From an uncultured Veillonellaceae bacterium (GTDB lineage: Bacteria > Bacillota > Negativicutes > JARBTT01): a stretch of DNA of 64,000 bases. The stretch lies in contig CAWDTA010000002.1 in the NCBI GenBank assembly GCA_963805085.1, positions 1,408,001-1,472,000 of the forward strand. The letters are read 5' to 3'. The position numbers and the translations under genes were made by a program. Below are positions 1 to 64,000 of this stretch, piece after piece (the first letter of the stretch is position 1; each line of letters opens with the position of its first letter). Under the pieces are notes generated by a model. That model worked only from the letters and a program-made list of their open reading frames with translations, was not told the DNA's origin and searched no databases.

Positions 1-1
1 A

Positions 2-2326
2 TTATTTTTTATAAACATTGCCTTTCGTGGTGAGTATGTTATTCTAAATGTTTTCCCTTCACTAAGCATTTATTGGCTTATTGTTTTTCAGTATACGGCG
101 AATTACTGGGCATCGGCGGCATTGGCACTGTTTATGCAGGAACTATACCCGGAAGAGTGCTCTGGCTGGGTGACGAAAATATTAGTCGTTAATTCTTCGT
201 TGCTTACACTGATCACATTGCTTACGCCTATTGCTTTTTTTACAAAATTCACACTGTATTTGCAAATGCAATTAATTATAGTTGCATTGTATTATACCTA
301 TGTCGCTTGGTTAGCCGTCATAAAAAAAAGAGCTGGTGCTGCATTACTATTCAGTACATTCATATTTTCCATTGGCGCTTTTATTCTGGAAAGTCTAAAT
401 CATTGGAACCTTTATAGCAATAAATATGCAGAATTGTTTCCCAGCGTCAGTCTGATCCTTGTTTTTGTCCAGGCCTTTATTTTAGCGCAACGATTTTCCG
501 CTTCCTTTTCCGAGGTCAACATTTTGTCCAAAAAGCTTCTTTCTTTAGATGAGCTAAAAGATGAGTTTATAGCGAATACTTCCCATGAACTCAGAACGCC
601 TCTTCATGGAATGATTACGATTACAGAATCGGTTTTGGAAAGTACTGCAGGAATTTTGCCCCAGAAGCAGAAAGAAAATTTGAATTTGGTGGTATCCAGT
701 GGTAAAAGGCTGGCCAATCTCGTCAACGATATACTAGATTATGAAAAACTAAAACATGGCGATATTCATCTGAATAAGCAAAGAATCGATATTGGAAAGA
801 TAATTCCGACAGTTTTGGAAGTAAGTAAATATTTGGCTTTTCCTAAGCCAATTGCTTTGGTTAGCAACCTTCCCGATTGTCTTCCTCCGATTGAAGCGGA
901 CGAAAATCGTGTTAACCAAATTATTTTTAATTTGCTCGGAAATGCCATAAAGTTTACCGAACAAGGGATTATCAAAATTTCCGTTGTTCAAAACAATGAT
1001 ATGTTGGAAATCAGTGTAACAGATACGGGGATTGGCATATCTCACGATAAAATTAACGATATTTTTAAATCCTTCGAGCAACTTGATGGGGCATTGGCAG
1101 GGCAATATGGCAGCATGGGTTTAGGGTTGAGCATTACAAAATATTTGGTGGATACTCATGGTGGGCGTATTTGGGCTACCTCCGAACCCGGCAAAGGTTC
1201 GACTTTCACGTTCAGCATGCCAATAAGTAGTACTACCGATCGTAAATCCTCAGAACAGAAATTACGGAGTTATACCAGCCTACCGCAGACTATATTTAAA
1301 AACCCAGCAGTTTTAAAACAAAACGGAGATTTCACCGTTTTACTTGTCGATAATGATTATGCTAATTTGCAGGCACTTATCAATATTTTAACGGTGGAAA
1401 ATTATTCGTCAATTGCCGTTGCAAGCGGCAATGAGGCTTTGGAAGTACTGAAAAAAAATAAAAACATTGATCTTGTGATTCTTGATATTATGCTACCAAA
1501 CATGTCAGGTTATGAAGTATGCCGAAAAATCCGAGAGAACTATTCACTTTTTGAGCTGCCCGTGTTAATGATGACGGCGAAAAATTCAGCCAACAGCATG
1601 TTACCTGGCTTTACAGCAGGCTGTAATGATTTCTTAAACAAACCTTTTAATCCCAGTGAATTAAAAGCTCGGATGAAAACGCTCTTACAATTAAAAAAAT
1701 CTGTTAGCCAAACGATACAAAACGAAATGGCTTTTTTGCAGGCACAAATAAAACCCCATTTTCTCTACAATGCACTCAATACGATTATGTCTTTCTGTTG
1801 GACGGATGCAGAAAAGGCCGGACAGCTCTTACTTGCTTTAAGCAGTTATTTACGAGGCAGCTTTAACTTTAATAATATGAACCAGTTTAGTACCTTGGAA
1901 CAAGAATTAGAATTTGTTGAGTCCTACGTAACGATTGAAAAAGCACGCTTTGAAGAAAAGTTGAACTTTCAGTATGATATAGCTATTCCTCTAGAGAATA
2001 TAATGATACCAAACCTTGTGATCCAGCCAATTGTAGAAAATGCAATAAAACATGGCATCTTGCCTAAAAGGGAGGGCGGAACAATCATTATTTCTATTAA
2101 GCAGGAAGAAACTTATATTCTGATAACAATAAAAGATGATGGTGTTGGCATCTCTCAAGAGAAATTGTCCCAGCTTTTAACGAGTTTACAAAATAAAGGC
2201 GTGGGGGTTATAAATGTAGATCGCAGACTAAAACGCATTTATGGTCATGGCATTCAAATTACCAGCGAAGTCGATGTTGGAACTACTGTAAGTATTAAAA
2301 TTCCTGATGTAAGAAAGGGAGTATAA
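2..2326 (+). CDS. Membrane hybrid sensor histidine kinase (HisKA-HATPase-REC-LytS-type His_kinase-HATPase), 5' partial
   Basis: ANTSHELRTPL H-box, NLLGNAIKFT, DTGIGI, REC LDIMLP, LQAQIKPHFLYNALN; frame is open from base 2, so the gene starts before the window. Confidence 0.9.
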   Translation, partial: LFFINIAFRGEYVILNVFPSLSIYWLIVFQYTANYWASAALALFMQELYPEECSGWVTKILVVNSSLLTLITLLTPIAFFTKFTLYLQMQLIIVALYYTYVAWLAVIKKRAGAALLFSTFIFSIGAFILESLNHWNLYSNKYAELFPSVSLILVFVQAFILAQRFSASFSEVNILSKKLLSLDELKDEFIANTSHELRTPLHGMITITESVLESTAGILPQKQKENLNLVVSSGKRLANLVNDILDYEKLKHGDIHLNKQRIDIGKIIPTVLEVSKYLAFPKPIALVSNLPDCLPPIEADENRVNQIIFNLLGNAIKFTEQGIIKISVVQNNDMLEISVTDTGIGISHDKINDIFKSFEQLDGALAGQYGSMGLGLSITKYLVDTHGGRIWATSEPGKGSTFTFSMPISSTTDRKSSEQKLRSYTSLPQTIFKNPAVLKQNGDFTVLLVDNDYANLQALINILTVENYSSIAVASGNEALEVLKKNKNIDLVILDIMLPNMSGYEVCRKIRENYSLFELPVLMMTAKNSANSMLPGFTAGCNDFLNKPFNPSELKARMKTLLQLKKSVSQTIQNEMAFLQAQIKPHFLYNALNTIMSFCWTDAEKAGQLLLALSSYLRGSFNFNNMNQFSTLEQELEFVESYVTIEKARFEEKLNFQYDIAIPLENIMIPNLVIQPIVENAIKHGILPKREGGTIIISIKQEETYILITIKDDGVGISQEKLSQLLTSLQNKGVGVINVDRRLKRIYGHGIQITSEVDVGTTVSIKIPDVRKGV

Positions 2327-2327
2327 C

Positions 2328-3527
2328 ATGCTACGAACTGTATTAATTGATGATGAGAAACCCGCATTAAAGGCCTTAGAACGCTTACTTTCACAATATC
2401 CTGATATTGAAATTATCGGAATGTTTACCGATGTTAATCAGGCTTTAGAGCTAATTGAGAATAATAATGTACATCTGCTGTTTTTAGATATTGACATGCC
2501 TAAGCTAAATGGAATTGAGGCAGCAAAAATAATATATAGCAACAAAGATAATATTGATATTATTTTTGTTACGGCTTATAGTGAGTTTGCCGTAGAAGCT
2601 TTCGAATTAAACGCAATTGATTATATTATGAAGCCTGTATCTCCTAAAAGACTAAATAAGACGATGGAGCGAATTATTCAAAGCCATCTTAATTTGGACG
2701 AGATCTCAGTACAGCAAAATAAGAATGAACTATTAAATAATTTAATCGCAAAGAAAATTACGAATTCGGATGATATTTTGCAACAAGCAAAGTTAATGAA
2801 TATTAATTTTATGCAATCGTTTTCATTTCTTTTTTTGCTGATTTCGGATATGGATACCAAGATAAAGAAGGAAACGTTGGATGGGAAGAGCGCGGCAGTA
2901 AATACACTCATTGAGGAACTTTCGGAAAGAACTGACCTAGTTGTATGGCAAACACACCAAGGAATCGGCATACTCGACTTTACTATTACTGCTTCCGATG
3001 AGTACAAAAGCGAAGAATTGAGAGCGGCAGCCAACTTAAAGGCTATTGCAGAAAGGTATTTTTCTGATAAAACAGTTGCTATCGGCATAGCGAAACATTA
3101 TACGAAATTAGAAAGTTTTGCCGATAGATATGTACAAGCTCGTAACGCTGCGATAATCGGCATTCGTGTTTCGCCAGACTTAGGAATTTATCATATTGTA
3201 GACAGTGGCTTCCTCCCAGTTTTGAATCAATATGTCGATAAAGAAAGTGCGGATAACCTAATTGAAAGTACGATTGGAAAACTCATTGAGCACGACCGAG
3301 TGACTGGTGCAGATTTATTTCATACTATGGAGATGATTATTTTAAATCATAGTTTCCAAGAGGTCGCAAATATCCTGTTTATCCATTACAAAACGGTTCT
3401 TTTCCGTAAACAAGCGATTGAAAAGATACTGGGGATTTCAATGAATTCTTTTGCCGGACGTACAATGTTAGGCATGGCGCTGACTCTTTTTTACTTGCGG
3501 AGTATTCCTGATGTACATTGTGAATAA
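2328..3527 (+). CDS. Response regulator, REC domain fused to CdaR/PucR-like C-terminal HTH
   Basis: LIDDE...LDIDMP...FVTAY...KP; C-terminal LFIHYKTVLFR..IEKILG. Confidence 0.85.
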   Translation: MLRTVLIDDEKPALKALERLLSQYPDIEIIGMFTDVNQALELIENNNVHLLFLDIDMPKLNGIEAAKIIYSNKDNIDIIFVTAYSEFAVEAFELNAIDYIMKPVSPKRLNKTMERIIQSHLNLDEISVQQNKNELLNNLIAKKITNSDDILQQAKLMNINFMQSFSFLFLLISDMDTKIKKETLDGKSAAVNTLIEELSERTDLVVWQTHQGIGILDFTITASDEYKSEELRAAANLKAIAERYFSDKTVAIGIAKHYTKLESFADRYVQARNAAIIGIRVSPDLGIYHIVDSGFLPVLNQYVDKESADNLIESTIGKLIEHDRVTGADLFHTMEMIILNHSFQEVANILFIHYKTVLFRKQAIEKILGISMNSFAGRTMLGMALTLFYLRSIPDVHCE

Positions 3528-3618
3528 CAGCTTTCTTTCTCATCAATGCTGTTTTTGGTTTTATCTTTATGAATTGTTGACAAAAGTTGATAAAGAATGG
3601 CTTAGTGCCGATGATGAT

Positions 3619-3720
3619 AAATAGAATCTAAACAGAATAAAGAACCCTCCTGCTCAAATTTGCATGAATTTAGCAGGAGATTTGAGCTTATATGAGAATA
3701 TATAGTTTTAATATAAAAAA
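3619..3720 (+). repeat. Array element, diverged
   Basis: Core CTCCTGCT...AGCAGGAG 3647-3679. Confidence 0.85.
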
Positions 3721-3954
3721 GGTGCCTATCTAAAATTTAAGATAAGCACCTTTTTCGATAAATTTATATTAAAAGTTAAATTTAATTAAATTTAAAATCC
3801 AACTTAATTGTTATCATCGGAGTTTAATCATCAAGTGAATTTTTTATGAAATATTCTAACCTTCCTCAGAAATAATTCATATGTATTTTATATTTTAAAC
3901 TTTACCAAATGATTTTTTGAAATTCTTTTGAAGTCTGAAAGAAGGAATTATTTT

Positions 3955-4773
3955 ATGGAATTAATCGAAATTCCCCAGAATTCGATAAAACGGTTTTTTT
4001 GCGCTAGTGGATCTAAATTACTGGAGCGTGTATTGGTAATTGCTTTGAGTACATTGTCTCTTTATTTATCTACAGAGTATTGGTGCTTTACTTGGGTTGC
4101 ATTATTGTTGCTTTGTATATATTCGTTGAGAAATTCAGTGAGTATGGCATTTGTGGTGGGGTTTACTTCATACTTACTTGGATCAATAAATCCTCATACT
4201 GTACTTCCTATCGTGATTTATTGGCCGTTAATTACGGTCAATGCAATTGCATTTGCGGGTGTACTTGTCGTCTTTCATCTTATTGCAGACAAATGGAGAG
4301 GGAGGAATACAAGTATTATTTTTGCAAGTGGTTTAACAGCACAAGAATTTGTTTTTGCTCTGTATTCTCCGCATGGAACAGTAAGCAGTATTGCCTACAC
4401 GCAAGCAGCGAATTTACCGATTATCCAGATCGCGTCTATAACTGGTATTGAAGCTGTAAATATTGTTTTCGTTCCTGCACTAGATTTTCATGATGATGCT
4501 TGGAGTCATACACGTATTGCTGTGATGCGAGGTGTTGAAGGTGATTTTGCAGTCGCCCGAGCTGGACAGTGGGGATTGTTAACTTTAAGCGATAGTAGAG
4601 GGCGTATTGTAGAGAAGGTATTCTGTGATAATACGCAAGATGATGCAATGCTTATAGGAGAAGTCTTGCTAGGACAGGGCAGGTCAATCTATAGTAAAAT
4701 AGGTAATAGTTTTGCCTGGATATGCTTAGGAACTTTTGTTATCCTAAGCGCTCTGGCCTTTATAAAGCCTTAA
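3955..4773 (+). pseudogene. Apolipoprotein N-acyltransferase/nitrilase-like membrane protein with internal deletion
   Basis: Lnt-like N-terminus (AYTQ..LPIIQIASITGI) joined directly to the C-terminal CN-hydrolase end (VPALDF...MRGVEG); central catalytic region appears missing. Confidence 0.65.
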
Positions 4774-4834
4774 CAGACTGGGTTTGCCACATGAGGTTAG
4801 TATACAGATCGCATTATTTTAATAAAACTATTAT

Positions 4835-4888
4835 AAAAAGAAAACTCCTGCTAAAATTTTATGTAAATTTGGCAGGAGTTTTGAGCTT
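4835..4888 (+). repeat. Array element, core only
   Basis: AAACTCCTGC...GCAGGAGTTTTGAGC. Confidence 0.85.
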
Positions 4889-4929
4889 CAGGCTCTTTAG
4901 TGAATTCAATTTTCCTCGCCTATATCGCC

Positions 4930-5106
4930 CTAAAGAGGCTTATCGTTATAATCGCGGGGGATGTCAATTGATCCGGAAGCTTTCAATTCTTGGAGTAATG
5001 TGTGCTGTTTACAATCGGGTAGTTTTGGATCTAATAGGTTGTTTTTTGATGGTGATGCTTTAGCCCTAAATCCTGTAGCACTCTGTTTGATATATTTTTT
5101 AGTCAT
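4930..5106 (-). CDS. Small hypothetical protein, 58 aa (MTKKYIKQSATGFRAKASP...)
   Basis: Strong RBS AAAGGAGGTG before ATG at 5106; open to TAG at 4930 (manual translation). Confidence 0.5.
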   Translation of the reverse strand: MTKKYIKQSATGFRAKASPSKNNLLDPKLPDCKQHTLLQELKASGSIDIPRDYNDKPL

Positions 5107-5205
5107 ATAGCACCTCCTTTTTTAGTACTTACATGTAGTATGTCCCAAAGACAGATCAAAATTATTCAAAAATTTAGTCATTAAATTACTGACAGCATTA
5201 TACAT

Positions 5206-5253
5206 TGCTAGATTTTGTATGAATTTGGCAGGAGTTTTGAGTTTATATGAGAC
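5206..5253 (+). repeat. Array element, right arm only
   Basis: TGTATGAATTTGGCAGGAGTTTTGAG. Confidence 0.8.
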
Positions 5254-5396
5254 CTAGCTTATTGATGGTGTAATTAAATATCATCGTATAACCTCAAGTA
5301 TTATTAATACTTGATTGATGCAGATTTTAAGATTGTAAAGTCTTCACCTATAAAAAAATAAACCTTAGTATTTTGCTAAGATTTATTTTTGTATTT

Positions 5397-5621
5397 TCAT
5401 TCTTTGTTATTATTTTTAAACGCAAAACTTAAATCACCATTTTCATTTAGAACAAACATTTCTAACTCTAAAAGTTTCATCAGTGGCAAAACCTGCGTAC
5501 TCAATTCATATATTAACAATTCATAAGCAACTACATAGTGATCTTCACTTAATTTTTGATATTCTTTTAGCTCTGCTTCACGTTGTTTTTTATATTGACT
5601 AAAATCTATTAAATTACCCAT
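5397..5621 (-). CDS. Hypothetical protein, 74 aa
   Basis: RBS GGGGGAGG before ATG; N-terminus MGNLIDFSQYKK. Confidence 0.55.
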   Translation of the reverse strand: MGNLIDFSQYKKQREAELKEYQKLSEDHYVVAYELLIYELSTQVLPLMKLLELEMFVLNENGDLSFAFKNNNKE

Positions 5622-5843
5622 TATCCTCCCCCCTATATAATATAATTAAAATTACTATTATTGTTACTAAATATATAACAAAATTAATGTTGCAAATTCA
5701 AATAATTGGACGATAGGGCGGAGGAGAGGTATTTAACAAATCATTTATAAAACTAGTGAAAATATGCTAAATATAATATAAACACTAAAAAGAAGCGTCA
5801 GCAATTGTCAGCCTTCTAAAGAAAATCAACAAGATTCTATTCA

Positions 5844-7082
5844 ATGCATCAATGTAGTTTTTTCATAAATACTCATATCTACACATATGATAGAAAAAGA
5901 CAGAATCATTTTACATTCATGAGGCATCATAAAATGTATAATCAAGCAAACATAGATCAAGGAAAATCTGCTATGGTAAATTCATTTGCCGCATCATATG
6001 AAGAGTGGGAAAGCAAAGCGGAACAAATTTTACCAGCCGGACCATTTGGTTACATCGCCGGTGGTGCAGGTTCTGAAGAAACAATGCGTACAAATAGAAA
6101 AGCATTTATTTATTGGCGAATTAAGACACATCTGCCCAGGGATGTATCTAAAAGAGATTTAACAGTGAATTTATTAGGCCATAATTTCCCCACCCCTTTT
6201 TTTCTTGCACCCATCGGCCTGCAAGGACTCGCTAATTCTACTGGAGAGTTAGGTGCTGCAAGAGCAGCAGCTAGATTAAAGATTCCTTTTATCTTGAGTA
6301 CGGTTTCATCATATTCGATGGAAAATGTAGCAGCTGTAATGAAAAATTCTCCTCACTGGTTTCAGCTATATTGGCCAACTGATCTCGATCTTATGATAAG
6401 CTTCGTTCGTCGAGCCGAAAAGGCTGGTTACTCGGCAATAGTCGTAACAATTGATTACCCTGCTCACTCATGGAAAGAAAGAAATATACGCAATGATTAT
6501 AATCCCTTTAACATTGGTGAAGGAATGGCGAATTACACTTCTGATCCTGTTTTTCGGAGTATGCTGAAACATCCCCCCGAACAGGATAGAAAGTCTGCAA
6601 TCTCTCTGTTTAACCGATTATTTCCTAATCCGCATTTAACCTGGGATGATATATCTTTCTTACGTAAACACACAAAGCTTCCAATCATGGTGAAAGGAAT
6701 TCTTAATCCTAAGGATGCTGAATTGGCTCTACAACATGGTGTAGATGGAATAATCGTATCAAATCACGGTGGTCGGCAAGTCGATGGAGAGATTGCTGCG
6801 CTTGAAGCCTTACCAATGATATATGATGTTGTCAAAGGGCGGATTCCTGTACTTATGGACAGCGGAATTCGTCGTGGTTCGGATGTCATCAAGGCACTTG
6901 CCCTTGGTGCAGATGTGGTACTCTTAGGTCGTCCCTATATCTATGGATTGGCTGTAGCAGGCGAAAAAGGCGTTATGCAAGTGCTGAAAAATCTTATCTC
7001 TGAGATTGATATAACAATGGCGAATATAGGACGCACGTCTATTGCTGAAATTGATTTTTCTTTGCTAGAATGGATACGCTAA
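5844..7082 (+). CDS. FMN-dependent alpha-hydroxy acid oxidase / lactate 2-monooxygenase family (true start probably downstream)
   Basis: YIAGGAG, WFQLYW, KG(I)L, SNHGGRQ, DSGIRRGSD, GRPY motifs. Confidence 0.9.
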   Translation: MHQCSFFINTHIYTYDRKRQNHFTFMRHHKMYNQANIDQGKSAMVNSFAASYEEWESKAEQILPAGPFGYIAGGAGSEETMRTNRKAFIYWRIKTHLPRDVSKRDLTVNLLGHNFPTPFFLAPIGLQGLANSTGELGAARAAARLKIPFILSTVSSYSMENVAAVMKNSPHWFQLYWPTDLDLMISFVRRAEKAGYSAIVVTIDYPAHSWKERNIRNDYNPFNIGEGMANYTSDPVFRSMLKHPPEQDRKSAISLFNRLFPNPHLTWDDISFLRKHTKLPIMVKGILNPKDAELALQHGVDGIIVSNHGGRQVDGEIAALEALPMIYDVVKGRIPVLMDSGIRRGSDVIKALALGADVVLLGRPYIYGLAVAGEKGVMQVLKNLISEIDITMANIGRTSIAEIDFSLLEWIR

Positions 7083-7166
7083 CATAGTGGTATTTGAAAA
7101 TTTGGATGCGTCCTTTGGTCAGTTAAAACTTAGATAGACTATTTATAGAACTGGTGAAAATATACT

Positions 7167-7294
7167 AAATAGGATCTAAACATTAAGAAGGAAACTCCTG
7201 TTGAATTCTGTATAATTCAACAGGAGTTTTGAGCTTTTATGGGAATAGGTAAAGTTAATGACAAGATGACGGAAAGGGAACGTTACCCCCGTCT
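7167..7294 (+). repeat. Array element, covarying hairpin
   Basis: CTCCTGTTGAATT...AATTCAACAGGAG; tail GACGGAAAGGGAACGT. Confidence 0.9.
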
Positions 7295-7370
7295 CTGGAT
7301 TTATAGGCAATGACGATTGTGTTTGTTAAAGAGAAATTAGATATAAGATGAGAAAATAAATAAAGTAGGA

Positions 7371-8057
7371 TTAACTATCGCAAATAGACTCGGTGGTCGT
7401 AGCAAAAAAAAGAAAATAACTGATAATGCCTTTACAGATGCTATCGGCTAGAAGATTTTGATATGTGTCGTCTATAAGCCGTGATGCCTCACTGCGATTG
7501 GATAAAAATCCCATTTCAATTAAAGCAGATGGAATTTTATTGTGCAGGAGTACGTAAAAATTGGCTGAATGAACTCCATTATCTTTGGCTTCCGTTTGAA
7601 TTACAATAGCAGTTTGGATAGCGCGGGCAAGATTAGAGGAGCCTCCTGTTGGGTAATAGCCAGCGGCTCCTGTCATGTGGATATCTGAATTGGAGTCTGA
7701 ATGTAGACTTACAAAGATATCGGCGCCAGATTTTTTCACGACATCCACCCTCGCTTGGAGATCGGCGGTAAGAGATGAACCCAAAGGAGCTAGATTAATG
7801 TCTCCTGTTCGAGTCATAATAACCTGAGCTCCAAGCATAATTAGTTTTTCGCGTAATTTATGAGCTACTGCGAGGTTAACGTCAGCTTCCCGAATGTTAT
7901 AGTGCACGGCTCCGGGATAAATGCCTCCATGCCCAGGATCAAGGACGATGGTTGTAGGCCATAAAGGTTTAAACTCCCCGCCATAAATACAGCAATTATA
8001 ACAGTGAAAATAATTACCGAAGTCATCATTTTGTTGAGAACAGGTATCAAAGTGCAT
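7371..8057 (-). CDS. N-acetylmuramoyl-L-alanine amidase (Amidase_3)
   Basis: IVLDPGHGG, E..VNL, VIMTR, FVSLH, LIEMGFLSN. Confidence 0.88.
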   Translation of the reverse strand: MHFDTCSQQNDDFGNYFHCYNCCIYGGEFKPLWPTTIVLDPGHGGIYPGAVHYNIREADVNLAVAHKLREKLIMLGAQVIMTRTGDINLAPLGSSLTADLQARVDVVKKSGADIFVSLHSDSNSDIHMTGAAGYYPTGGSSNLARAIQTAIVIQTEAKDNGVHSANFYVLLHNKIPSALIEMGFLSNRSEASRLIDDTYQNLLADSICKGIISYFLFFATTTESICDS

Positions 8058-8208
8058 AGGATTATTCCTCCAGTATGTGATTTGCTATTTACTATATATT
8101 ATGTAAAATGCTAAATTAGTTTCCGTAATATAGAATTTATGTAATACGTAAAAAATGTGAGCTGACAACTCGATGGTAGAATTTGTATAATGATTTCCAT
8201 CTTCTTAA

Positions 8209-8302
8209 GACGGGTGGAGCGTTCCTCTTTATGAGAATAGGTAAGCTTAATATCAAAAAGTTGATGGCAAGGTTCCAGAAAAGAAACATTCCCGCCTGTC
8301 TC
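8209..8302 (+). repeat. Array element, internally deleted (left end fused to right half)
   Basis: GACGGGTGGAGCGTTCC then ATGAGAATA...GATGGCAAGG...CCCGCCTGTC. Confidence 0.8.
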
Positions 8303-8429
8303 TTACGAGATATACTATATAATTAGGGTTGCTGTCTCCCTTTGCATCGAACGAGAACATATTGCACTTAATTCGCATAATATATATTGATTAGTTCCGT
8401 GTCTATCTTTATAAATGGAGGAATTGACA

Positions 8430-9383
8430 ATGTCGTATTTTAAAAGTCATATTGGCGTCATTGCAGATTTTTCAGCCAGAAGAGTCAGTATTTTTGACAC
8501 CGACACTTTGACCCTCCTGCAGCACATCCCGTTAGAAGCTGATGTTATAGATGTAGCGCTGACGAGTGATTGCCGATGGGCGGTTGTAACTTCTTTCAAT
8601 AGCAAAACTATATTTCAAGTCGACTTGAGCGAGATTCCGGCCAAAGTGGTTGGCAGTGCAACTACCACTACTTTCCTTGAAGATGTTCAGATCACCCCAG
8701 ATGACATGTTTGCGTTGAGCGTGGATGGTTCTGCTGCAAATCAAAACATCGTGTCCTATTCCCTGGAAAAAAATTCTTTTGTCTCCATACTGGCAACTAG
8801 TGCTCAAGCTGTTGCCATATCTCCTATGTGTGACGGACTGGTATTAACTGCTGTATCGAGTGCTAATAGCGTGCGGCGTTTTATGATTAACTGTTGCGGT
8901 GAACTCCAGGACACTGGACAGCAATTCCCGGCTGGGTCGAACCCTATTAACGTTAACTTTAGCCCCGATGGAAATTTTGCATTTGTAGTCGATTTCGCTG
9001 GCACTGTCAGTGTGCTGAGTACCGTTAATCCGGACGATATCAGCTTGATCAGTACCATACCGGCATCCAGCCAGCCGCAAAGCATGGCTATTTCCAGAGA
9101 TGGCAGACATTTATTCGTGCTGGGATCGAGCAATGTTGACATTTTTACCTTCGACCCAGTTTCCGGAAGCTTGGCCTTGGCGCGTTCCTTTGCCCACGGC
9201 CTTCAGATCGCATCCTTTTTTGGTGTTGACCAAATAGCCCTTGACCCTAGTGAAACTAGGCTATTTATTTCCGCCACGGGGCAAGTGACTGTATTTACTA
9301 CTTTTGGCACCTTTTTAGGAACAGTAGCCGATGTCTCCGGCCCCGGCGGTTTGGCCATTTGTTCGCATAAGTGCCTTAATTAA
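8430..9383 (+). CDS. YncE-like beta-propeller protein
   Basis: Repeated xSPDG/xTPDD/SRDG blade motifs; RBS GGAGG before ATG 8430. Confidence 0.7.
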   Translation: MSYFKSHIGVIADFSARRVSIFDTDTLTLLQHIPLEADVIDVALTSDCRWAVVTSFNSKTIFQVDLSEIPAKVVGSATTTTFLEDVQITPDDMFALSVDGSAANQNIVSYSLEKNSFVSILATSAQAVAISPMCDGLVLTAVSSANSVRRFMINCCGELQDTGQQFPAGSNPINVNFSPDGNFAFVVDFAGTVSVLSTVNPDDISLISTIPASSQPQSMAISRDGRHLFVLGSSNVDIFTFDPVSGSLALARSFAHGLQIASFFGVDQIALDPSETRLFISATGQVTVFTTFGTFLGTVADVSGPGGLAICSHKCLN

Positions 9384-9478
9384 TGGAAGAGGACGTTCGG
9401 GACTTGCTCCCCTTGTCCCTTTAAAAGTCAATGTTTTAAACTAGCCGTGATTGTTCACGGCTTTTCATATTTTTTGTT

Positions 9479-9540
9479 AGAGAATATATAATTTTAAAAT
9501 TAAAAAGTCGGTGGTAAGGTGACAGAAAATGAGCGTCCAC
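9479..9540 (+). repeat. Array element, right half
   Basis: AGAATAT...AAGGTGACAGAAAATGAGCGTCC. Confidence 0.7.
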
Positions 9541-9608
9541 GCTTGACCAATTCACTTACTTTATTATAGGTCAAAATCTCGTATCTTATAAGGCATATAG
9601 CCATGTAA

Positions 9609-11246
9609 TTATTGTGCATGATTTTCGGACTGTTGCCACTCAGTTACATACTCTGTGAGTACTATACGTAATTCACTTCCAATTTTGGCGTAGGCTTCAT
9701 CCTCTAGGTTGGCCAGCGATACTCTGATAGACCAGGGCGGTCCCCCAAATCCACCGCCGTGCAAAAGCACGATGGAAGACTGTTCAGCCAAACGAAACAA
9801 GATGTCCAAGGGGCTATAGTTATTCTTTAGGTAATCGGTAAATTCTTGTCCATAATTCAATATAGACCATTCTTCCATATCAAATTCGGTATAATAATCT
9901 GCGTCGTACGGAAGTTTCGGCTGTTGTAAACCGAGACCTTCATAAAGGAGCTTAATACGGCGATGGCAGATGTCCCTTGTCAATTGTTTATAGCTATCCT
10001 CGGAATCAAGTAGCGTAAAACCAGCGAATAGTGCCATCTGCACCTGTTGGGGTGTTGACAGGCCTGCCGTATGATTTAGGGCTACTTGTCTGCTGTCAGC
10101 AACTATGCGGTCAATAAACTTGAGATTTTCTGGGTGTTGTGTCATTAAGGCATAGCGTTCTTGGAGTGCACTGGCTTTTTCGGCAGTTAATCGATCCAAT
10201 AGTTTATCGAAAACATTACTCTCGTGAACAGCGATACTACCTAGCCGCCAACCTGTTGAACCAAAATACTTGGAAAATGAATACACGCCTATTGTATTAA
10301 ATGGCAAATCAGCTATTAAGGAGCGAAAGTTTTCCACAAATGTCCCATATACGTCATCAGAAATAATCATCAAGTCGGGGTTGTGTTTATGTACAATTTC
10401 GATAAGTCGTTGAATAGATTGCGGACTAATGGCTACTGATGGCGGATTGCTTGGGTTCACAAGAAATAATGCTTTTATTGATGAATCAGCGAGTTTATCA
10501 AGTTCCTTATCTGAATACTGCCAGGTATGTCTTCCGGTGGGATCAATTTCGTCAGCCTTAATTCGGATGACATCAAAGTCATAGGAAGCTAAGTGAGGAA
10601 TTTCAATATATGGAGGGAAAATCGGAGACATTATAGCAACCTTATCCCCGTGGGATAGCAAGTGATTTACTGTCAAAGAGGTAAAAATATAACACATTGC
10701 AGCGGTTGCCCCTTCTACAGCAAACAAATGATATTTGCCGGATGCTGGATTACTCTGACACATTTCCTTGATAAGGAAATCGTGAATGATCATTTCGACA
10801 TGGACTAGCATTCGCTCAGGCATTGGATAGTTGTCACCGGTAATCCCATCAACCAACTCATAAATCCAGTCATCGTCGATAAATCCGTGTACTAAAATGC
10901 CATAATCAATGAAGGCCTTAAGAAATCTTAGCCCGGGTGTCGGTGCGCTTTTTTTGATAAAAGTTTCAAAACGAGCCTGAATCTCGCATCTTTGTGGTTG
11001 CCCGGCAAGGTCTTGCTCTCCCCATATTCGTCGGCATTCCTCAATGGCGAAGTGTCCAAGCAGAAAAAAGGCCTCCCGAGGTGTTGCTGCAATCCAATTA
11101 GGATTGCCTCTACTAGCGTTGAGGAGGGTACGTGTATTCTTTTTTTTGCCTTCAGCAAAGCTTATTAGCTTGGACATAAATTCGAAAGGACTGAGCGTTT
11201 CATATGCTTTATCTGTAATCCGGTTCTTCTCGTAGTTGCGATTCAT
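9609..11246 (-). CDS. asdA: Aspartate 4-decarboxylase / PLP aminotransferase
   Basis: LSPFE, NASRGNPNW, LVNPSNPP, DDVYGTF, YSFSKYFG.TGWRLG, NHTAGLSTPQQ, RVSLANL. Confidence 0.88.
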   Translation of the reverse strand: MNRNYEKNRITDKAYETLSPFEFMSKLISFAEGKKKNTRTLLNASRGNPNWIAATPREAFFLLGHFAIEECRRIWGEQDLAGQPQRCEIQARFETFIKKSAPTPGLRFLKAFIDYGILVHGFIDDDWIYELVDGITGDNYPMPERMLVHVEMIIHDFLIKEMCQSNPASGKYHLFAVEGATAAMCYIFTSLTVNHLLSHGDKVAIMSPIFPPYIEIPHLASYDFDVIRIKADEIDPTGRHTWQYSDKELDKLADSSIKALFLVNPSNPPSVAISPQSIQRLIEIVHKHNPDLMIISDDVYGTFVENFRSLIADLPFNTIGVYSFSKYFGSTGWRLGSIAVHESNVFDKLLDRLTAEKASALQERYALMTQHPENLKFIDRIVADSRQVALNHTAGLSTPQQVQMALFAGFTLLDSEDSYKQLTRDICHRRIKLLYEGLGLQQPKLPYDADYYTEFDMEEWSILNYGQEFTDYLKNNYSPLDILFRLAEQSSIVLLHGGGFGGPPWSIRVSLANLEDEAYAKIGSELRIVLTEYVTEWQQSENHAQ

Positions 11247-11580
11247 CTGAATGAGGTTCCTCCTAAAAAACAATTAACCTAGTTTGATCAGGCCTGTTTT
11301 TATTATTTACGATATAGTTGAAAATATACGAACTCCGCTATAGATGAAAGATGAGTGTCAATCCAAAATTGCAGTATGCAAGCCAAAGAGCGCGGGGACA
11401 GGGGGATGCATCAAAAATTCGGACACTATCTTGTATGTTGAATTTTTGATAAATCATGACAAAGGTTCGAGAAAGCATTCGTTTGTCTCCGAAATACAAA
11501 AGACCATATTTTAAGCTAGCCATGATTGCTCACGATTCTTCATATTTTTGACGTAGACACATATGATGTTCTAGTAAGAG

Positions 11581-12312
11581 GTGTGGGAGGGGAATATGCT
11601 CAACCTATGGTTTTTAAATATAAATAAGACTAGAATATTTTATAGTGTGGCTATTTTCATATTATTTGGCGCTATTCTGGCAGCAATCTTCTTTGATTAC
11701 ATTGACGAACAAGAACTGGCTAGTATAGATAACCAAACGAATATTCCTACAGGGCAAGTTAGCATTATTATTCATGTAAATCAGCAGACGCTAGAAGTAT
11801 ACAGTGATGGACAATTACATAAAAAGTATCGTATAGCTGTGGGAAAAAGCAACACTCCTACGCCTATTGGGGAATGGAATATTGTATGGAAAGCCTATAA
11901 TTGGGGAACGGGGTTTGGCACACGCTGGATGGGGTTAAATGTTCCTTGGGGAATTTACGGAATTCATGGTACTAATAAGCCATGGTCAATTGGTCAATTT
12001 GCCAGTCATGGCTGTATTCGGATGCGTAATAGAGACGTAGAGGAATTGTTTGAATGGGTTCCTATTGGTACCCCGGTAACTATTGAAGGCAGAAAAATAA
12101 AAATTAGAAGAGTTTTAAAATACCAAATGACTGGTTCGGATGTAGCAATACTGCAAATGAAGTTGAGAGAATTAGGATATTTAGAGACACGAGCAGACGG
12201 TATCTTTGGTCTGGTAACCGATGAAGCTATAAAAAAATTTCAAGCAGAACATGGTATTGAGGCTAATGGTATTGTTGATAAGCAAGTGCTGGAGCTATTA
12301 GGATTTTTATAG
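11581..12312 (+). CDS. L,D-transpeptidase (YkuD) with C-terminal peptidoglycan-binding domain
   Basis: IAVGK..TPTP.G, YGIHGT, ASHGCIRM; GSDV..LQ..L...ADGIFG. Confidence 0.9.
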   Translation: MWEGNMLNLWFLNINKTRIFYSVAIFILFGAILAAIFFDYIDEQELASIDNQTNIPTGQVSIIIHVNQQTLEVYSDGQLHKKYRIAVGKSNTPTPIGEWNIVWKAYNWGTGFGTRWMGLNVPWGIYGIHGTNKPWSIGQFASHGCIRMRNRDVEELFEWVPIGTPVTIEGRKIKIRRVLKYQMTGSDVAILQMKLRELGYLETRADGIFGLVTDEAIKKFQAEHGIEANGIVDKQVLELLGFL

Positions 12313-12476
12313 ATATTTTTTATACCGTTCTTAAGGGATTATTTTAAAAATAGCACCATAAACTACTATCCACTTTTTGTTAAAAAGTGCTTATCATTAT
12401 CAGTAAAATTACCGATAAATATAGTGATGGATCAAAAATTACAATAAATGGAGTTAGTAAAAGGAGATGTACTTTT

Positions 12477-12950
12477 ATGAGTGGTGTTAACGGCATCAGT
12501 TCTACTACTGCCGCGTGGAGTAATCTTAACTCTACCGGCAGTACAAGTACAAAAACTTCGAGCGACAGTAAATGGATTGATAAATTGCATGAGATTATCA
12601 ACGGTACTTCTGGTAGTAGTGATAGTGGTAGCAGTAATGGCAGCAAGACGACAATTGAACGCACTGTATCTGCAGGACCAGGTGGATCGATGATTGTTAC
12701 CCTTACACAAGTAACTACAGCAGCAAACGGATCTCGAACTTCAAAAGTTATAAGCAAAACAAAAATGGGTGGATCAACTGATGGTAAAATAGGTGGAAAG
12801 TCTAACAATGGTATTTCATTCACCAATGCACAAGCGCAGGGAATCATGGCAAAAAATAGTATAACATCTAATCATGCCAGCAATGAATATGAGAAAAATA
12901 GTGATATAGGTGCTTATGTTTCAGGAGCGGCTTTAATAAAAGAACGTTAA
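12477..12950 (+). CDS. Ser/Thr/Gly-rich hypothetical protein
   Basis: RBS AAGGAG before ATG 12477; followed by hairpin terminator. Confidence 0.5.
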   Translation: MSGVNGISSTTAAWSNLNSTGSTSTKTSSDSKWIDKLHEIINGTSGSSDSGSSNGSKTTIERTVSAGPGGSMIVTLTQVTTAANGSRTSKVISKTKMGGSTDGKIGGKSNNGISFTNAQAQGIMAKNSITSNHASNEYEKNSDIGAYVSGAALIKER

Positions 12951-12956
12951 ACAAAA

Positions 12957-13008
12957 AAACTTACCCCCAGATTATGCATAAGATGCTTTGCTTTGGGGGT
13001 AAGTTTTT
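12957..13008. terminator. Rho-independent terminator
   Basis: AAACTTACCCCCA...TGGGGGTAAGTTT. Confidence 0.65.
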
Positions 13009-13260
13009 CTGATATGGTATATAAATAGATACTAGGCCACAATTAAGTGCGTACTTGTAGAAAAAGATAATATGTTTTAAATTATATCTGAGAGTATTTC
13101 TGGAGAAAATGTAAGGCGAGGATTCTGTTTAGAAAATGGAATGATTATGTAACGATTCTAAATGGAAAGGGTCGCAATTGCATTTTTTATCAGTTGCTGT
13201 TTAAAAATAGGCAGGTTCATAAATCTTGAGAATGCCTAAATTAATAAGGGGGAAAAGTAT

Positions 13261-13560
13261 ATGATTATTCTGGTTGCTGCTATGAAAGCGAAACAAGGTA
13301 GAGAAGCTGAACTTGAGGCTGCCTTGAAATCGGTAATACCAAAGGTCGAACTTGAAAAAGGCACACTTAAGTACGTGTTACATCGTGCGCAGGACGATGC
13401 GGGTCAATTTCTTTTTTATGAAAAATATGCTGATAAAGAAGCCCTTGATTTCCACGGTTCTACACCTTATCTGAAAGAATTATTTAGTACCATTCCTGAG
13501 TTATTGGCTGAAAAGCCATCTGTTACTTTATATGAAGAAGTTGCGGCCGCAAAAAAATAA
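13261..13560 (+). CDS. Putative quinol monooxygenase (ABM family)
   Basis: E.GTL.Y.LH, FLFYEKY, ALDFH..TPY. Confidence 0.85.
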   Translation: MIILVAAMKAKQGREAELEAALKSVIPKVELEKGTLKYVLHRAQDDAGQFLFYEKYADKEALDFHGSTPYLKELFSTIPELLAEKPSVTLYEEVAAAKK

Positions 13561-13656
13561 TGTTTTGCCGCTGCAAAAATATTCAGATTGGAATCAATTC
13601 TGGTCGAAGTATGTAATTTTAAGAAGTAACCGTTATATGATTAAGCTATAGGGGGA

Positions 13657-14301
13657 ATGAGCATGGAAGTGCAAAACTGGCATAAAGAGGCAATCGGAAA
13701 AAAGGTCGTCGAAACTTTAATAAAAAACGAATTTGATGCTGTGTATGTATCAACGGCCGAGGAAGCGGCGACTTTTATCATGGATCATGTAAAACCTGAA
13801 ACTAAAGTCGGGTTTGGCGGGTCAATGACGATAAAAAATATGGGAATTCAAGATAAAGTGAAAGCAGTCGGCGGCACAGTTTTGGATCACGGGGAACCCG
13901 ATCTCACGAGGGAAGAAAGGGTAGCTGTCGCAAGAGAAGAATTGTTAAGTGATTTATACCTATGCAGCAGCAATGCAATTACGTTGGACGGCAAGCTTGT
14001 CAATATAGACGGAATGGGAAATCGAGTCAGTGCACTGAGTTTTGGTCCTAAAAAAGTAATCGTGGTCGTTAGTACAGATAAAATATGTAAAGATGAAAAA
14101 GCGGCCTTTGAAAGATTAGAAGGCATTGCGGCGCCGATGAACAATAAAAGATTGGACACCGAAAACCCATGTACAAAAACAGGGGGATGTGTCAATTGTC
14201 AAACTAAAACCAGAATATGCAGAGTCTATTCGGTAATAAGGAAGAAGCCGGTAGCAGCGGATATCTCTGTAATCATTATGGGGGAGAGTGCTGGATACTA
14301 A
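13657..14301 (+). CDS. LUD-domain (lactate utilisation) protein
   Basis: VGFGGSMT, SSNAITLDG.LVNIDG.GNRV, PC..TG.C.NC. Confidence 0.85.
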   Translation: MSMEVQNWHKEAIGKKVVETLIKNEFDAVYVSTAEEAATFIMDHVKPETKVGFGGSMTIKNMGIQDKVKAVGGTVLDHGEPDLTREERVAVAREELLSDLYLCSSNAITLDGKLVNIDGMGNRVSALSFGPKKVIVVVSTDKICKDEKAAFERLEGIAAPMNNKRLDTENPCTKTGGCVNCQTKTRICRVYSVIRKKPVAADISVIIMGESAGY

Positions 14302-14433
14302 GGTTATAAGCGTGTTGTAGGTAGCCTTTGTTCAATTGATAGACGAGGGCTGCTTGACTCATGCGCTAGGAAAGATTATAATGAATGTCAAATAAGTGTA
14401 TATGCACATAAAAGCAAAGACAGGAAAAAAGTT

Positions 14434-14877
14434 ATGAAAAATATCAATCAAGTTTATCCTAAAGAATCTAGTCCGTGTAATTGTATGAATATTCGCCGGG
14501 CTTCTCGGGCTGTTACACAGTTTTATGATGAAGTCTTAAAACCGAGTGGCCTTACCATTAGTCAAATGGGATTGCTACGACACATTGAGGTTGCGGAAAA
14601 GATTACGATTAGTGACTTAGCAAAGATGATGCGTATTGACCGTACGACTCTAAACCGTAATATGAAGCCATTAGATGATACAGGATTGCTTGTGATTAAA
14701 ACGGGGGAAGATTCCCGTACCCGACAAATATCGCTTACAGATGAAGGAAAAGTTGCAGTTGATAATGCATGGAAACTGTGGGGAGAGGCACAGTCTTCGC
14801 TGAAAGAATATCTTGGCAAAGAGGATTTAGGTAAACTTACACAGTTACTAGCAAAGTTAGAGGCAATAATTCCTTAA
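14434..14877 (+). CDS. MarR family regulator
   Basis: C.CMNIRRASR.VTQFYD, DRTTL.RN, D.R.R..LT. Confidence 0.9.
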   Translation: MKNINQVYPKESSPCNCMNIRRASRAVTQFYDEVLKPSGLTISQMGLLRHIEVAEKITISDLAKMMRIDRTTLNRNMKPLDDTGLLVIKTGEDSRTRQISLTDEGKVAVDNAWKLWGEAQSSLKEYLGKEDLGKLTQLLAKLEAIIP

Positions 14878-14939
14878 GTAAAAATTAAATAAACCCATTA
14901 AAAATGTTTTAATACTAAAACATTTTTATAATAAAAATA

Positions 14940-14951
14940 GTGTATATACAC
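14940..14951. promoter_or_regulatory. Palindromic probable MarR operator GTGTATATACAC (second copy GTGTATATGCAC at 14396-14407)
   Basis: Same palindrome upstream of marR and of the next gene. Confidence 0.55.
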
Positions 14952-14981
14952 GTAATAGAAAATTACAAGGAGGCATATTAA

Positions 14982-15830
14982 GTGGAAGATTTAATTAGAG
15001 ATCAAGTTAAGAAGTATGTGTTGGAAGGTGAAAATAACTGGTTTTCGGAGATTGATGACCATTGGTTCGATGAACCTATTGTACAATTTGCATCTGCAGA
15101 TGATCCTTTATTCAAAGAATACAAAGAAATCATTGGCCAATATCATCTAACACCCAAAGAAATTTTTGAGTTATCGCTTGGCACAGGCAGTTATCAGGGA
15201 GGAACGGTCATAAGTGTCGTACTGCCAATAAACGAAAAAATTAGAGAAAGTAATGGCAGGCAAACAATATGGCCATCCAAAGAATGGGCGTTGCTGCGTA
15301 CGCATGAGAAAAAATATTTTGCGGATTTTACTAATTTTTTGAAAGATTTATTGCAGAGTAGAGGATACAGATCTGTAGCGCCATGCCATTCAGAGTGGTT
15401 TAAAATGGTAAATGAGCCCAAAGGACCATCGTCAAACTGGTCAGAACGGCATATTGCCTATGCGGCAGGTCTTGGAACTTTTTCAATAAACGATGCTTTC
15501 ATTACCGAAAAAGGGATTGCAGTAGAGCTGCTTTCCGTTGTAACAGAATTAAAGTTAACACCTGATCGTAGAGAGGCTAAAAATCATACCGAAAACTGCT
15601 TGCTGTGCAGTAAGGGGATTTGTGGGGCTTGTATTAAACGGTGCCCTGTAAATGCGATATCTGTGGAAGGACATGATAAGATAAAATGTTATAACTATGC
15701 GTATGGTGAGGAAGCAAAGAAACTAGCAGAATCTTATGGGGGAAATCCAGCGGTAGGAGCAGGCTGTGGATTATGTCGGACAAAAGTTCCTTGCCAAAGT
15801 AGAAATCCAATGAAAAGTAATTTGAAATAA
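14982..15830 (+). CDS. Epoxyqueuosine reductase-like 4Fe-4S protein
   Basis: SNWSERHIAYAAGLGTF, CG.CI.RCP, GCGLC...VPC. Confidence 0.8.
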   Translation: MEDLIRDQVKKYVLEGENNWFSEIDDHWFDEPIVQFASADDPLFKEYKEIIGQYHLTPKEIFELSLGTGSYQGGTVISVVLPINEKIRESNGRQTIWPSKEWALLRTHEKKYFADFTNFLKDLLQSRGYRSVAPCHSEWFKMVNEPKGPSSNWSERHIAYAAGLGTFSINDAFITEKGIAVELLSVVTELKLTPDRREAKNHTENCLLCSKGICGACIKRCPVNAISVEGHDKIKCYNYAYGEEAKKLAESYGGNPAVGAGCGLCRTKVPCQSRNPMKSNLK

Positions 15831-16144
15831 ATAGATTGCGAGTGGGTGATACATTAAATTTCCATTAACAAGCTGGTGTGGTTAACGTTTCCACGTCAAA
15901 TTTGTATTAGCTTTCAATCAGTCTGATATAATTTCATTGTTTTGGTTCCAGCAATAGAATGGAGAAAGCGTGTTATCGTGAAATTTGATAAATTAGTTGA
16001 TCTTAAGTAAGTCAAACATAAAACAAGATTCCAGGAGAGATGTTCCTTTATTAGCATGAACGCTAAAAGAAGAAATTTTCACTGTTTATCAATGATTGCC
16101 GATGGATATGTTTTAGAAGGAAAGTTAAGACAGTGTTAAATTTC

Positions 16145-16280
16145 AATAGAATATAAAGAGTAAAAAGTAAACTACTGCTAAATTTGTATTATTTAGCAGT
16201 AGTTTACTTTTTTACGAGAATATGTAGGTTTCGTATCAAAAAAACGAAGGCAGGCAAGAGGGGAAGAGCGTCTCACCTGT
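16145..16280 (+). repeat. Array element, covarying extended hairpin
   Basis: AAAGTAAACTACTGCTAAAT...ATTTAGCAGTAGTTTACTTT. Confidence 0.85.
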
Positions 16281-16324
16281 ACAAACGCTTTCGTTCTTAG
16301 TACAGTTGTATAAGCGTAATGCTT

Positions 16325-17812
16325 TTATTTTTCTGGATAGAAGCCTGAAGGTTCTTCGGAAAGATTAATCATGATATTTTTCATCTGTGTATAGTGATCT
16401 AGAATTACTTTGTGTGTTTCTCGTCCTATACCAGATTGTTTATAGCCACCAAATGGTGCTCCTTCAGGGATCGCATTATAAGTATTGACCCACATACGAC
16501 CAGTGTCAATAGAGCGGGCTACACGAATCGCGCGATTGATATCTCTTGTCCAAACTGCGCCACCAAGACCAAAGATACTGTCGTTTGCCATCTCGATGAC
16601 ATCAGCCTCATCTTTAAACTTAATCACAACAGCAACAGGTCCGAATATTTCTTCTTGAGCAACGCGCATATTATTGGTTACATTCACTAAGAGTGTTGGA
16701 CGTAAGAAACAGCCTTTACTCATATCACCGTCAGTTATTCGTTCTCCACCGCAAGCAACGATTGCTCCTTCAGCTTTACCGAGTTCAATACATTCAAGGA
16801 CTTTTTTCACCTGAGACTCATTGACTTGTGCCCCCATTTGCGTATCTTTATCCCAAGGCATACCGACTTTTACCGCATTGAAACGTTTTACGGCTTCTTC
16901 GACAAATTTATCATAAATATCTTCTTGCACGAAAACGCGTGAGCCTGCGCAGCATACTTGTCCCTGATTAAATAAGATACCAAGCTGCACACCATCCATT
17001 GCCATATCCCATTTGCAATCATTGAAGAAAATATTTGCCGATTTACCGCCTAATTCTAATGTGGATGGAATGATTTTATCCGCAGCGGCTCTAGCAACAG
17101 ATAAGCCGATATCTGTTGAACCAGTGAATGCAAGCTTGCTAAAACATGGGTGGTCAAGAATATACTGTCCGGATCTAGAACCAGAACCAGTAATGACATT
17201 AAATACCCCCGCCGGAATAACATCTTGAATTAATTTGGCTAATTCTAAAATACTTAATGACGTTGTACTAGACGGTTTAAATACAGTACAACAGCCACTT
17301 GCTAAAACAGGTGCTAATTTCCATGCTCCCATGAGAAATGGAAAATTCCAAGGAACAATTTGTCCAACAACGCCAATTGGTTCACGGAGAATAAGACTAA
17401 GCATCTTATCTCCGAGCATATTTGCACTGCCTTCTTCCGCCATAATACAACCGGCAAAATAGCGGAAATGCTGCGCGGCTAAAGGAATATCGATTGCCAG
17501 TGTTTCACGAATCGGTTTTCCATTATCTAAAGATTCAACCATGGCCAAGTGTTCAGCGTTTGCATCAATGATGTCAGCAATTTTGTTTAGAATTGCTGCA
17601 CGCTCATTGGTTGTAGTTTTTTTCCAAAGTTTAAATGCTTTCCATGCAACTTCAACAGCTTCATCCACATCTTCTTTTGTCGCTTGAGCGCATTTGGCAA
17701 GTAATTTGCCATTTGCAGGACAAGTGGTTTTAAATTCAGCGCCATCAGAAGCATCTTTCCACTGACCGTTAATAAATAATTGATACTTATCCTGGATTTC
17801 TACTGATTTCAT
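16325..17812 (-). CDS. NAD-dependent aldehyde dehydrogenase
   Basis: PWNFP, FTGST, LELGGKS, NQGQVCCAGSR, EEIFGPV, PFGGYKQSG. Confidence 0.95.
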   Translation of the reverse strand: MKSVEIQDKYQLFINGQWKDASDGAEFKTTCPANGKLLAKCAQATKEDVDEAVEVAWKAFKLWKKTTTNERAAILNKIADIIDANAEHLAMVESLDNGKPIRETLAIDIPLAAQHFRYFAGCIMAEEGSANMLGDKMLSLILREPIGVVGQIVPWNFPFLMGAWKLAPVLASGCCTVFKPSSTTSLSILELAKLIQDVIPAGVFNVITGSGSRSGQYILDHPCFSKLAFTGSTDIGLSVARAAADKIIPSTLELGGKSANIFFNDCKWDMAMDGVQLGILFNQGQVCCAGSRVFVQEDIYDKFVEEAVKRFNAVKVGMPWDKDTQMGAQVNESQVKKVLECIELGKAEGAIVACGGERITDGDMSKGCFLRPTLLVNVTNNMRVAQEEIFGPVAVVIKFKDEADVIEMANDSIFGLGGAVWTRDINRAIRVARSIDTGRMWVNTYNAIPEGAPFGGYKQSGIGRETHKVILDHYTQMKNIMINLSEEPSGFYPEK

Positions 17813-18024
17813 AATATTCCCACCTCTTCAAAATAAATAATTAATTAACTAATTAAAGAAAGAATATCACGTATAGTTTAATTATTCAATAGTTAGAAAA
17901 TATTGTATATATAATTTTGGTGCATACGATGATAGCTAAAATTTATATGCAGAGAGACGGTACTGTGCTCTAGTATGTTTTAGAAGAATAAAAAGATGTC
18001 GTCCCTTTATCGTTACATATAGCA

Positions 18025-18122
18025 GTAAAAAACTATTACGGATTTTTGTATGAATTTGGCGGGCGTTTAAGCTTATATGAGACTATGTAATTTTAACGTT
18101 AGAAGGTAATGAGAAGGTGATA
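18025..18122 (+). repeat. Array element, degenerate
   Basis: TGTATGAATTTGGCGGG...ATGAGACTATGTAA. Confidence 0.7.
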
Positions 18123-18623
18123 GAAAGTCTCTGCTTAAAACCTATAGAAGAGTTAAAGAGATAGAGTTTATTGATACTATAAAAAATATTTATGCTGATA
18201 AAAAAAAATTGTATCTCCCGCAGAGTAAAATGAAAATATAGAAGAAGCTACTGAATTCATGAAATCAATGTAAAATACTTAGATATCGATTGATTACATG
18301 AAAAGGTGCTGCAGCTTTTTATCAAAGAATTTCAATATTATTGGATGATGGTTATGAATTATATGGATCATCAGCAAGTACTTTTAACGGAATGGATGTC
18401 ATTGTGATTAAGGTAGCAGCCAAGATGTTTGCACTCACATCACGCAGGTACGGTCAAGATAACCTTTCGTAATGTGATCCTGAGTATTCTGAGGTATTAA
18501 GATAACAATATCCAAGCATAGTACCTCCTTATTTAGTACTTACATTTAGCATATCCAAAAGATATATCAAAATTCTTCAAAAATTTTTGTTTCGCTCATT
18601 AAAGTGCTATATTTTGATAGCTT

Positions 18624-18718
18624 TCGTATGAATTTGGCAGGATTTTTGAGCTTTTATGAGAATATGTAATTTTAATATCAAAAGTTTGATGGCAAGGTAA
18701 CAGTAAAGAAATGTACCT
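18624..18718 (+). repeat. Array element, right arm and tail
   Basis: GTATGAATTTGGCAGGA...GATGGCAAGG. Confidence 0.85.
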
Positions 18719-18858
18719 ATTGTTTTCCTGGACTTTCATTGAAAAATCAGAAAGAATTACTGTGTCAAAAGTAAGCATTTAAGAATAGAACAGTAATGAT
18801 TGAAACATTTTAATAATAGCGAGCTTTAAGAAACCATTTGAGGAAGGACTAATGCCCA

Positions 18859-19671
18859 ATGAAAATTATTGATGCACATATCCATTTCTGCCAAGAACCT
18901 TATTTTGACGACATTGCAGAATTGGCAGGACATAAAAATACCAATGCACATCTGAAAGAGCAATATGCTGAGAACAACATTGTTCATGGTGTGATCATGG
19001 GCAATCGGAGTCTGCAATTAAGCGAACACGATTATCCTGACAATCTTAGCTACTGCATTGGGCTCGATAGCAACTGTTTCAAAGAGGAAGAGGTCGTGCA
19101 GCAGGCTTATTTAGTAGAAAAACATTTGCAAAGAAAGAATTGCGTGGGTATTAAGCTATATCCGGGCTATAATCACTTTTATGTTTACGATTCTGTGCTT
19201 GACCCGTTTTATCGACTAGCAATACAGTATAAAAAACCAGTAGCTATTCATACCGGATTGACAGCGACCAGCAATGCGCTGTTAAAATATAGTCATCCTA
19301 TGACTTTGGATGAGGTAGCGGTACGCTATCCTCAGGTTCAGTTTGTCATGTGTCATATTGGAAATCCTTGGATAGTAGACGCTATCGCGGTCATTGAGAA
19401 AAATAAAAATGTAGCTGCCGATCTTTCGGGAATTTTAGAAGGCCGAATTGATAACATGCAGGATTTTTTTGAAAAAAAACGCGGATATATTAACTTCCTA
19501 AAATTATGGCTGGAATACTTGGATAACTACGACCGCCTGCTATACGGGACAGATTGGCCACTGGCTAACATTTCGAATTATATTGAGTTTGTCGCGCATA
19601 TTATTCCAGAAAAATATCATGACAAAGTGTTTTTTGAAAATGCCAACAGGATTTATAATCTTGGTCTTTGA
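18859..19671 (+). CDS. Amidohydrolase family protein
   Basis: IIDAHIH, GIKLYPGY, IHTG, CHIGNP, YGTDWP. Confidence 0.9.
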   Translation: MKIIDAHIHFCQEPYFDDIAELAGHKNTNAHLKEQYAENNIVHGVIMGNRSLQLSEHDYPDNLSYCIGLDSNCFKEEEVVQQAYLVEKHLQRKNCVGIKLYPGYNHFYVYDSVLDPFYRLAIQYKKPVAIHTGLTATSNALLKYSHPMTLDEVAVRYPQVQFVMCHIGNPWIVDAIAVIEKNKNVAADLSGILEGRIDNMQDFFEKKRGYINFLKLWLEYLDNYDRLLYGTDWPLANISNYIEFVAHIIPEKYHDKVFFENANRIYNLGL

Positions 19672-19819
19672 GAAGTATAAATGCTAGTGATCCCCCACAA
19701 CAAAAACTGATATATAGGGGCGGCAGAAGGGTCTTTTTACAGTGCTTCAAAAATTCGGATGCTTCCTTTTATCTGTTGAAACATTAACCAATTATTTATA
19801 TAAATCAGCTAAATATGAT

Positions 19820-19957
19820 AAATAAAATATAAAAGTAAAAATGAAACTCCTGCTGGATTCTGTATGAATTTGGCAGGAGTTTTGAGCTTATATGAGAATA
19901 TGTAATTTTGATATCAAAAAGTCAATGGCGAGGTTGAGGAGAGTGAACTGGCGGAGG
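19820..19957 (+). repeat. Array element, partial long tail
   Basis: Core 19844-19882; GGTTGAGGAG tail. Confidence 0.92.
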
Positions 19958-19984
19958 CACATATTACCTTGATAGGAGTAACAT

Positions 19985-20728
19985 ATGGAATTATTAAATA
20001 CAGGTCATTATTTGCGTTCTATAAAATTATTGCGAAATGAAATAGATAGTTTCAATCAATATCCCTTTTCTTTACCAGTTTTTCGTGAGTTAGATTGTTT
20101 GGCGTTTCATCCACAGGTTACCTTTATTATTGGCGAAAATGGTACGGGAAAATCCACACTTTTAGAGGCAATTGCTATTGCATTGGAATTTAATCCGGAA
20201 GGAGGAACACGCAATTTTAATTTTTTTACAAGAGATTCTCATTCCCAGTTGCATAAGTATTTTCATTTAATTCGAGGCGCTAGAAAACCTAGGGATGGAT
20301 TTTTTTTGCGTGCAGAAAGCTTTTATAATCTTGCGACAGAAATAGATGAACTTAAAATCAGTGATTTTTATGGAGGTCGATCTTTGCATGACCAGTCACA
20401 TGGAGAGGCTTTTTTTGCGATTTTTATGAACAAGTTTAGAGGAAATGGATTATATATATTAGATGAGCCAGAGGCAGCATTATCGCCTACGCGGCAAATG
20501 GCAATGCTCTCAAGAATGCATGAATTAGTGAATCAGCAATCACAATTTATTATTGCAACTCATTCACCTATTATAATGGGGTATCCAGATGCAATGATTT
20601 TGCAAATAGCAAATAATAGTATTGAAGTTATTGAATACGAAAGAACAGAGCATTATATTGTAATGAAACAATTTATGAACAACCGCAAAAAAATGTTGAA
20701 AGTATTGTTAGAAGATGAGAGGTATTAG
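19985..20728 (+). CDS. AAA/ABC-type ATPase (COG3910-like)
   Basis: GENGTGKST, SHGE, LDEPEAALSP, IIATHSP. Confidence 0.9.
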   Translation: MELLNTGHYLRSIKLLRNEIDSFNQYPFSLPVFRELDCLAFHPQVTFIIGENGTGKSTLLEAIAIALEFNPEGGTRNFNFFTRDSHSQLHKYFHLIRGARKPRDGFFLRAESFYNLATEIDELKISDFYGGRSLHDQSHGEAFFAIFMNKFRGNGLYILDEPEAALSPTRQMAMLSRMHELVNQQSQFIIATHSPIIMGYPDAMILQIANNSIEVIEYERTEHYIVMKQFMNNRKKMLKVLLEDERY

Positions 20729-20972
20729 CGTAATAAATATAAGGGAATGAAGATGCAGCCTTATTATCTTAGGGAGAAACGAGAAAAGTGTTATGACACT
20801 AGTAGAACAGAAAAAACTAACAAGAAAAGATCACCGTTTCTAGTCGTTTGAGAAAGGATAGGAAAATTCATTTAGTAAATGACGCAGTGGATTTTACAGA
20901 AGAGAATTAGAAGAGAAGCTAAAGCAGATAATTTAAAGATTCAGTGTGCGTGAGAAATGTATAATATATGTT

Positions 20973-21106
20973 AAATAAATCTAAATAATTAAGGTAAGCT
21001 CCTGCTAAATTTCGTATAAATTTGGCAGGAGCTTTGAGCTTTTGTGAGAATATACAAATTTAATTTCAAATAGTAGATATCAAGGTGATGGAAAAGAAAC
21101 GTCTCC
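20973..21106 (+). repeat. Array element, covarying
   Basis: AAGCTCCTGC...GCAGGAGCTT. Confidence 0.88.
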
Positions 21107-21503
21107 GAGCATCTCTCATATCATACCGTAGCATCTGCTTTGCAGATGCTACGGTGATCTCTAATACAGCACGAATCCAAGAAAATCTTTCCTTCATGCG
21201 ATTAAAGTCTTCACCATCTTTTATAAAACGCGTGCTTCCTTTGACGATAAAACCTGTTCCAATCCCTTTATAACCAGCAACTTCTCTGCTAGCAATGGAA
21301 ATGATTACTTCATTTTGAGTTAAAAGATTTCTTTCAGTTTTAACAAAATCAGAAACTGGAATCAGAAGTTTGTCATTTGCTGTCACTTCGATATAACTAT
21401 TCCAAGTATTTACTAAATGGGCACCATCGGCACCATTTGTTACAATAGAAACGCATCCATCTACAGGATGAGAAAGAATAGTTAATAATTTTTCGTTTAG
21501 CAT
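21066..21503 (-). CDS. Pyridoxamine 5'-phosphate oxidase-like FMN-binding protein; C-terminus runs into repeat
   Basis: HLVNTWNSY, GTGFIVKG, W.RAVL; reading frame continues into the array element. Confidence 0.8.
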   Translation of the reverse strand: MLNEKLLTILSHPVDGCVSIVTNGADGAHLVNTWNSYIEVTANDKLLIPVSDFVKTERNLLTQNEVIISIASREVAGYKGIGTGFIVKGSTRFIKDGEDFNRMKERFSWIRAVLEITVASAKQMLRYDMRDARRRFFSITLISTI

Positions 21504-21682
21504 TATAATACATCCTCTCAATTACGATATCAGTTAAGATATACATATTATAAATAAAATTTGCCCCTAATAGTAGAGACAGATTGTAAAAATAATACGG
21601 GGGCAGTTTAAGGTGTTCAGATTGACACTGCTTATTACGCGTGGATATAATAAAGGCAATTAAGTGGCTAAATAAAAGATGA

Positions 21683-21907
21683 TTGTTGGTGAATTTGATG
21701 TTTGTTTTAGATTGCAAAGATCCTCGACCGCTACACGTTAAACTTTATAATCAAATTAAAAATCAAATCTTAGCAGGAAAATTAATTTCAGAGACTCATC
21801 AAAGTGACAAAAACTATCCTACTCGCGTAATGCTTGGATTTGGAAGGATGAATCCTGATGAATTGGAAAAAGGGATCAAACTATTAGCTCAGGCTTGGGA
21901 GTTATAA
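21683..21907 (+). pseudogene. MocR/GabR-type regulator remnant (large internal deletion)
   Basis: GntR start (LY.QIKNQILAGKL) fused to aminotransferase-domain end (LGFG....LEKGI.LL..AW). Confidence 0.7.
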
Positions 21908-23362
21908 ATCACATTGAGCAGATGTTTTCGATACATTATCATGTAATTGAGATTTTGTTTTTTTATTCAAAAACAGAGTAATGACCAGTGCGAGTAAAAA
22001 GAAAAAAAGAACGAAGTAAAAAGCTATATGAATAGAATCCATAAATAAGGGCTTATTCAAACCAGAAACCACAACTGATTTAGCCAATAATTGTGAAATT
22101 GTATCTGTTGGCAAAACAACTTGCATTGCTGCTACAGCCAAAGGTTGGCTTAAAGATCTACCAATATTATAAATCGTGTAAAACATACCTGAAACCGCTC
22201 CGGCTTCTCCTTGCGTACCTGATGAAAGAACTAATTTTGCAAGCGCCGGCCAAGAAAGACCATTGGCAATAGAGAGAATGATTAAACAAATGACAAAAGC
22301 CGTTGTAGAAAACTGTTCACTCATATTTCCGAGTGTATAAGTAGTTCCAATCAATAAAATAAGACCTATATACATCATACGCAAAGAACCAAACCGATCG
22401 GCAAGAATGCCGCCAAGTGGTCCCATAAGAAGTTGGGGGGCGGATAGAGGAATCATAAGAAATCCAGCTTGACGTGGCGTTAATTGCAAAATTCCTTGTA
22501 AATAAAATGTTATAAGAAATGAAATAGCAAAGTAGGCAATACAGTAGCTCATTGTAATACCTAGTCCAGCTGTATACTTCATATTGTAAAGAAGTTTTAA
22601 ATTAAATAAAGGATAAGGATTGCTTAGTTCCACTTTTATAAAGAAAAATCCTAAGATAATAGAAGTGAAAATTAAAGTAATAACAGGTGCTGAACTCCAA
22701 CCGAGCGATTGCCCTTCTGATAAAGCTATGAGCAATGTAATAAGGCTAAAAGCAAATGTAAATAGCCCCTTCCAATCTGTTCTGTTTTGTGATGGTATGA
22801 CTATATCATCGAAAAGAAACCACGCACCTAACATTCCTAAAAGTGTAAAGGGAACGGTCACAAAGAATATAGAGGCCCAGCTGAATTGCTCAAGCAATAT
22901 ACCTCCAATTACAGGACCAGTAAGAGATCCAATGACCCATGAAGTGGAATTTAATCCGATAGCTAAACCAAGTTGATGGGAAGGGAAAGTTCGCATCATG
23001 ATTGGCGTAGCCGTAGCGAGTGCTAGAGCTGCACCGATGCCTTTAATAAAACGAAAAAGAATTAAGAAGGTTCCTGAAGTGGCTAGCCCGCAAAAAGCAG
23101 TAGCAATTGTAAAAATCCCCAATCCCCAGATGAAAATTCGTTTGCTGCCTAAGATATCTGCCCAGCGACCGGCCGGCAATAAAAAAGTAGTGCTCGTAAT
23201 AAGATATGATGTAATAATCCAAGTTCCCGTTATAATAGAAATATTTAATCCTTCCATTATCGCTGGTAAACCAATGATAACAATCGTCGCGTCTACATTC
23301 GTAATGAACGAAACTAACGTAATAATCGATAAAATAATCCATTTTTTCTCCAATCGATTCAT
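21902..23362 (-). CDS. MFS transporter (DHA2-like)
   Basis: Many TM segments, D.TIV..LP, GRWADILGSKR, GPVIGG. Confidence 0.9.
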   Translation of the reverse strand: MNRLEKKWIILSIITLVSFITNVDATIVIIGLPAIMEGLNISIITGTWIITSYLITSTTFLLPAGRWADILGSKRIFIWGLGIFTIATAFCGLATSGTFLILFRFIKGIGAALALATATPIMMRTFPSHQLGLAIGLNSTSWVIGSLTGPVIGGILLEQFSWASIFFVTVPFTLLGMLGAWFLFDDIVIPSQNRTDWKGLFTFAFSLITLLIALSEGQSLGWSSAPVITLIFTSIILGFFFIKVELSNPYPLFNLKLLYNMKYTAGLGITMSYCIAYFAISFLITFYLQGILQLTPRQAGFLMIPLSAPQLLMGPLGGILADRFGSLRMMYIGLILLIGTTYTLGNMSEQFSTTAFVICLIILSIANGLSWPALAKLVLSSGTQGEAGAVSGMFYTIYNIGRSLSQPLAVAAMQVVLPTDTISQLLAKSVVVSGLNKPLFMDSIHIAFYFVLFFFLLALVITLFLNKKTKSQLHDNVSKTSAQCDL

Positions 23363-23454
23363 GATATTTCTCCTTTGATCCTTTTTATTTTCTAGTTTAC
23401 ACAGAAAATAATATCAAGTAAAATGATTACAAATGATATTACAGTTCATTTATA

Positions 23455-24324
23455 ATGATATATGGGGTGAGAAATATGGAGAGCCATGATTTACGAATCT
23501 TCCGCGCTGTCGCCTATAGTGGTAGTGTTACAAAAGCCGCTCAACAACTAGGCTACGTGCAATCGAATATAACAGCAAGAATACAACAGTTAGAAGAAGA
23601 ATTAAAAACACCTTTGTTTTATCGCCATCGTGGTATGCTATTGACCCGAAAGGGCGAACTTCTTTTGCAGTATGCTGAAAGAATCTTACATTTGCTTGAT
23701 GAAGCAAATAAATCCTTAGTTAATTCTGATGAAACAGGCGGAGAATTGGCGATTGGAGCAAACCAGACTTTTTCTACAATTAATCTTCCTGAGATTTTGG
23801 GGAAGTTTCATAAAAGTTTTCCCAATGTAGCCTTATCGTTGATCACTGGACAAACAGATGAGCTAGTCGAAAAGGTATTGCATTTTCAACTGGATACAGC
23901 CTTTATTACAATACCTATTCAGCACGAAAATCTGATAAAAGAACTTATATCTGAAGAAAATCTGGTGCTGATCGCCAGCTCGGCAATTACTACTTTAGAA
24001 GAAGTGTATAGTCAATCTTTTCTGATGAATCCTCCAAATTGTCCGTGTCGAATTCAATTAGAAAAATGGTTGAAAGACAATGGAGTGAATAATGCACGAT
24101 TTATGGAATTTAACAACATTGATGCAATTATTAGCGGTGTAATCGTAGGATTAGGCGTAGCTTTTGTTCCGCAATCGACAATTAGAAAGCATGAAATGGC
24201 TGGTACATTGAAATCTTTTGCAATCCCTTTAGAATATAGTTTATCGCAAACTTTTTTAATACGGCATAAAGAGGTTTTAATGACAAATGCTTTTAGAGAA
24301 TTTATTGCTATGGTGAAAATATAA
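23455..24324 (+). CDS. LysR family regulator
   Basis: F.AVA..GSVTKAA..L..VQSNIT.RI..LE. Confidence 0.92.
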   Translation: MIYGVRNMESHDLRIFRAVAYSGSVTKAAQQLGYVQSNITARIQQLEEELKTPLFYRHRGMLLTRKGELLLQYAERILHLLDEANKSLVNSDETGGELAIGANQTFSTINLPEILGKFHKSFPNVALSLITGQTDELVEKVLHFQLDTAFITIPIQHENLIKELISEENLVLIASSAITTLEEVYSQSFLMNPPNCPCRIQLEKWLKDNGVNNARFMEFNNIDAIISGVIVGLGVAFVPQSTIRKHEMAGTLKSFAIPLEYSLSQTFLIRHKEVLMTNAFREFIAMVKI

Positions 24325-24333
24325 AAAATTTTC

Positions 24334-24468
24334 AATAGAATATAAACACCAAAAAAAAAACTCCTGCTGAATTTTGTATGAATTTGGCAGGAGTTTTGAG
24401 CTTTTATGAAAATATGTAATTTTAATATTAAAAAGTTGATGACAAGTTGACGTAAAAGGAACATCTCC
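24334..24468 (+). repeat. Array element
   Basis: Core 24358-24396. Confidence 0.92.
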
Positions 24469-24555
24469 GAGTGTAACCGATAGAAACAGAATTTATAGTA
24501 GATTTGGCTCAGAGTTTTCAACTCAATTGGATCATGAAATACAAAAATTATTGAA

Positions 24556-25554
24556 TTAAACTAAAGTACTATTTGAATATAATGAAGTTCGAAGACGATT
24601 AATATCGCTTAACGGGGGTAATCCGAACATGCGCGCATATTCCCGGCTGAATTGAGAGGGACTTTCATATCCTACATGAAAACTGACTTCCGCTACATTT
24701 ATTGATTCGGACAGCAGTAAACGACGCGCTTCCTGCAATCTTATCATCTTTTGATATTGTAACGGACTCATGGCTGTTACTTTCCTAAAATGACTATGCA
24801 GAGATGAGGTACTCATGTTTACGTTTGCTGCCAGTTCATCGATTCGTAGCGGTTTAGAAAATTCATTGTTAATCAGACTAATTATCTTTGAAATCGAATG
24901 CGCGTGACTGCCGATTATAGCAAACTGTTTGATAAGATAGCCCTGATCATTCTGCGAAATCCGGTATAAAATCTCACGGATAAATAAAGGAGAAAGAACC
25001 GGAATATCCTGCGGAGTATTTAAAAGACGAACAAGCCTTAACATAGAATCAAGCAAATAAGAGGTAGTCTTATTCACGACCAATCCCCTGCATGAATCCA
25101 TTTTGCCTTTCCATGGCTGATCAGAAGTTTTGATAATATCTAAAATCTGGTCGGTGCTAAAACTGAGCTGAACACATAAATATGGCTCTTGCGGAGTGGC
25201 TTGGATGATTTGACCAGTAATTGGAAGTTGAACAGAGGTTACTAAATAACACGCCGGGTCATACTGGTAGGTTTCATTAGCCAACATTACAATTTTTGAA
25301 CCTTGTGCAATCATCAATAAAGAGGGTTCGTAGATAGCATGCAGAGGTTCAGATACATTGGATGCACGAATTAACCGTAATGCAGGTATGGCTGTGGTGT
25401 GTATTCCATCAGAAGAAACAAGGCTGCTAAGAAGTAAAGCCAGTTCCTTTTGGTATTGTGCAATTTTATTATTTTGTATTGATATGCTCATTGCATAATC
25501 CCCTTTAAGGCCAAATGATATAAAAATTATACTGTGATTTGTAGGATTAGGCAA
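24556..25554 (-). CDS. AraC family regulator
   Basis: QGSK, MSPLQYQK..RL.EARRLL, VGYESPSQFSREY. Confidence 0.92.
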   Translation of the reverse strand: MPNPTNHSIIFISFGLKGDYAMSISIQNNKIAQYQKELALLLSSLVSSDGIHTTAIPALRLIRASNVSEPLHAIYEPSLLMIAQGSKIVMLANETYQYDPACYLVTSVQLPITGQIIQATPQEPYLCVQLSFSTDQILDIIKTSDQPWKGKMDSCRGLVVNKTTSYLLDSMLRLVRLLNTPQDIPVLSPLFIREILYRISQNDQGYLIKQFAIIGSHAHSISKIISLINNEFSKPLRIDELAANVNMSTSSLHSHFRKVTAMSPLQYQKMIRLQEARRLLLSESINVAEVSFHVGYESPSQFSREYARMFGLPPLSDINRLRTSLYSNSTLV

Positions 25555-25687
25555 TGATAAAGCTGTAATAGGCTACCGTAACAAATCTATTTTTATATAT
25601 AATGATTATGTAATTAATTGTTCCATGACACAAAACAGACTACAGCGCAGATATATGCTGCTGATATTATAAGGAGGTATTTTTTTT

Positions 25688-26422
25688 ATGAATAAAAATC
25701 AAAGAATATCAATTGTTACTGGTGGTTCAAGAGGCATTGGACGTTCCGTCGCAGAGCGACTTGCAGCAAATGGACAAACTGTGGTGATAGCATATGCAAG
25801 CAATCATGAAGAAGCAGATAAAGCTGCTCAGTCAATAGTTGCTAATGGAGGGAAAGCCATAGCAATACAAGCAGATGTTGCTGATGAGGAGGCAGTCAGC
25901 CGACTTTTCGATGAAACGGAACAAAAATTTGGGGGCGTCGATGTTGTTGTCAATTCAGCGGGCATTATGATCCTTAATACAGTGGCTGATTTTGATCTTG
26001 AAGCACTTGATCGCATGCATCGTACAAATATTCGCGGCACATTCGTAGTCAATCAGCAGGCTGCACGACGTGTCCGTTCCGGTGGCGCTATCATTAATCT
26101 GTCAACATCAGTAAAGAAACTTGCACTGCCTACTTATGCTGCTTATGCGGCTAGCAAGGGGGCTGTTGATGCAATAAGCCTTGTACTCGCCAAAGAACTG
26201 CGCGGGCGTGATATTACTGTAAATGCTATTGCACCAGGACCTACAGCAACAGCATTATTTCTAGAAGGCAAAGATGAGGAAACAATTGACCGTTTGTCTA
26301 AGATGAATCCTATTGAGCGCTTAGGGAATACAGATGACATTGCCGAAGTGATTTCGTTTCTTGCAGGTTCCGCTCGATGGATTAATGGCCAGACCATTTA
26401 TGTAAATGGCGGAATGGTATAG
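25688..26422 (+). CDS. SDR oxidoreductase
   Basis: TGGSRGIG, NSAG, YAASK, VNAIAPG. Confidence 0.93.
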   Translation: MNKNQRISIVTGGSRGIGRSVAERLAANGQTVVIAYASNHEEADKAAQSIVANGGKAIAIQADVADEEAVSRLFDETEQKFGGVDVVVNSAGIMILNTVADFDLEALDRMHRTNIRGTFVVNQQAARRVRSGGAIINLSTSVKKLALPTYAAYAASKGAVDAISLVLAKELRGRDITVNAIAPGPTATALFLEGKDEETIDRLSKMNPIERLGNTDDIAEVISFLAGSARWINGQTIYVNGGMV

Positions 26423-26528
26423 TTACATTATCCGGAATTGTAAGAGCTATTTAAGAACAAAATATAGCCAAGGGCAATTTTTAGACATTATCGAGTGCCA
26501 AAAGAGAGGACTTCTTTCAATGTTGCTT

Positions 26529-26879
26529 CTATAGAGTAGGATTAGGCATTTTGTTTTGGTCAACAATATATTTATCGCTCCAAATCTGCAAAGAATTTAA
26601 CACGGTGAATAGCTGAAATCCGAGTAGGGTTAAGCGGTATTCAACATGTGGAGGTATTTCTGGGTATGATATGCGCTCAACAAGTACATCATTTTCTAGT
26701 TCGCGAAGTTTTTCCGTAAGCACTTTTTCGCTAATGCCAGGTAATTTTCTCTGCAGCTCTAGAAAACGGTAAGATTGATCGTTTAAATGACAGATAATTA
26801 CTGCTTTCCATTTGCCCTTGATTAGGCTGACAGCGTAATCCAAGCTACAGATATAATCTTGATTATTGATTGTAAGCAT
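26529..26879 (-). CDS. HxlR family regulator
   Basis: GKWK..I, RF.EL, L...LRELE, PP.VEY.LT. Confidence 0.9.
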   Translation of the reverse strand: MLTINNQDYICSLDYAVSLIKGKWKAVIICHLNDQSYRFLELQRKLPGISEKVLTEKLRELENDVLVERISYPEIPPHVEYRLTLLGFQLFTVLNSLQIWSDKYIVDQNKMPNPTL

Positions 26880-27055
26880 AAATGTATTCCTTTCTTGTAA
26901 AGCGGATTTTTTTTTGATAGTCTCCTTACCTTTTGGTAAGTATAGTTACGTAAAAGTGCGTACTTGTATAGGGGTGCTTTGTAATATATATTAGGTACTA
27001 AAGAAAAAAATCCTGCGCTAATGAATTTGGCAGGAATATTTAAGGAGAATGAAAT

Positions 27056-27691
27056 ATGAAAGTTATCGCCTTTAATGGTAGCCCTCACAAGGATGGCAAT
27101 ACTGATCATGCACTAAAAGTTATTGGTCAAGAGCTGATAAAAGAAGGAATAGAATTTGAAGTCGTTCATGTAGGTAACAAAGCTGTAAGAGGCTGTATTG
27201 CGTGTATGGGGTGTGTTAAAAATCAAAATGAACGCTGTTCAATTGCCACTGACGAAGTGAATGACTGGATTCAGAAGATGAAAGAAGCCGACGGGATATT
27301 ATTAGGATCACCGGTACATTATGCTGGCATTGCAGGAACGATGAAATCTTTCCTAGACAGAGCGTTCTTCGTTACCTCTGTTAACCAATCCATGTTGCGT
27401 AATAAAGTTGGTGCGACGGTAGTAGCGGTAAGACGATCGGGTGGGGTCTCGACGTTCGATTCTCTTAATCACTATATCATGTATTCCGAAATGATTATGC
27501 CAACATCAAATTATTGGAATGTTACGCATGGATTAGAAGCTAAGGAAGCGGAAAAAGACGAGGAAGGCAACCAAATCATGAGTAGCTTAGGGAAAAATAT
27601 GGCTTGGTTATTAAAAGTATTGGCTGCTGGTAGAAAGCAAGTAGAACCTGTTTTAGCAGAGGAAAAGAAGTTCACAAATTTTATTAGATAG
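27056..27691 (+). CDS. Flavodoxin-like iron-sulfur flavoprotein
   Basis: NGSP..GNT, CIAC..C, GSPVHY, RRSGG. Confidence 0.9.
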   Translation: MKVIAFNGSPHKDGNTDHALKVIGQELIKEGIEFEVVHVGNKAVRGCIACMGCVKNQNERCSIATDEVNDWIQKMKEADGILLGSPVHYAGIAGTMKSFLDRAFFVTSVNQSMLRNKVGATVVAVRRSGGVSTFDSLNHYIMYSEMIMPTSNYWNVTHGLEAKEAEKDEEGNQIMSSLGKNMAWLLKVLAAGRKQVEPVLAEEKKFTNFIR

Positions 27692-27925
27692 AAATCTTTA
27701 ATTACATGGATTTTGGTGAAAAAGAGACTCTTGGATAAGAGAGCCGAAGGGACAATTCTGGTTTGACATTGTTGATTTTACTTTCTTATTTTATTAATAG
27801 TTAACAAACCATGAATAAAAGCTAACGGTAATAGCGGTAAATAGAATATAAAAGTTCAAAAAAATCGACACCGCGCCTATAATTTTATTGAGAAGCCATT
27901 TCTTAGGCAGTTTTAAATTCTAGCT

Positions 27926-28129
27926 TCAATCAAGATAATCGAAAAAATTTGCATTGAATGAAGTAATTTCCTTATGCTGTAGCTTTGAAAAAGATTTATG
28001 GCCGATTTCGTAACGTCGGCAGCATTCTTTAGCTCGCTGGATTTTCCTTTTGCGATAAGTATCAAACTTGTCGAGGATTTTCTGTGCTAGGGTATTTGCA
28101 ATACGGTATATTATGGTTGTATGAGTCAT
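27926..28129 (-). CDS. Hypothetical protein, 67 aa
   Basis: RBS GGGAGAGGG; divergent from lysR. Confidence 0.4.
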   Translation of the reverse strand: MTHTTIIYRIANTLAQKILDKFDTYRKRKIQRAKECCRRYEIGHKSFSKLQHKEITSFNANFFDYLD

Positions 28130-28296
28130 AGTTTATTCCCTCTCCCTAATCGTTTTGTAAACCTTTATACATTTATTATGTCCGGAAGCCCATAGAAAGG
28201 GAAATACAATTATAGCATATCTATATAGTTAAAAACTATATAGATATGCTATAATGAAAACAAATAGTCTATTCACTTAAAAGGGGAGGCTAAGCT

Positions 28297-29169
28297 GTGA
28301 ATGTTATTCAAATGAGGTATTTTTACGAAGTATGCCGTTGGCAGAATATCACGAAGGCTGCAGAAAATCTGCATGTATCGCAGCCAACGATAAGCGTAGC
28401 AATGCAGTCTCTTGAAGCAGAAACTGGACTAAATCTCTTCCGACGTAATGGCAAAAAGATTTTTATCTCGAAGGATGGAAATATCCTACTGGCGAGAATT
28501 CGTCCTATTTTGGAGCAGATGGATCATTTGGAACAAGAAATTAACGAAATGGCGCACAAACGAAATCATATCCGCGTTGCATTGCCTCCACAGATTGGTA
28601 TCCGTATTGCACCGCTGTTGCTAGGAAAATTCAGGCAGGAAAATCCGGAAATCATAGTGGAAATTATTGAAACCGGCCCGATAAATTCTCTGCGAATGTT
28701 GAAAGATGAGAAACTTGATCTAGCACTCATGAATTATACAGCGGATTGCGATGATGGCTTTATCTATCGAAAGCTCGGAGAGGCGGAATGTTGTTTTTGT
28801 ACCTATTCGAGCTCTCCGCTTGCTAAGCAGCAAGTCATTACGATAGAGGATGTAAAGGACGAACCGTTGGTTCTGTTGGATAGCACTTTCAATCTTACAC
28901 ATTTTGTTCACCAGATATTTATGAAGCACGGATTTAAACCGAACGTTCTCCATTATTCACCTTATCTGCATACAGTGAGAAATCTCGTAAGTCAGAAAAT
29001 TGCTTCGACCTTTTTAATAAAACATGCAATCTTGCCAGATGATGATATCATCGCGCTCTCGGTAAATACGCCACTTTATCTCGATACCGGTATTGTGACC
29101 AAAAAGGGGCGGCAAATTTACTCAGATGAACGAATTTTAATCGATTTCTTAAAAAAATTTTTTGTGTAA
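28297..29169 (+). CDS. LysR family regulator
   Basis: NITKAAENLHVSQPTIS..LE.E.G..LF.R. Confidence 0.92.
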   Translation: MNVIQMRYFYEVCRWQNITKAAENLHVSQPTISVAMQSLEAETGLNLFRRNGKKIFISKDGNILLARIRPILEQMDHLEQEINEMAHKRNHIRVALPPQIGIRIAPLLLGKFRQENPEIIVEIIETGPINSLRMLKDEKLDLALMNYTADCDDGFIYRKLGEAECCFCTYSSSPLAKQQVITIEDVKDEPLVLLDSTFNLTHFVHQIFMKHGFKPNVLHYSPYLHTVRNLVSQKIASTFLIKHAILPDDDIIALSVNTPLYLDTGIVTKKGRQIYSDERILIDFLKKFFV

Positions 29170-29175
29170 AATTTG

Positions 29176-29213
29176 GATGGCAAGGTGACGGGAAATGGAC
29201 GTCCTCACCTGTC
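29176..29213 (+). repeat. Array element, tail only
   Basis: GATGGCAAGGTGACGGGAAATGGACGTCCTCACCTGTC. Confidence 0.75.
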
Positions 29214-29377
29214 TGCAAGAGTAGATAGAGGTAGATTAATTTGAGAACAAGAAGGGGCTGCCACACCAATTTCTGAGCTGCTCCCTGTATACTTGACAGG
29301 GAGCAGCTCATTTTAGTGCGACAGCCCCTTGAGTTTTTAGGCTATGTCTCTGTCAAATTGCTTGTGCTACAACTAAG

Positions 29378-29536
29378 TTAGCTTTTTTTGAAACTACCAC
29401 AGTCTGTACATTCAACAGTATTTGCCTTTTGAGAATTTTTTACTACCTGAATTTTGTCTAAAGTACAGTAGTCATCTTCCTTACAATGAAACGCACATTC
29501 TGGTACTGAACAACCTATGCTTGAATTATGGTTCAT
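29378..29536 (-). CDS. DUF1540-like small Cys-rich protein
   Basis: IGCSV.EC..H...YC.LD.I.V...CTDCGSF; RBS AGGAGG. Confidence 0.8.
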   Translation of the reverse strand: MNHNSSIGCSVPECAFHCKEDDYCTLDKIQVVKNSQKANTVECTDCGSFKKS

Positions 29537-29725
29537 ATTGAGTTCCTCCTTGAATATTAATATTGATAGGAATATAATTATTTTGTCTTTCTTAATGATA
29601 ATTATGCATGGAAATTTATTAAAGTACAAAAATATATTTGCTAAGATAAAAGTTCAGGGGTAGTTTTCGGAAACACCGTCCCTGATTGTTTATTAGAGTC
29701 CCAGCGTATCAGAGGAGAATTTACA

Positions 29726-30163
29726 ATGATGAAACAAAATTTAAAAATAGGAAATATCCCCGCAATTTTATGGGGCGAAAAATCAGATATGTTATTCGTA
29801 GTGGTTCATGGTAATATGTCAAATAAGGCAGACGATGCGATTGTTGTATTTGCAGGAGAAGCAACCCCAATAGGCTATCAAGTGCTTAGTTTCGATCTGC
29901 CTGAACATGGTGATCGTAAGGATGAAGACTATCCTTGTAAAGTTCAAAACTGTGTGCAAGATCTTAATGTCATTATGTGTTATGCACGATCATTATCAAA
30001 TAAAATAAGTTTATTTGCTTGTAGTATGGGGGCATATTTTTGCCTATTAGCATATAATCATGAGCCGTTCAAACAGTGTTTGTTTCTCTCTCCTGTAGTA
30101 AATATGGAACGTATGTCCCTAGCCGTTCCAGAATATAGGGACAATCTGTCCCTTCGTCCATGA
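29726..30163 (+). pseudogene. Alpha/beta hydrolase, 3'-truncated at a REP-like motif
   Basis: HGNMS, FDLPEHG, ACSMG; homology ends at LSPVVNMER where GTCCC/GGGAC motifs begin. Confidence 0.7.
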
Positions 30164-30166
30164 ACT

Positions 30167-30979
30167 TTATTCCTCGATAAATCGTGTCAATTCCTTGTTA
30201 AATTTATCGCACTCATCATAAAATAATCCGTGCCCGCTGTATTTGAACGGAACGAGCTTGGAGCTTCTAATTCCTTCATTTTGTGCAATAGCCAATGGAA
30301 ATAAACAAACTTTATCATGGATACCATGAAGAATTAAAGTGGGAACGTGTATTTTTTCAAGATCAGAAAATAGCTCTTCGTCTATCCAAGCGGCTGAAAC
30401 CGCTGCGGTGGACCAGCCTGCCGCTTGTAGTCCCATTTGGAAGAACCAATCTGAGAAGGCCTGGGATACATGTTGAAAAAAGAATGTGTCTCCAAATTCA
30501 CGCAACATTTCTGGACGGTCATTATTTGTTCCTTGAATGATTTTAATTACATCTTCTTTTTTTAGTCCATGAGGAAAATATGGTCGCTGAATAAGACTGG
30601 GAGCCGCAGCTGCAAACAGGGCAAGCTTGGATACTCCGTATCCCTTGTGACGGGTCATATAGCGAACAGCAATCGCTCCCCCCGTGGAATGTCCCCCGAG
30701 AGTGAAATCTTGCAAATCAAGTGCTTTGACCACACAGTGAATATCGTCTGTTGAGGTATCGTAGTCGTAGCCCCTCCAAGGCTTATCGGAGTTACCGAAC
30801 CCCCGAGAGTCAATTCCTATACAGCGATATCCCATCTTAGGCAGCTGATCGAACTGATATTCAAACATCCTATGGTCTGCCGGCCACCCGTGTATAAACA
30901 AGATTGTTCTCTTACCCTCTGGGTTAATGTCTTCTACATAAATCTTTACGTTTGGTTCTACTTTAATATAGAATCCCAC
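30167..30979 (-). CDS. Alpha/beta hydrolase (non-haem haloperoxidase-like)
   Basis: FIHGWP, D.RGFGNSD, GHSTGG, LILHG..D, SGHG. Confidence 0.9.
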   Translation of the reverse strand: MGFYIKVEPNVKIYVEDINPEGKRTILFIHGWPADHRMFEYQFDQLPKMGYRCIGIDSRGFGNSDKPWRGYDYDTSTDDIHCVVKALDLQDFTLGGHSTGGAIAVRYMTRHKGYGVSKLALFAAAAPSLIQRPYFPHGLKKEDVIKIIQGTNNDRPEMLREFGDTFFFQHVSQAFSDWFFQMGLQAAGWSTAAVSAAWIDEELFSDLEKIHVPTLILHGIHDKVCLFPLAIAQNEGIRSSKLVPFKYSGHGLFYDECDKFNKELTRFIEE

Positions 30980-31166
30980 ATACAGCCCTCCTCTAAATCA
31001 AAATCTTTACATATTACGTTATGCACTTAGTACTATAGTGTGAAACTCGGTGATGAGGCGTTTTTGTGCCATACTATTGAGGTTGGACTGGTGGCGTTGC
31101 CTTAATATTGCTTTATTTTTGATGTTTAATGAGATGCCGAGCCAAGTCTACAATGGTAATATCGAT

Positions 31167-31310
31167 AAATAGAACATAAATACTAAAAAAGAAACTCCTA
31201 CTGAATTCCGTATGAATTTGGCAAGAGTTTTGAGCTTTTATGAGAATATCTAAGTTTAATAGTTAAAAAGCCGATGGCGAGGTGACAGAAAAGAAACGTC
31301 CCCGACCGTC
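31167..31310 (+). repeat. Array element
   Basis: Core 31192-31230. Confidence 0.92.
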
Positions 31311-31328
31311 ATAGGGGGAGGTTGAGTT

Positions 31329-32210
31329 GTGATATCTTCAGAGATATTATCGTGGGAAACTGCTTTATGTTATGTTTTTCTATATGTGTCGGTTCTTTGT
31401 TTGTGGATGCCTTATAAAATTAGAATCCCAGTATGGAGTATAGTATTTAGTATAGCCTGTATTTTTGGCTTACAGAGTAATCAGATTGAATGGTATGCTA
31501 TTTTTATAATTATTTTAATAGCGTATGTCTTGCATTATACCAAAAGAAAGACAGCTCCTCTTTTAGGACGTGCGATTGCGGGAGTAATAGTTCTTTTAAT
31601 GGCATATGCGTTGGGCGCACACAAAATTCCGTATTTTCATAATTTGAAAGTACTGTCTGATGTGTATATTAGTAAAGAAAGTATTCCATTTACTTTATAT
31701 ATTAATTTTGATAAAACAATTGTAGGCCTATTTATTTTAGGGATAACCCAACGGTTGCTATCTAATAAAAATGAATGGAGTACTATGTTTAAACAAACCG
31801 TCCCTATGACCATTATGTTTGTTGTAATTCTTGTACTGTTCGCGCTGATTGCAGGGAAGATTCATTTTGATCCCAAATTGCCAGCGGGTTCACCAATTTG
31901 GGTAATAACAAACTTACTCTTGGTGTGTACGGCGGAGGAAGCATTTTTTCGTGGTTTTATTCAAGAAAGGCTTGCCCAGATTTTTCAAAGGTATGAATGG
32001 GGAAATGTGATAGCAGTTATTACTGCGTCGCTACTTTTTGGTTTTGCTCACTATGCAGGGGGAATAGAATATAGTATATGGGGTACTTTTGCTGGACTGG
32101 GATACGGCTTGATTTATCAGAAAACCAGGCGAATTGAGTCTAGTATATTGATGCATTTTTGTTTAAATTTGACCCATTTTCTGTTTTTTACATATCCTGC
32201 TCTGGCGTAA
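31329..32210 (+). CDS. CPBP (CAAX/Abi) intramembrane metalloprotease
   Basis: EEAFFRG, LFG.AH, H...N motifs. Confidence 0.88.
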   Translation: MISSEILSWETALCYVFLYVSVLCLWMPYKIRIPVWSIVFSIACIFGLQSNQIEWYAIFIIILIAYVLHYTKRKTAPLLGRAIAGVIVLLMAYALGAHKIPYFHNLKVLSDVYISKESIPFTLYINFDKTIVGLFILGITQRLLSNKNEWSTMFKQTVPMTIMFVVILVLFALIAGKIHFDPKLPAGSPIWVITNLLLVCTAEEAFFRGFIQERLAQIFQRYEWGNVIAVITASLLFGFAHYAGGIEYSIWGTFAGLGYGLIYQKTRRIESSILMHFCLNLTHFLFFTYPALA

Positions 32211-32215
32211 GAGTA

Positions 32216-32446
32216 CCAGAAGGAGCGTTTCTTAATTGTCATGGTACTTCTGGTTTGACCTTTATGAATTATTGATAAAAAATAGCTTAGATCAGTGAGA
32301 CTAAATAGAATATAAACAGTAAAAAGGAAAATCATACTCAATTATGTATGATTTTGGCGAAAAATTGAGGTTTCATGAGAGTGTGTAAGTTTAATAGCTA
32401 AAAGTCGATGGTTAAGGGATAGAATAAGGAACGTCCTCGCCTGTCC
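32216..32446 (+). repeat. Array element with leader, degenerate core
   Basis: AAATAGAATATAAACAG...GGAACGTCCTCGCCTGTCC. Confidence 0.8.
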
Positions 32447-32657
32447 GTAGATATTTGTCAGGTTATGGTTCATACGTTATTAGTAAGATGACTTATAAAT
32501 ATTTAGGGACGAAAAGGATTTCATCATCTATAAGGAATTAAATAGTAAATGTCTTTTTGGTTGATTGGAGTTGATAAATATGAGTGTACCAATGAAAATA
32601 ATTTAAATAAAGGCGTAAAAGCGCCAATTTGGAGAATGATGCAGGAGGGAGAGAACA

Positions 32658-32820
32658 ATGGCTAATGTGACTGCCAATGGAATTCAGATGAAGTATGATA
32701 CTTTCGACGATAGGTCTTCTTCAGTCTTACTATTAATCGCCAGCAATGGTGCCAACTGCTTCTCTGGGATGCTGGGTTTTGCGAATTATTAGCAAAAATG
32801 GGCCTTTTTTTTATTACAGA
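32658..32820 (+). pseudogene. Alpha/beta hydrolase N-terminal remnant
   Basis: RBS GGAGG; MANVTANGIQM.YDTF..., frameshifted W.AGFCELLA. Confidence 0.5.
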
Positions 32821-33153
32821 GAGAATTCCATAGGGCATACCGTGAAGACTCCGAATTTCCAATTATTATTCTTTTCTAAGCGCATACTCCCGGAACAAAA
32901 ATATCTATATTGTACGAAGCACTAGGCTAAATAATTTAGGCAGTAACTATCGTGGACGTTCCATAAGCATCGATAAAATATCAAACAATAGCTTCCGCTG
33001 CTCTAATGATAAGGAGCTCATTACTTTATCTGAAGCGGAACTCATTACCGATAGATATATTTTAGAAGAAAAGTTAAGTCAGTGTTAAATATAGATAGAA
33101 TAGCTGACCGCTATCACATTGTAAAATAAATTACCTCATAGCGATATATTTTG

Positions 33154-33260
33154 AAAAAAACTCCTGCTAAATAATATAAATAAAATGTACCCTATAGAGT
33201 AGACTTCTCTCATTGTCTACTCTATAGGGTACATTTTAGAATCCGGCAGGAGTTCCCTTT
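33154..33260 (+). repeat. Array element core with a 24-bp inverted repeat inserted in its loop
   Basis: AAACTCCTGC [insert] GCAGGAGTT. Confidence 0.8.
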
Positions 33261-33266
33261 TAGCCA

Positions 33267-33818
33267 TCATTTTATAAGATCGAAACTTTTATTTAACCAA
33301 CAGATATAACTTTCCTCACGCGATATAGCTTTGGTAAGAATAAGGTAATCTGTTAGTTCTTCTGCATCTAAATCGTATGGATTCTTGTTGTCACTAAAAT
33401 GTAAAGTGAATTGCTTGTTTAAATACGATAATTTTTCCGTTCTTAATTTTAGCTGATTTTTGAATAAGAATGGAATGTCCTCTTTAGGAATATGTTTCAA
33501 AAAATATATTTTTAAAACAAAAACATCTTTTTCTGTTTCAATGCTATGATCTATTGCAAGCAGCCATGTCTGAAGTGCTTTTTTGCCCGCTGTTGTTAGT
33601 TTATAATTTTTCTTCTCGATTCTCACGCTAGATCTATCTATATGCTGAGAAATCAATTCTTCTTCTAATAGTTTTTTTAGCTCAACATAAATTTGGCTCT
33701 GCTTTGCGCTCCAAAACTGTCCAATCGCTTTCTGAAATTCAGCAGCAATATCGTAGCCGCTCATTTCTTGCTTACTCAATAGACCTAGTATTGCATATTT
33801 TAAAATTCGACGTCCCAC
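33267..33818 (-). CDS. padR: PadR family repressor of phenolic acid decarboxylase
   Basis: LKYAILGLL, SGYDI, FW.A..SQIY.EL; divergent from padC. Confidence 0.88.
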   Translation of the reverse strand: MGRRILKYAILGLLSKQEMSGYDIAAEFQKAIGQFWSAKQSQIYVELKKLLEEELISQHIDRSSVRIEKKNYKLTTAGKKALQTWLLAIDHSIETEKDVFVLKIYFLKHIPKEDIPFLFKNQLKLRTEKLSYLNKQFTLHFSDNKNPYDLDAEELTDYLILTKAISREESYICWLNKSFDLIK

Positions 33819-33931
33819 TAAATAACCTCCATTATAATGATAAAAATTATAGATCTTCTAACTGATTAACTATCTAGGCAATGCTTTATCATTCTTTCTT
33901 GACAATATTATATCACAAGTATATATTAATC

Positions 33932-33985
33932 ATACAAACATTTATATACAAACATTTATATATAAATGTTTGTATATAAATGTTA
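33932..33985. promoter_or_regulatory. Probable PadR operator region
   Basis: Repeated and inverted AAACATTTATAT/ATAAATGTTT units between padR and padC. Confidence 0.55.
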
Positions 33986-34019
33986 TACGTAAAAAAAATA
34001 TGATGAGGAGAAATGTATA

Positions 34020-34538
34020 ATGATAACATATGGACAATCTAGAGAAGCATTAAAGGATTTTTTAGGCAGCCACATAATTTATACCTATGAAAATGGATGG
34101 GAATATGAAATTTATATAAAAAATGACCATACCATTGATTATCGCATTCATAGTGGAATGGTAAAAGGCAGATGGGTTCGTAATCAAGAAGTTAATATTG
34201 TTAAGCTAATAGAAGGTGTTTATAAAGTTTCTTGGACTGAACCAACCGGAACAGATGTGTCCTTGAACTTTATGCTGAAGGAAAAACGTACACATGGAGC
34301 TATTTTTTTCCCAAAATGGGTGCATGAGCACCCGGAAATCACTGTCTGCTATCAAAATGATCATATTGGACTAATGGAAGAATCACGAAATAAATATGAT
34401 ACTTATCCTAAATATGTGTTAGATGAATTTTCAGAGATTACCTTTCTAGAATATGTAGGAGAAAATAATGAAAATTTGATTTCTATCCCTCCCTATGATG
34501 GAATGACAGATGATATTCGTGCTGGAAAATTAAAATAA
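34020..34538 (+). CDS. padC: Phenolic acid decarboxylase
   Basis: [51 protein letters not shown]. Confidence 0.95.
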
Positions 34539-34680
34539 TCGAGTAAGAGTTAAATAATTGTTTCGGTGACGGATGAAGATGAGCTTAATTGTTTTACCAT
34601 TTTTTTTATCAACATTATTTCTGATTTCATCCAAATGAGTTATTGACGAACCACTAATAAAGATTAGCGTTGATGTCGTT

Positions 34681-34852
34681 AAATAGAATATAAACACTAA
34701 AAAGAAACAACTGCTGAATTCTGTATGAATTTGGCAGTTGTTTTGAGCTTTTATGAGAATATGTAAGTTTAATATCATAAAGTTGATGGTAAGGTTGGCG
34801 CGGGCGAAGTGACGGAATAGTGGGACAAGAAAACAACCTGTCCCCTTGTCCC
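34681..34852 (+). repeat. Array element, covarying, shortened long tail
   Basis: AAACAACTGC...GCAGTTGTTT; GGGAC...CCTGTCCCCTTGTCCC. Confidence 0.92.
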
Positions 34853-34914
34853 AGGGATAGGTAGGGAGGCAATGCAGGCTGTTAAGACACCAGAATTGCA
34901 AACCGTCACTTTGT

Positions 34915-35915
34915 CTACTTGATTTTTCTTCGGGTGAGATATCTTCTTGCAAAAATATGAGGAATAGCCACGCCTATGGCTATAGCAAGTATCGTGAGAT
35001 TTGCTATAACGCCACTTTGAAAAACTTGAATAAAAGATGAGATGTCCATTACATTTATATTAATGATGCCAAACATCAGGCGGTACATAAAAACCCCGGG
35101 AATCATAGGGATGACAGAAGGAAGCGTTATCACATGCATCGGAGTGTGTATATAATGTACAGCTTTTATCGCAATAAGGCTCACGAACATGGCGCCGACA
35201 AAAGATCCCACAGGCAGACCCATATCCAGATCGAAAGTTATGAAATTTCTTGTACATACGGATATCATCCCGCCTATCGCGACTACCCATAAGAGCCGTC
35301 TGGGAACATTAAAAATTGTTGAGAAGCCGATCGAAGCTATCGCAGCCGATATTGCATAGACTAGATAAGAACTGTCGGGACGCGTATTTATCATCGTAAA
35401 ATCTTCTACCTGACATAGTTTAATGGCAAGTACGATACCAAAACTCATGCTGCCGACCATCAATATGGTGTTTACCGCTCGAGTTATACCGGAGACGATA
35501 TAATTGTCCAGCATGTCATCGACGGAATTTATTAGAGGTATGCCAGGAACGATAAACAAAGCACAGGCTAAAAGAGGATGCCACGGTATCGAGGATCATG
35601 GAATAAAATGTGTGAGATAAGCCAGCAGTGTAGAAATAAATGAAGCAATTGCGATAGAGGCATAAGGATTTATAGAAAGCTTATTACAATAAAGGCGCAG
35701 ACTAAAACCGAGTGAAGCGCAACATGTGGTGTAAAAAAACGATAACCAATCCCCGCCAAATAGTTTACAGAATCCGCCACAGGCTAATCCTGCGCCAACG
35801 GCAATAAATGTAGTTGTATATTGCTTTTTCCCATTTATTATTTTATTTAATTCTTCCTTATACTCATTGAGTGTATAGCTTTTTTCTATTGCTCGCCAAG
35901 ATAATTTGCTTATTT
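34915..35915 (-). pseudogene. ThrE-family threonine/serine exporter, 5'-truncated with internal stop
   Basis: ISKLSW, ACGGFCKLFGGDW, then FIP*SS, IVPGIPLIN, IPMIPG. Confidence 0.75.
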
Positions 35916-35980
35916 ATTACAAAAAGATAAAAAAGTTTTATCTGTATAAAAATGCTGGGTATAGGATCAGTCACCAAGGT

Positions 35981-36047
35981 TTTAGGAGAATATGTAAGTT
36001 TAATATCAAAAAGTTAATGGCAAGGTGACGGAAGAGGAACGTCCCCC
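35981..36047 (+). repeat. Array element, right half
   Basis: GAGAATATGTAAGTTTAATATC...GGAACGTCCCC. Confidence 0.85.
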
Positions 36048-36059
36048 ACTATCCAGGGT

Positions 36060-36160
36060 GGCAAAGGGGATGGAACGACTGTGCAGGCCAGATGATACAA
36101 TTGGTGATGCCCATGGTGTAAATCAAACTTCAATCGGCATTGTATTTATTGGTGAATGAT
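36060..36160 (+). pseudogene. Internal fragment resembling T7-lysozyme/PGRP amidase (Amidase_2)
   Basis: RPDDTIG.AHGVNQTSIGIVFIG read directly after a repeat tail. Confidence 0.45.
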
Positions 36161-36328
36161 AACGCGAAATTCGTGGGAAAATATTGATACAAAAGAAACA
36201 TCACCGTTATTGTTTTTAGTTATAATATGGTATATAATTAAAATTATTGAATTATATACCATATTATAACTGCTGGTTCATTTAATTAATTAAATGAAAT
36301 ATATTTGATAGTTATAATTAATGGGGGG

Positions 36329-36490
36329 ATGGGATTAAAAATATTTCAAGTGGATGCTTTTACAAATGAAACGTTCAAGGGTAATCCTTGCAGGAGATTG
36401 TATTTTGAAATTTCAACCTAGTAGTGAAGTAAGTTTGTGTGGACATGCGACACTAGCAAGTGCCCACATAATTTACGAAACTGGTCTGAA
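36329..36490 (+). pseudogene. PhzF family remnant
   Basis: FQVDAFT..F.GNP and EV.LCGHATLASAH in different frames. Confidence 0.7.
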
Positions 36491-36942
36491 AAAGAGAAAA
36501 AAAGAGTGAATTTCTTGTTTTTTTTTGCATCGGCGGCTGGAAATAATGAAGATCCAACGGCTCATCTCATTGTTTATTAGGTCCATATTGGAAGATGAAG
36601 CGTGAAAGAGACAAATTCTTTGCATATCAGACTTCGCAAAGAGGTGGTTATATGGGAGTAAGAGTTGCTTCTGATAGGTTTTTTTAACAGGTAGTGTGGT
36701 TACAGTGGAGAGCCAATGTCGGGTTTTTCTGTCGCTTAAAGCACCTAAAATGTAATGATCAAGCGTTATTGTGAAACTATAATCAGATGTTTTATCCACC
36801 AATAGAAATAAAAAAAGCTGGCTTTTGGGATATGAAAATCCAATGGGGTACTCAATCAGGATGGTTAGGCATAATAATAGTTGCCATTATTGGGTCATTG
36901 ACTGAAAAAGCTGGTCTATTGTAATTAAGGAGGAATGTAATT

Positions 36943-37686
36943 TTGCATAAATATCTACTTAAAAAGGACACGAAAGACTTACGGGATCATATTTTTTATT
37001 CGAAGTGTTATAAAGTACCGGAAAAGTTGCCTGTACAGGTGGATTTACGGAGTACATGTAGTCCGGTTGTCGATCAGGGGAATCTGGGCTCTTGTACAGC
37101 AAATGCAATTGTCAGTGGACTACGCGAATATATGCTTGAAAATAAAAATGATTGGGTATCTTTGTCCCGGTTATTTCTCTACTGGGAGGAAAGAAAGATT
37201 GAAGGAACAGTTAGCGAGGATAGTGGGGCTAAAATTCGTGATGGCATGAAAGTACTGAAAAAAATCGGCGTATGCCCAGAAACAGACTGGCCATATGATA
37301 TTTCAACTTTCTCTAATACGCCGACAGATCAGGATGTTGCTGATGCAGCACCCTATAAGATATCTGAATACCACCGTATCATTTCTTTGGATCAGCTGAA
37401 AACGGCTGTCGCTGAAAGTCTGCCCGTAGTTATCGGCATCGATGTTTATTCGTCATTTGAAAGTGACGAAGTAGCCGCTAATGGGATTGTACCAATGCCA
37501 GATAAGGCTAAAGATCGATTATTGGGCGGGCACGCGGTTTTGGTAGTCGGCTACGACGATACTAAGAATCAACTGATAGTTAGAAACTCTTGGGGAATTT
37601 CATGGGGAGACAAAGGATATTTTTACCTGCCATACGATTACTATAATCAAGGCTATGTTAGTGATTGCTGGACTAGTTTTGGGTAA
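36943..37686 (+). CDS. Papain-like C1A cysteine protease
   Basis: VDLR, DQG.LGSCTANA, GGHAV..VGYD, RNSWG..WG.KGY. Confidence 0.92.
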   Translation: MHKYLLKKDTKDLRDHIFYSKCYKVPEKLPVQVDLRSTCSPVVDQGNLGSCTANAIVSGLREYMLENKNDWVSLSRLFLYWEERKIEGTVSEDSGAKIRDGMKVLKKIGVCPETDWPYDISTFSNTPTDQDVADAAPYKISEYHRIISLDQLKTAVAESLPVVIGIDVYSSFESDEVAANGIVPMPDKAKDRLLGGHAVLVVGYDDTKNQLIVRNSWGISWGDKGYFYLPYDYYNQGYVSDCWTSFG

Positions 37687-37764
37687 ATAATGTAAATTAA
37701 CGAGATGTTGGACCATGCTTATGAGGAACACATTGGCAGACTGTTTATATCTTTTATTATTGTC

Positions 37765-37880
37765 GCGCGTCCAGCAAAGCTGGACTGTGCTAGTAGGTGA
37801 AAGTCCCATCCCGGTAACTACCAAGTAGAGGCCGGATAGCAAATCCCGGTGCGTCGCCGAAATGCGGGGTGCTAAGCGGG
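37765..37880 (+). mobile_element. Probable group II intron 5' fragment (start of domain I)
   Basis: GC-rich island beginning GCGCG (GUGYG-like), GTCCAGC-AAA-GCTGGAC hairpin, GGTGAAAGTCC motif. Confidence 0.5.
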
Positions 37881-38053
37881 AGGATAAATTATCATCCTTT
37901 ACATCTGTTTGAGTACTTTTTTATACTTCCCATTTCTTAAAAATTTATTTCTAATACATGGTGATAGAGTACAGTGCTTCAAAAATTCGGACACTGTCCT
38001 TTCGTCGGTTGAAAATTTGGTAAGTCATTAATAAAAACTGGCGGAAATATGCT

Positions 38054-38188
38054 AATAGAATATAAACAGTAAAAATGAAACTCCTACTGAATTCTGTATG
38101 AATTTGGCAGGAGTTTTGAGCTTTTATGAGAATATGTATGTTTAGTATCAAAAAATTGATGGCAAGATAATGGAAAAGCAACGTCCCC
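38054..38188 (+). repeat. Array element
   Basis: Core 38078-38116. Confidence 0.92.
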
Positions 38189-38447
38189 GGCTATCCCCAA
38201 CGGGAAGTATCATACGCCGGATTAAATGCCCGTCAGCTTGAAAACGAGAAACTCAACAGAATGTTCGGCGGCAAGGGTGAAATGAAACAATTAGAGACAA
38301 GAACAATAGATAAATACGAAAGGAGCGTTGTCTTATCACGAAAGGTGCATTGGAGTCGGTTTTGTGCGTAGCAAGGGCTATCGCATAATTCAAATATGAG
38401 GATAGTCCTTGCGTAATCCTATTTTTTGATTATTTAGGAGGCGCACA

Positions 38448-38717
38448 ATGGGCTATAAAAATGCAATCTGTGTATTGCCAGATGATTTGATTATGGCAAT
38501 ACAACAACATATTGACGGCGAATATCTTTATATTCCTCGTAAAGAAGAAAACAAAAAAGGTTGGGGCGAATTAAGTAATAGTAGACAATTGCTTGACGAA
38601 CGTAACGCAACCATTTTTACGGAATACCAGCGTGGTACACCTGTTAAGCAACTGGCAAATACGTTTTATTTGTCGCCAAAGACCGTATATAAGATATTAT
38701 CTGAAATGAAGAAATGA
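38448..38717 (+). CDS. CD3324-family (Mor-like HTH) protein
   Basis: M.Y.NA..VLP..LI..IQ..IDGEYLYIP, RN..I, LA..FYLS.KTV.KI. Confidence 0.8.
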   Translation: MGYKNAICVLPDDLIMAIQQHIDGEYLYIPRKEENKKGWGELSNSRQLLDERNATIFTEYQRGTPVKQLANTFYLSPKTVYKILSEMKK

Positions 38718-38730
38718 TAAATAGACCTTA

Positions 38731-38764
38731 AAGGCGGCATGGCAGATTTGTCATGCCGCTTTTT
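38731..38764 (+). terminator. Hairpin plus T-tract between the CD3324-family gene and the methyltransferase
   Basis: GCGGCATGGCA-GATT-TGTCATGCCGC-TTTTT. Confidence 0.6.
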
Positions 38765-38868
38765 GCTTCTGTATCGTTTAGTAGGGAGCTTTTATAAAAG
38801 GAACGGGGTATAATTTAACTATGCAAAAGCAATAAAGTAAATAAAAGATAAGATAAGGAGCAATCACA

Positions 38869-39588
38869 ATGGAGTATCCAAAAAGCCAAAAGTACAATAC
38901 CCCCGAATTGCTGGCTAAAATTATGGGGCCTAACCCGTTCAAATTGCAGGAAGAAATGCTGCTAAATCATAAAATCCCCGCTGGGAGTCTCGTCTGCGAC
39001 CTCGGAAGCGGACAAGGGCTTACAAGCGTGATGCTCGCAAAAGATTATGGCTTCACTGTTTACTCCGCTGATTTGTGGAGCGAGCCGCAGGAAAACCGTA
39101 GATTTTTTTATCAAATGGGATTAACCCTTGAACAGATTACAACCGTTAAGGCTGACGCCACCGACTTGCCCTTTGAAAAAGAATTTTTCGATGCGGTAGT
39201 CAGCACAGATTCCTATAACTATTGGGGACGTGACCCAAAATACTTGGACGAAAAACTACTGCCCTTTGTCAAACACGGTGGATATATTTACTGCTGCGTA
39301 CCCGGCCTGAAAAAAGATTGCCATGATAACCTGCCGAAAGAATTGCTTCTCTCGTGGACACCGGAGCAGCTTGCCTATCTGTGCGATATTGCTTATTGGA
39401 CGGAAATAGTGAATAGCAGCCGTGATGCAGAGGTAATTTCCATATACGAAATGGAAAGCAACGAGAACGTTTGGATGGATTGGCTGAACCAAGAAGAAAA
39501 TGAGATTGCGGTTAATGACCGCAAAACAATGAACGCAGGCGGCGGGAAATATCTGAACTTTATCGCTTTCGCCTTGCGAAAAAAATAA
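38869..39588 (+). CDS. Class I SAM-dependent methyltransferase
   Basis: MGPN, DLGSGQGLTS, ADLW, LPF..EFFDAV. Confidence 0.88.
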   Translation: MEYPKSQKYNTPELLAKIMGPNPFKLQEEMLLNHKIPAGSLVCDLGSGQGLTSVMLAKDYGFTVYSADLWSEPQENRRFFYQMGLTLEQITTVKADATDLPFEKEFFDAVVSTDSYNYWGRDPKYLDEKLLPFVKHGGYIYCCVPGLKKDCHDNLPKELLLSWTPEQLAYLCDIAYWTEIVNSSRDAEVISIYEMESNENVWMDWLNQEENEIAVNDRKTMNAGGGKYLNFIAFALRKK

Positions 39589-39689
39589 TTGAGCCGGACG
39601 CTACTGTCTATGCAAAAAGATTGATAAAGAAGTGAAAAGAACCTAACAAATAGCTTCTATCCCAAAATGCCGCCAGACAACGGGAATAG

Positions 39690-39913
39690 GACAGAAGGGA
39701 CGCTTATTTTTTGTCATGTTACTTCTGACTTTTATGAAGTATTGATAAAAATAGCTTAGGACAGTGATGCTGAATAGAATATGACCACAAAAAAGGAACT
39801 CCTGCTGGATTTTGTATGAATTTGGCAGGAGTTTTATGTTTTTATGAGAATATGTAAGTTTAATATCAAAAAGTGATGGCAAGACGACAGAAAGGGAATG
39901 TTCTTGATTGTCC
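39690..39913 (+). repeat. Array element with both REP-like ends
   Basis: Left GACAGAAGGGACG...TGTC 39690-39715; core 39796-39834. Confidence 0.92.
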
Positions 39914-39941
39914 GATTGTCACCTGAAGCGAGGCCCTACTA

Positions 39942-40889
39942 ATGGACAAATTAATTAATTCTCCTTATATGTTTTTTAATCGCGCTGAATGGGAAAATTT
40001 GCGAATGGCTACGCCACTTCCATTATCGGAAGATGATTTAATTCGAATTCATGGAATTAATGAGAAGATTTCTCTAGAAGAAATATCACAAGTTTATCTT
40101 CCAATATCTAGACTTCTAAATTTATATGTATTAGATACACATAGGCTCTATAATGTTACTAATACATTTCTTGGTACTTTATCGAAAAAAGTTCCGTACA
40201 TTATTGGTATTGCTGGTAGTGTCGCTGTTGGAAAAAGTACAACGGGGCGTATTGTTCAAGAGTTATTGAAAAGTTGGCCAACCAAGCCAAGCGTTGATTT
40301 AGTTACAACAGATAGTTTTTTATATCCTAATGAAGTATTGGAAGACCGAGGTATTATGAATAAAAAAGGTTTTCCTAAAAGTTATGATGCTCAGAGACTA
40401 ATTGATTTCTTAAGAGATGTCAAATCCGGGTGTTCAGATGTAAAAGTTCCGATATATTCTCATTCATTTTATGACATTATTCCTCATAAATTTAAAGTTT
40501 TAAGTACTCCAGACATTTTAATTGTTGAAGGACTAAACGTTTTACAGACACCCAATGTAGATCATATAATTTCTAAATCCCATTTATACATTTCTGATTT
40601 TCTTGATTTTTCCATTTATGTTCACGCGGATTCAAAAAATATTAAGCAATGGTATATTGAACGATTTCAGATATTGCGACGCACTGCCTTTCAAGATGAG
40701 ACTTCATATTTTCATCGTTATGCTCAAATGTCAGACAAAGAGACAGAATTATTGGCAGAGAAAATATGGGAAGAAATAAATGGAGTTAATTTAGAGGAAA
40801 ATATTCATCCGACGATGCGTCGCGCACGCTTGATCATTAAAAAGGGGGACGATCATTCCGTTCAAAAAATATGTTTGCGAAAGTTATAA
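39942..40889 (+). CDS. coaA: Type I pantothenate kinase
   Basis: YLPISRLL, GIAGSVAVGKSTT, KGFP.SYD, EGLNVLQ, DF.DFSIYV, WYIERF. Confidence 0.93.
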   Translation: MDKLINSPYMFFNRAEWENLRMATPLPLSEDDLIRIHGINEKISLEEISQVYLPISRLLNLYVLDTHRLYNVTNTFLGTLSKKVPYIIGIAGSVAVGKSTTGRIVQELLKSWPTKPSVDLVTTDSFLYPNEVLEDRGIMNKKGFPKSYDAQRLIDFLRDVKSGCSDVKVPIYSHSFYDIIPHKFKVLSTPDILIVEGLNVLQTPNVDHIISKSHLYISDFLDFSIYVHADSKNIKQWYIERFQILRRTAFQDETSYFHRYAQMSDKETELLAEKIWEEINGVNLEENIHPTMRRARLIIKKGDDHSVQKICLRKL

Positions 40890-41046
40890 CCATTTTACTA
40901 GGAGTCCGCTGATGGACAGAAGAGAAGTTCTTTTTTTATGAAACTTTGACAATTCGTTAAAAAAGATTGGTGGCAATAACGGTAAATAGAATATAAAGAA
41001 ACACAGGGACAAGGAAGAAAGTACTGTATGTAAATGGTAATGTGAA

Positions 41047-41117
41047 GAGCCGGATGCCTTAATTGGGCACGTCTGGTTCTGTGAGGGCTTGGGGTTGCAA
41101 AGCCCCGGATACTCGAT
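41047..41117 (+). mobile_element. Group II intron 3' end (domains V and VI)
   Basis: GAGCCGGATGC...GCACGTCTGGTTC (AGC triad), then TGTGAGGG...GGGG-TTGCAAAG-CCCC...ACTCGAT ending in AY. Confidence 0.85.
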
Positions 41118-41201
41118 CCTTGTCTTCTTTCTAATTCTATTTCTGATTTTATCATCATGGACTTTTGATAATCCATTAGTATAGATTCATGGGTTATTGC
41201 T

Positions 41202-41343
41202 AAATAGAATATAAATACTAAAAAGGAAACTCCTGCTAAAAATTTGTACTAATTTGGAAGGAGTTTTAATTTTTTGTGAGAATATGTAAATTTAATAGAT
41301 ACGGTTTAATGGCAAAGTGACGAAAAATGAGCGTCACTGTCTG
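41202..41343 (+). repeat. Array element
   Basis: Core 41227-41266. Confidence 0.88.
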
Positions 41344-41437
41344 TTTTTCAATATAAAAGATTAAGACCCCAAAACCGTCATCTTGTCTATATATATTTTA
41401 TCGCTTTGTATAACCAAGCAGGAAAAGGGGTTAAAGT

Positions 41438-41885
41438 ATGAGGTTAAAGGATTTAACAATTAAAGAGCTCATTCGTTTGAATATCGATGCAAAAAATTGG
41501 GAAGATGCAATCCGCCAAGCAGCAGATGCTCTATTACAAAATAGGAAGATAAAGCCATCCTATATTGAGGCAATTATAAGAACGGTTAAAGAAGTTGGGC
41601 CATATATCGTGTTAACAAAGCACGTTGCCTTGCCTCATGCTTGATCTGAGGATGGAGTAATTGAAAAGTGCCATTGGTATTACAACATTGATACAGCCGG
41701 TTGTATTTGGAAATAAAGAAAATGATCCTGTAAAATATTTGTGCTTTCTGAGTGCCAAAGATAGTGAAAGCCATATCAATGCTTTGACAGAATTGACAGG
41801 GCTATTGAAACGTGATGATTTTTATGAGTTTCTGGATCATGCTAAAGACGCCTCCGAGGTTATGCAATATATGAAAAATTTATGA
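41438..41885 (+). pseudogene. PTS EIIA (Fru/Asc type), split into two ORFs
   Basis: WEDAI, GPYIV....ALPHA then stop; V.FG...DPV in another frame. Confidence 0.8.
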
Positions 41886-41901
41886 GGAAAAGGGTGGGCA
41901 A

Positions 41902-42183
41902 ATGGACTGTAAAGGGTTAGTTGTTTGTCGTGCAGGTGTAGGATTTAGTTTAATTCTGAAAATCAAACTGCAACAAGTTATTAATGAAAACAAGCTTCCA
42001 ATCAAGATTGAAAATGGGTCACTGGATGCGGTTGTAGATTTCAATGGAGCTTTAATTATTACGTTGAGCGATATTGCAAAGGAATTGGTAGCAAAGAAAT
42101 TGCCTCAGAAAATCATTGGTATTGACAATATTATGGACAAGGGCGAAATTCTGGCGAAGTTAAATGCTTTTCTTATTGTTTAG
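41902..42183 (+). CDS. PTS EIIB component (UlaB-like)
   Basis: VVCRAGVG.S..LK motif; no EIIC follows. Confidence 0.75.
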   Translation: MDCKGLVVCRAGVGFSLILKIKLQQVINENKLPIKIENGSLDAVVDFNGALIITLSDIAKELVAKKLPQKIIGIDNIMDKGEILAKLNAFLIV

Positions 42184-42601
42184 ATTTAATAGTCTTGAAA
42201 CTGCTAAAAGAACAATTTGTGGAATTGAAATAATGCATGTGATTAGAAAAGGGAGGTTGAAAGAATTCAGATTGCCCTTTTTGAGGGTGAATTAATAAAT
42301 AATATCATGAGTATAGTTGTTTAAATAGTAAATATTGGCACGGGATTAGACTGGTGACATTTTTGAAACAAAGTCAAAATCTCTTCTTGTTAAGTAAAAT
42401 ATTTAAATGATGAACAGTTGGAGCTTTGAAGAAAATACAGGGATTTTGCTGTTTTTGTTTATTGAGATTTGTAGTATATATGATTTTGACATATTTATTT
42501 TTTATATCATTAGTGTTTAATTTCACGGATACAAAATTACTGTATTTTGCTAATTAATTTAAATATGATATAAATGTAATAAAATTCAAAAGGAGAAAAA
42601 T

Positions 42602-43171
42602 ATGGATTTTGAAAAAATTTATTTGTATAAATTGTTACATAAAAAAGACGCAAGCTATGGAAGTTCATCGATAGAATATCTGCCGGAAATTCTATCAATG
42701 ATAGAACATTTAAAACCCGAAACTATTTTGGACTATGGTTGTGGTAAAGGTGCAGTAGATAAAGCCATACAGGAGTATTGCCCTGACATAAAGATATTTG
42801 GATATGATCCGGCAATAGAGGGCAAGGAGGTTTTGCCGATCGAAAAAGCTGATTTAGTCATTAATACAGATGTTTTAGAGCATATTCCAGAAAAAGAGCT
42901 TCCAATAGTCCTCGAAGATATAAGGAAAATTTCAGAAAAAGTATATTTTCACCTGCATCATGCCAAGGCAATTTGCATTTTGCCCAATGGTGAAAATGCT
43001 CATTGTACGGTGAAGCCGCCAACTTGGTATCATGAATTACTTTCAAGGTATTTTGATATTGTCAATCCTCTGGAAGGACGCGCTGATTTTTTGTCAGTTG
43101 TTTGTACGTTTGATTTGCCGGATGATGTGAAAAATAGATATATGAAGATAGTAGAAGAAAACAAGAAATAA
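42602..43171 (+). CDS. Class I SAM-dependent methyltransferase
   Basis: ILDYGCGKG, GYDP, TDVLEHIP. Confidence 0.85.
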   Translation: MDFEKIYLYKLLHKKDASYGSSSIEYLPEILSMIEHLKPETILDYGCGKGAVDKAIQEYCPDIKIFGYDPAIEGKEVLPIEKADLVINTDVLEHIPEKELPIVLEDIRKISEKVYFHLHHAKAICILPNGENAHCTVKPPTWYHELLSRYFDIVNPLEGRADFLSVVCTFDLPDDVKNRYMKIVEENKK

Positions 43172-43710
43172 GACTAAGTGACGATTATTGTGAAAACAAA
43201 ACCTAAAAAAGGCAATAAAAAACCTAAGCAAATAGAAAAAAATAGGTGTTTATTAAATTTTAATGTGACCTAGGTTATATTTAAATCAGCTATTATTTAG
43301 TGGTGAAGATGATCGTACCTTTAAGGTAATATTTAGGCCATAAAACTCGTTTAATAAGTAGCCCATATAATTTTGTGTAAATTGATTTTCTGAACAAGTA
43401 AGATTTATAAGATAACGTATAGTTTGTAACTGAAAGCATAGCTCTAAAATACCTTGTGATTTTTCTATCCCGATGGCTATAGCGATATTTATATACTAGA
43501 CAGTAAACTAAGGTGGAATTGCGGTATGTCTTATGGAGCAGCAATAAGTCCTGAAAATGACCATATTATTTTCTTTTTTGAGCAATGGTAATCGTTGTGT
43601 AACTGAAAATTCTAAGTTCTAAATGATGAATTCTAAATTTAATATTGTACAACAAGAACATTTATTTTGAAACTTGAAAACTATTCATAAAGATTGGTAG
43701 CAATATCATT

Positions 43711-43859
43711 AAGTAGAATATAAACAATAAAAAGGAAACTCCTGCTGAATTCTGTATGAATTTGGCAGGAGTTTCCTTTTTATGAGAATATGTAAGTTTA
43801 ATATTAAAAACTTGATGACAAGTTGACGGAAAAGGAACGCCCCCACCAGTCCACCTGTC
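43711..43859 (+). repeat. Array element, extended stem
   Basis: AAAAAGGAAACTCC...GGAGTTTCCTTTTT. Confidence 0.93.
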
Positions 43860-43933
43860 TACATTAAAGCAACACGTTTGTTCGAGATGGACTGAAGGAT
43901 TGCCCCTATTGTCTCATATAATGAAGGAAATAT

Positions 43934-44278
43934 TTATATAGTATGGGATTTCGATCGAATATTCAAGTAATCATTACCCCAGTTGCGTATGATAGTTAGT
44001 ACTGGCATGAAACTTTCACCAAGCGTTGTTAATGAATATTCGACTTTAGGCGGAACTTCTCTGTAAATTTCTCGATGGACTAGTCCATCCTGTTCTAGTT
44101 CTCGCAATTGCTGAGTGAGTATTCCCTGCGAAATTTCAGACAATAGCTTTTGCAGTTGATTAAATCTTTTGGTTCCTTGACTCAACTGCCACAATATTGA
44201 AAGCTTCCATTTGCCAGCAATGATGTTTTGCACAGCTAACACAGAGCAATTCCCTTCCTGATAAAGTGATTTTGCCAT
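43934..44278 (-). CDS. HxlR family regulator
   Basis: GKWKL.IL, RFNQL, LTQQLRELE.DGLV.R, PPKVEYSLT. Confidence 0.92.
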   Translation of the reverse strand: MAKSLYQEGNCSVLAVQNIIAGKWKLSILWQLSQGTKRFNQLQKLLSEISQGILTQQLRELEQDGLVHREIYREVPPKVEYSLTTLGESFMPVLTIIRNWGNDYLNIRSKSHTI

Positions 44279-44512
44279 AAATGATCATCCTTCCAATAGC
44301 CAATAGTACTATTTTTGTTAGTATATAATAAAAATATGCGTACTTGCAATAAAAATTATACAGTGATAATCTTTTATTAACTTCCACTAATTATTAATTA
44401 CCAACTAGAGAGCTAAAATCAACCTTGGTATTTTATTCATCAAGGATAAGGTGCTGAAAGAGAAAATTGCTGAGTCCTATTCGTCCTGTAACGCACCAAA
44501 GAAAGGGAACCA

Positions 44513-44947
44513 TTGTCCGTTGATGCCATTATTCTGGGGTCACCTATCTATATGGGAACTGCTACTGGAGAAATGAGATCATTTATGGAGCGGCTTGTAT
44601 TTTCGTACGTAGTATATGATGGAAACTATTCTTCTCTTTTCAAGAGGAAGATACCGACTGGTTTTATTTATACCATGAATGCTACTGAAAGTCAGCTGGA
44701 AGAAAGGGGCCATGTCCAGTCTTTCGAATTGGCTGAAATGATGTTGGTGAGAGCTTTTGGCAAGGTGGAATCGCTTTGTGTTACCGATACGTACCAGTTT
44801 GATGATTATTCTAAATACGTTGCCAGTGCCTTCGACCCGGAAAAGAAAGCTGCAATACGTAAGGAAGTATTCCCGCAGGATTGTGGAAAAGCATATAATA
44901 TGGGGATGCGATTTGTAAAGGAGAGTTTTACAGATTATGGAAAATAG
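44513..44947 (+). pseudogene. Flavodoxin-family protein lacking its N-terminus
   Basis: Starts at DAIILGSPIY; MRSFMERL, YTMN, DTYQFDDYSKY; N-terminal NGSP motif absent. Confidence 0.75.
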
Positions 44948-45188
44948 ATAAAACTCTGCAGAACTTTCGTTCGTGCATTCAAATTTTCTGCCTTGCCGCT
45001 ATCGCCCAGAGTGGGTATGGCACACTATGTTTACTGTCTAGCAAAACAATGGCTCATTAAGTTTTAAAAATGTAATGGAGGCTTAGCTTTGTGACTGCCA
45101 TTTACCGAAAGGTTACTTACAAGGTGGGCGGACGGTTAACGAAAAATTAGGTTGGTTTATATAAAGAACGTACAAGGAGGAAGAGAAA

Positions 45189-46223
45189 ATGGCTAAATCT
45201 TTACGCTCAGCCTTAATACTTATGTCGAGCATATTAATACTAAATATATTCACTTTGTCTGCGTCCGCGGCGATAAATAATAGTGTGATTTTGTCCGGAG
45301 AAAAACTTGAAGTAATTTATAGTCAAGGAACTCATTTAGAAGGACCAGCAGTGGCTCCGGATGGTGAAGTATATTTTTGTGATCTTACGCCCTCTTCATT
45401 AGCTAAAGGTGTACCCTTTGGGGGGCACATCATGAAGTATGATTCAAAAACAGAGAAAGTTACAGTTTTTCGGTCTCCTAGCGGTCAAGCAGACGGACTG
45501 GCCTTTGATGCTGCGGGACGCTTAATTGCGGCAGAAGCGGCGGACAACGGCGGTCGTCGTATAACCGCAACTGATTTGGAAACAGGTAAGGCTGTTATTC
45601 TTGCAGCCGAATTTGATGGCCGGTCTTTAAATTCGCCAAATGATGTTGCGACAGATAAAACAGGTAGAATTTATTTTACTGATCCAAGGTATTTTGGTAA
45701 AGAAGCTATGAATCAAGCTGTCCAAGGAGTGTATCGGATCGATAGAGATGGAAGAATCAGTCTTATTATAGCGAATGCAGGAAAGCCTAATGGGATTGCA
45801 CTTTCACCAGACAAAAAAACTTTGTATATAGATTCTAACGATAACGGTCTGTTTGACTACAGATCGTCAACCGCAGGATTAGCCATCCGTCGCGGCTTCG
45901 ATTGCATTTTTGCCTATGATTTGCTTGAGGACGGAACTGCAAAATTCCGAGAAATAATTTACCAGTCTCCAGGCTTTCGGCCTGACGGCATGAGAGTAGA
46001 TTCGGACGGAAATATCTTTGTCGCCAACTATGATCCATCCCATCCAGGAATTTTGGTGCTTTCTCCTAAGGGGGAAGAGATTGGCTATATTCAAACTCCC
46101 GAGACTGTTACCAACTGTGAGTTTGGAATCGGGGCTGAAAGTAACGTTTTATTCATTACGGGCAATAAAGCACTATACAAGATTGTTACAACTCATCAAG
46201 GGCAGAGAAAAGCATACCAATGA
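45189..46223 (+). CDS. Secreted SMP-30/gluconolactonase family protein
   Basis: Signal peptide; EGP, NSPND, YFTDP, PNGIALSPD, PDGM.VD. Confidence 0.9.
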   Translation: MAKSLRSALILMSSILILNIFTLSASAAINNSVILSGEKLEVIYSQGTHLEGPAVAPDGEVYFCDLTPSSLAKGVPFGGHIMKYDSKTEKVTVFRSPSGQADGLAFDAAGRLIAAEAADNGGRRITATDLETGKAVILAAEFDGRSLNSPNDVATDKTGRIYFTDPRYFGKEAMNQAVQGVYRIDRDGRISLIIANAGKPNGIALSPDKKTLYIDSNDNGLFDYRSSTAGLAIRRGFDCIFAYDLLEDGTAKFREIIYQSPGFRPDGMRVDSDGNIFVANYDPSHPGILVLSPKGEEIGYIQTPETVTNCEFGIGAESNVLFITGNKALYKIVTTHQGQRKAYQ

Positions 46224-46496
46224 ATAGGGGGAGTACCAACGTAGCTGTTACTAAGTGCCGACTCGCTGAATGAAAACTAGAGTGGGAATTTATTAATAAT
46301 CTTGGCATGTACTGAAACTCATATATGAGAATTAAGGCCGACGAAGCCGGTATCTATATGGAGCGTTTTCAATGGCTTTTTAGATGACAGCGGTGTCATC
46401 CTCAGAATGAAATTACAAATTCTTTTAACGTCAACTCTTGCCAAATTTTTATGAATCTTTGATAAATGATTTACAAAGGTTTGGGGAAATATCTCT

Positions 46497-46708
46497 AAAT
46501 ATAATATAAACACTAAAAAGGAAACTCCTGCAGAATTCTGTATGAATTTGGCAGGAGTTTTGAGCTTTTATGAGAATATGTAAATTTAATATCAAAAAGC
46601 GATGGCAGGTTGAGGAGGGCGAAGTGGTGGAGGTACTGTCTTCGGAAAAGGTGCTACGAGGTAAGTACGGTATAAAAAAACAAGACAGAAAGAACCGTCA
46701 CCTTGTCT
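46497..46708 (+). repeat. Array element, long-tail variant
   Basis: Core 46522-46560. Confidence 0.93.
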
Positions 46709-46957
46709 TCTAGATTAGTGTAGGTTTTTGGTTAAGAAGGGGCGTCGGGGTGTGCGAAAACTATTTTTTTATTTTTAATTCTCCCACTTTACTACATAAA
46801 TGGCCTATATTTTGGGATAAATAGCCCCAATATGAACTTAAAGCTAATATTTATCCGCCACTTTTTAGTTTTTGATTTATTGGGTACAGCGTTTTTGTAC
46901 AGTCTGACGTCCCTACCCGTCCTTGAAAATTGAGAATAAAACTGGGGGAAGATTGAA

Positions 46958-47725
46958 ATGAGTAGTTTAATAAGAATAGGAGTAATTGGCGATCTAGATT
47001 TGAAACGGCCATCACACAAGGCGACAAATGATGCGTTACAGCATTGTGCAGATAATTTAGGTGTTAATGTAGAAATACAATGGTTATCTACGGAATCTCT
47101 AGAAGAGCAGTTGCAAATTAGTAATATTGGTAATTATGATGGCTTTTGGTGTGCACCAGGAAGTCCGTATAAGAGTATAAAGGGAGCTTTAAAGGCAATT
47201 CAATTTGCAAGAGAAAATGATTATCCTTTTATTGGAACATGTGGAGGTTTTCAACATGCAGTTATTGAATATGCCCAGAATAAATTAGGCTTAAAAAATG
47301 TACAGCATGCAGAATATGGACCTGGAGATTCAAATTTGTTTATTACAGCATTATCATGTTCGCTGGTTGGAGAAACACGTAAAATTTTTATAAATAGAAA
47401 TTCCATGATTTACAGATTTTACAATGAAACGGATGTTGAAGAACGCTATAATTGCAGTTTTGGACTTAATCCTGATTATCAAAAATTAATAGATGGAAGT
47501 GGTTTTAAAGTAGTTGGCACAGATGAAACAGGTGAGGCAAGAATATTAGAGTTACTCCAAAACAAATTCTTTGTGGGCACATTATTTCAACCGCAGCTAA
47601 GTTCACTACCTACTAATCCCCATAAACTTATCTTAGCATATTTGAGATGCTGTAAGGAATTTCATATTTCTAATTTCCATAGGAAACGCGGGGACAGGGA
47701 TGTTGTTTTCAATAAGGAAACATAG
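46958..47725 (+). CDS. CTP synthase-like glutamine amidotransferase domain protein
   Basis: PGSPY, GTCGGFQH, FFVGTLFQP. Confidence 0.85.
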   Translation: MSSLIRIGVIGDLDLKRPSHKATNDALQHCADNLGVNVEIQWLSTESLEEQLQISNIGNYDGFWCAPGSPYKSIKGALKAIQFARENDYPFIGTCGGFQHAVIEYAQNKLGLKNVQHAEYGPGDSNLFITALSCSLVGETRKIFINRNSMIYRFYNETDVEERYNCSFGLNPDYQKLIDGSGFKVVGTDETGEARILELLQNKFFVGTLFQPQLSSLPTNPHKLILAYLRCCKEFHISNFHRKRGDRDVVFNKET

Positions 47726-47740
47726 TCCCTGTCCCCGTGT

Positions 47741-47844
47741 TTTTATATGAATTTGGCAGGAGCTTTGGGCTTTTATGAGAATAGGTAAATTTAATATCAA
47801 AAAGTTGATGGCAAGGTGACGGAAGAGAAACGTCCCTGATTGTC
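47741..47844 (+). repeat. Array element, right arm and tail, preceded by GGGGACAGGGA...TCCCTGTCCCC hairpin
   Basis: ATGAATTTGGCAGGAGC...AAACGTCCCTGATTGTC. Confidence 0.88.
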
Positions 47845-47998
47845 TTTTTCTTCAGGCTTAAATTATTAAAAAAGATTTGACAGTATACTTTGCTTAATAT
47901 AAGATAAGAATATAAAAGGCGTACTGGAAACGGTTCGCCTAACAAAGTTAATAGAAGCAGTTTTTAAGAAAAACGACCGCTAAACTTGTAGGAGAGTG

Positions 47999-48067
47999 CT
48001 AGCGGTTGTTTTGCGTTACAGTGAGGATTAAAAAAATCATAATGAGTATCATGATTATATTATCCAT
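47999..48067 (-). CDS. Putative type I toxin peptide MDNIIMILIMIFLILTVTQNNR
   Basis: 22-aa hydrophobic ORF with RBS, extended -10 TGCTATAAT upstream, convergent TTGACA-17-TAAGAT promoter (47877-47905). Confidence 0.7.
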   Translation of the reverse strand: MDNIIMILIMIFLILTVTQNNR

Positions 48068-48246
48068 CGGCAACACCTGCCTATGAGGACAGATTGACAA
48101 ACCGCTTCCGTTTTTTAGTACGTCTACATTTGATTATAGCATAAAATGTAAAATTGTGTATATTATAAAGTGGCTTGTTTACTAGAAGATATTTTGTGGG
48201 TGTTTAAGTGATAAATCATGTATAAGTATTGGCAGCAATAACAGTA

Positions 48247-48416
48247 AGAATATAACCACTAAAAAGAAAACTCCTGCTCAATTCTGTATGAATTTGGCAG
48301 GAGTTTTGAGCTTTCATGAGAATATGTAAGTTTAATGTGAAAAGTTGATGGCAAGGTGACAGAAAAGGAACGTCCCCACCTGTCCCCACCTGTCCACTGT
48401 CCCGTCCCCACCTGTC
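48247..48416 (+). repeat. Array element with reiterated GTCCCCACCT end
   Basis: Core 48268-48306. Confidence 0.93.
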
Positions 48417-48488
48417 ATGTCAGAACCATCTTTTTGAGTCTTGTTTTTAATAAATTTAGCGATTATTAAGAAAAAGGAGACAAATGTC

Positions 48489-49118
48489 ATGAAAAATAAG
48501 TATGAGGTAATTGATGAAAGCAAGTGGAAAAGGGCGCTGCACTGTCAAATGTTTAGAAACAGCATAGAACCCTCCTATTGTGTTACCTTCGAATTGGACA
48601 TAACAAATTTCTTGAAGAAAATCAGGACAGCAAATTTATCCTTTACATTTGCGCTTATCTTTGTTGTCTCAAAATGTGCAAACAGTATTGAAGAGTTTCG
48701 ATATCGTTTCCTTGATGGTCAGATTATGCTTTATGATAAGATCGATACAGCTTTTACTTACCTGGATAAGAATACGGAACTATTCAAAGTTGTTAATGTT
48801 GAAATGCAAGACACATTAGAAAGTTATGTTTCTGTAGCGGTTCAAAAAGTTGCAAACCAAAAAGATTATTTTACAGGGCCATTGGGCAATGATGTATTTC
48901 AGTTTTCGCCTATGCCGTGGATATCATATACGCATATTTCACACACAAATTCCGGTAAAAAAGATAATGCCACTCCTTTATTTGATTGGGGAAAATATTT
49001 TGACAGAGATGGGAAAACAATACTTCCCTTTTCCGTTCAGGTACATCATTCTTTTGTGGATGGAGTACATATTGGAAAATTGGCGGATTCTTTGCAAAAT
49101 TATTTGAACAAGTTTTAA
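48489..49118 (+). CDS. cat: Type A chloramphenicol O-acetyltransferase-like protein
   Basis: W.R..H, T.ELDIT, N.IEEFR, S.MPWISYT, P.FDWGKY, LPFSVQVHHSFVDG.H. Confidence 0.8.
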   Translation: MKNKYEVIDESKWKRALHCQMFRNSIEPSYCVTFELDITNFLKKIRTANLSFTFALIFVVSKCANSIEEFRYRFLDGQIMLYDKIDTAFTYLDKNTELFKVVNVEMQDTLESYVSVAVQKVANQKDYFTGPLGNDVFQFSPMPWISYTHISHTNSGKKDNATPLFDWGKYFDRDGKTILPFSVQVHHSFVDGVHIGKLADSLQNYLNKF

Positions 49119-49168
49119 GCTGTGAACATTAGTTTATGGTGTCAACAACCCCGTCCCCTCGACACTAA

Positions 49169-49390
49169 GGCCAAATCCTATGCAATGTAAGCAAAAATGA
49201 TGCACGGGAAAAACTCTATCGAAGTAAAGCGTGCAAAACTTGTTCACATAAAGATGAGTGTACAAAAAATAAACGTGGTCGGCAAATAGTACAGGGAGAA
49301 CAACAGAAAGTAATGGCACGTACGGATGAACGACTAGCAAATAATTTAAAACTTTACAAGCAACGACAAATGATAGTTGAACATCCCTTT
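49169..49390 (+). pseudogene. Internal fragment of IS1182-family DDE transposase
   Basis: CKTCSHKDECTKNKRGRQI...LYKQRQMIVEHPF (manual translation). Confidence 0.7.
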
Positions 49391-49487
49391 GTCCCATTAA
49401 TTTTCCAAACGTGTGAAAATTAATGGGACAAAGGGATGCTTTTTTTATAAATGGAATATTTTCCATGATGTGAGGAGATGAAACAGA

Positions 49488-49856
49488 ATGGAGGAAAAAC
49501 CGATGTATTTACATCTTGGGAAAATTATTGTATTTAAAGAAAAAAGAATTTTATTTAAAAAATCATCTGAAATATTTTATTTTTATGCAAATGACGGTAA
49601 AATCTATGCCGTAGCAAAAGAACGGTATTTGGTTCGAGCTTCTTTGGACTATTTAAGCGTCAGATTGTCCTCATTAAATTTTTTAAGGTGCCATAAAAAC
49701 TATCTAGTCAACCTAGCCAAAATCGAAGAGATTATTCCGTGGTTTAATAGTATTTTACAATTGAAACTTGAATCATATGACGGCACGATTCCCGTTAGTC
49801 GGAATTACCTTAAGAACTTTAAGGAGCAAACTGGACTTTCGATTGTTGCACATTAA
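49488..49856 (+). CDS. LytTR DNA-binding domain protein
   Basis: FLRCHKNYLVNL.KI..I.PW, IPVSR. Confidence 0.88.
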   Translation: MEEKPMYLHLGKIIVFKEKRILFKKSSEIFYFYANDGKIYAVAKERYLVRASLDYLSVRLSSLNFLRCHKNYLVNLAKIEEIIPWFNSILQLKLESYDGTIPVSRNYLKNFKEQTGLSIVAH

Positions 49857-50267
49857 GAGCGGTATTTGTATTTCAACATGTCTATTTTGCATTTCAGAGG
49901 AGATTTATTCTAGTTTTATGAACGATGAAGATAATAGCTTTAGACTCAAATTTTAAAGAGTCGAACGAAAGTCATGACATATAGGAAGGCTTACTATGTC
50001 TGACAACAATCTCCAGGTCATATTTGTGAAGAAAATTTGTTCTATCTTAACAAGCTGCAGAAGGAGTAATTATACATCAGCTATACTCATGTTCTGAACC
50101 GGGGCAGCAAGGGATGCCCGGCTGATTTTTTGTGAGGTGGGTAAGAAAGTGAGAAACCTTTGCAGTTATAGGGTAAGGAGGTGATCATTAAAGCTGGTGG
50201 AGTCCTCGGTGTTTTATCTCAAATTGCAGTTAACAAATTAGCCTGATGAGAAGAAAGGGGAAAAGAA

Positions 50268-50527
50268 ATGACAGATGTAACAGTAAAGATCGTCGGTGGA
50301 ACAGAAAAGGAAAATACCAGCGCAGTGACAATTGGTAATGTAAGGTGGGGGCTGAACGGCACTGCAGATTTTGGTCAAGGACAAAATCTGCAGTGCCGGT
50401 AGGGGATCAAGATTTAACTGTAATCAAAACAACATCACCAAAGAAAATATCAATAAAAATCCAGGTATCAGGAGATGTGCAGATAGTAAATATACAAGTT
50501 AACGACGATGAAATAATAGTTAATTAA
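50268..50527 (+). pseudogene. Small hypothetical beta-rich protein, frameshifted
   Basis: RBS+ATG 50268 (MTDVTVKIVGG...); continuation AVPVGDQDLTV... is in another frame. Confidence 0.45.
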
Positions 50528-50679
50528 CCAAGTATGTTACCACAGTGGACAATTGGGAGTTTCAGTTTTGCTCTAGCTCACAATTGCCGATAGTTTTTGT
50601 GTTAGGCTCTGCCGACAATGGCCACACGGCAGTGACTGATTATATTTATTGTGGCTAATAAATCATATAGGAGGAAAAC

Positions 50680-51205
50680 ATGACTAAGTACAGTGTAAAC
50701 GTGGAATTGGACAATGAGACCTTAGATGCTCTAAAAAATGGTTTTGAAATGCAGGTTTTCAAGGGTGTTAAGGCGCATAGCTATGCACGAGCAAATGGTC
50801 ATTGCCCCAGAGGGATCGACCACCGTGGAGACTGGTTCCTGCAGCAACGTGGCAATTTTGAATAATTCCAGCATCCAGTATGTGGCTGGACTGGGCATGA
50901 GAGGCGGAGATGAGGTATATCACGGAATATGTGGGATCAACTTCTATGCTCACCAGTCACTTAGAATAAAACCACTAGACACTATGTTTCTTGCGATCGT
51001 TCCAGGGACTTTGATTGTTCCGAATATGTCCGTGGAAATTTTGCATCAAATTGGGGTTTTGGTGGATGTGTCTGAAGCGTCGACGAAATCACGATCCATT
51101 TGTTATGATATAAACGCTGGTTGGTTACCTTCTGATAACAGTTGGATCAAACACTATCCAGCCCCATGTCATTTAGGAGAGATATTAATTCAAAAGTTCA
51201 GTTAA
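50680..51205 (+). pseudogene. Hypothetical protein, frameshifted
   Basis: RBS AGGAGG + MTKYSVNVEL...; overlapping ORF 50738-51205 continues in another frame. Confidence 0.45.
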
Positions 51206-51262
51206 AGTTGGTGATTTAGGGTAATTCATACATCTATTTCACAGGCTAACACAAATACCGCT

Positions 51263-51393
51263 AAATATAGTACAAACAATAATTAGGAAACTCTTGCAGG
51301 ATTCTGTATGAATTTGGCAGGAGTTTTAGGCCTTTATGAGAATAGGTAGGTTTAGTATCAAAAATTCGATGACAAAAGAGCGTCCCTGCCTGC
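51263..51393 (+). repeat. Array element
   Basis: Core 51288-51326. Confidence 0.88.
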
Positions 51394-51495
51394 ATGAATT
51401 ATCTTTAAATTATTGTCATATTCTGTTATAATCTATCCTAGACGCATGAAAAAACGGAAGCGGTTGCCATTCTGTCCCCAATTGGGGGTGATAAG

Positions 51496-51558
51496 TTGGA
51501 ACAAGATATTGTTGTTTTAATTTTGATTCTGCTTATCCTAAAAGAAACAAAAAGATAA
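51496..51558 (+). CDS. Putative type I toxin peptide MEQDIVVLILILLILKETKR
   Basis: TTG start after GGGGGTG, extended -10 TGTTATAAT near 51425, convergent TTGATA-17-TATAAT at 51693-51665. Confidence 0.7.
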   Translation: MEQDIVVLILILLILKETKR

Positions 51559-51660
51559 CCGCTATTCCCGACCAAAAGTCTAGCGGTTATCCTTTTTAAT
51601 TAAAAGTAAAGCCTCGAAAGCTTTTTGTTGTCGGCACCGTTTCCAGTGCGTCTTTTATAT
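51555..51660 (-). ncRNA. Putative antisense antitoxin RNA
   Basis: Minus-strand sigma-A promoter 51693-51665; TAACCGCTA...TAGCGGTTA hairpin overlapping the toxin stop; ends approximate. Confidence 0.5.
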
Positions 51661-51784
51661 CGTTATTATACTCGTGTGGTGGTAAAATATCAAGTATATG
51701 ATCAAAGTGAATTTTAAATGTAGGTAAGAAGACAATAGTGGATAAAAATGATTTTTATCTTATGAGATTGTTCTTAATGATGAT

Positions 51785-52009
51785 AAATAGAATATAAACA
51801 CTGAAAAAGCAACTCCTGCTGAATTTTGTATGAATTTGGCAGGAATTTTGCGCTTTTATGAGAATATGTAAATTTAATAGTTAAAAGTAGATAGCAAGGT
51901 TGAGGAGGGCGAAGTGGCGGAGGGAGTGTCTTAGAAAAAAGCAACAAGATAAAATCACCGTCCACAGTCGTTCGAAAATAGTGGGACATGGAACCTGTCC
52001 CCTTGTCCC
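51785..52009 (+). repeat. Array element, full long tail
   Basis: Core 51810-51848; tail to CCTGTCCCCTTGTCCC. Confidence 0.93.
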
Positions 52010-52069
52010 TATAGATGTACTGAAACGGAAGCGGTTTGCTTAATCTGCCCTAAAAGGCAGGTGTTGTCA

Positions 52070-52138
52070 ATGGAGAATATAATCATAATACTTATTATGA
52101 TTTTTTTAATTCTCGTTGAAATGCAAAACAACCGCTAA
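52070..52138 (+). CDS. Putative type I toxin peptide MENIIIILIMIFLILVEMQNNR
   Basis: Paralog of 47999-48067; convergent TTGATA-17-TATAAT at 52258-52230. Confidence 0.7.
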   Translation: MENIIIILIMIFLILVEMQNNR

Positions 52139-52825
52139 CTCCCTCGAAAAGTTTTAGCGGTTGTTTTTCTTAAAACTGCCTCTATTGACTTTGCTAGGCG
52201 AACTGTTTCCAGTACGTCTTTATGTATTTATTATAACCACATCATCAATAAATATCAATGAAATAAATCTCATTTTTGTATTAAATCTAAAAAAATTATA
52301 AAAGCTCAATCCAAAGATAGAGGATTGAGCTTTTTGTTTTTCACGAAAATTTATGTGTCAGATATGAAATTGTGTTTACTTGGGTTTTCGACTTTTTAAA
52401 ATAAAATTTAATCAGCATTATTAAAATAAAACAAGTTGTTGTAATTACAGCACCAAATTGTATGTTAGATTTGGTGAATCAATTCCTATTAATAACATTT
52501 TGGATAAATTAGAAGACTCGCATAAATCACAGATTGAAAATATGGGAAAAAAAGATAGGCGTTTATCTAATGGACAAGATGACTTAACGGGTGAGTATGT
52601 AGATTTTGTTTCAATAGAAGAAGATAAACAGCGATATGATAAAGAAATTACGGATTTAAGGAAAAATCTAAAAAATAAATTCCAAGAATGTTTAAGTTCA
52701 TCTCAGAAGATATAATTTGTAGTCATTTTTTACTCAGAGGAGCTGGAGGATGGATTGCGAGTGCCTAATTTACTTAGATATAGACCTTTATCAGGAGATT
52801 GGCAGAGGTTAATGTGCTGTAATTA

Positions 52826-52953
52826 TAAAAAGGAAACTCCTGCTGAATTCTGTATGAATTTGGCAGGAGTTTTACGCTTTTATGAGAATATGTAAGTCTA
52901 ATATCAAAAAGTCGATAGCAAGGTGACGGAAAAGGGACGTCATCTATTGTCCC
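52826..52953 (+). repeat. Array element
   Basis: Core 52834-52872. Confidence 0.93.
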
Positions 52954-52986
52954 ATGATATTTTAGCTTAATCAGAAGTGATATCTC

Positions 52987-54345
52987 TTAATTCTCTCTTA
53001 CGCCATATGCAACTCGTCTAATATTGATTAAGTTCATAGGTCCTACATTGTCTGAGGTAGCACTGCCGCCTATTGCGCCGCATCCTAAAGTCAATGCTGG
53101 AACAAGATTAGTTGAAGCACCAATACCACCTAATGATCCTGAAGTATTGATCAAAAGTCTGGATACCGGCATCTTTAAGGCAAATTCTCTGATGACGGAG
53201 TTATCATTAGAATGAAGAATTAAAGTATGCCCTTTTCCCTCGTTCATTAGAATTTCTATACAGCGATCACAGGCTTTTTTAAGGTTCTCTTCACAGTAAA
53301 AAGCAAGTATGGGAGCTAATTTTTCTCTGGAATAGCAATTTAGCTTTCCTACTGTTGTTTGCTCAGAAATCAGTACCTTCGCTCCTGCAGGGATTGTTAT
53401 GCCTACTAAGTTGGCTATTGTTTGTACATTTTTTCCGACAATTTGCGGATTTATCATACCATTGCTTTTTAAAATATATAGCCCCAATTGCTCGGATTGT
53501 TCTGGAGTTAAGAAGTAAGCACCCTGTTTTTTGAATTCGGCGATAACGGCTTCTTTTGAGCAGGATTCGACAATAACGGATTGTTCTGAAGCGCAGATTA
53601 CACCATTATCAAAAGTCTTACTTTCTATAATTCTTTGCACAGCGAGTTGAAAATCTGCTGTTTTTTCGATGAAAGCAGGTCCATTGCCTGGACCTACTCC
53701 AATAGCGGGGGTGCCAGAACTATACGCTGCTTTAACCATAGCTTCGCCGCCTGTAGCAAGAATTAATGAAACATCGGGGTGCTTCATTAATTGTGTAGTA
53801 CCTTCCATGGAAAGAACCCTCATACAACCAATGATCCCTTCAGGAGCACCTGCTTTAACTGCAGCGTTCTGCAGTATAATTGCTGCTTCTATTGTGCAGT
53901 TTTTTGCTGATGGATGAGGAGAAAATACAATAGCATTTCCTGTTTTTAATGCTATGAGAGATTTGTAAATAACAGTGGAAGTAGGATTAGTAGAAGGCAC
54001 TAATGCAGTAATTATGCCAACTGGAACAGCTACGTCCATTACCATTTTTTCCTTGTCATCTGTTAAAATACCTACTGTTTTTATATGTTTGATGTGATTA
54101 TATACGACTTCACTGGCAAATTTATTTTTGATTATTTTATCTGACCATTTGCCGAACCCAGTTTCTGTATTGGCAAGCTTTGCAAGGTGATCAGCTTCTC
54201 TACTAGCAGCGATAGACATTGCTTCAATAATTTTATCAATTTGTTCTTGGGTAAAATCTTTATAAACTTCCTGTGCCTTTTTGGCTTTGGCAATTATATC
54301 ACGAGCCTCTTGGATAGATTGTAAATCTGAAGATAATGTTTGCAT
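52987..54345 (-). CDS. Acylating acetaldehyde dehydrogenase (EutE/PduP-like)
   Basis: D.QSIQEAR, PSTNPTST, ATGG.AMVKAAYSSG, TFDNGVICASEQ, TLGCG. Confidence 0.9.
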   Translation of the reverse strand: MQTLSSDLQSIQEARDIIAKAKKAQEVYKDFTQEQIDKIIEAMSIAASREADHLAKLANTETGFGKWSDKIIKNKFASEVVYNHIKHIKTVGILTDDKEKMVMDVAVPVGIITALVPSTNPTSTVIYKSLIALKTGNAIVFSPHPSAKNCTIEAAIILQNAAVKAGAPEGIIGCMRVLSMEGTTQLMKHPDVSLILATGGEAMVKAAYSSGTPAIGVGPGNGPAFIEKTADFQLAVQRIIESKTFDNGVICASEQSVIVESCSKEAVIAEFKKQGAYFLTPEQSEQLGLYILKSNGMINPQIVGKNVQTIANLVGITIPAGAKVLISEQTTVGKLNCYSREKLAPILAFYCEENLKKACDRCIEILMNEGKGHTLILHSNDNSVIREFALKMPVSRLLINTSGSLGGIGASTNLVPALTLGCGAIGGSATSDNVGPMNLINIRRVAYGVREN

Positions 54346-54668
54346 GAGTAAACCCTCCTTGTTTTATTTAAATATCAAATCTCTAAATTGTATAGTGTAG
54401 TATTTTCAAAGAGTTTGTGGTGAATAATTTCCTGTTTTTAGACTAGGAAAAAGCTTGATCAACAAATTATCTTGTACATTATTGAAACATCTGTTAATAT
54501 GGAAAAAAATAGATTTTTTAGTGATAACTCTTCTTGATATGATAGTAACATTTTATTGTAGACAGAACTATTCGGTTTTTTAAAAAACTGTTTCTATTTT
54601 AAAAAAATTTGTATTTTTATGAATATTGAAAATACAATATAGTGGGAAATCTGCAAAGGAGGGATATT

Positions 54669-55508
54669 ATGGATAAGTTTAATCGAAATCTGGAACTAAT
54701 TGATGGATTGGAAACTAATTATTTACGTATTTTGTATTATGATTTTGACAAGCAGTATCAAGGTATTTATAATTCCTATGAAAATAATCGATTATGTACC
54801 ATTATTAATGGTGCTAAAAAAGTAAAAATTAATGATTCCAATTTTTTTACTTATGATGAAAATGAATTTATTGTATTACCGCCTTATTCCAGTATAAACT
54901 TAGAAATAAATATTCCTACGACTGCATTAGTTATTGAAATTTTTAACGGATTAATTGAGGATATTACGGAAAAAGTTAGTTTGGAAACTGAGATAGAGTG
55001 TGTTTGTACCGCAGATAATAGTTTTTGTCATACAAAGAAGACAACTACACTACAAATCATCCTTGAAAAAATCTTTCAGACAGGTATAGGAACTGATAAA
55101 AACAAGGAATTCATTATCGATTTATATGCACAGGAAATGATATATGATTTGCTTAAAAATCAATATGTTCAGGATGTAAAAAGAAATCAATCAAACAATT
55201 TTATGCAATTAGCTATCAATTTAATGAAAAATAATCTTTCTGGTGATAGCAGCATTGCTGATATCGCACAAATTTTAAATATGTCGTCAGCTAGTTTTTC
55301 AATAAAATTTAAACAAATGACAGGTATAACACCTAATAAATATTTGACTAATTTAAAGCTGCTTCATGCCAAAACACAGTTGCAGTTAAACAATAAAAAT
55401 GTTACGGAAATTGCAATGGATTTGGGGTACGAAAATATTTCTCATTTTATTCAATTATTTAAAGAAAAATTTGGAGATACACCCAAACAATATCTTTTGA
55501 AGCAGTAA
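54669..55508 (+). CDS. AraC family regulator
   Basis: FK..TG.TP.KY, VTEIA.DLGYENISHFI..FK.KFG.TP.QY. Confidence 0.9.
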   Translation: MDKFNRNLELIDGLETNYLRILYYDFDKQYQGIYNSYENNRLCTIINGAKKVKINDSNFFTYDENEFIVLPPYSSINLEINIPTTALVIEIFNGLIEDITEKVSLETEIECVCTADNSFCHTKKTTTLQIILEKIFQTGIGTDKNKEFIIDLYAQEMIYDLLKNQYVQDVKRNQSNNFMQLAINLMKNNLSGDSSIADIAQILNMSSASFSIKFKQMTGITPNKYLTNLKLLHAKTQLQLNNKNVTEIAMDLGYENISHFIQLFKEKFGDTPKQYLLKQ

Positions 55509-55527
55509 TAGATCATAAGATAGAAGT

Positions 55528-55558
55528 AGAAGTCCTGATATTTTTGCAGGACTTCTAT
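55528..55558. terminator. Terminator after araC-family gene
   Basis: TAGAAGTCCTG...CAGGACTTCTA. Confidence 0.6.
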
Positions 55559-55756
55559 TATTTTTTCGTAATAAAATAATAAATTGTATTATAAGTCTGG
55601 GGTACAGGAGATGAATGGAAGTATTGTGAAATTTTAATAGATATTACTACTTTCCAATTGTTTCTTAACTTGTCCATTTAATAACAGAAGAGACCATGTT
55701 AATTTTGATTTGTCCCTTATTGAATTATTGATAAAATAGACTACGTCAGTGATGCT

Positions 55757-55981
55757 AAATAGAATATAAACACTAAAAAGGAAACTCTTGCTGAATTCTG
55801 TATAAATTTGGCAGGAGTTTTGAGCTTTCATGAGAATATGTAATTTTAATATCAAAAAGTTGATGGCAAGGTTGAGGAGGGCGAAGTAGCGGAGGTACTG
55901 TCTTAGGAAAAAGTAACAAGACGAAATCATCGTCCCCAGTCGTTCGAAAATGGTGGGACAGGGAACCTGTCCCCTTGTCCC
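55757..55981 (+). repeat. Array element, full long tail
   Basis: Core 55782-55820. Confidence 0.93.
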
Positions 55982-56533
55982 TCCAATCCCTTTGCCTGCC
56001 ATCTCACCTTTGCTGATTAATTGACTTTTTTCACCATAAAAACACCTCTTACGTAATATAGTTTTGCTATACGACATAAGAGGTGCTTTTCTTTCTGTCC
56101 CAGTTTATGGCTTGGGGGCTATTAGATCCAATTATTGATATTGAGAAACTTCTTTTTTTAATATTTTGCAGGAGTCGTTTAACCAGTTCGTGCAATCGGT
56201 ACAACGCCTGATATACTCGTCGGGAGAGACGTTAAGTAACGAGCTGCCATACCCACGTTTATAATATGCTCAAAATCGGTACATTCTTTTGCAATAGTTT
56301 TTCTGTATATTTCATAAAGAAAGATTCACTCCTCTAGTGATTTTTTTTAGTATGTGCTTATTAGTATAAAACAATAAGCATGCCAGAACTGGATAAAGAA
56401 TTTTCATGGAAATATCAAGATTCTTAGTTGAAAAATGAATTTCAAAAGAATGTATATAATTGAAGGGGTGATGACGATATGAGGTAAGCGGATACACAGA
56501 ATTATTTTTTGTCAAAAAAATAAGGGGAGATGT

Positions 56534-57406
56534 TTGTTTATGAGAAATACGTGTAAAAGTGGAATGTTCCTTGGTTATGATAGTGGTGTAAGTACAACTG
56601 GTGTGAGTACTTATGATCCGGATATTGTATCGTTTGACTATTGCAACTGGAATGGTTCGGGAGCCAGTGCAATAAGCTATAACTACAATAGCACAGTGAA
56701 AAATTTAAATAAAACGATTTCTGTATCTTGCCATATGCCCAATCCGAACGGCGGAAATGCAAAAGTTGCAATGTCAGCCTCAGATTTTTCTACACTCGCC
56801 AGTACCCAGATAAAATCGATCACCTCATCCAGTTCTACAATGCTGCAAACATACAAGGCAGAAGTAGACAAAATAGCAGCTGGACTCAGCAATCTTGGAA
56901 CTACTGTGTATTTTAGACCGTTTCATGAAATGAATGGCAGTTGGTTTTGGTGGGGAAAGCAGTTAACAAGTGATTTCATTAATCTTTGGAAAAAATTATA
57001 TGATTATATTATAAATTATAAAGGTCTATCCAATGTAAAATTTGTTTATGCACCTAATAAGGGGAGTTATGCGGCTGACTATTATCCTGGGAGCAGCTAT
57101 GTGACATGGATAGGAATTGATGCTTATAGTGATGATCCTGTCAATGATTCGGATATCAAAACTGCCTACAATGCACTGGTTGGTAAAGGCAAGTCCATTG
57201 GTTTTAGTGAAATCGGGCCTACAGTAGGAGGGGCATATGTAGATAGCAGTAACAATCAGATTAAGAAATTTGACTATACTCTATGGAATAATGCGATAAA
57301 TTATACCTATACCAGTGCCAGTTTCTTCATAACCTGGGATGGCGCGTATGGGCCATATAACAATACAAATGGCAGTGTACTCTTCGGAGAACAGTCCTCA
57401 TGGTAA
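56534..57406 (+). CDS. Glycoside hydrolase family 26 (beta-mannanase-like)
   Basis: FRPFHEMNGSWFWWG, YYPG, IGIDAY, FSEIG. Confidence 0.88.
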   Translation: MFMRNTCKSGMFLGYDSGVSTTGVSTYDPDIVSFDYCNWNGSGASAISYNYNSTVKNLNKTISVSCHMPNPNGGNAKVAMSASDFSTLASTQIKSITSSSSTMLQTYKAEVDKIAAGLSNLGTTVYFRPFHEMNGSWFWWGKQLTSDFINLWKKLYDYIINYKGLSNVKFVYAPNKGSYAADYYPGSSYVTWIGIDAYSDDPVNDSDIKTAYNALVGKGKSIGFSEIGPTVGGAYVDSSNNQIKKFDYTLWNNAINYTYTSASFFITWDGAYGPYNNTNGSVLFGEQSSW

Positions 57407-57547
57407 TTTTGTAAAGCGTCCGAATAGGGTGCTTTTCACTTGCAAGAATTTTGCCGATAGTTATAGTGTATGGATGTTTGCTCATATGCTTTGCTAACAT
57501 TTTATGCACTGCACACCGACTTCTTGTCTGCAACGATAATAATCATT

Positions 57548-57769
57548 AAATAGAACACAAATAGTAAAAGGAAACTCCTACTGAATTCTGTATGAATTTT
57601 GCAGGAGTTTTGAGCTTTTATGAGAATATGTAAATTTAATATCAAAAATTGATGGCAGGTTGAGGCGGATGAAGTGGCGGAGGTAGTGTCTTAGAGGAAA
57701 GCAATAAGACGAAATCACCGTCCCCAGTTGTTCGAAAATAGTGGGACGGGGAACCTGTCCCCTTGTCCC
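57548..57769 (+). repeat. Array element, full long tail
   Basis: Core 57572-57610. Confidence 0.93.
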
Positions 57770-57778
57770 ATAAGAGGT

Positions 57779-58489
57779 TTAAACTTGATTATTGACTACA
57801 ATTATATGGTTCCACCAAGTGCTCATTGCATTCATTAATTTTTGAGATGAAAAATATCTGTCTTTTCCTTTTGGTTGACCATCTTGATAGGTGGCATTCC
57901 AATTATTTGGATCATAAACTTCAAAGTAGGTGTTACCATCTACTACTCTGTAGCCTTTTACCACAATAAAATGACCTCCTTTATAATCGTAAAATCTTTC
58001 TATTCTTTGTTCAGAGTTATTGTTATATGGTATATAAGTTGTATCGATACATAAAATAAGTATATTTCCTTGCTGTAATTGAGATTTTAAAAGACTTTCT
58101 GATGGATTATCCCAAACTTTACCTTTGGTACCATTTAACTCAAGATAATTTAGAACATCATTCGTATACCACCATCCGCCATTTTCAGGATAAACAGCTC
58201 TTGCATCTTCAACAGTTTTAGAAAAGTCACTGTTTAGCCACTTTAATGCCATTATAGTACTAGACGGACCGCAGTTGCTATTTGAGTATTCTCCTGTGTT
58301 TCCCTGATCTATATACCAATCATAAGATCTATTATTACTGATATATTCAGATTGCACTACTCCTAGACCCCAGCTAGAATCAACTGTTGTAATACTACTT
58401 TGTGCAGCTTGTGCAATTACAGCACCGCTTAATAAAGTTACCAAAATTAAAAATGATGTAATAATTTTATTAAATTTAGTTTTAATCAT
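57779..58489 (-). CDS. Secreted C39-like cysteine peptidase
   Basis: Signal peptide; Q...NCGPSS..MAL, GHFIVVKGY, VYDP. Confidence 0.75.
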   Translation of the reverse strand: MIKTKFNKIITSFLILVTLLSGAVIAQAAQSSITTVDSSWGLGVVQSEYISNNRSYDWYIDQGNTGEYSNSNCGPSSTIMALKWLNSDFSKTVEDARAVYPENGGWWYTNDVLNYLELNGTKGKVWDNPSESLLKSQLQQGNILILCIDTTYIPYNNNSEQRIERFYDYKGGHFIVVKGYRVVDGNTYFEVYDPNNWNATYQDGQPKGKDRYFSSQKLMNAMSTWWNHIIVVNNQV

Positions 58490-58999
58490 ATTATTTCCCT
58501 CCATTAATAACATGTTTTGTATTTATTTCACAGTAAAAATAGATATATTTACGACATGAAACAAAACTTTATTTCATCCAGACACGCCCCCTTTCTATAC
58601 TTAGCTATTGGATTTGACACAGGCGATAATTTACCAGAAATCCACATTAGCACTTAAGTTATCCTTCATAGTGCTTGCAATGTTAGCTAATATTTTTTTG
58701 AATCATTTGTAGAAAATATTCCTTTATATCAGCCTCCTTGTTTATATACATTCTTTAAATGTTGTTTTTTAAACCATAATCGACAAAAAAACACTGCTTA
58801 AGAAATAAATAAAATTTAGGGAATTATATCCGTAAAGAAAAACAGCAGACAGTACCTGTATAAAGGTATTGTCTGCTGTTTGGATAAAGATTTAAGAAGC
58901 TTTTTCGGATGTAGAGGGGCGATCTCCATTTCAATAAAATGGGGTGACTTTTCACGTCCGCTACCATCCCCTGTCGTTAAGAATAGTGCCTATAGTGCT

Positions 59000-59068
59000 A
59001 ATTAGAATATAACCAATACAGACGAAACTCCTGCTGAATTTTGTATGAATTTGGCAGGGGGGTGAGCT
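59000..59068 (+). repeat. Array element, right-truncated
   Basis: Core 59025-59063. Confidence 0.85.
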
Positions 59069-59134
59069 GTTCAAAACCACCGTTGTCTAGTTCGTCAAAG
59101 AAGAAGAAAACTATTCTTTGGGAGATGATTAATA

Positions 59135-60214
59135 ATGAAAACTAAGTTTTTTATTCTGTTGTTTTTTTCAGTATTTATTTTTGGTTCTAACTTTTCACAA
59201 GCTTATGCGGAAGATCAATTTTTATTTTTAGGACAGTCAGCAAGTGCAGAGGCTTATCTGGATACTGCAACACTTTCTGTTACAAAAGATGATAGAAAGT
59301 GCATTTATTATGACGCATGGATAAAGAGTAAGAATAAACAGGAAGTTCAGCAATTAGATGTTTTTAATAATCAGCAAGAATATGTAGATTATGAATTCTT
59401 TCATATGATATTTGCTATAACTCAAGATAAGAAAATGATTCAGATTCGGAGTGTTAGTCCTTATGGTAAAAGTGGTGCAAAGCTTTTGGGGGATAGGGCG
59501 AATAATCCAATGTTTACAGACATCATCAAAGGTTCAATGGCTGATGTGCTGGCTGATGAAATAACAAGATATGTATCACAAAATTGGGTGGGGCCAATCC
59601 CCGATTTGGATGAAAAATATCTGCCCTTGGATGAGACGAAATTTTATAATTTATTTACATCTAAAGGATATGCGCTAAATAAAATAGAGGAGTCACAGGG
59701 ACCTAAGCCAGCAAATAATGATTCTTATATCTCTACTACAACGCCGTATAGCTTTTTAGATAAAGCTCTTGATAAAGAAGTCTGGTTTAGTGCATCTGGC
59801 GATGATAAGCAACATTTAAATATGGCACATGTATCTTTTGGCACTGAAGGGCAAAATTATAAACAATCTGAATTGTTTACTAATAATTTATCTTTAGAAG
59901 AAAAAATAAATTTGTTTTACACGGCACTACAAGCATTGTTTCCAGAATGGTCAAAAGATGAATCTGAAAAATGGGTAAATGATTCAATTGCCAGAATGAA
60001 TCAAAGCGATAAAGTCATGTTTATATATTTGCATAAGGGTAAAAATTATATAATGATTTCGCGGCAGCCGACAAACGATAATATAGCAGTATTATATGTG
60101 CTCAAAATTTCTCCAATTGAGCCAATCGAGGTTAATCCTATCCAGTCATATTATGAGCGTAACAATGCTATTTCTATTTATGAGGAATGGAAACCATCAA
60201 AAAAGAATGATTAA
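59135..60214 (+). CDS. Secreted hypothetical protein
   Basis: Signal peptide (MKTKFFILL...AYA); long open ORF with RBS. Confidence 0.7.
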   Translation: MKTKFFILLFFSVFIFGSNFSQAYAEDQFLFLGQSASAEAYLDTATLSVTKDDRKCIYYDAWIKSKNKQEVQQLDVFNNQQEYVDYEFFHMIFAITQDKKMIQIRSVSPYGKSGAKLLGDRANNPMFTDIIKGSMADVLADEITRYVSQNWVGPIPDLDEKYLPLDETKFYNLFTSKGYALNKIEESQGPKPANNDSYISTTTPYSFLDKALDKEVWFSASGDDKQHLNMAHVSFGTEGQNYKQSELFTNNLSLEEKINLFYTALQALFPEWSKDESEKWVNDSIARMNQSDKVMFIYLHKGKNYIMISRQPTNDNIAVLYVLKISPIEPIEVNPIQSYYERNNAISIYEEWKPSKKND

Positions 60215-60223
60215 GTACTGTTG

Positions 60224-60391
60224 AATAGAATATAAACAGTAAAAAGGAAACTCCTGCTGAAATTTGTATGAATTTGGCAGGAGTTTTGAGCTTTTATGAG
60301 AATATGTAAATTTAATATCAAAAAGCGATGGCAAGGTGACGGAAAAGGAACGTCCCCGCCTGTCTCGCCTGTCTCCCCCGCCTGTCCGTCC
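60224..60391 (+). repeat. Array element with reiterated CGCCTGTC end
   Basis: Core 60248-60286. Confidence 0.93.
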
Positions 60392-60409
60392 TGGTTTGGA
60401 GGTGTAAGT

Positions 60410-60991
60410 ATGAAAAAGATTTTGTTATTATTGGCCAATGGTTTTGAAGCCTATGAAGCAAGTGTTTTTACTGATGTATTGGACTGGAATATGGAAGAGG
60501 GGGACGGATCAACTCAAGTGGTGACTTGTAGTTTACACAAGCAGATTACTTGTACTGGACGTTTAACTGTAATTCCTGAATTACTAATATCACAAGTTGA
60601 TGTAGCTAAGTTTGACGCATTGGCGATTCCAGGCGGGTATGAATCTAAAGGGTTTTATAAGGATGCATATAGTGACGAGTTCTTGACTCTTATTCAAAAG
60701 TTTAATTCAGTAGAAAAAATCATTTCTGCAATTTGCGTCGGAGCTTTACCAGTGGGAAAAAGCGGAGCATTATTTGGTCGTCAAGGAACGACATATCATT
60801 TGAATAATGGATATCGTCAACAGCAATTAGCTTCCTTTGGGGTTAGTGTTGTTAACCAACCGATAGTAATTGATAGTAACATTATAACGTCTTCGTCACC
60901 AGCAACAGCAATGGACGTTGCCTTTAAGCTATTGGAGATGCTTACATCATTGGAAAACTGTCGTCATGTTAAATATTTAATGGGTTTTTAA
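60410..60991 (+). CDS. DJ-1/PfpI family protein
   Basis: LLANGFE..E, DALAIPGG, AICVG, ITS..P..A; RBS GGAGG before ATG 60410. Confidence 0.9.
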   Translation: MKKILLLLANGFEAYEASVFTDVLDWNMEEGDGSTQVVTCSLHKQITCTGRLTVIPELLISQVDVAKFDALAIPGGYESKGFYKDAYSDEFLTLIQKFNSVEKIISAICVGALPVGKSGALFGRQGTTYHLNNGYRQQQLASFGVSVVNQPIVIDSNIITSSSPATAMDVAFKLLEMLTSLENCRHVKYLMGF

Positions 60992-61007
60992 TAAACGCTA
61001 TACTCGT

Positions 61008-61102
61008 TTAAAATCAAAAAGTGATGGCAAGGTTGAGGAGGGCGAAGTGGTGGAGGTAGTGTCTTAGAAAAAAGCAACAAGACGAAATCAATGTCCCTAG
61101 TC
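61008..61102 (+). repeat. Array element, long tail only
   Basis: GATGGCAAGGTTGAGGAGGGCGAAGTGG... Confidence 0.85.
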
Positions 61103-61103
61103 T

Positions 61104-61829
61104 ATGGAGGGTGAAAACTTGTGGGAAGAAGCTTTACGTTTATTAGACAAAGACAAAATCCGAAATTGCAATATCATTAATTTTATAGACCAATATCCGA
61201 TAGAACGGATTGAAATAATGGGACAGTCGGTATTGGTGAGAGGTATAAGTGATGAAATCTGGAATTATATTAGCAGCGAAAATGTAAATGAGTTTGAAAA
61301 GTTGATTGAAAATGAGCAAGCTGCAGGTACACATTTTGCTGCTATTGAAGACTGGATGCTTCCTTATTTAACACTAAGTAGGACGGTAGTTTGGCAGTTA
61401 ACAAGTATAAAATTAGTGTTTACACATGATGTATCATTGCTGCCTGCTAATAAACATAATGTATCTGAATTAAAACCAGAGGATGCACAGTATATCTACA
61501 AACATTATAATTATCAAAAGTATACATCGGTAGAATATATTGCTAATCGTATTAAAAATGGTAATGCGTTAGGTATCTATGAAGACAGTAAACTTATAGC
61601 TTGGATTGCGACTCATGATGATGGTGCAATGGGTTTATTACATGTACTGCCGGAATATAGAAAAAAAGGATATGGATATGAACTGACTGTTGCCTTAATA
61701 ATGGGCTTGTATGAACAAGGTAAGCTTCCATTTGTTCATATTGAAGAGGAAAATGAAAAGTCGATGAATCTAGTATTAAAAGTCGGTTTTGTAAAAGATA
61801 GGCGTATTCACTGGTTAAAAGTGAAGTGA
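61104..61829 (+). CDS. GNAT acetyltransferase (FR47-like)
   Basis: LHVLPEYRKKGYG, N.KS..L..KVGF. Confidence 0.85.
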   Translation: MEGENLWEEALRLLDKDKIRNCNIINFIDQYPIERIEIMGQSVLVRGISDEIWNYISSENVNEFEKLIENEQAAGTHFAAIEDWMLPYLTLSRTVVWQLTSIKLVFTHDVSLLPANKHNVSELKPEDAQYIYKHYNYQKYTSVEYIANRIKNGNALGIYEDSKLIAWIATHDDGAMGLLHVLPEYRKKGYGYELTVALIMGLYEQGKLPFVHIEEENEKSMNLVLKVGFVKDRRIHWLKVK

Positions 61830-61925
61830 ATTTTGCCAAGCCTTCAAATTCTTTTAACGTCATTTTTTGCCAAATTTTTATGAATTTTTAATAAATCTTT
61901 TACAAAGATTTTAGATAACATTGTT

Positions 61926-62064
61926 AAATAGAAATATAAACACTAAAAAGGAAACTCCTGCTGAATTCTGTATGAATTTGGCAGGAGTTTTGAGCTTTTA
62001 TGAGAATATGTAAGTTTAATAGTTAAAAAGCCGATGGCAAGGTGACGGGAAAAAAAACGTCCCC
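61926..62064 (+). repeat. Array element, near consensus
   Basis: Core 61952-61990. Confidence 0.95.
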
Positions 62065-62066
62065 GA

Positions 62067-62636
62067 ATGTTTCAGATTTATTTGTGGCAATTTGCCTTTA
62101 GAGGAGTGTTTATTATTTTCAAGATAACCAAAAGTGCTATACCTAATTCATTGACTCTTGCCAATTTAGGGTGTGGTATTATGTCTATAATGATGTTATT
62201 CCAGTTGAACTATATATGGTCTGCCATTTTTATATTATTAGCATGCCTTGCAGATCGATATGATGGATTTGTTGCTAGATGGCTAAATGTGTCAGGTGAA
62301 TTAGGAAAAGAGCTTGATTCTCTTGCGGATGTAGTTTCTTTTGGGGTTGCGCCGTCTATACTTGCTTTTAATCTCTATGGATTTTCAGAATTGGGGATTT
62401 GGGGGTATTTATTGTTATTGTTATTCCCGCTGGCTGGTGCGTATAGGTTAGCCAGATTCAATGTTACTGAATTTGACGGAGAATTTTATGGTATTCCTAT
62501 AACTTTCGCTGGTATGTTTATGGCATTATATTGCCTAGCTACGGTAAAATACTTATTGCCATTAGGAGTTACAGCAATATTAATGATTGCTCTATCTTAC
62601 CTTATGGTTTGCAAGCATAAATTTAAAAAGTTTTAA
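62067..62636 (+). CDS. pssA: CDP-diacylglycerol-serine O-phosphatidyltransferase (start uncertain)
   Basis: IPNSLTLANL, D.YDG.VAR, GKELDSLADVVSFGVAP, RLARFN. Confidence 0.88.
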   Translation: MFQIYLWQFAFRGVFIIFKITKSAIPNSLTLANLGCGIMSIMMLFQLNYIWSAIFILLACLADRYDGFVARWLNVSGELGKELDSLADVVSFGVAPSILAFNLYGFSELGIWGYLLLLLFPLAGAYRLARFNVTEFDGEFYGIPITFAGMFMALYCLATVKYLLPLGVTAILMIALSYLMVCKHKFKKF

Positions 62637-62702
62637 AAATGTAAAAGGTAGTTGTGGAATCAACAAGTAAATTTTTGTCTGTTTAAATTTTGACAAATCG
62701 TT

Positions 62703-62825
62703 AAATAGAATATAAACACTAAAAAGGAAACTCCTGCTGAATTTTGTATTAATTTGGCAGGAGTTTTGAGCTTTTATGAGAATATGTAAGTTTAATGTGA
62801 AAAGTTAATGGCAAGGTGACAGAAA
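62703..62825 (+). repeat. Array element cut by IS110
   Basis: Core 62728-62766; tail stops at GTGACAGAAA. Confidence 0.93.
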
Positions 62826-64000
62826 CCTGCTAATAAAAATCAATAGTTTTTCAATAAAAATTTCTGAATATATTTTATTGAAAAAAGGGCATGGCTAAGC
62901 AGTCCGGTTAAATTATAAAACCGGATTTTAGATGTTTATTGCAATTAACCTGCTATTGTCTCTTTTACTCGTGTATAATAAATTCTTAGAAATTTATTCA
63001 ACCCTGCAATTTTAGCAACTTTTTTAGGTTTACCTTCTGCCTCTTTCTTAAGAATATATCTGTATACAGCATTATCATAATCTGGTTTGACTGTCTTTAA
63101 ACACTTCATAACTTCATATCCTGTTTTACGTAAAATAGACGAGCCACGCTTAGAAATTTTTCTTTTTGTTGCTGTAAATCGCCCGGATTCATAAGGTGGT
63201 GTATCAAGACCTGCATATGCAATTAAAGAGCTCCCGTTATGAAACCTACGTACATCTCCGATTTCGGCAATCAAACGTAGTGCTAATTTGTCACCGACAC
63301 CCGGCATTGCACGAACAATGCTGTATTCTTTCAAACTCTTTGCTAACTCATTCATTCGTGCTAAAATATTGTGTAAGGACTTCTCTGTTTGGAGAAGTAC
63401 CTTGACAGCTTCTTGTACGAGCATTTTGGTCGATGGCGTACTGGAAGGCAATGTTGGGATACCTGTTTAGGCTAAAGCATATATTTGATGTGCTTTTTTC
63501 TCATTAGCTTGGTATCCCTTTTTACTTGCCCATTTCACATACGTATCTACAAAATGTTTTTCTCCTTTGTTAGTGATTATGTCATAATGCCAGAATCTAA
63601 ACGCAAAATCTCCGATTTTATTATGAGAAAAATCATCTGAATGACTTTTAAGTAAGTCCTTGATTTCTGGCATCGTACGATCAAGCATACAAGTAAGAGT
63701 AATTTTAGACTTTACATACATTCCCATGAATTGAATGTACTGACGCCCCAGTATTTTTAATTCATCATATATTTTTTCATCAGGACGGTAATCGGTTAAA
63801 TCAAACCAATGGTCAATACCGAAGTTAGCAATTCTGCCAGCATCTATTTTATCCGTCTTTGCTTTACGCAATGAAACATTGATATATTTTTTCATAACTA
63901 AAGGATTAACTACCGAAACAAAGATACCGTTTTCTTTCATAAACGCTAGAATGGGCAGATGATAATAGCCAGTTGCCTCCAATACAACACGTGTTTCCTC
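62826..64000 (-). mobile_element. IS110-family element; transposase interrupted by in-frame TAA (63467-63469); continues beyond window
   Basis: EATG.YH, VNP, KTDKIDA; PGVG...IAEIGD..RF, AYAGL.P..ESG, ISKRG; the two ORFs are in the same frame. Confidence 0.9.

Follow-up and report, generated by a model that had tools for sequence, protein, structure and literature searches.

A co-oriented array of composite junction elements between small gene blocks in an uncultured Veillonellaceae bacterium

The analyzed stretch of 64,000 nucleotides (the window) contains a non-coding element that recurs between small blocks of genes (Table 1). A repeat search of the window returned direct-repeat families of 22 × 136 nt, 25 × 54 nt, and 24 × 42 nt, all on the + strand as originally predicted, whereas inverted pairs were limited to the palindromic hairpin of the element itself and one separate pair surrounding cat. 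A profile built from 22 element copies (nhmmer, E ≤ 1e-3) matched 32 copies in the window (3618–62826) and missed at least three further fragments (27793–27865, 29176–29207, and 61007–61102), in keeping with the 35–40 copies that had been estimated. The DJ-1/PfpI cassette is bracketed by a 21-nt direct repeat shared between the last of these fragments and positions 60305–60335. The IS110-family insertion sequence at the right end of the window has a second copy (92%) on contig C1.

Table 1. Repeat elements and selected gene blocks, in window coordinates.
Feature	Position	Strand	Evidence
Junction element, box, hairpin, and module B, tail divergent	3618..3725	+	nhmmer, profile 2-109
Partial element, hairpin only	4833..4888	+	nhmmer, profile 19-73
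Partial element, right hairpin half onward	5205..5252	+	nhmmer, profile 34-81; direct-repeat family D4
Junction element	7166..7287	+	nhmmer, profile 2-138
3'-only element (module B and tail)	8227..8294	+	nhmmer, profile 72-139
3'-only element	9480..9542	+	nhmmer, profile 78-140
Junction element	16143..16274	+	nhmmer
Degenerate element, 5' hairpin arm lost	18023..18126	+	nhmmer
Junction element	18594..18717	+	nhmmer
Junction element; AAA ATPase gene begins 31 nt downstream	19819..19954	+	nhmmer
AAA_15/AAA_21 ATPase	19985..20728	+	Pfam
Junction element	20978..21107	+	nhmmer
MFS transporter (-), LysR regulator (+); common to congener at 96%	21902..24324	-/+	
Junction element; other cargo after it in congener G001	24332..24469	+	nhmmer
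AraC (-), short-chain dehydrogenase (+); absent at this place in congener	24556..26422	-/+	
Fragment, left part and box; hairpin deleted relative to congener	27793..27865	+	direct-repeat family D13
Fragment, terminal hairpin (tail) only; full element here in congener	29176..29207	+	
Alpha/beta hydrolase; other array position in congener	30167..30979	-	
Junction element	31166..31305	+	nhmmer
CAAX/Rce1-like protease	31329..32210	+	Pfam
Junction element	32302..32440	+	nhmmer
PadR (-), phenolic acid decarboxylase (+)	33267..34538	-/+	Pfam
Junction element, tail of different REP type (GTGGGACA..CCTGTCCCC)	34680..34814	+	nhmmer
ThrE-family exporter	34915..35559	-	
3'-only element	35978..36046	+	nhmmer, profile 70-138
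Papain-family peptidase C1	36943..37686	+	Pfam
Junction element	38053..38190	+	nhmmer, 131 bits
Junction element; PRK/CoaA-like gene begins 36 nt downstream	39771..39906	+	nhmmer
PRK/uridine-kinase family (CoaA-like)	39942..40889	+	Pfam
Junction element	41201..41340	+	nhmmer
Junction element	43710..43845	+	nhmmer
Junction element, long tail; 98-99% identical copies at two C4 places	46496..46710	+	nhmmer
Class-I glutamine amidotransferase; 5' part duplicated on C4	46958..47725	+	
Element, 5' hairpin arm replaced by other REP-like sequence	47702..47839	+	nhmmer; direct-repeat family D4
Junction element, tandem CCCCACCTGTC repeats at tail, then cat gene	48247..48378	+	nhmmer
Chloramphenicol acetyltransferase family	48441..49118	+	Pfam
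Junction element	51262..51384	+	nhmmer
Junction element, long-tail form	51784..51969	+	nhmmer; direct-repeat families D11/D12
Junction element	52812..52943	+	nhmmer
Aldehyde dehydrogenase-like (-), AraC (+)	52987..55508	-/+	Pfam
Junction element, long-tail form	55756..55941	+	nhmmer; direct-repeat families D11/D12
GH26	56534..57406	+	Pfam
Junction element, long-tail form	57547..57729	+	nhmmer; direct-repeat family D11
Peptidase_C39-like	57779..58513	-	Pfam
5'-only element (box and hairpin)	58999..59060	+	nhmmer, profile 2-63
359-aa protein, no Pfam family	59135..60214	+	
Best-scoring element	60222..60365	+	nhmmer, 139 bits
Its box; its hairpin	60222-60237; 60247-60285	+	
Its promoter-like TTGGCA-18-GAGAAT	60274-60303	+	
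Its terminal hairpin and CCTGTC repeats	60333-60395	+	
DJ-1/PfpI	60410..60991	+	Pfam
Fragment, 3' part of module B and long tail	61007..61102	+	direct-repeat family D11
GNAT/FR47 acetyltransferase	61104..61829	+	Pfam
Junction element; terminator called	61926..62065	+	nhmmer, 131 bits
CDP-alcohol phosphatidyltransferase (PssA-like)	62067..62636	+	Pfam
Junction element, terminal hairpin loop split by IS110-family insertion	62702..62826	+	nhmmer
IS110-family insertion sequence, not part of repeat	62818..64000 (on to 64412)	-	Pfam Transposase_20

In the 5' to 3' direction of the leading strand, the junction element has a length of 140–250 nt and consists of an AT-rich box, a hairpin, a promoter-like module B, and a terminal hairpin. 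The main hairpin comprises 17–18 pairs with T-runs on both sides, was called as a terminator, and has a fold z of −4.0. Among 77 copies from many genomes, compensatory changes occur at 5 of 12 hairpin pairs, one-sided changes lead mostly to G·U on the + strand, and the 3' arm hardly varies. This arm contains the −35 (TTGGCA) of module B, and TTGGCA-18-GAGAAT was called in all full copies scanned. The terminal hairpin is small and REP-like and ends in ..CCnnCTGTC. The main hairpin is tentatively read as a bidirectional terminator which, together with the predicted promoter, may insulate each cassette from its neighbors and allow it to be transcribed rightwards alone. In Rfam no element reached a gathering score, and a relaxed threshold gave one chance-level match for one hairpin (E 0.88).

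In the 4,211,623 bases (4.21 Mb) of the genome the profile produced 68 matches, two of which were opposite-strand shadows of the palindrome, leaving 66 distinct loci. A single stretch of 96.3 kb (C2:1382324–1478608) holds 46 of them, where 1.5 would be expected under a uniform distribution (an enrichment of roughly 30-fold), and the array extends about 26 kb to the left and 6.6 kb to the right of the window. Eight more copies lie in C2:1514030–1610758, four on contig C4, and eight weak ones on contig C5; the same genome-wide search found none on C1, C3, or the left replichore of C2. This distribution bears out the prediction of a clustered, polar locus with constant repeats and variable cargo instead of a genome-wide MITE. 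One reservation concerns orientation: all 66 copies face the direction of replication and thus lie on the leading strand as judged by GC skew, a pattern listed as a warning sign in the original prediction itself. Identity among junction elements is 80–95%, and neighboring elements resemble each other no more than distant ones do (0.793 versus 0.789), a star-like relationship that argues against simple tandem duplication.

A crude longest-ORF call was used to map the cargo. Among 45 intervals, 21 contain one ORF, nine two, and seven none, so that 30 hold one or two ORFs; spacers measure 0.2–10.9 kb, and one element accompanies each functional block, with none inside blocks. About a third of the cargo ORFs lie on the opposite strand (51 + versus 30 −), and within 120 nt of element 3' ends 11 + ORFs start and 14 − ORFs end. 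All gene starts (19985, 31329, 39942, 48441/48489, 60410, and 61104, +) and gene ends (21066, 34915, 52987, and 57779, −) that had been noted beside elements are present in this map. According to Pfam the cargo represents diverse accessory chemistry and regulators, including acetyltransferases, DJ-1, and methyltransferases, and the proposed identities were recovered (CAT, PRK/CoaA-like kinase, PadR with PAD, GH26, C1, C39-like, and CAAX proteases, Amidase_3, CDP-alcohol phosphatidyltransferase, and many regulators). Housekeeping-like genes (fumarase, SelO) also occur in the left part of the array, and the ThrE homolog of a related genome, G004 (83% on the nucleotide level), resides in an ordinary context free of elements. 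Some elements may therefore have entered beside resident genes.

Comparison with relatives revealed turnover of whole blocks, with the caveat that short-read metagenome contigs and the fragmented congener G001 (280 contigs, 84% complete) may contain chimeras or breaks at repeats. The blocks common to G001 and this genome are 95–97% identical, one block being missing, one relocated, and elements partly deleted; G001 shares only about 6.3 kb of window positions 20–40 kb and has nothing orthologous to 40–60 kb. Related metagenome contigs (85–97%) lack or add whole blocks between elements. At 31166–31305 one of them contains an additional, cleanly delimited cassette of 1.6 kb with a duplicated hairpin and module B at its borders, and the DJ-1/PfpI cassette is absent from related contigs, the flanking element parts being joined directly. 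In the congener and the metagenome contigs alike, the breakpoints lie in or at elements, and they are scattered over several positions: ahead of the hairpin, within its loop, at GGCAAGGT, or where the tail ends. Such a spread is more compatible with recombination between repeats than with a single dedicated crossover site. Since cargo content and order differ between relatives, the comparison of cargo order, in which identity would have spoken against a capture locus, leaves that reading standing. The nearly identical element copies on C4 show recent movement.

The hairpin family occurred only in some Negativicutes (44 of 301 genomes searched), with the same architecture across families and with smaller co-oriented clusters of 10, 9, and 7 copies in Sporomusa, where IS, RAYT, and DDE transposases are found in the same regions. 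In at least seven genomes, and often in Sporomusa, a hairpin lies 12–54 nt past the stop codon of a large serine recombinase (LSR) gene or of its C-terminal remnants, two LSR subfamilies being involved. In S. silvacetica a 500-aa Resolvase, Recombinase, and Zn-ribbon protein ends 20 nt before a hairpin. Each C-terminal remnant likewise stops at residue ~500, immediately ahead of a further hairpin. Classification of this protein as Ccr was rejected, as its NCBIfam score for CcrC was 62 bits (cut-off 900); the best match was XisF (113, cut-off 375). The arrangement was seen at 13 of 60 hairpins in loci whose elements differ in type from those studied here, and in G004 an LSR remnant lies between two elements of the present type. 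With the Sporomusa LSR as query, none of 16 hairpins in G001 and G004 had a remnant; neither did at least 10 hairpins in S. rhizae, none of 18 related metagenome loci contained an LSR, and LSR 3' ends did not significantly resemble the left ~100 nt of the present element type. It is therefore conceivable that the LSR is a guest with the hairpin as its target, and that it did not build the arrays.

A co-oriented repeat at nearly every block of one or two genes and different blocks in relatives make the locus look like an integron-style cassette store assembled from different parts. The interpretation that we favor, to which we would give close to but not quite an even chance, is a sedentary cassette array in which every expression unit insulates itself; it would have begun with small LSR islands accreting in tandem and would now be reshuffled by recombination between junction elements. 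Each unit would consist of a small functional block and one copy of the composite element. The hairpin-plus-module family is old and restricted to part of the Negativicutes, and LSR genes or remnants with the hairpin as 3' flank may be the signature of tandem accretion of LSR-borne islands. The recombinase genes would since have disappeared from this lineage, and a uniform, non-autonomous version of the junction would have become the boundary of every block. Cassettes could then be gained, lost, and permuted between these similar elements, probably by homologous recombination, including uptake of array DNA from relatives. The search for a tyrosine recombinase, serine recombinase, or HUH gene, proposed along with the original prediction, yielded none inside the 96-kb array, nor was a tRNA or tmRNA anchor found there. 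Of the predicted dedicated DNA-capture locus, the clustered polar cassette locus is retained, whereas the dedicated capture is unsupported by the variable junction positions and the lack of an enzyme in the array.

The first alternative to consider, although unlikely, is that the units belong to the IS200/IS605-RAYT kind of single-strand transposons, being non-autonomous and dependent on RAYT-like Y1 HUH enzymes from other loci, with the big hairpin as left end, the REP-like hairpin ending in ..CTGTC as right end, and sometimes passenger genes between; new copies would land beside existing ends and form a head-to-tail array. The genome has 24 Y1_Tnp matches oriented by replichore, and three 249-aa Y1 copies have on either side, in inverted orientation, precisely the terminal hairpin of the element, together with the same short tandem ..TAGTGTC repeats. 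The star-like relationship and the strict leading-strand orientation, which single-strand HUH elements also show, fit this scenario, as do an inverted tail ~95 nt upstream of the box in some elements, a 170-nt C4 copy that begins in the hairpin loop and stops precisely where the tail does, a unit with a passenger in a relative whose end is another REP type immediately adjoining the next hairpin, and RAYT-like genes inside the S. silvacetica cluster. However, the 96-kb array contains no Y1 gene, neither the big hairpin nor module B is present in the RAYT units themselves, the inverted left repeat was seen by eye in only ~3–6 of 31 elements, and nhmmer found no inverted tails at E < 10. Dispersal is the rule for REP families, unlike a concentration of 70% in 2.3% of a genome, and the REP type after module B varies between genomes, so that REPs may simply insert there.

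Next, and likewise improbable, is an active integron analog run by an LSR, in which the hairpin (~39 bp with an asymmetric center) or the adjoining module is the att site and circular cassettes are excised and can return to any junction, with the recombinase acting in trans or being encoded in the unassembled part of the genome, whose completeness is only 83% by markers. The proximity of LSR stop codons to hairpins in relatives favors it. The hairpin also matches LSR attachment sites in size and partial dyad symmetry, and copies with only the right hairpin half, starting in the loop (window 5205 and 47727; C4:329710), resemble attL-like hybrids. Such a mode of action is reported for the closest known system, the ssrA islands of Dehalococcoides (PMC3146451). 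Against it, this genome contains only two LSR genes, both far from the array, neither followed by a hairpin, and neither close to the Sporomusa enzyme (27% identity or no match); the 18 metagenome loci without LSR and the scattered cassette junctions count likewise, and the compensatory and G·U-preserving changes point to a folded single strand instead of two protein half-sites.

We regard it as still less probable that an ordinary extragenic repeat (a MITE, REP, or terminator family) has piled up in a dispensable, fast-evolving region without genes ever being captured, so that the differences between relatives merely represent the usual flux of accessory regions. Orientation by replichore, the housekeeping-like genes between left-hand copies, ThrE flanked by elements here but not in G004, and the transposases in the Sporomusa regions agree with this explanation. 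It is contradicted by the strong enrichment in one stretch with one element per block, by the recurrence of the architecture across families, and by relatives that differ in whole element-bounded blocks, including an added block with a duplicated junction. A classical integron (IntI with attC) or a CRISPR array, with which the locus shares only the layout of constant repeats and variable spacers, can be discarded almost completely, as the original prediction had already held, since no Rfam family matched, none of the three PF00589 matches in the genome lies within 400 kb of the array on C2, and repeats of 140–250 nt alternate with spacers of 0.2–10.9 kb.

No described system matching the array was found in the literature searched, in line with the original prediction, although the Dehalococcoides ssrA islands, SCC, and integrons are close analogs. 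The Dehalococcoides account describes tandem accretion by the CcrB-family serine recombinase DsiB, with many islands within ~100 kb, strain-specific content, and the same direct repeat at their boundaries, a 20-bp copy of the tmRNA gene end that anchors the array on ssrA; some islands carry an LSR gene beside the repeat, and those lacking an integration module were proposed to be cis-mobilizable (PMC3146451). Tandem units in ~100 kb, a common direct repeat, and an LSR beside the repeat (here in relatives) are shared, whereas the present array has 46–54 units of mostly one or two genes, a 140–250-nt composite repeat that includes a hairpin and a promoter-like module of its own, no recombinase beside it in this genome, and no tRNA/tmRNA anchor found. 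In SCC composite islands, serine-recombinase cassettes and recombinase-less pseudo-SCC are stacked in tandem between repeated attachment sequences. The tandem cassettes between repeats are similar here, and the S. silvacetica LSR is preceded, at a distance of two genes, by a DUF960 gene, whose family is known from SCC, but the LSR is not Ccr, rlmH does not serve as anchor, and the units are smaller and occur in far greater number. Sedentary chromosomal integrons and CALINs form long co-oriented arrays of short cassettes with very similar structured repeats, and orphan arrays without integrase exist. The present array resembles them in its co-oriented structured repeats, accessory cargo, and targeting of the repeats by IS110-family elements, and differs in lacking IntI and the attC signature, in a repeat that (in relatives) follows an LSR gene and not a tyrosine integrase, in its opposite-strand cargo, and in units that appear to carry their own terminator and promoter in place of a single Pc. 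Compared with REP/RAYT systems, copies are concentrated in one locus, and box, 17-bp hairpin, and module B are absent from RAYT units; like REP/BIME/REPIN and IS200/IS605 sequences, however, the elements are extragenic, modular mosaics with replication-tied orientation, and their terminal hairpin is the same in kind as the repeats flanking RAYT-like genes in this genome.

The co-oriented recurring element seen in the window is real and its array extends beyond it. A repeat search recovered a direct-repeat family spanning the whole window and always on the + strand (e.g., 22 × 136 nt and 25 × 54 nt), and an nhmmer profile of the 140-nt core, built from 22 aligned copies, was used to scan the entire genome (G000; 4.21 Mb, five contigs, C1–C5, 37% G + C) at E ≤ 1e-3. 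The 68 matches included two opposite-strand shadows of the palindromic hairpin, leaving 66 loci. Forty-six of these lie within 96.3 kb of C2, i.e., 2.3% of the genome, for which a uniform distribution predicts 1.5 copies; 32 of the 46 are inside the window. Eight further copies follow beyond a 35-kb gap, C4 carries four copies on the − strand and C5 eight weak copies on the + strand, and the profile scan found none on C1, C3, or C2 left of 1.38 Mb. Element scores peak at the right (1446–1477 kb), and both score and length drop toward the left. Judging from GC skew, the origin lies near C2:0.82 Mb, the leading strand being + in the window and on C5, and − on C4; therefore, all 66 copies are oriented alike relative to replication. 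The clustering thus spoke for the dedicated locus of the original prediction, but the orientation, which follows replication in 66 of 66 copies, did not. An origin by tandem duplication or local gene conversion is unsupported, since neighboring copies (similarity 0.793) and distant ones (0.789) are equally alike, most copies being nearest to a few consensus-like ones. The element was absent from the plasmid and phage collections searched. The 35-kb gap holds two giant ORFs of 2155 and 4953 aa, presumed to represent a non-ribosomal peptide or polyketide cluster. Several genes look split into overlapping frames in the window and elsewhere, and marker-based completeness is 83% despite the assembly in five contigs, which suggests indel errors typical of long-read assemblies, so that short ORFs and frameshifts need care.

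Coordinates of the array, its element copies, and associated features (C1–C5, contigs of G000; window, positions in the window; L014, left array flank; L055, Sporomusa silvacetica stretch)
Feature	Location	Strand	Remark
Main element array	C2:1382324–1478608	+	
Eight further copies	C2:1514030–1610758		
Two giant ORFs	C2:1481084–1502419		Between main array and further copies
c-di-AMP riboswitch	C2:1373834–1373972 (L014:1834–1972)	−	Immediately left of array; Rfam, 84.8 bits
Left C4 copy	C4:329710–329541	−	
Right C4 copy	C4:323098–322438	−	
Array element matching both C4 copies	C2:1454496		
Multicopy IS	C2:1510482–1512081		99.8% identical to IS cutting right C4 copy
Invariant module B motif (example)	window 60274–60303		
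Tandem units after terminal hairpin	window 60333–60395; 48347–48420		
Tandem units beside RAYT-like genes	C2:1952030–1952090		
IS110-family insertion	window 62818–64000, running to 64412		Transposase_20; frame apparently split
Second IS110 copy	C1:313547–315145		
Inverted repeats around cat-family gene	window 47904–48148 and 51417–52221		Up to 134 nt, 84–86% complementary
Gene apparently split into overlapping frames	window 26529–27109		
Tyrosine recombinase (PF00589) matches	C5:313363; C2:942668; C4:2593		
Large serine recombinase genes	C2:198875–200431; C5:701446–703158		
249-aa Y1 HUH genes	C2:1948687; 1951335; 2044231		
One further Y1 HUH gene	C2, 1595 kb		In extended zone
DUF960 gene to recombinase	L055:5549–8321		Recombinase ends at hairpin
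Unassigned 171-aa ORF	L055:6081–6596		Between DUF960 gene and recombinase

In the alignments the element starts with an AT-rich box (TAAATAGAATATAAAC), followed by a hairpin (AAACTCCTGCTGAATTC-TGTAT-GAATTTGGCAGGAGTTT) of 17 pairs, including two G·T wobbles that pair on the + strand only, by a module B (..TATGAGAATATGTAAGTTTAATATCAAAAAGTTGATGGCAAGGT), and by a tail. The tail occurs in a long form of about 100 nt, with its own 7-bp stem and the end ..AACCGTCACCTTGTCT, and in a short form (GACGGAAAAGGAACGTCCCCnnCTGTC), which is read as a putative internal deletion of the long form, whose end matches Sporomusa tails; the insertion of a small hairpin repeat (REP) cassette into the long tail was dropped as an explanation after comparison of the C4 copies. 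Beyond the tail there are often two or three CCnCCTGTC units in tandem. Stretches of two to four such units (CCnCCTGTC or CCTAGTGTC) after the terminal hairpin of several elements, and similar ones beside genes for RAYT-like Y1 HUH enzymes, resemble traces left by repeated cleavage and rejoining or by slippage. About one-third of the copies have an additional ~100 nt leftward, a few of these starting with an inverted tail copy. The terminal hairpin is also the site of an IS110-family insertion, which lies exactly in its loop (GACAGAAA^AGGAACG); a second copy of this IS occupies a similar GACAAAAA^AG site, an arrangement that we take to recall IS1111–attC and REP-targeting IS110 elements.

T-runs follow the hairpin on both strands, and a simple scan predicts a terminator. 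A promoter-like TTGGCA-18-GAGAAT pair was called by scan in each full copy, its −35 box lying within the 3′ arm of the hairpin. This pair presumably resembles the sigma-H type of Bacillus; if the likeness is real, the cassettes (each a cargo block plus one element) would switch on at stationary-phase entry or sporulation. An invariant ..GCAGGAGTT.. with GAGAAT or CAGAAT 12 nt downstream was observed in module B, also in Sporomusa copies. The RNA fold of the best copy had a z-score of −4.0, and among 77 aligned hairpins from this and other genomes compensatory double changes were found in 5 of 12 pairs, one-sided changes mostly led to G·U, and the 3′ arm TTTGGCAGGAG was almost invariant. This pattern of variation fits a folded + strand whose 3′ arm may have a second, sequence-specific role. 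Known RNA families were rejected for the element, as Rfam 15 gave no match in the window at gathering score and a relaxed scan only two chance-level matches. A short in-frame ending, ..SDFIxMNx(stop), is common to about 12 of 35 copies, and is not claimed as a gene because its open frames span just 9–54 codons.

The closest available genomes are one congener (G001) and, at a greater distance, members of other families of the class. With the 3′ half of the hairpin as an exact pattern, 35 loci were retrieved from 185,579 species genomes, nearly all of them in named Negativicutes (five Sporomusa species, Propionispora, Pelosinus, Lucifera, and MAGs). Class-wide, the pattern was present in 44 of 301 genomes and a reversed control pattern in none. 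It was concentrated in a few families (18/20, 9/15, and 4/4 genomes), compared with 0/66, 1/62, and 0/45 in the three largest families searched, and G000 had by far the highest count (34 vs. 18 and 10 in the next two genomes). In complete Sporomusa chromosomes the copies are clustered and co-oriented (10 in 34 kb in S. rhizae, 9 in 63 kb in S. silvacetica, and 7 in 29 kb in S. malonica), the few on the other replichore being inverted, and a genome of another Negativicutes family (G004) carries about ten elements of the G000 type, with 84–94% identity, across 85 kb. Neither tRNA nor tmRNA genes were found in the array flanks (L014–L016) or three Sporomusa cluster stretches (L052, L053, L058), and Rfam identified only T-box leaders and a c-di-AMP riboswitch in these flanks and four Sporomusa stretches.

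According to a crude longest-ORF map, 21 of the 45 intervals between the 46 array elements contain one ORF, nine contain two, seven none, and eight three to ten; on the same map, 51 array ORFs are on the + and 30 on the − strand, and 11 + ORFs have their start, and 14 − ORFs their end, no more than 120 nt from the 3′ end of an element. Pfam assigned the cargo to enzymes (CAT, DJ-1/PfpI, GNAT, methyltransferases, GH26, Amidase_3, YkuD, C1, C39-like and CAAX peptidases, PAD with PadR, aldehyde dehydrogenases, SDR, FMN reductases, and a PRK/CoaA-like kinase), transport and lipid functions (ThrE, MFS, CDP-alcohol phosphatidyltransferase), and regulators (LysR, AraC, HxlR, MarR), with housekeeping-like genes (fumarase, SelO) also present in the far-left array. 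Recent transfer of the ThrE block between families was ruled out by its 83% nucleotide identity and ordinary context in G004. Inverted repeats that are unrelated to the element bracket the cat-family gene, a LytTR regulator, and two junction elements, and could reflect an old inversion or a composite element.

Comparison of cargo order, proposed with the original prediction as a check, revealed that G001 and metagenome contigs differ from G000 by missing, added, and relocated blocks. Contig C26 of G001 has in common with G000 the blocks MFS–LysR, HxlR, FMN-reductase, hydrolase, LysR, and small-ORF, plus the element, at 87–97% identity (95–97% for all except the small-ORF block). It lacks the AraC + SDR block, has the hydrolase block at a different position, carries full elements where G000 keeps only the box or only the tail, and continues into DNA located 600 kb away in G000. 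The G001 assembly, which is 84% complete in 280 contigs, overlaps about 6.3 kb of window positions 20–40 kb, and positions 40–60 kb gave paralogue-level matches only (77–78%). Eighteen metagenome loci with G000-type elements have 85–97% identity in common blocks, with whole blocks missing or added; one contig of 24.7 kb is colinear with positions 1386–1427 kb of G000, minus about 3.7, 10, and 12.5 kb of cassettes. The cleanest case is a metagenome contig (L080) covering a place where in G000 one element separates the hydrolase and the CAAX protease. On this contig the left part, box, hairpin, and module B are succeeded by a 1.55-kb block, which has a 411-aa ORF and another REP type at its end; a second hairpin and module B come next and lead without a break into the CAAX side, so that the block is flanked by duplicated hairpin and module B. 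Other contigs, compared directly with the window, join element parts without the DJ-1 block, which in G000 is flanked by a 21-nt direct repeat (ATCAAAAAGnGATGGCAAGGT). The latter contigs came from soil metagenomes and had small shares. Where the sides of a joint fall within element copies its reading is ambiguous, and the comparison was restricted to joints having a long unique side; one metagenome contig (L074), whose block order looks reversed, may have been misassembled at repeats and was given no weight.

Within G000, two C4 copies are 98–99% identical to one array element and flank 6.4 kb. The right copy includes the first ~200 nt of the next gene (amidotransferase) and is cut by a multicopy IS, and the other spans the element from its hairpin loop to the precise end of the tail; these near-identical copies show recent movement. 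Over all comparisons, difference junctions were located before the hairpin, in the hairpin loop, at GGCAAGGT, and at the tail end. A cassette array fits these data better than a merely accumulated repeat, because there is one junction per functional block, relatives differ block-wise, and the architecture recurs across families. As the difference junctions fall at several places, most weight is given to recombination between repeats, by which present turnover would proceed, together with an origin that would lie in the accretion of large serine recombinase (LSR) islands, an arrangement apparently persisting in Sporomusa.

The link to serine recombinases emerged from the relatives, in many of whose loci the hairpin comes after a coding end ..RIVYDREDDGLRLEVLYK(stop). 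In S. silvacetica this end belongs to an intact 500-aa protein with Resolvase, Recombinase, and zinc-ribbon domains, whose best NCBIfam scores are 113 bits for XisF (cut-off 375) and 62 bits for CcrC (cut-off 900); it is therefore a generic LSR and not a Ccr. Upstream are the unassigned 171-aa ORF, the DUF960 gene, and DUF3795, AraC, LysE, and racemase genes; DUF960, whose family takes its name from staphylococcal SCC elements, was not found in G000. The same species has at least six C-terminal LSR remnants, each of which extends to about residue 500 and is immediately followed by a further hairpin; the S. silvacetica cluster also holds RAYT-like and DDE transposase genes. Similar remnants occur in S. 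ovata, S. malonica, S. aerivorans, another genome searched (G040), and several MAGs, and G004 has one of a divergent LSR (residues ~283–499, 35 and 28% identity) exactly between two G000-type elements. The remnant lengths vary and the 5′ breaks are unrelated, as expected for decay of once-complete genes; a recurrent breakpoint was not borne out, an IS interrupting one remnant and unrelated sequence another.

One candidate for an active mechanism is a serine recombinase that acts on the hairpin region. Outside G000-type genomes, a remnant ends 12–54 nt upstream of 13 of the 60 hairpins retrieved, compared with 0 of 16 in G001 and G004 with the same query. In G000, PF00239, PF07508, and PF13408 each find only two LSR genes, neither of which is in or beside the array or followed by the hairpin. 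Rather than having built the arrays, the LSR may be a guest with the hairpin as its target, because S. rhizae has many hairpins and no remnants, the left part of the G000-type element lacks significant similarity to LSR 3′ ends, and none of the 18 related metagenome loci contains an LSR. A single-sequence nhmmer search of G000 with the LSR 3′ end from G004 gave a chance match only (E 6.3), and a left-part profile matched an ordinary G004 element only and no LSR-adjacent ones; the ~100 nt left of the box, considered as a putative decayed recombinase 3′ end, thus bear no significant likeness to one in these searches.

The other candidate is the action of RAYT-like HUH enzymes on the folded leading strand, which would account for the strict polarity and the terminal hairpin held in common, as well as for the star-like relationships among copies and the C4 copy that runs from loop to tail. 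Y1 HUH (PF01797) has 24 matches in G000, comprising five identical IS200-type and about 17 RAYT-like frames of ~250 aa, which form at least five subfamilies, each with its own flanking inverted REP, and the matches are oriented with replication (− left of the origin, + right). Three 249-aa genes of one RAYT-like subfamily lie between GACAGAAGGGACGTTCC.. and ..GGAACGTCCCCTAGTGTC, which match the short tail of the element exactly, tandem ..TAGTGTC units included, a likeness confined to the terminal hairpin. No Y1 HUH gene lies inside the 96-kb array. The original prediction of a dedicated, iterative capture locus is therefore partly supported: relatives do differ in cargo block by block, but the array contains no LSR, tyrosine recombinase, or HUH gene.

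The junction apparently serves as terminator, promoter, and region of homology for exchange, and the array places many small accessory blocks (detoxification, acetylation, methylation, cell-wall enzymes, regulators, and a cat-family gene) between copies of this one portable sequence. We regard it as a tentative and rather unlikely possibility that some of the Negativicutes possess an integron-analogous capture platform from unrelated parts, in which the junction would combine recombination site, bidirectional terminator, and outward promoter, would be serviced by an LSR (as in Sporomusa) or by RAYT-like HUH enzymes on folded leading-strand hairpins, and the cassettes would be self-insulated expression units, with the G000 array as the largest seen so far (46–54 units). 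Such an array would be an independent route to integron-like architecture. If an enzyme acts on the junction, this would be a new recombination system whose site is compact, conserved, and structured and which comes with its own natural substrate library; if none does, the array would be a clear natural example of a chromosome region made modular by repeats that serve as portable homology arms. In both cases the element can readily be used to locate such regions in Sporomusa, Pelosinus, Propionispora, and related genera, a group relevant to acetogenesis and bioremediation.

SCC composite islands, chromosomal integrons, and REP/RAYT systems provide the general background for comparison. To our knowledge, integrons are absent from Firmicutes. 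The distinction from integrons and CRISPR arrays drawn in the original prediction was supported. The integron reading was rejected because all PF00589 matches in the whole genome, three in number, lie away from the array at C2:1382–1479 kb, leaving no IntI-type tyrosine recombinase next to it; the element ends (..TAAATAGAATATAAAC and ..CGTCCCCnnCTGTC), compared by eye in alignments, look different from the attC cores RYYYAAC/GTTRRRY. CRISPR was rejected as well, since a repeat of 140–250 nt with intervals of 25–10,867 nt contrasts with repeats of ~23–50 nt with similar spacers, and no Rfam CRISPR match reached the gathering score. Regarding MITE-type ends, an inverted tail lies upstream of a few copies, but nhmmer found none on the opposite strand at E < 10. 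As in REP/REPIN systems, a RAYT gene lies between inverted repeat copies, but only of the terminal hairpin, and genome-wide extragenic dispersal is contradicted by the clustering of most copies. A literature search outside subscription journals found no description of the element or of Negativicutes cassette arrays. With islands of the ssrA-GI/SCC type the array has in common that attachment-region-like direct repeats, the co-oriented elements, bound every block, and that an LSR accompanies the elements in relatives (intact and as remnants in S. silvacetica, as a remnant in G004), although not in G000. It differs in having several junction positions instead of one fixed crossover, and no single anchor gene (ssrA, rlmH, or tRNA) supplying the repeat. 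The tandem ssrA islands of Dehalococcoides, which are described (PMC3146451) as having a CcrB-family recombinase and as including putative cis-mobilisable islands, appear to be the closest described system found to the G000 array.
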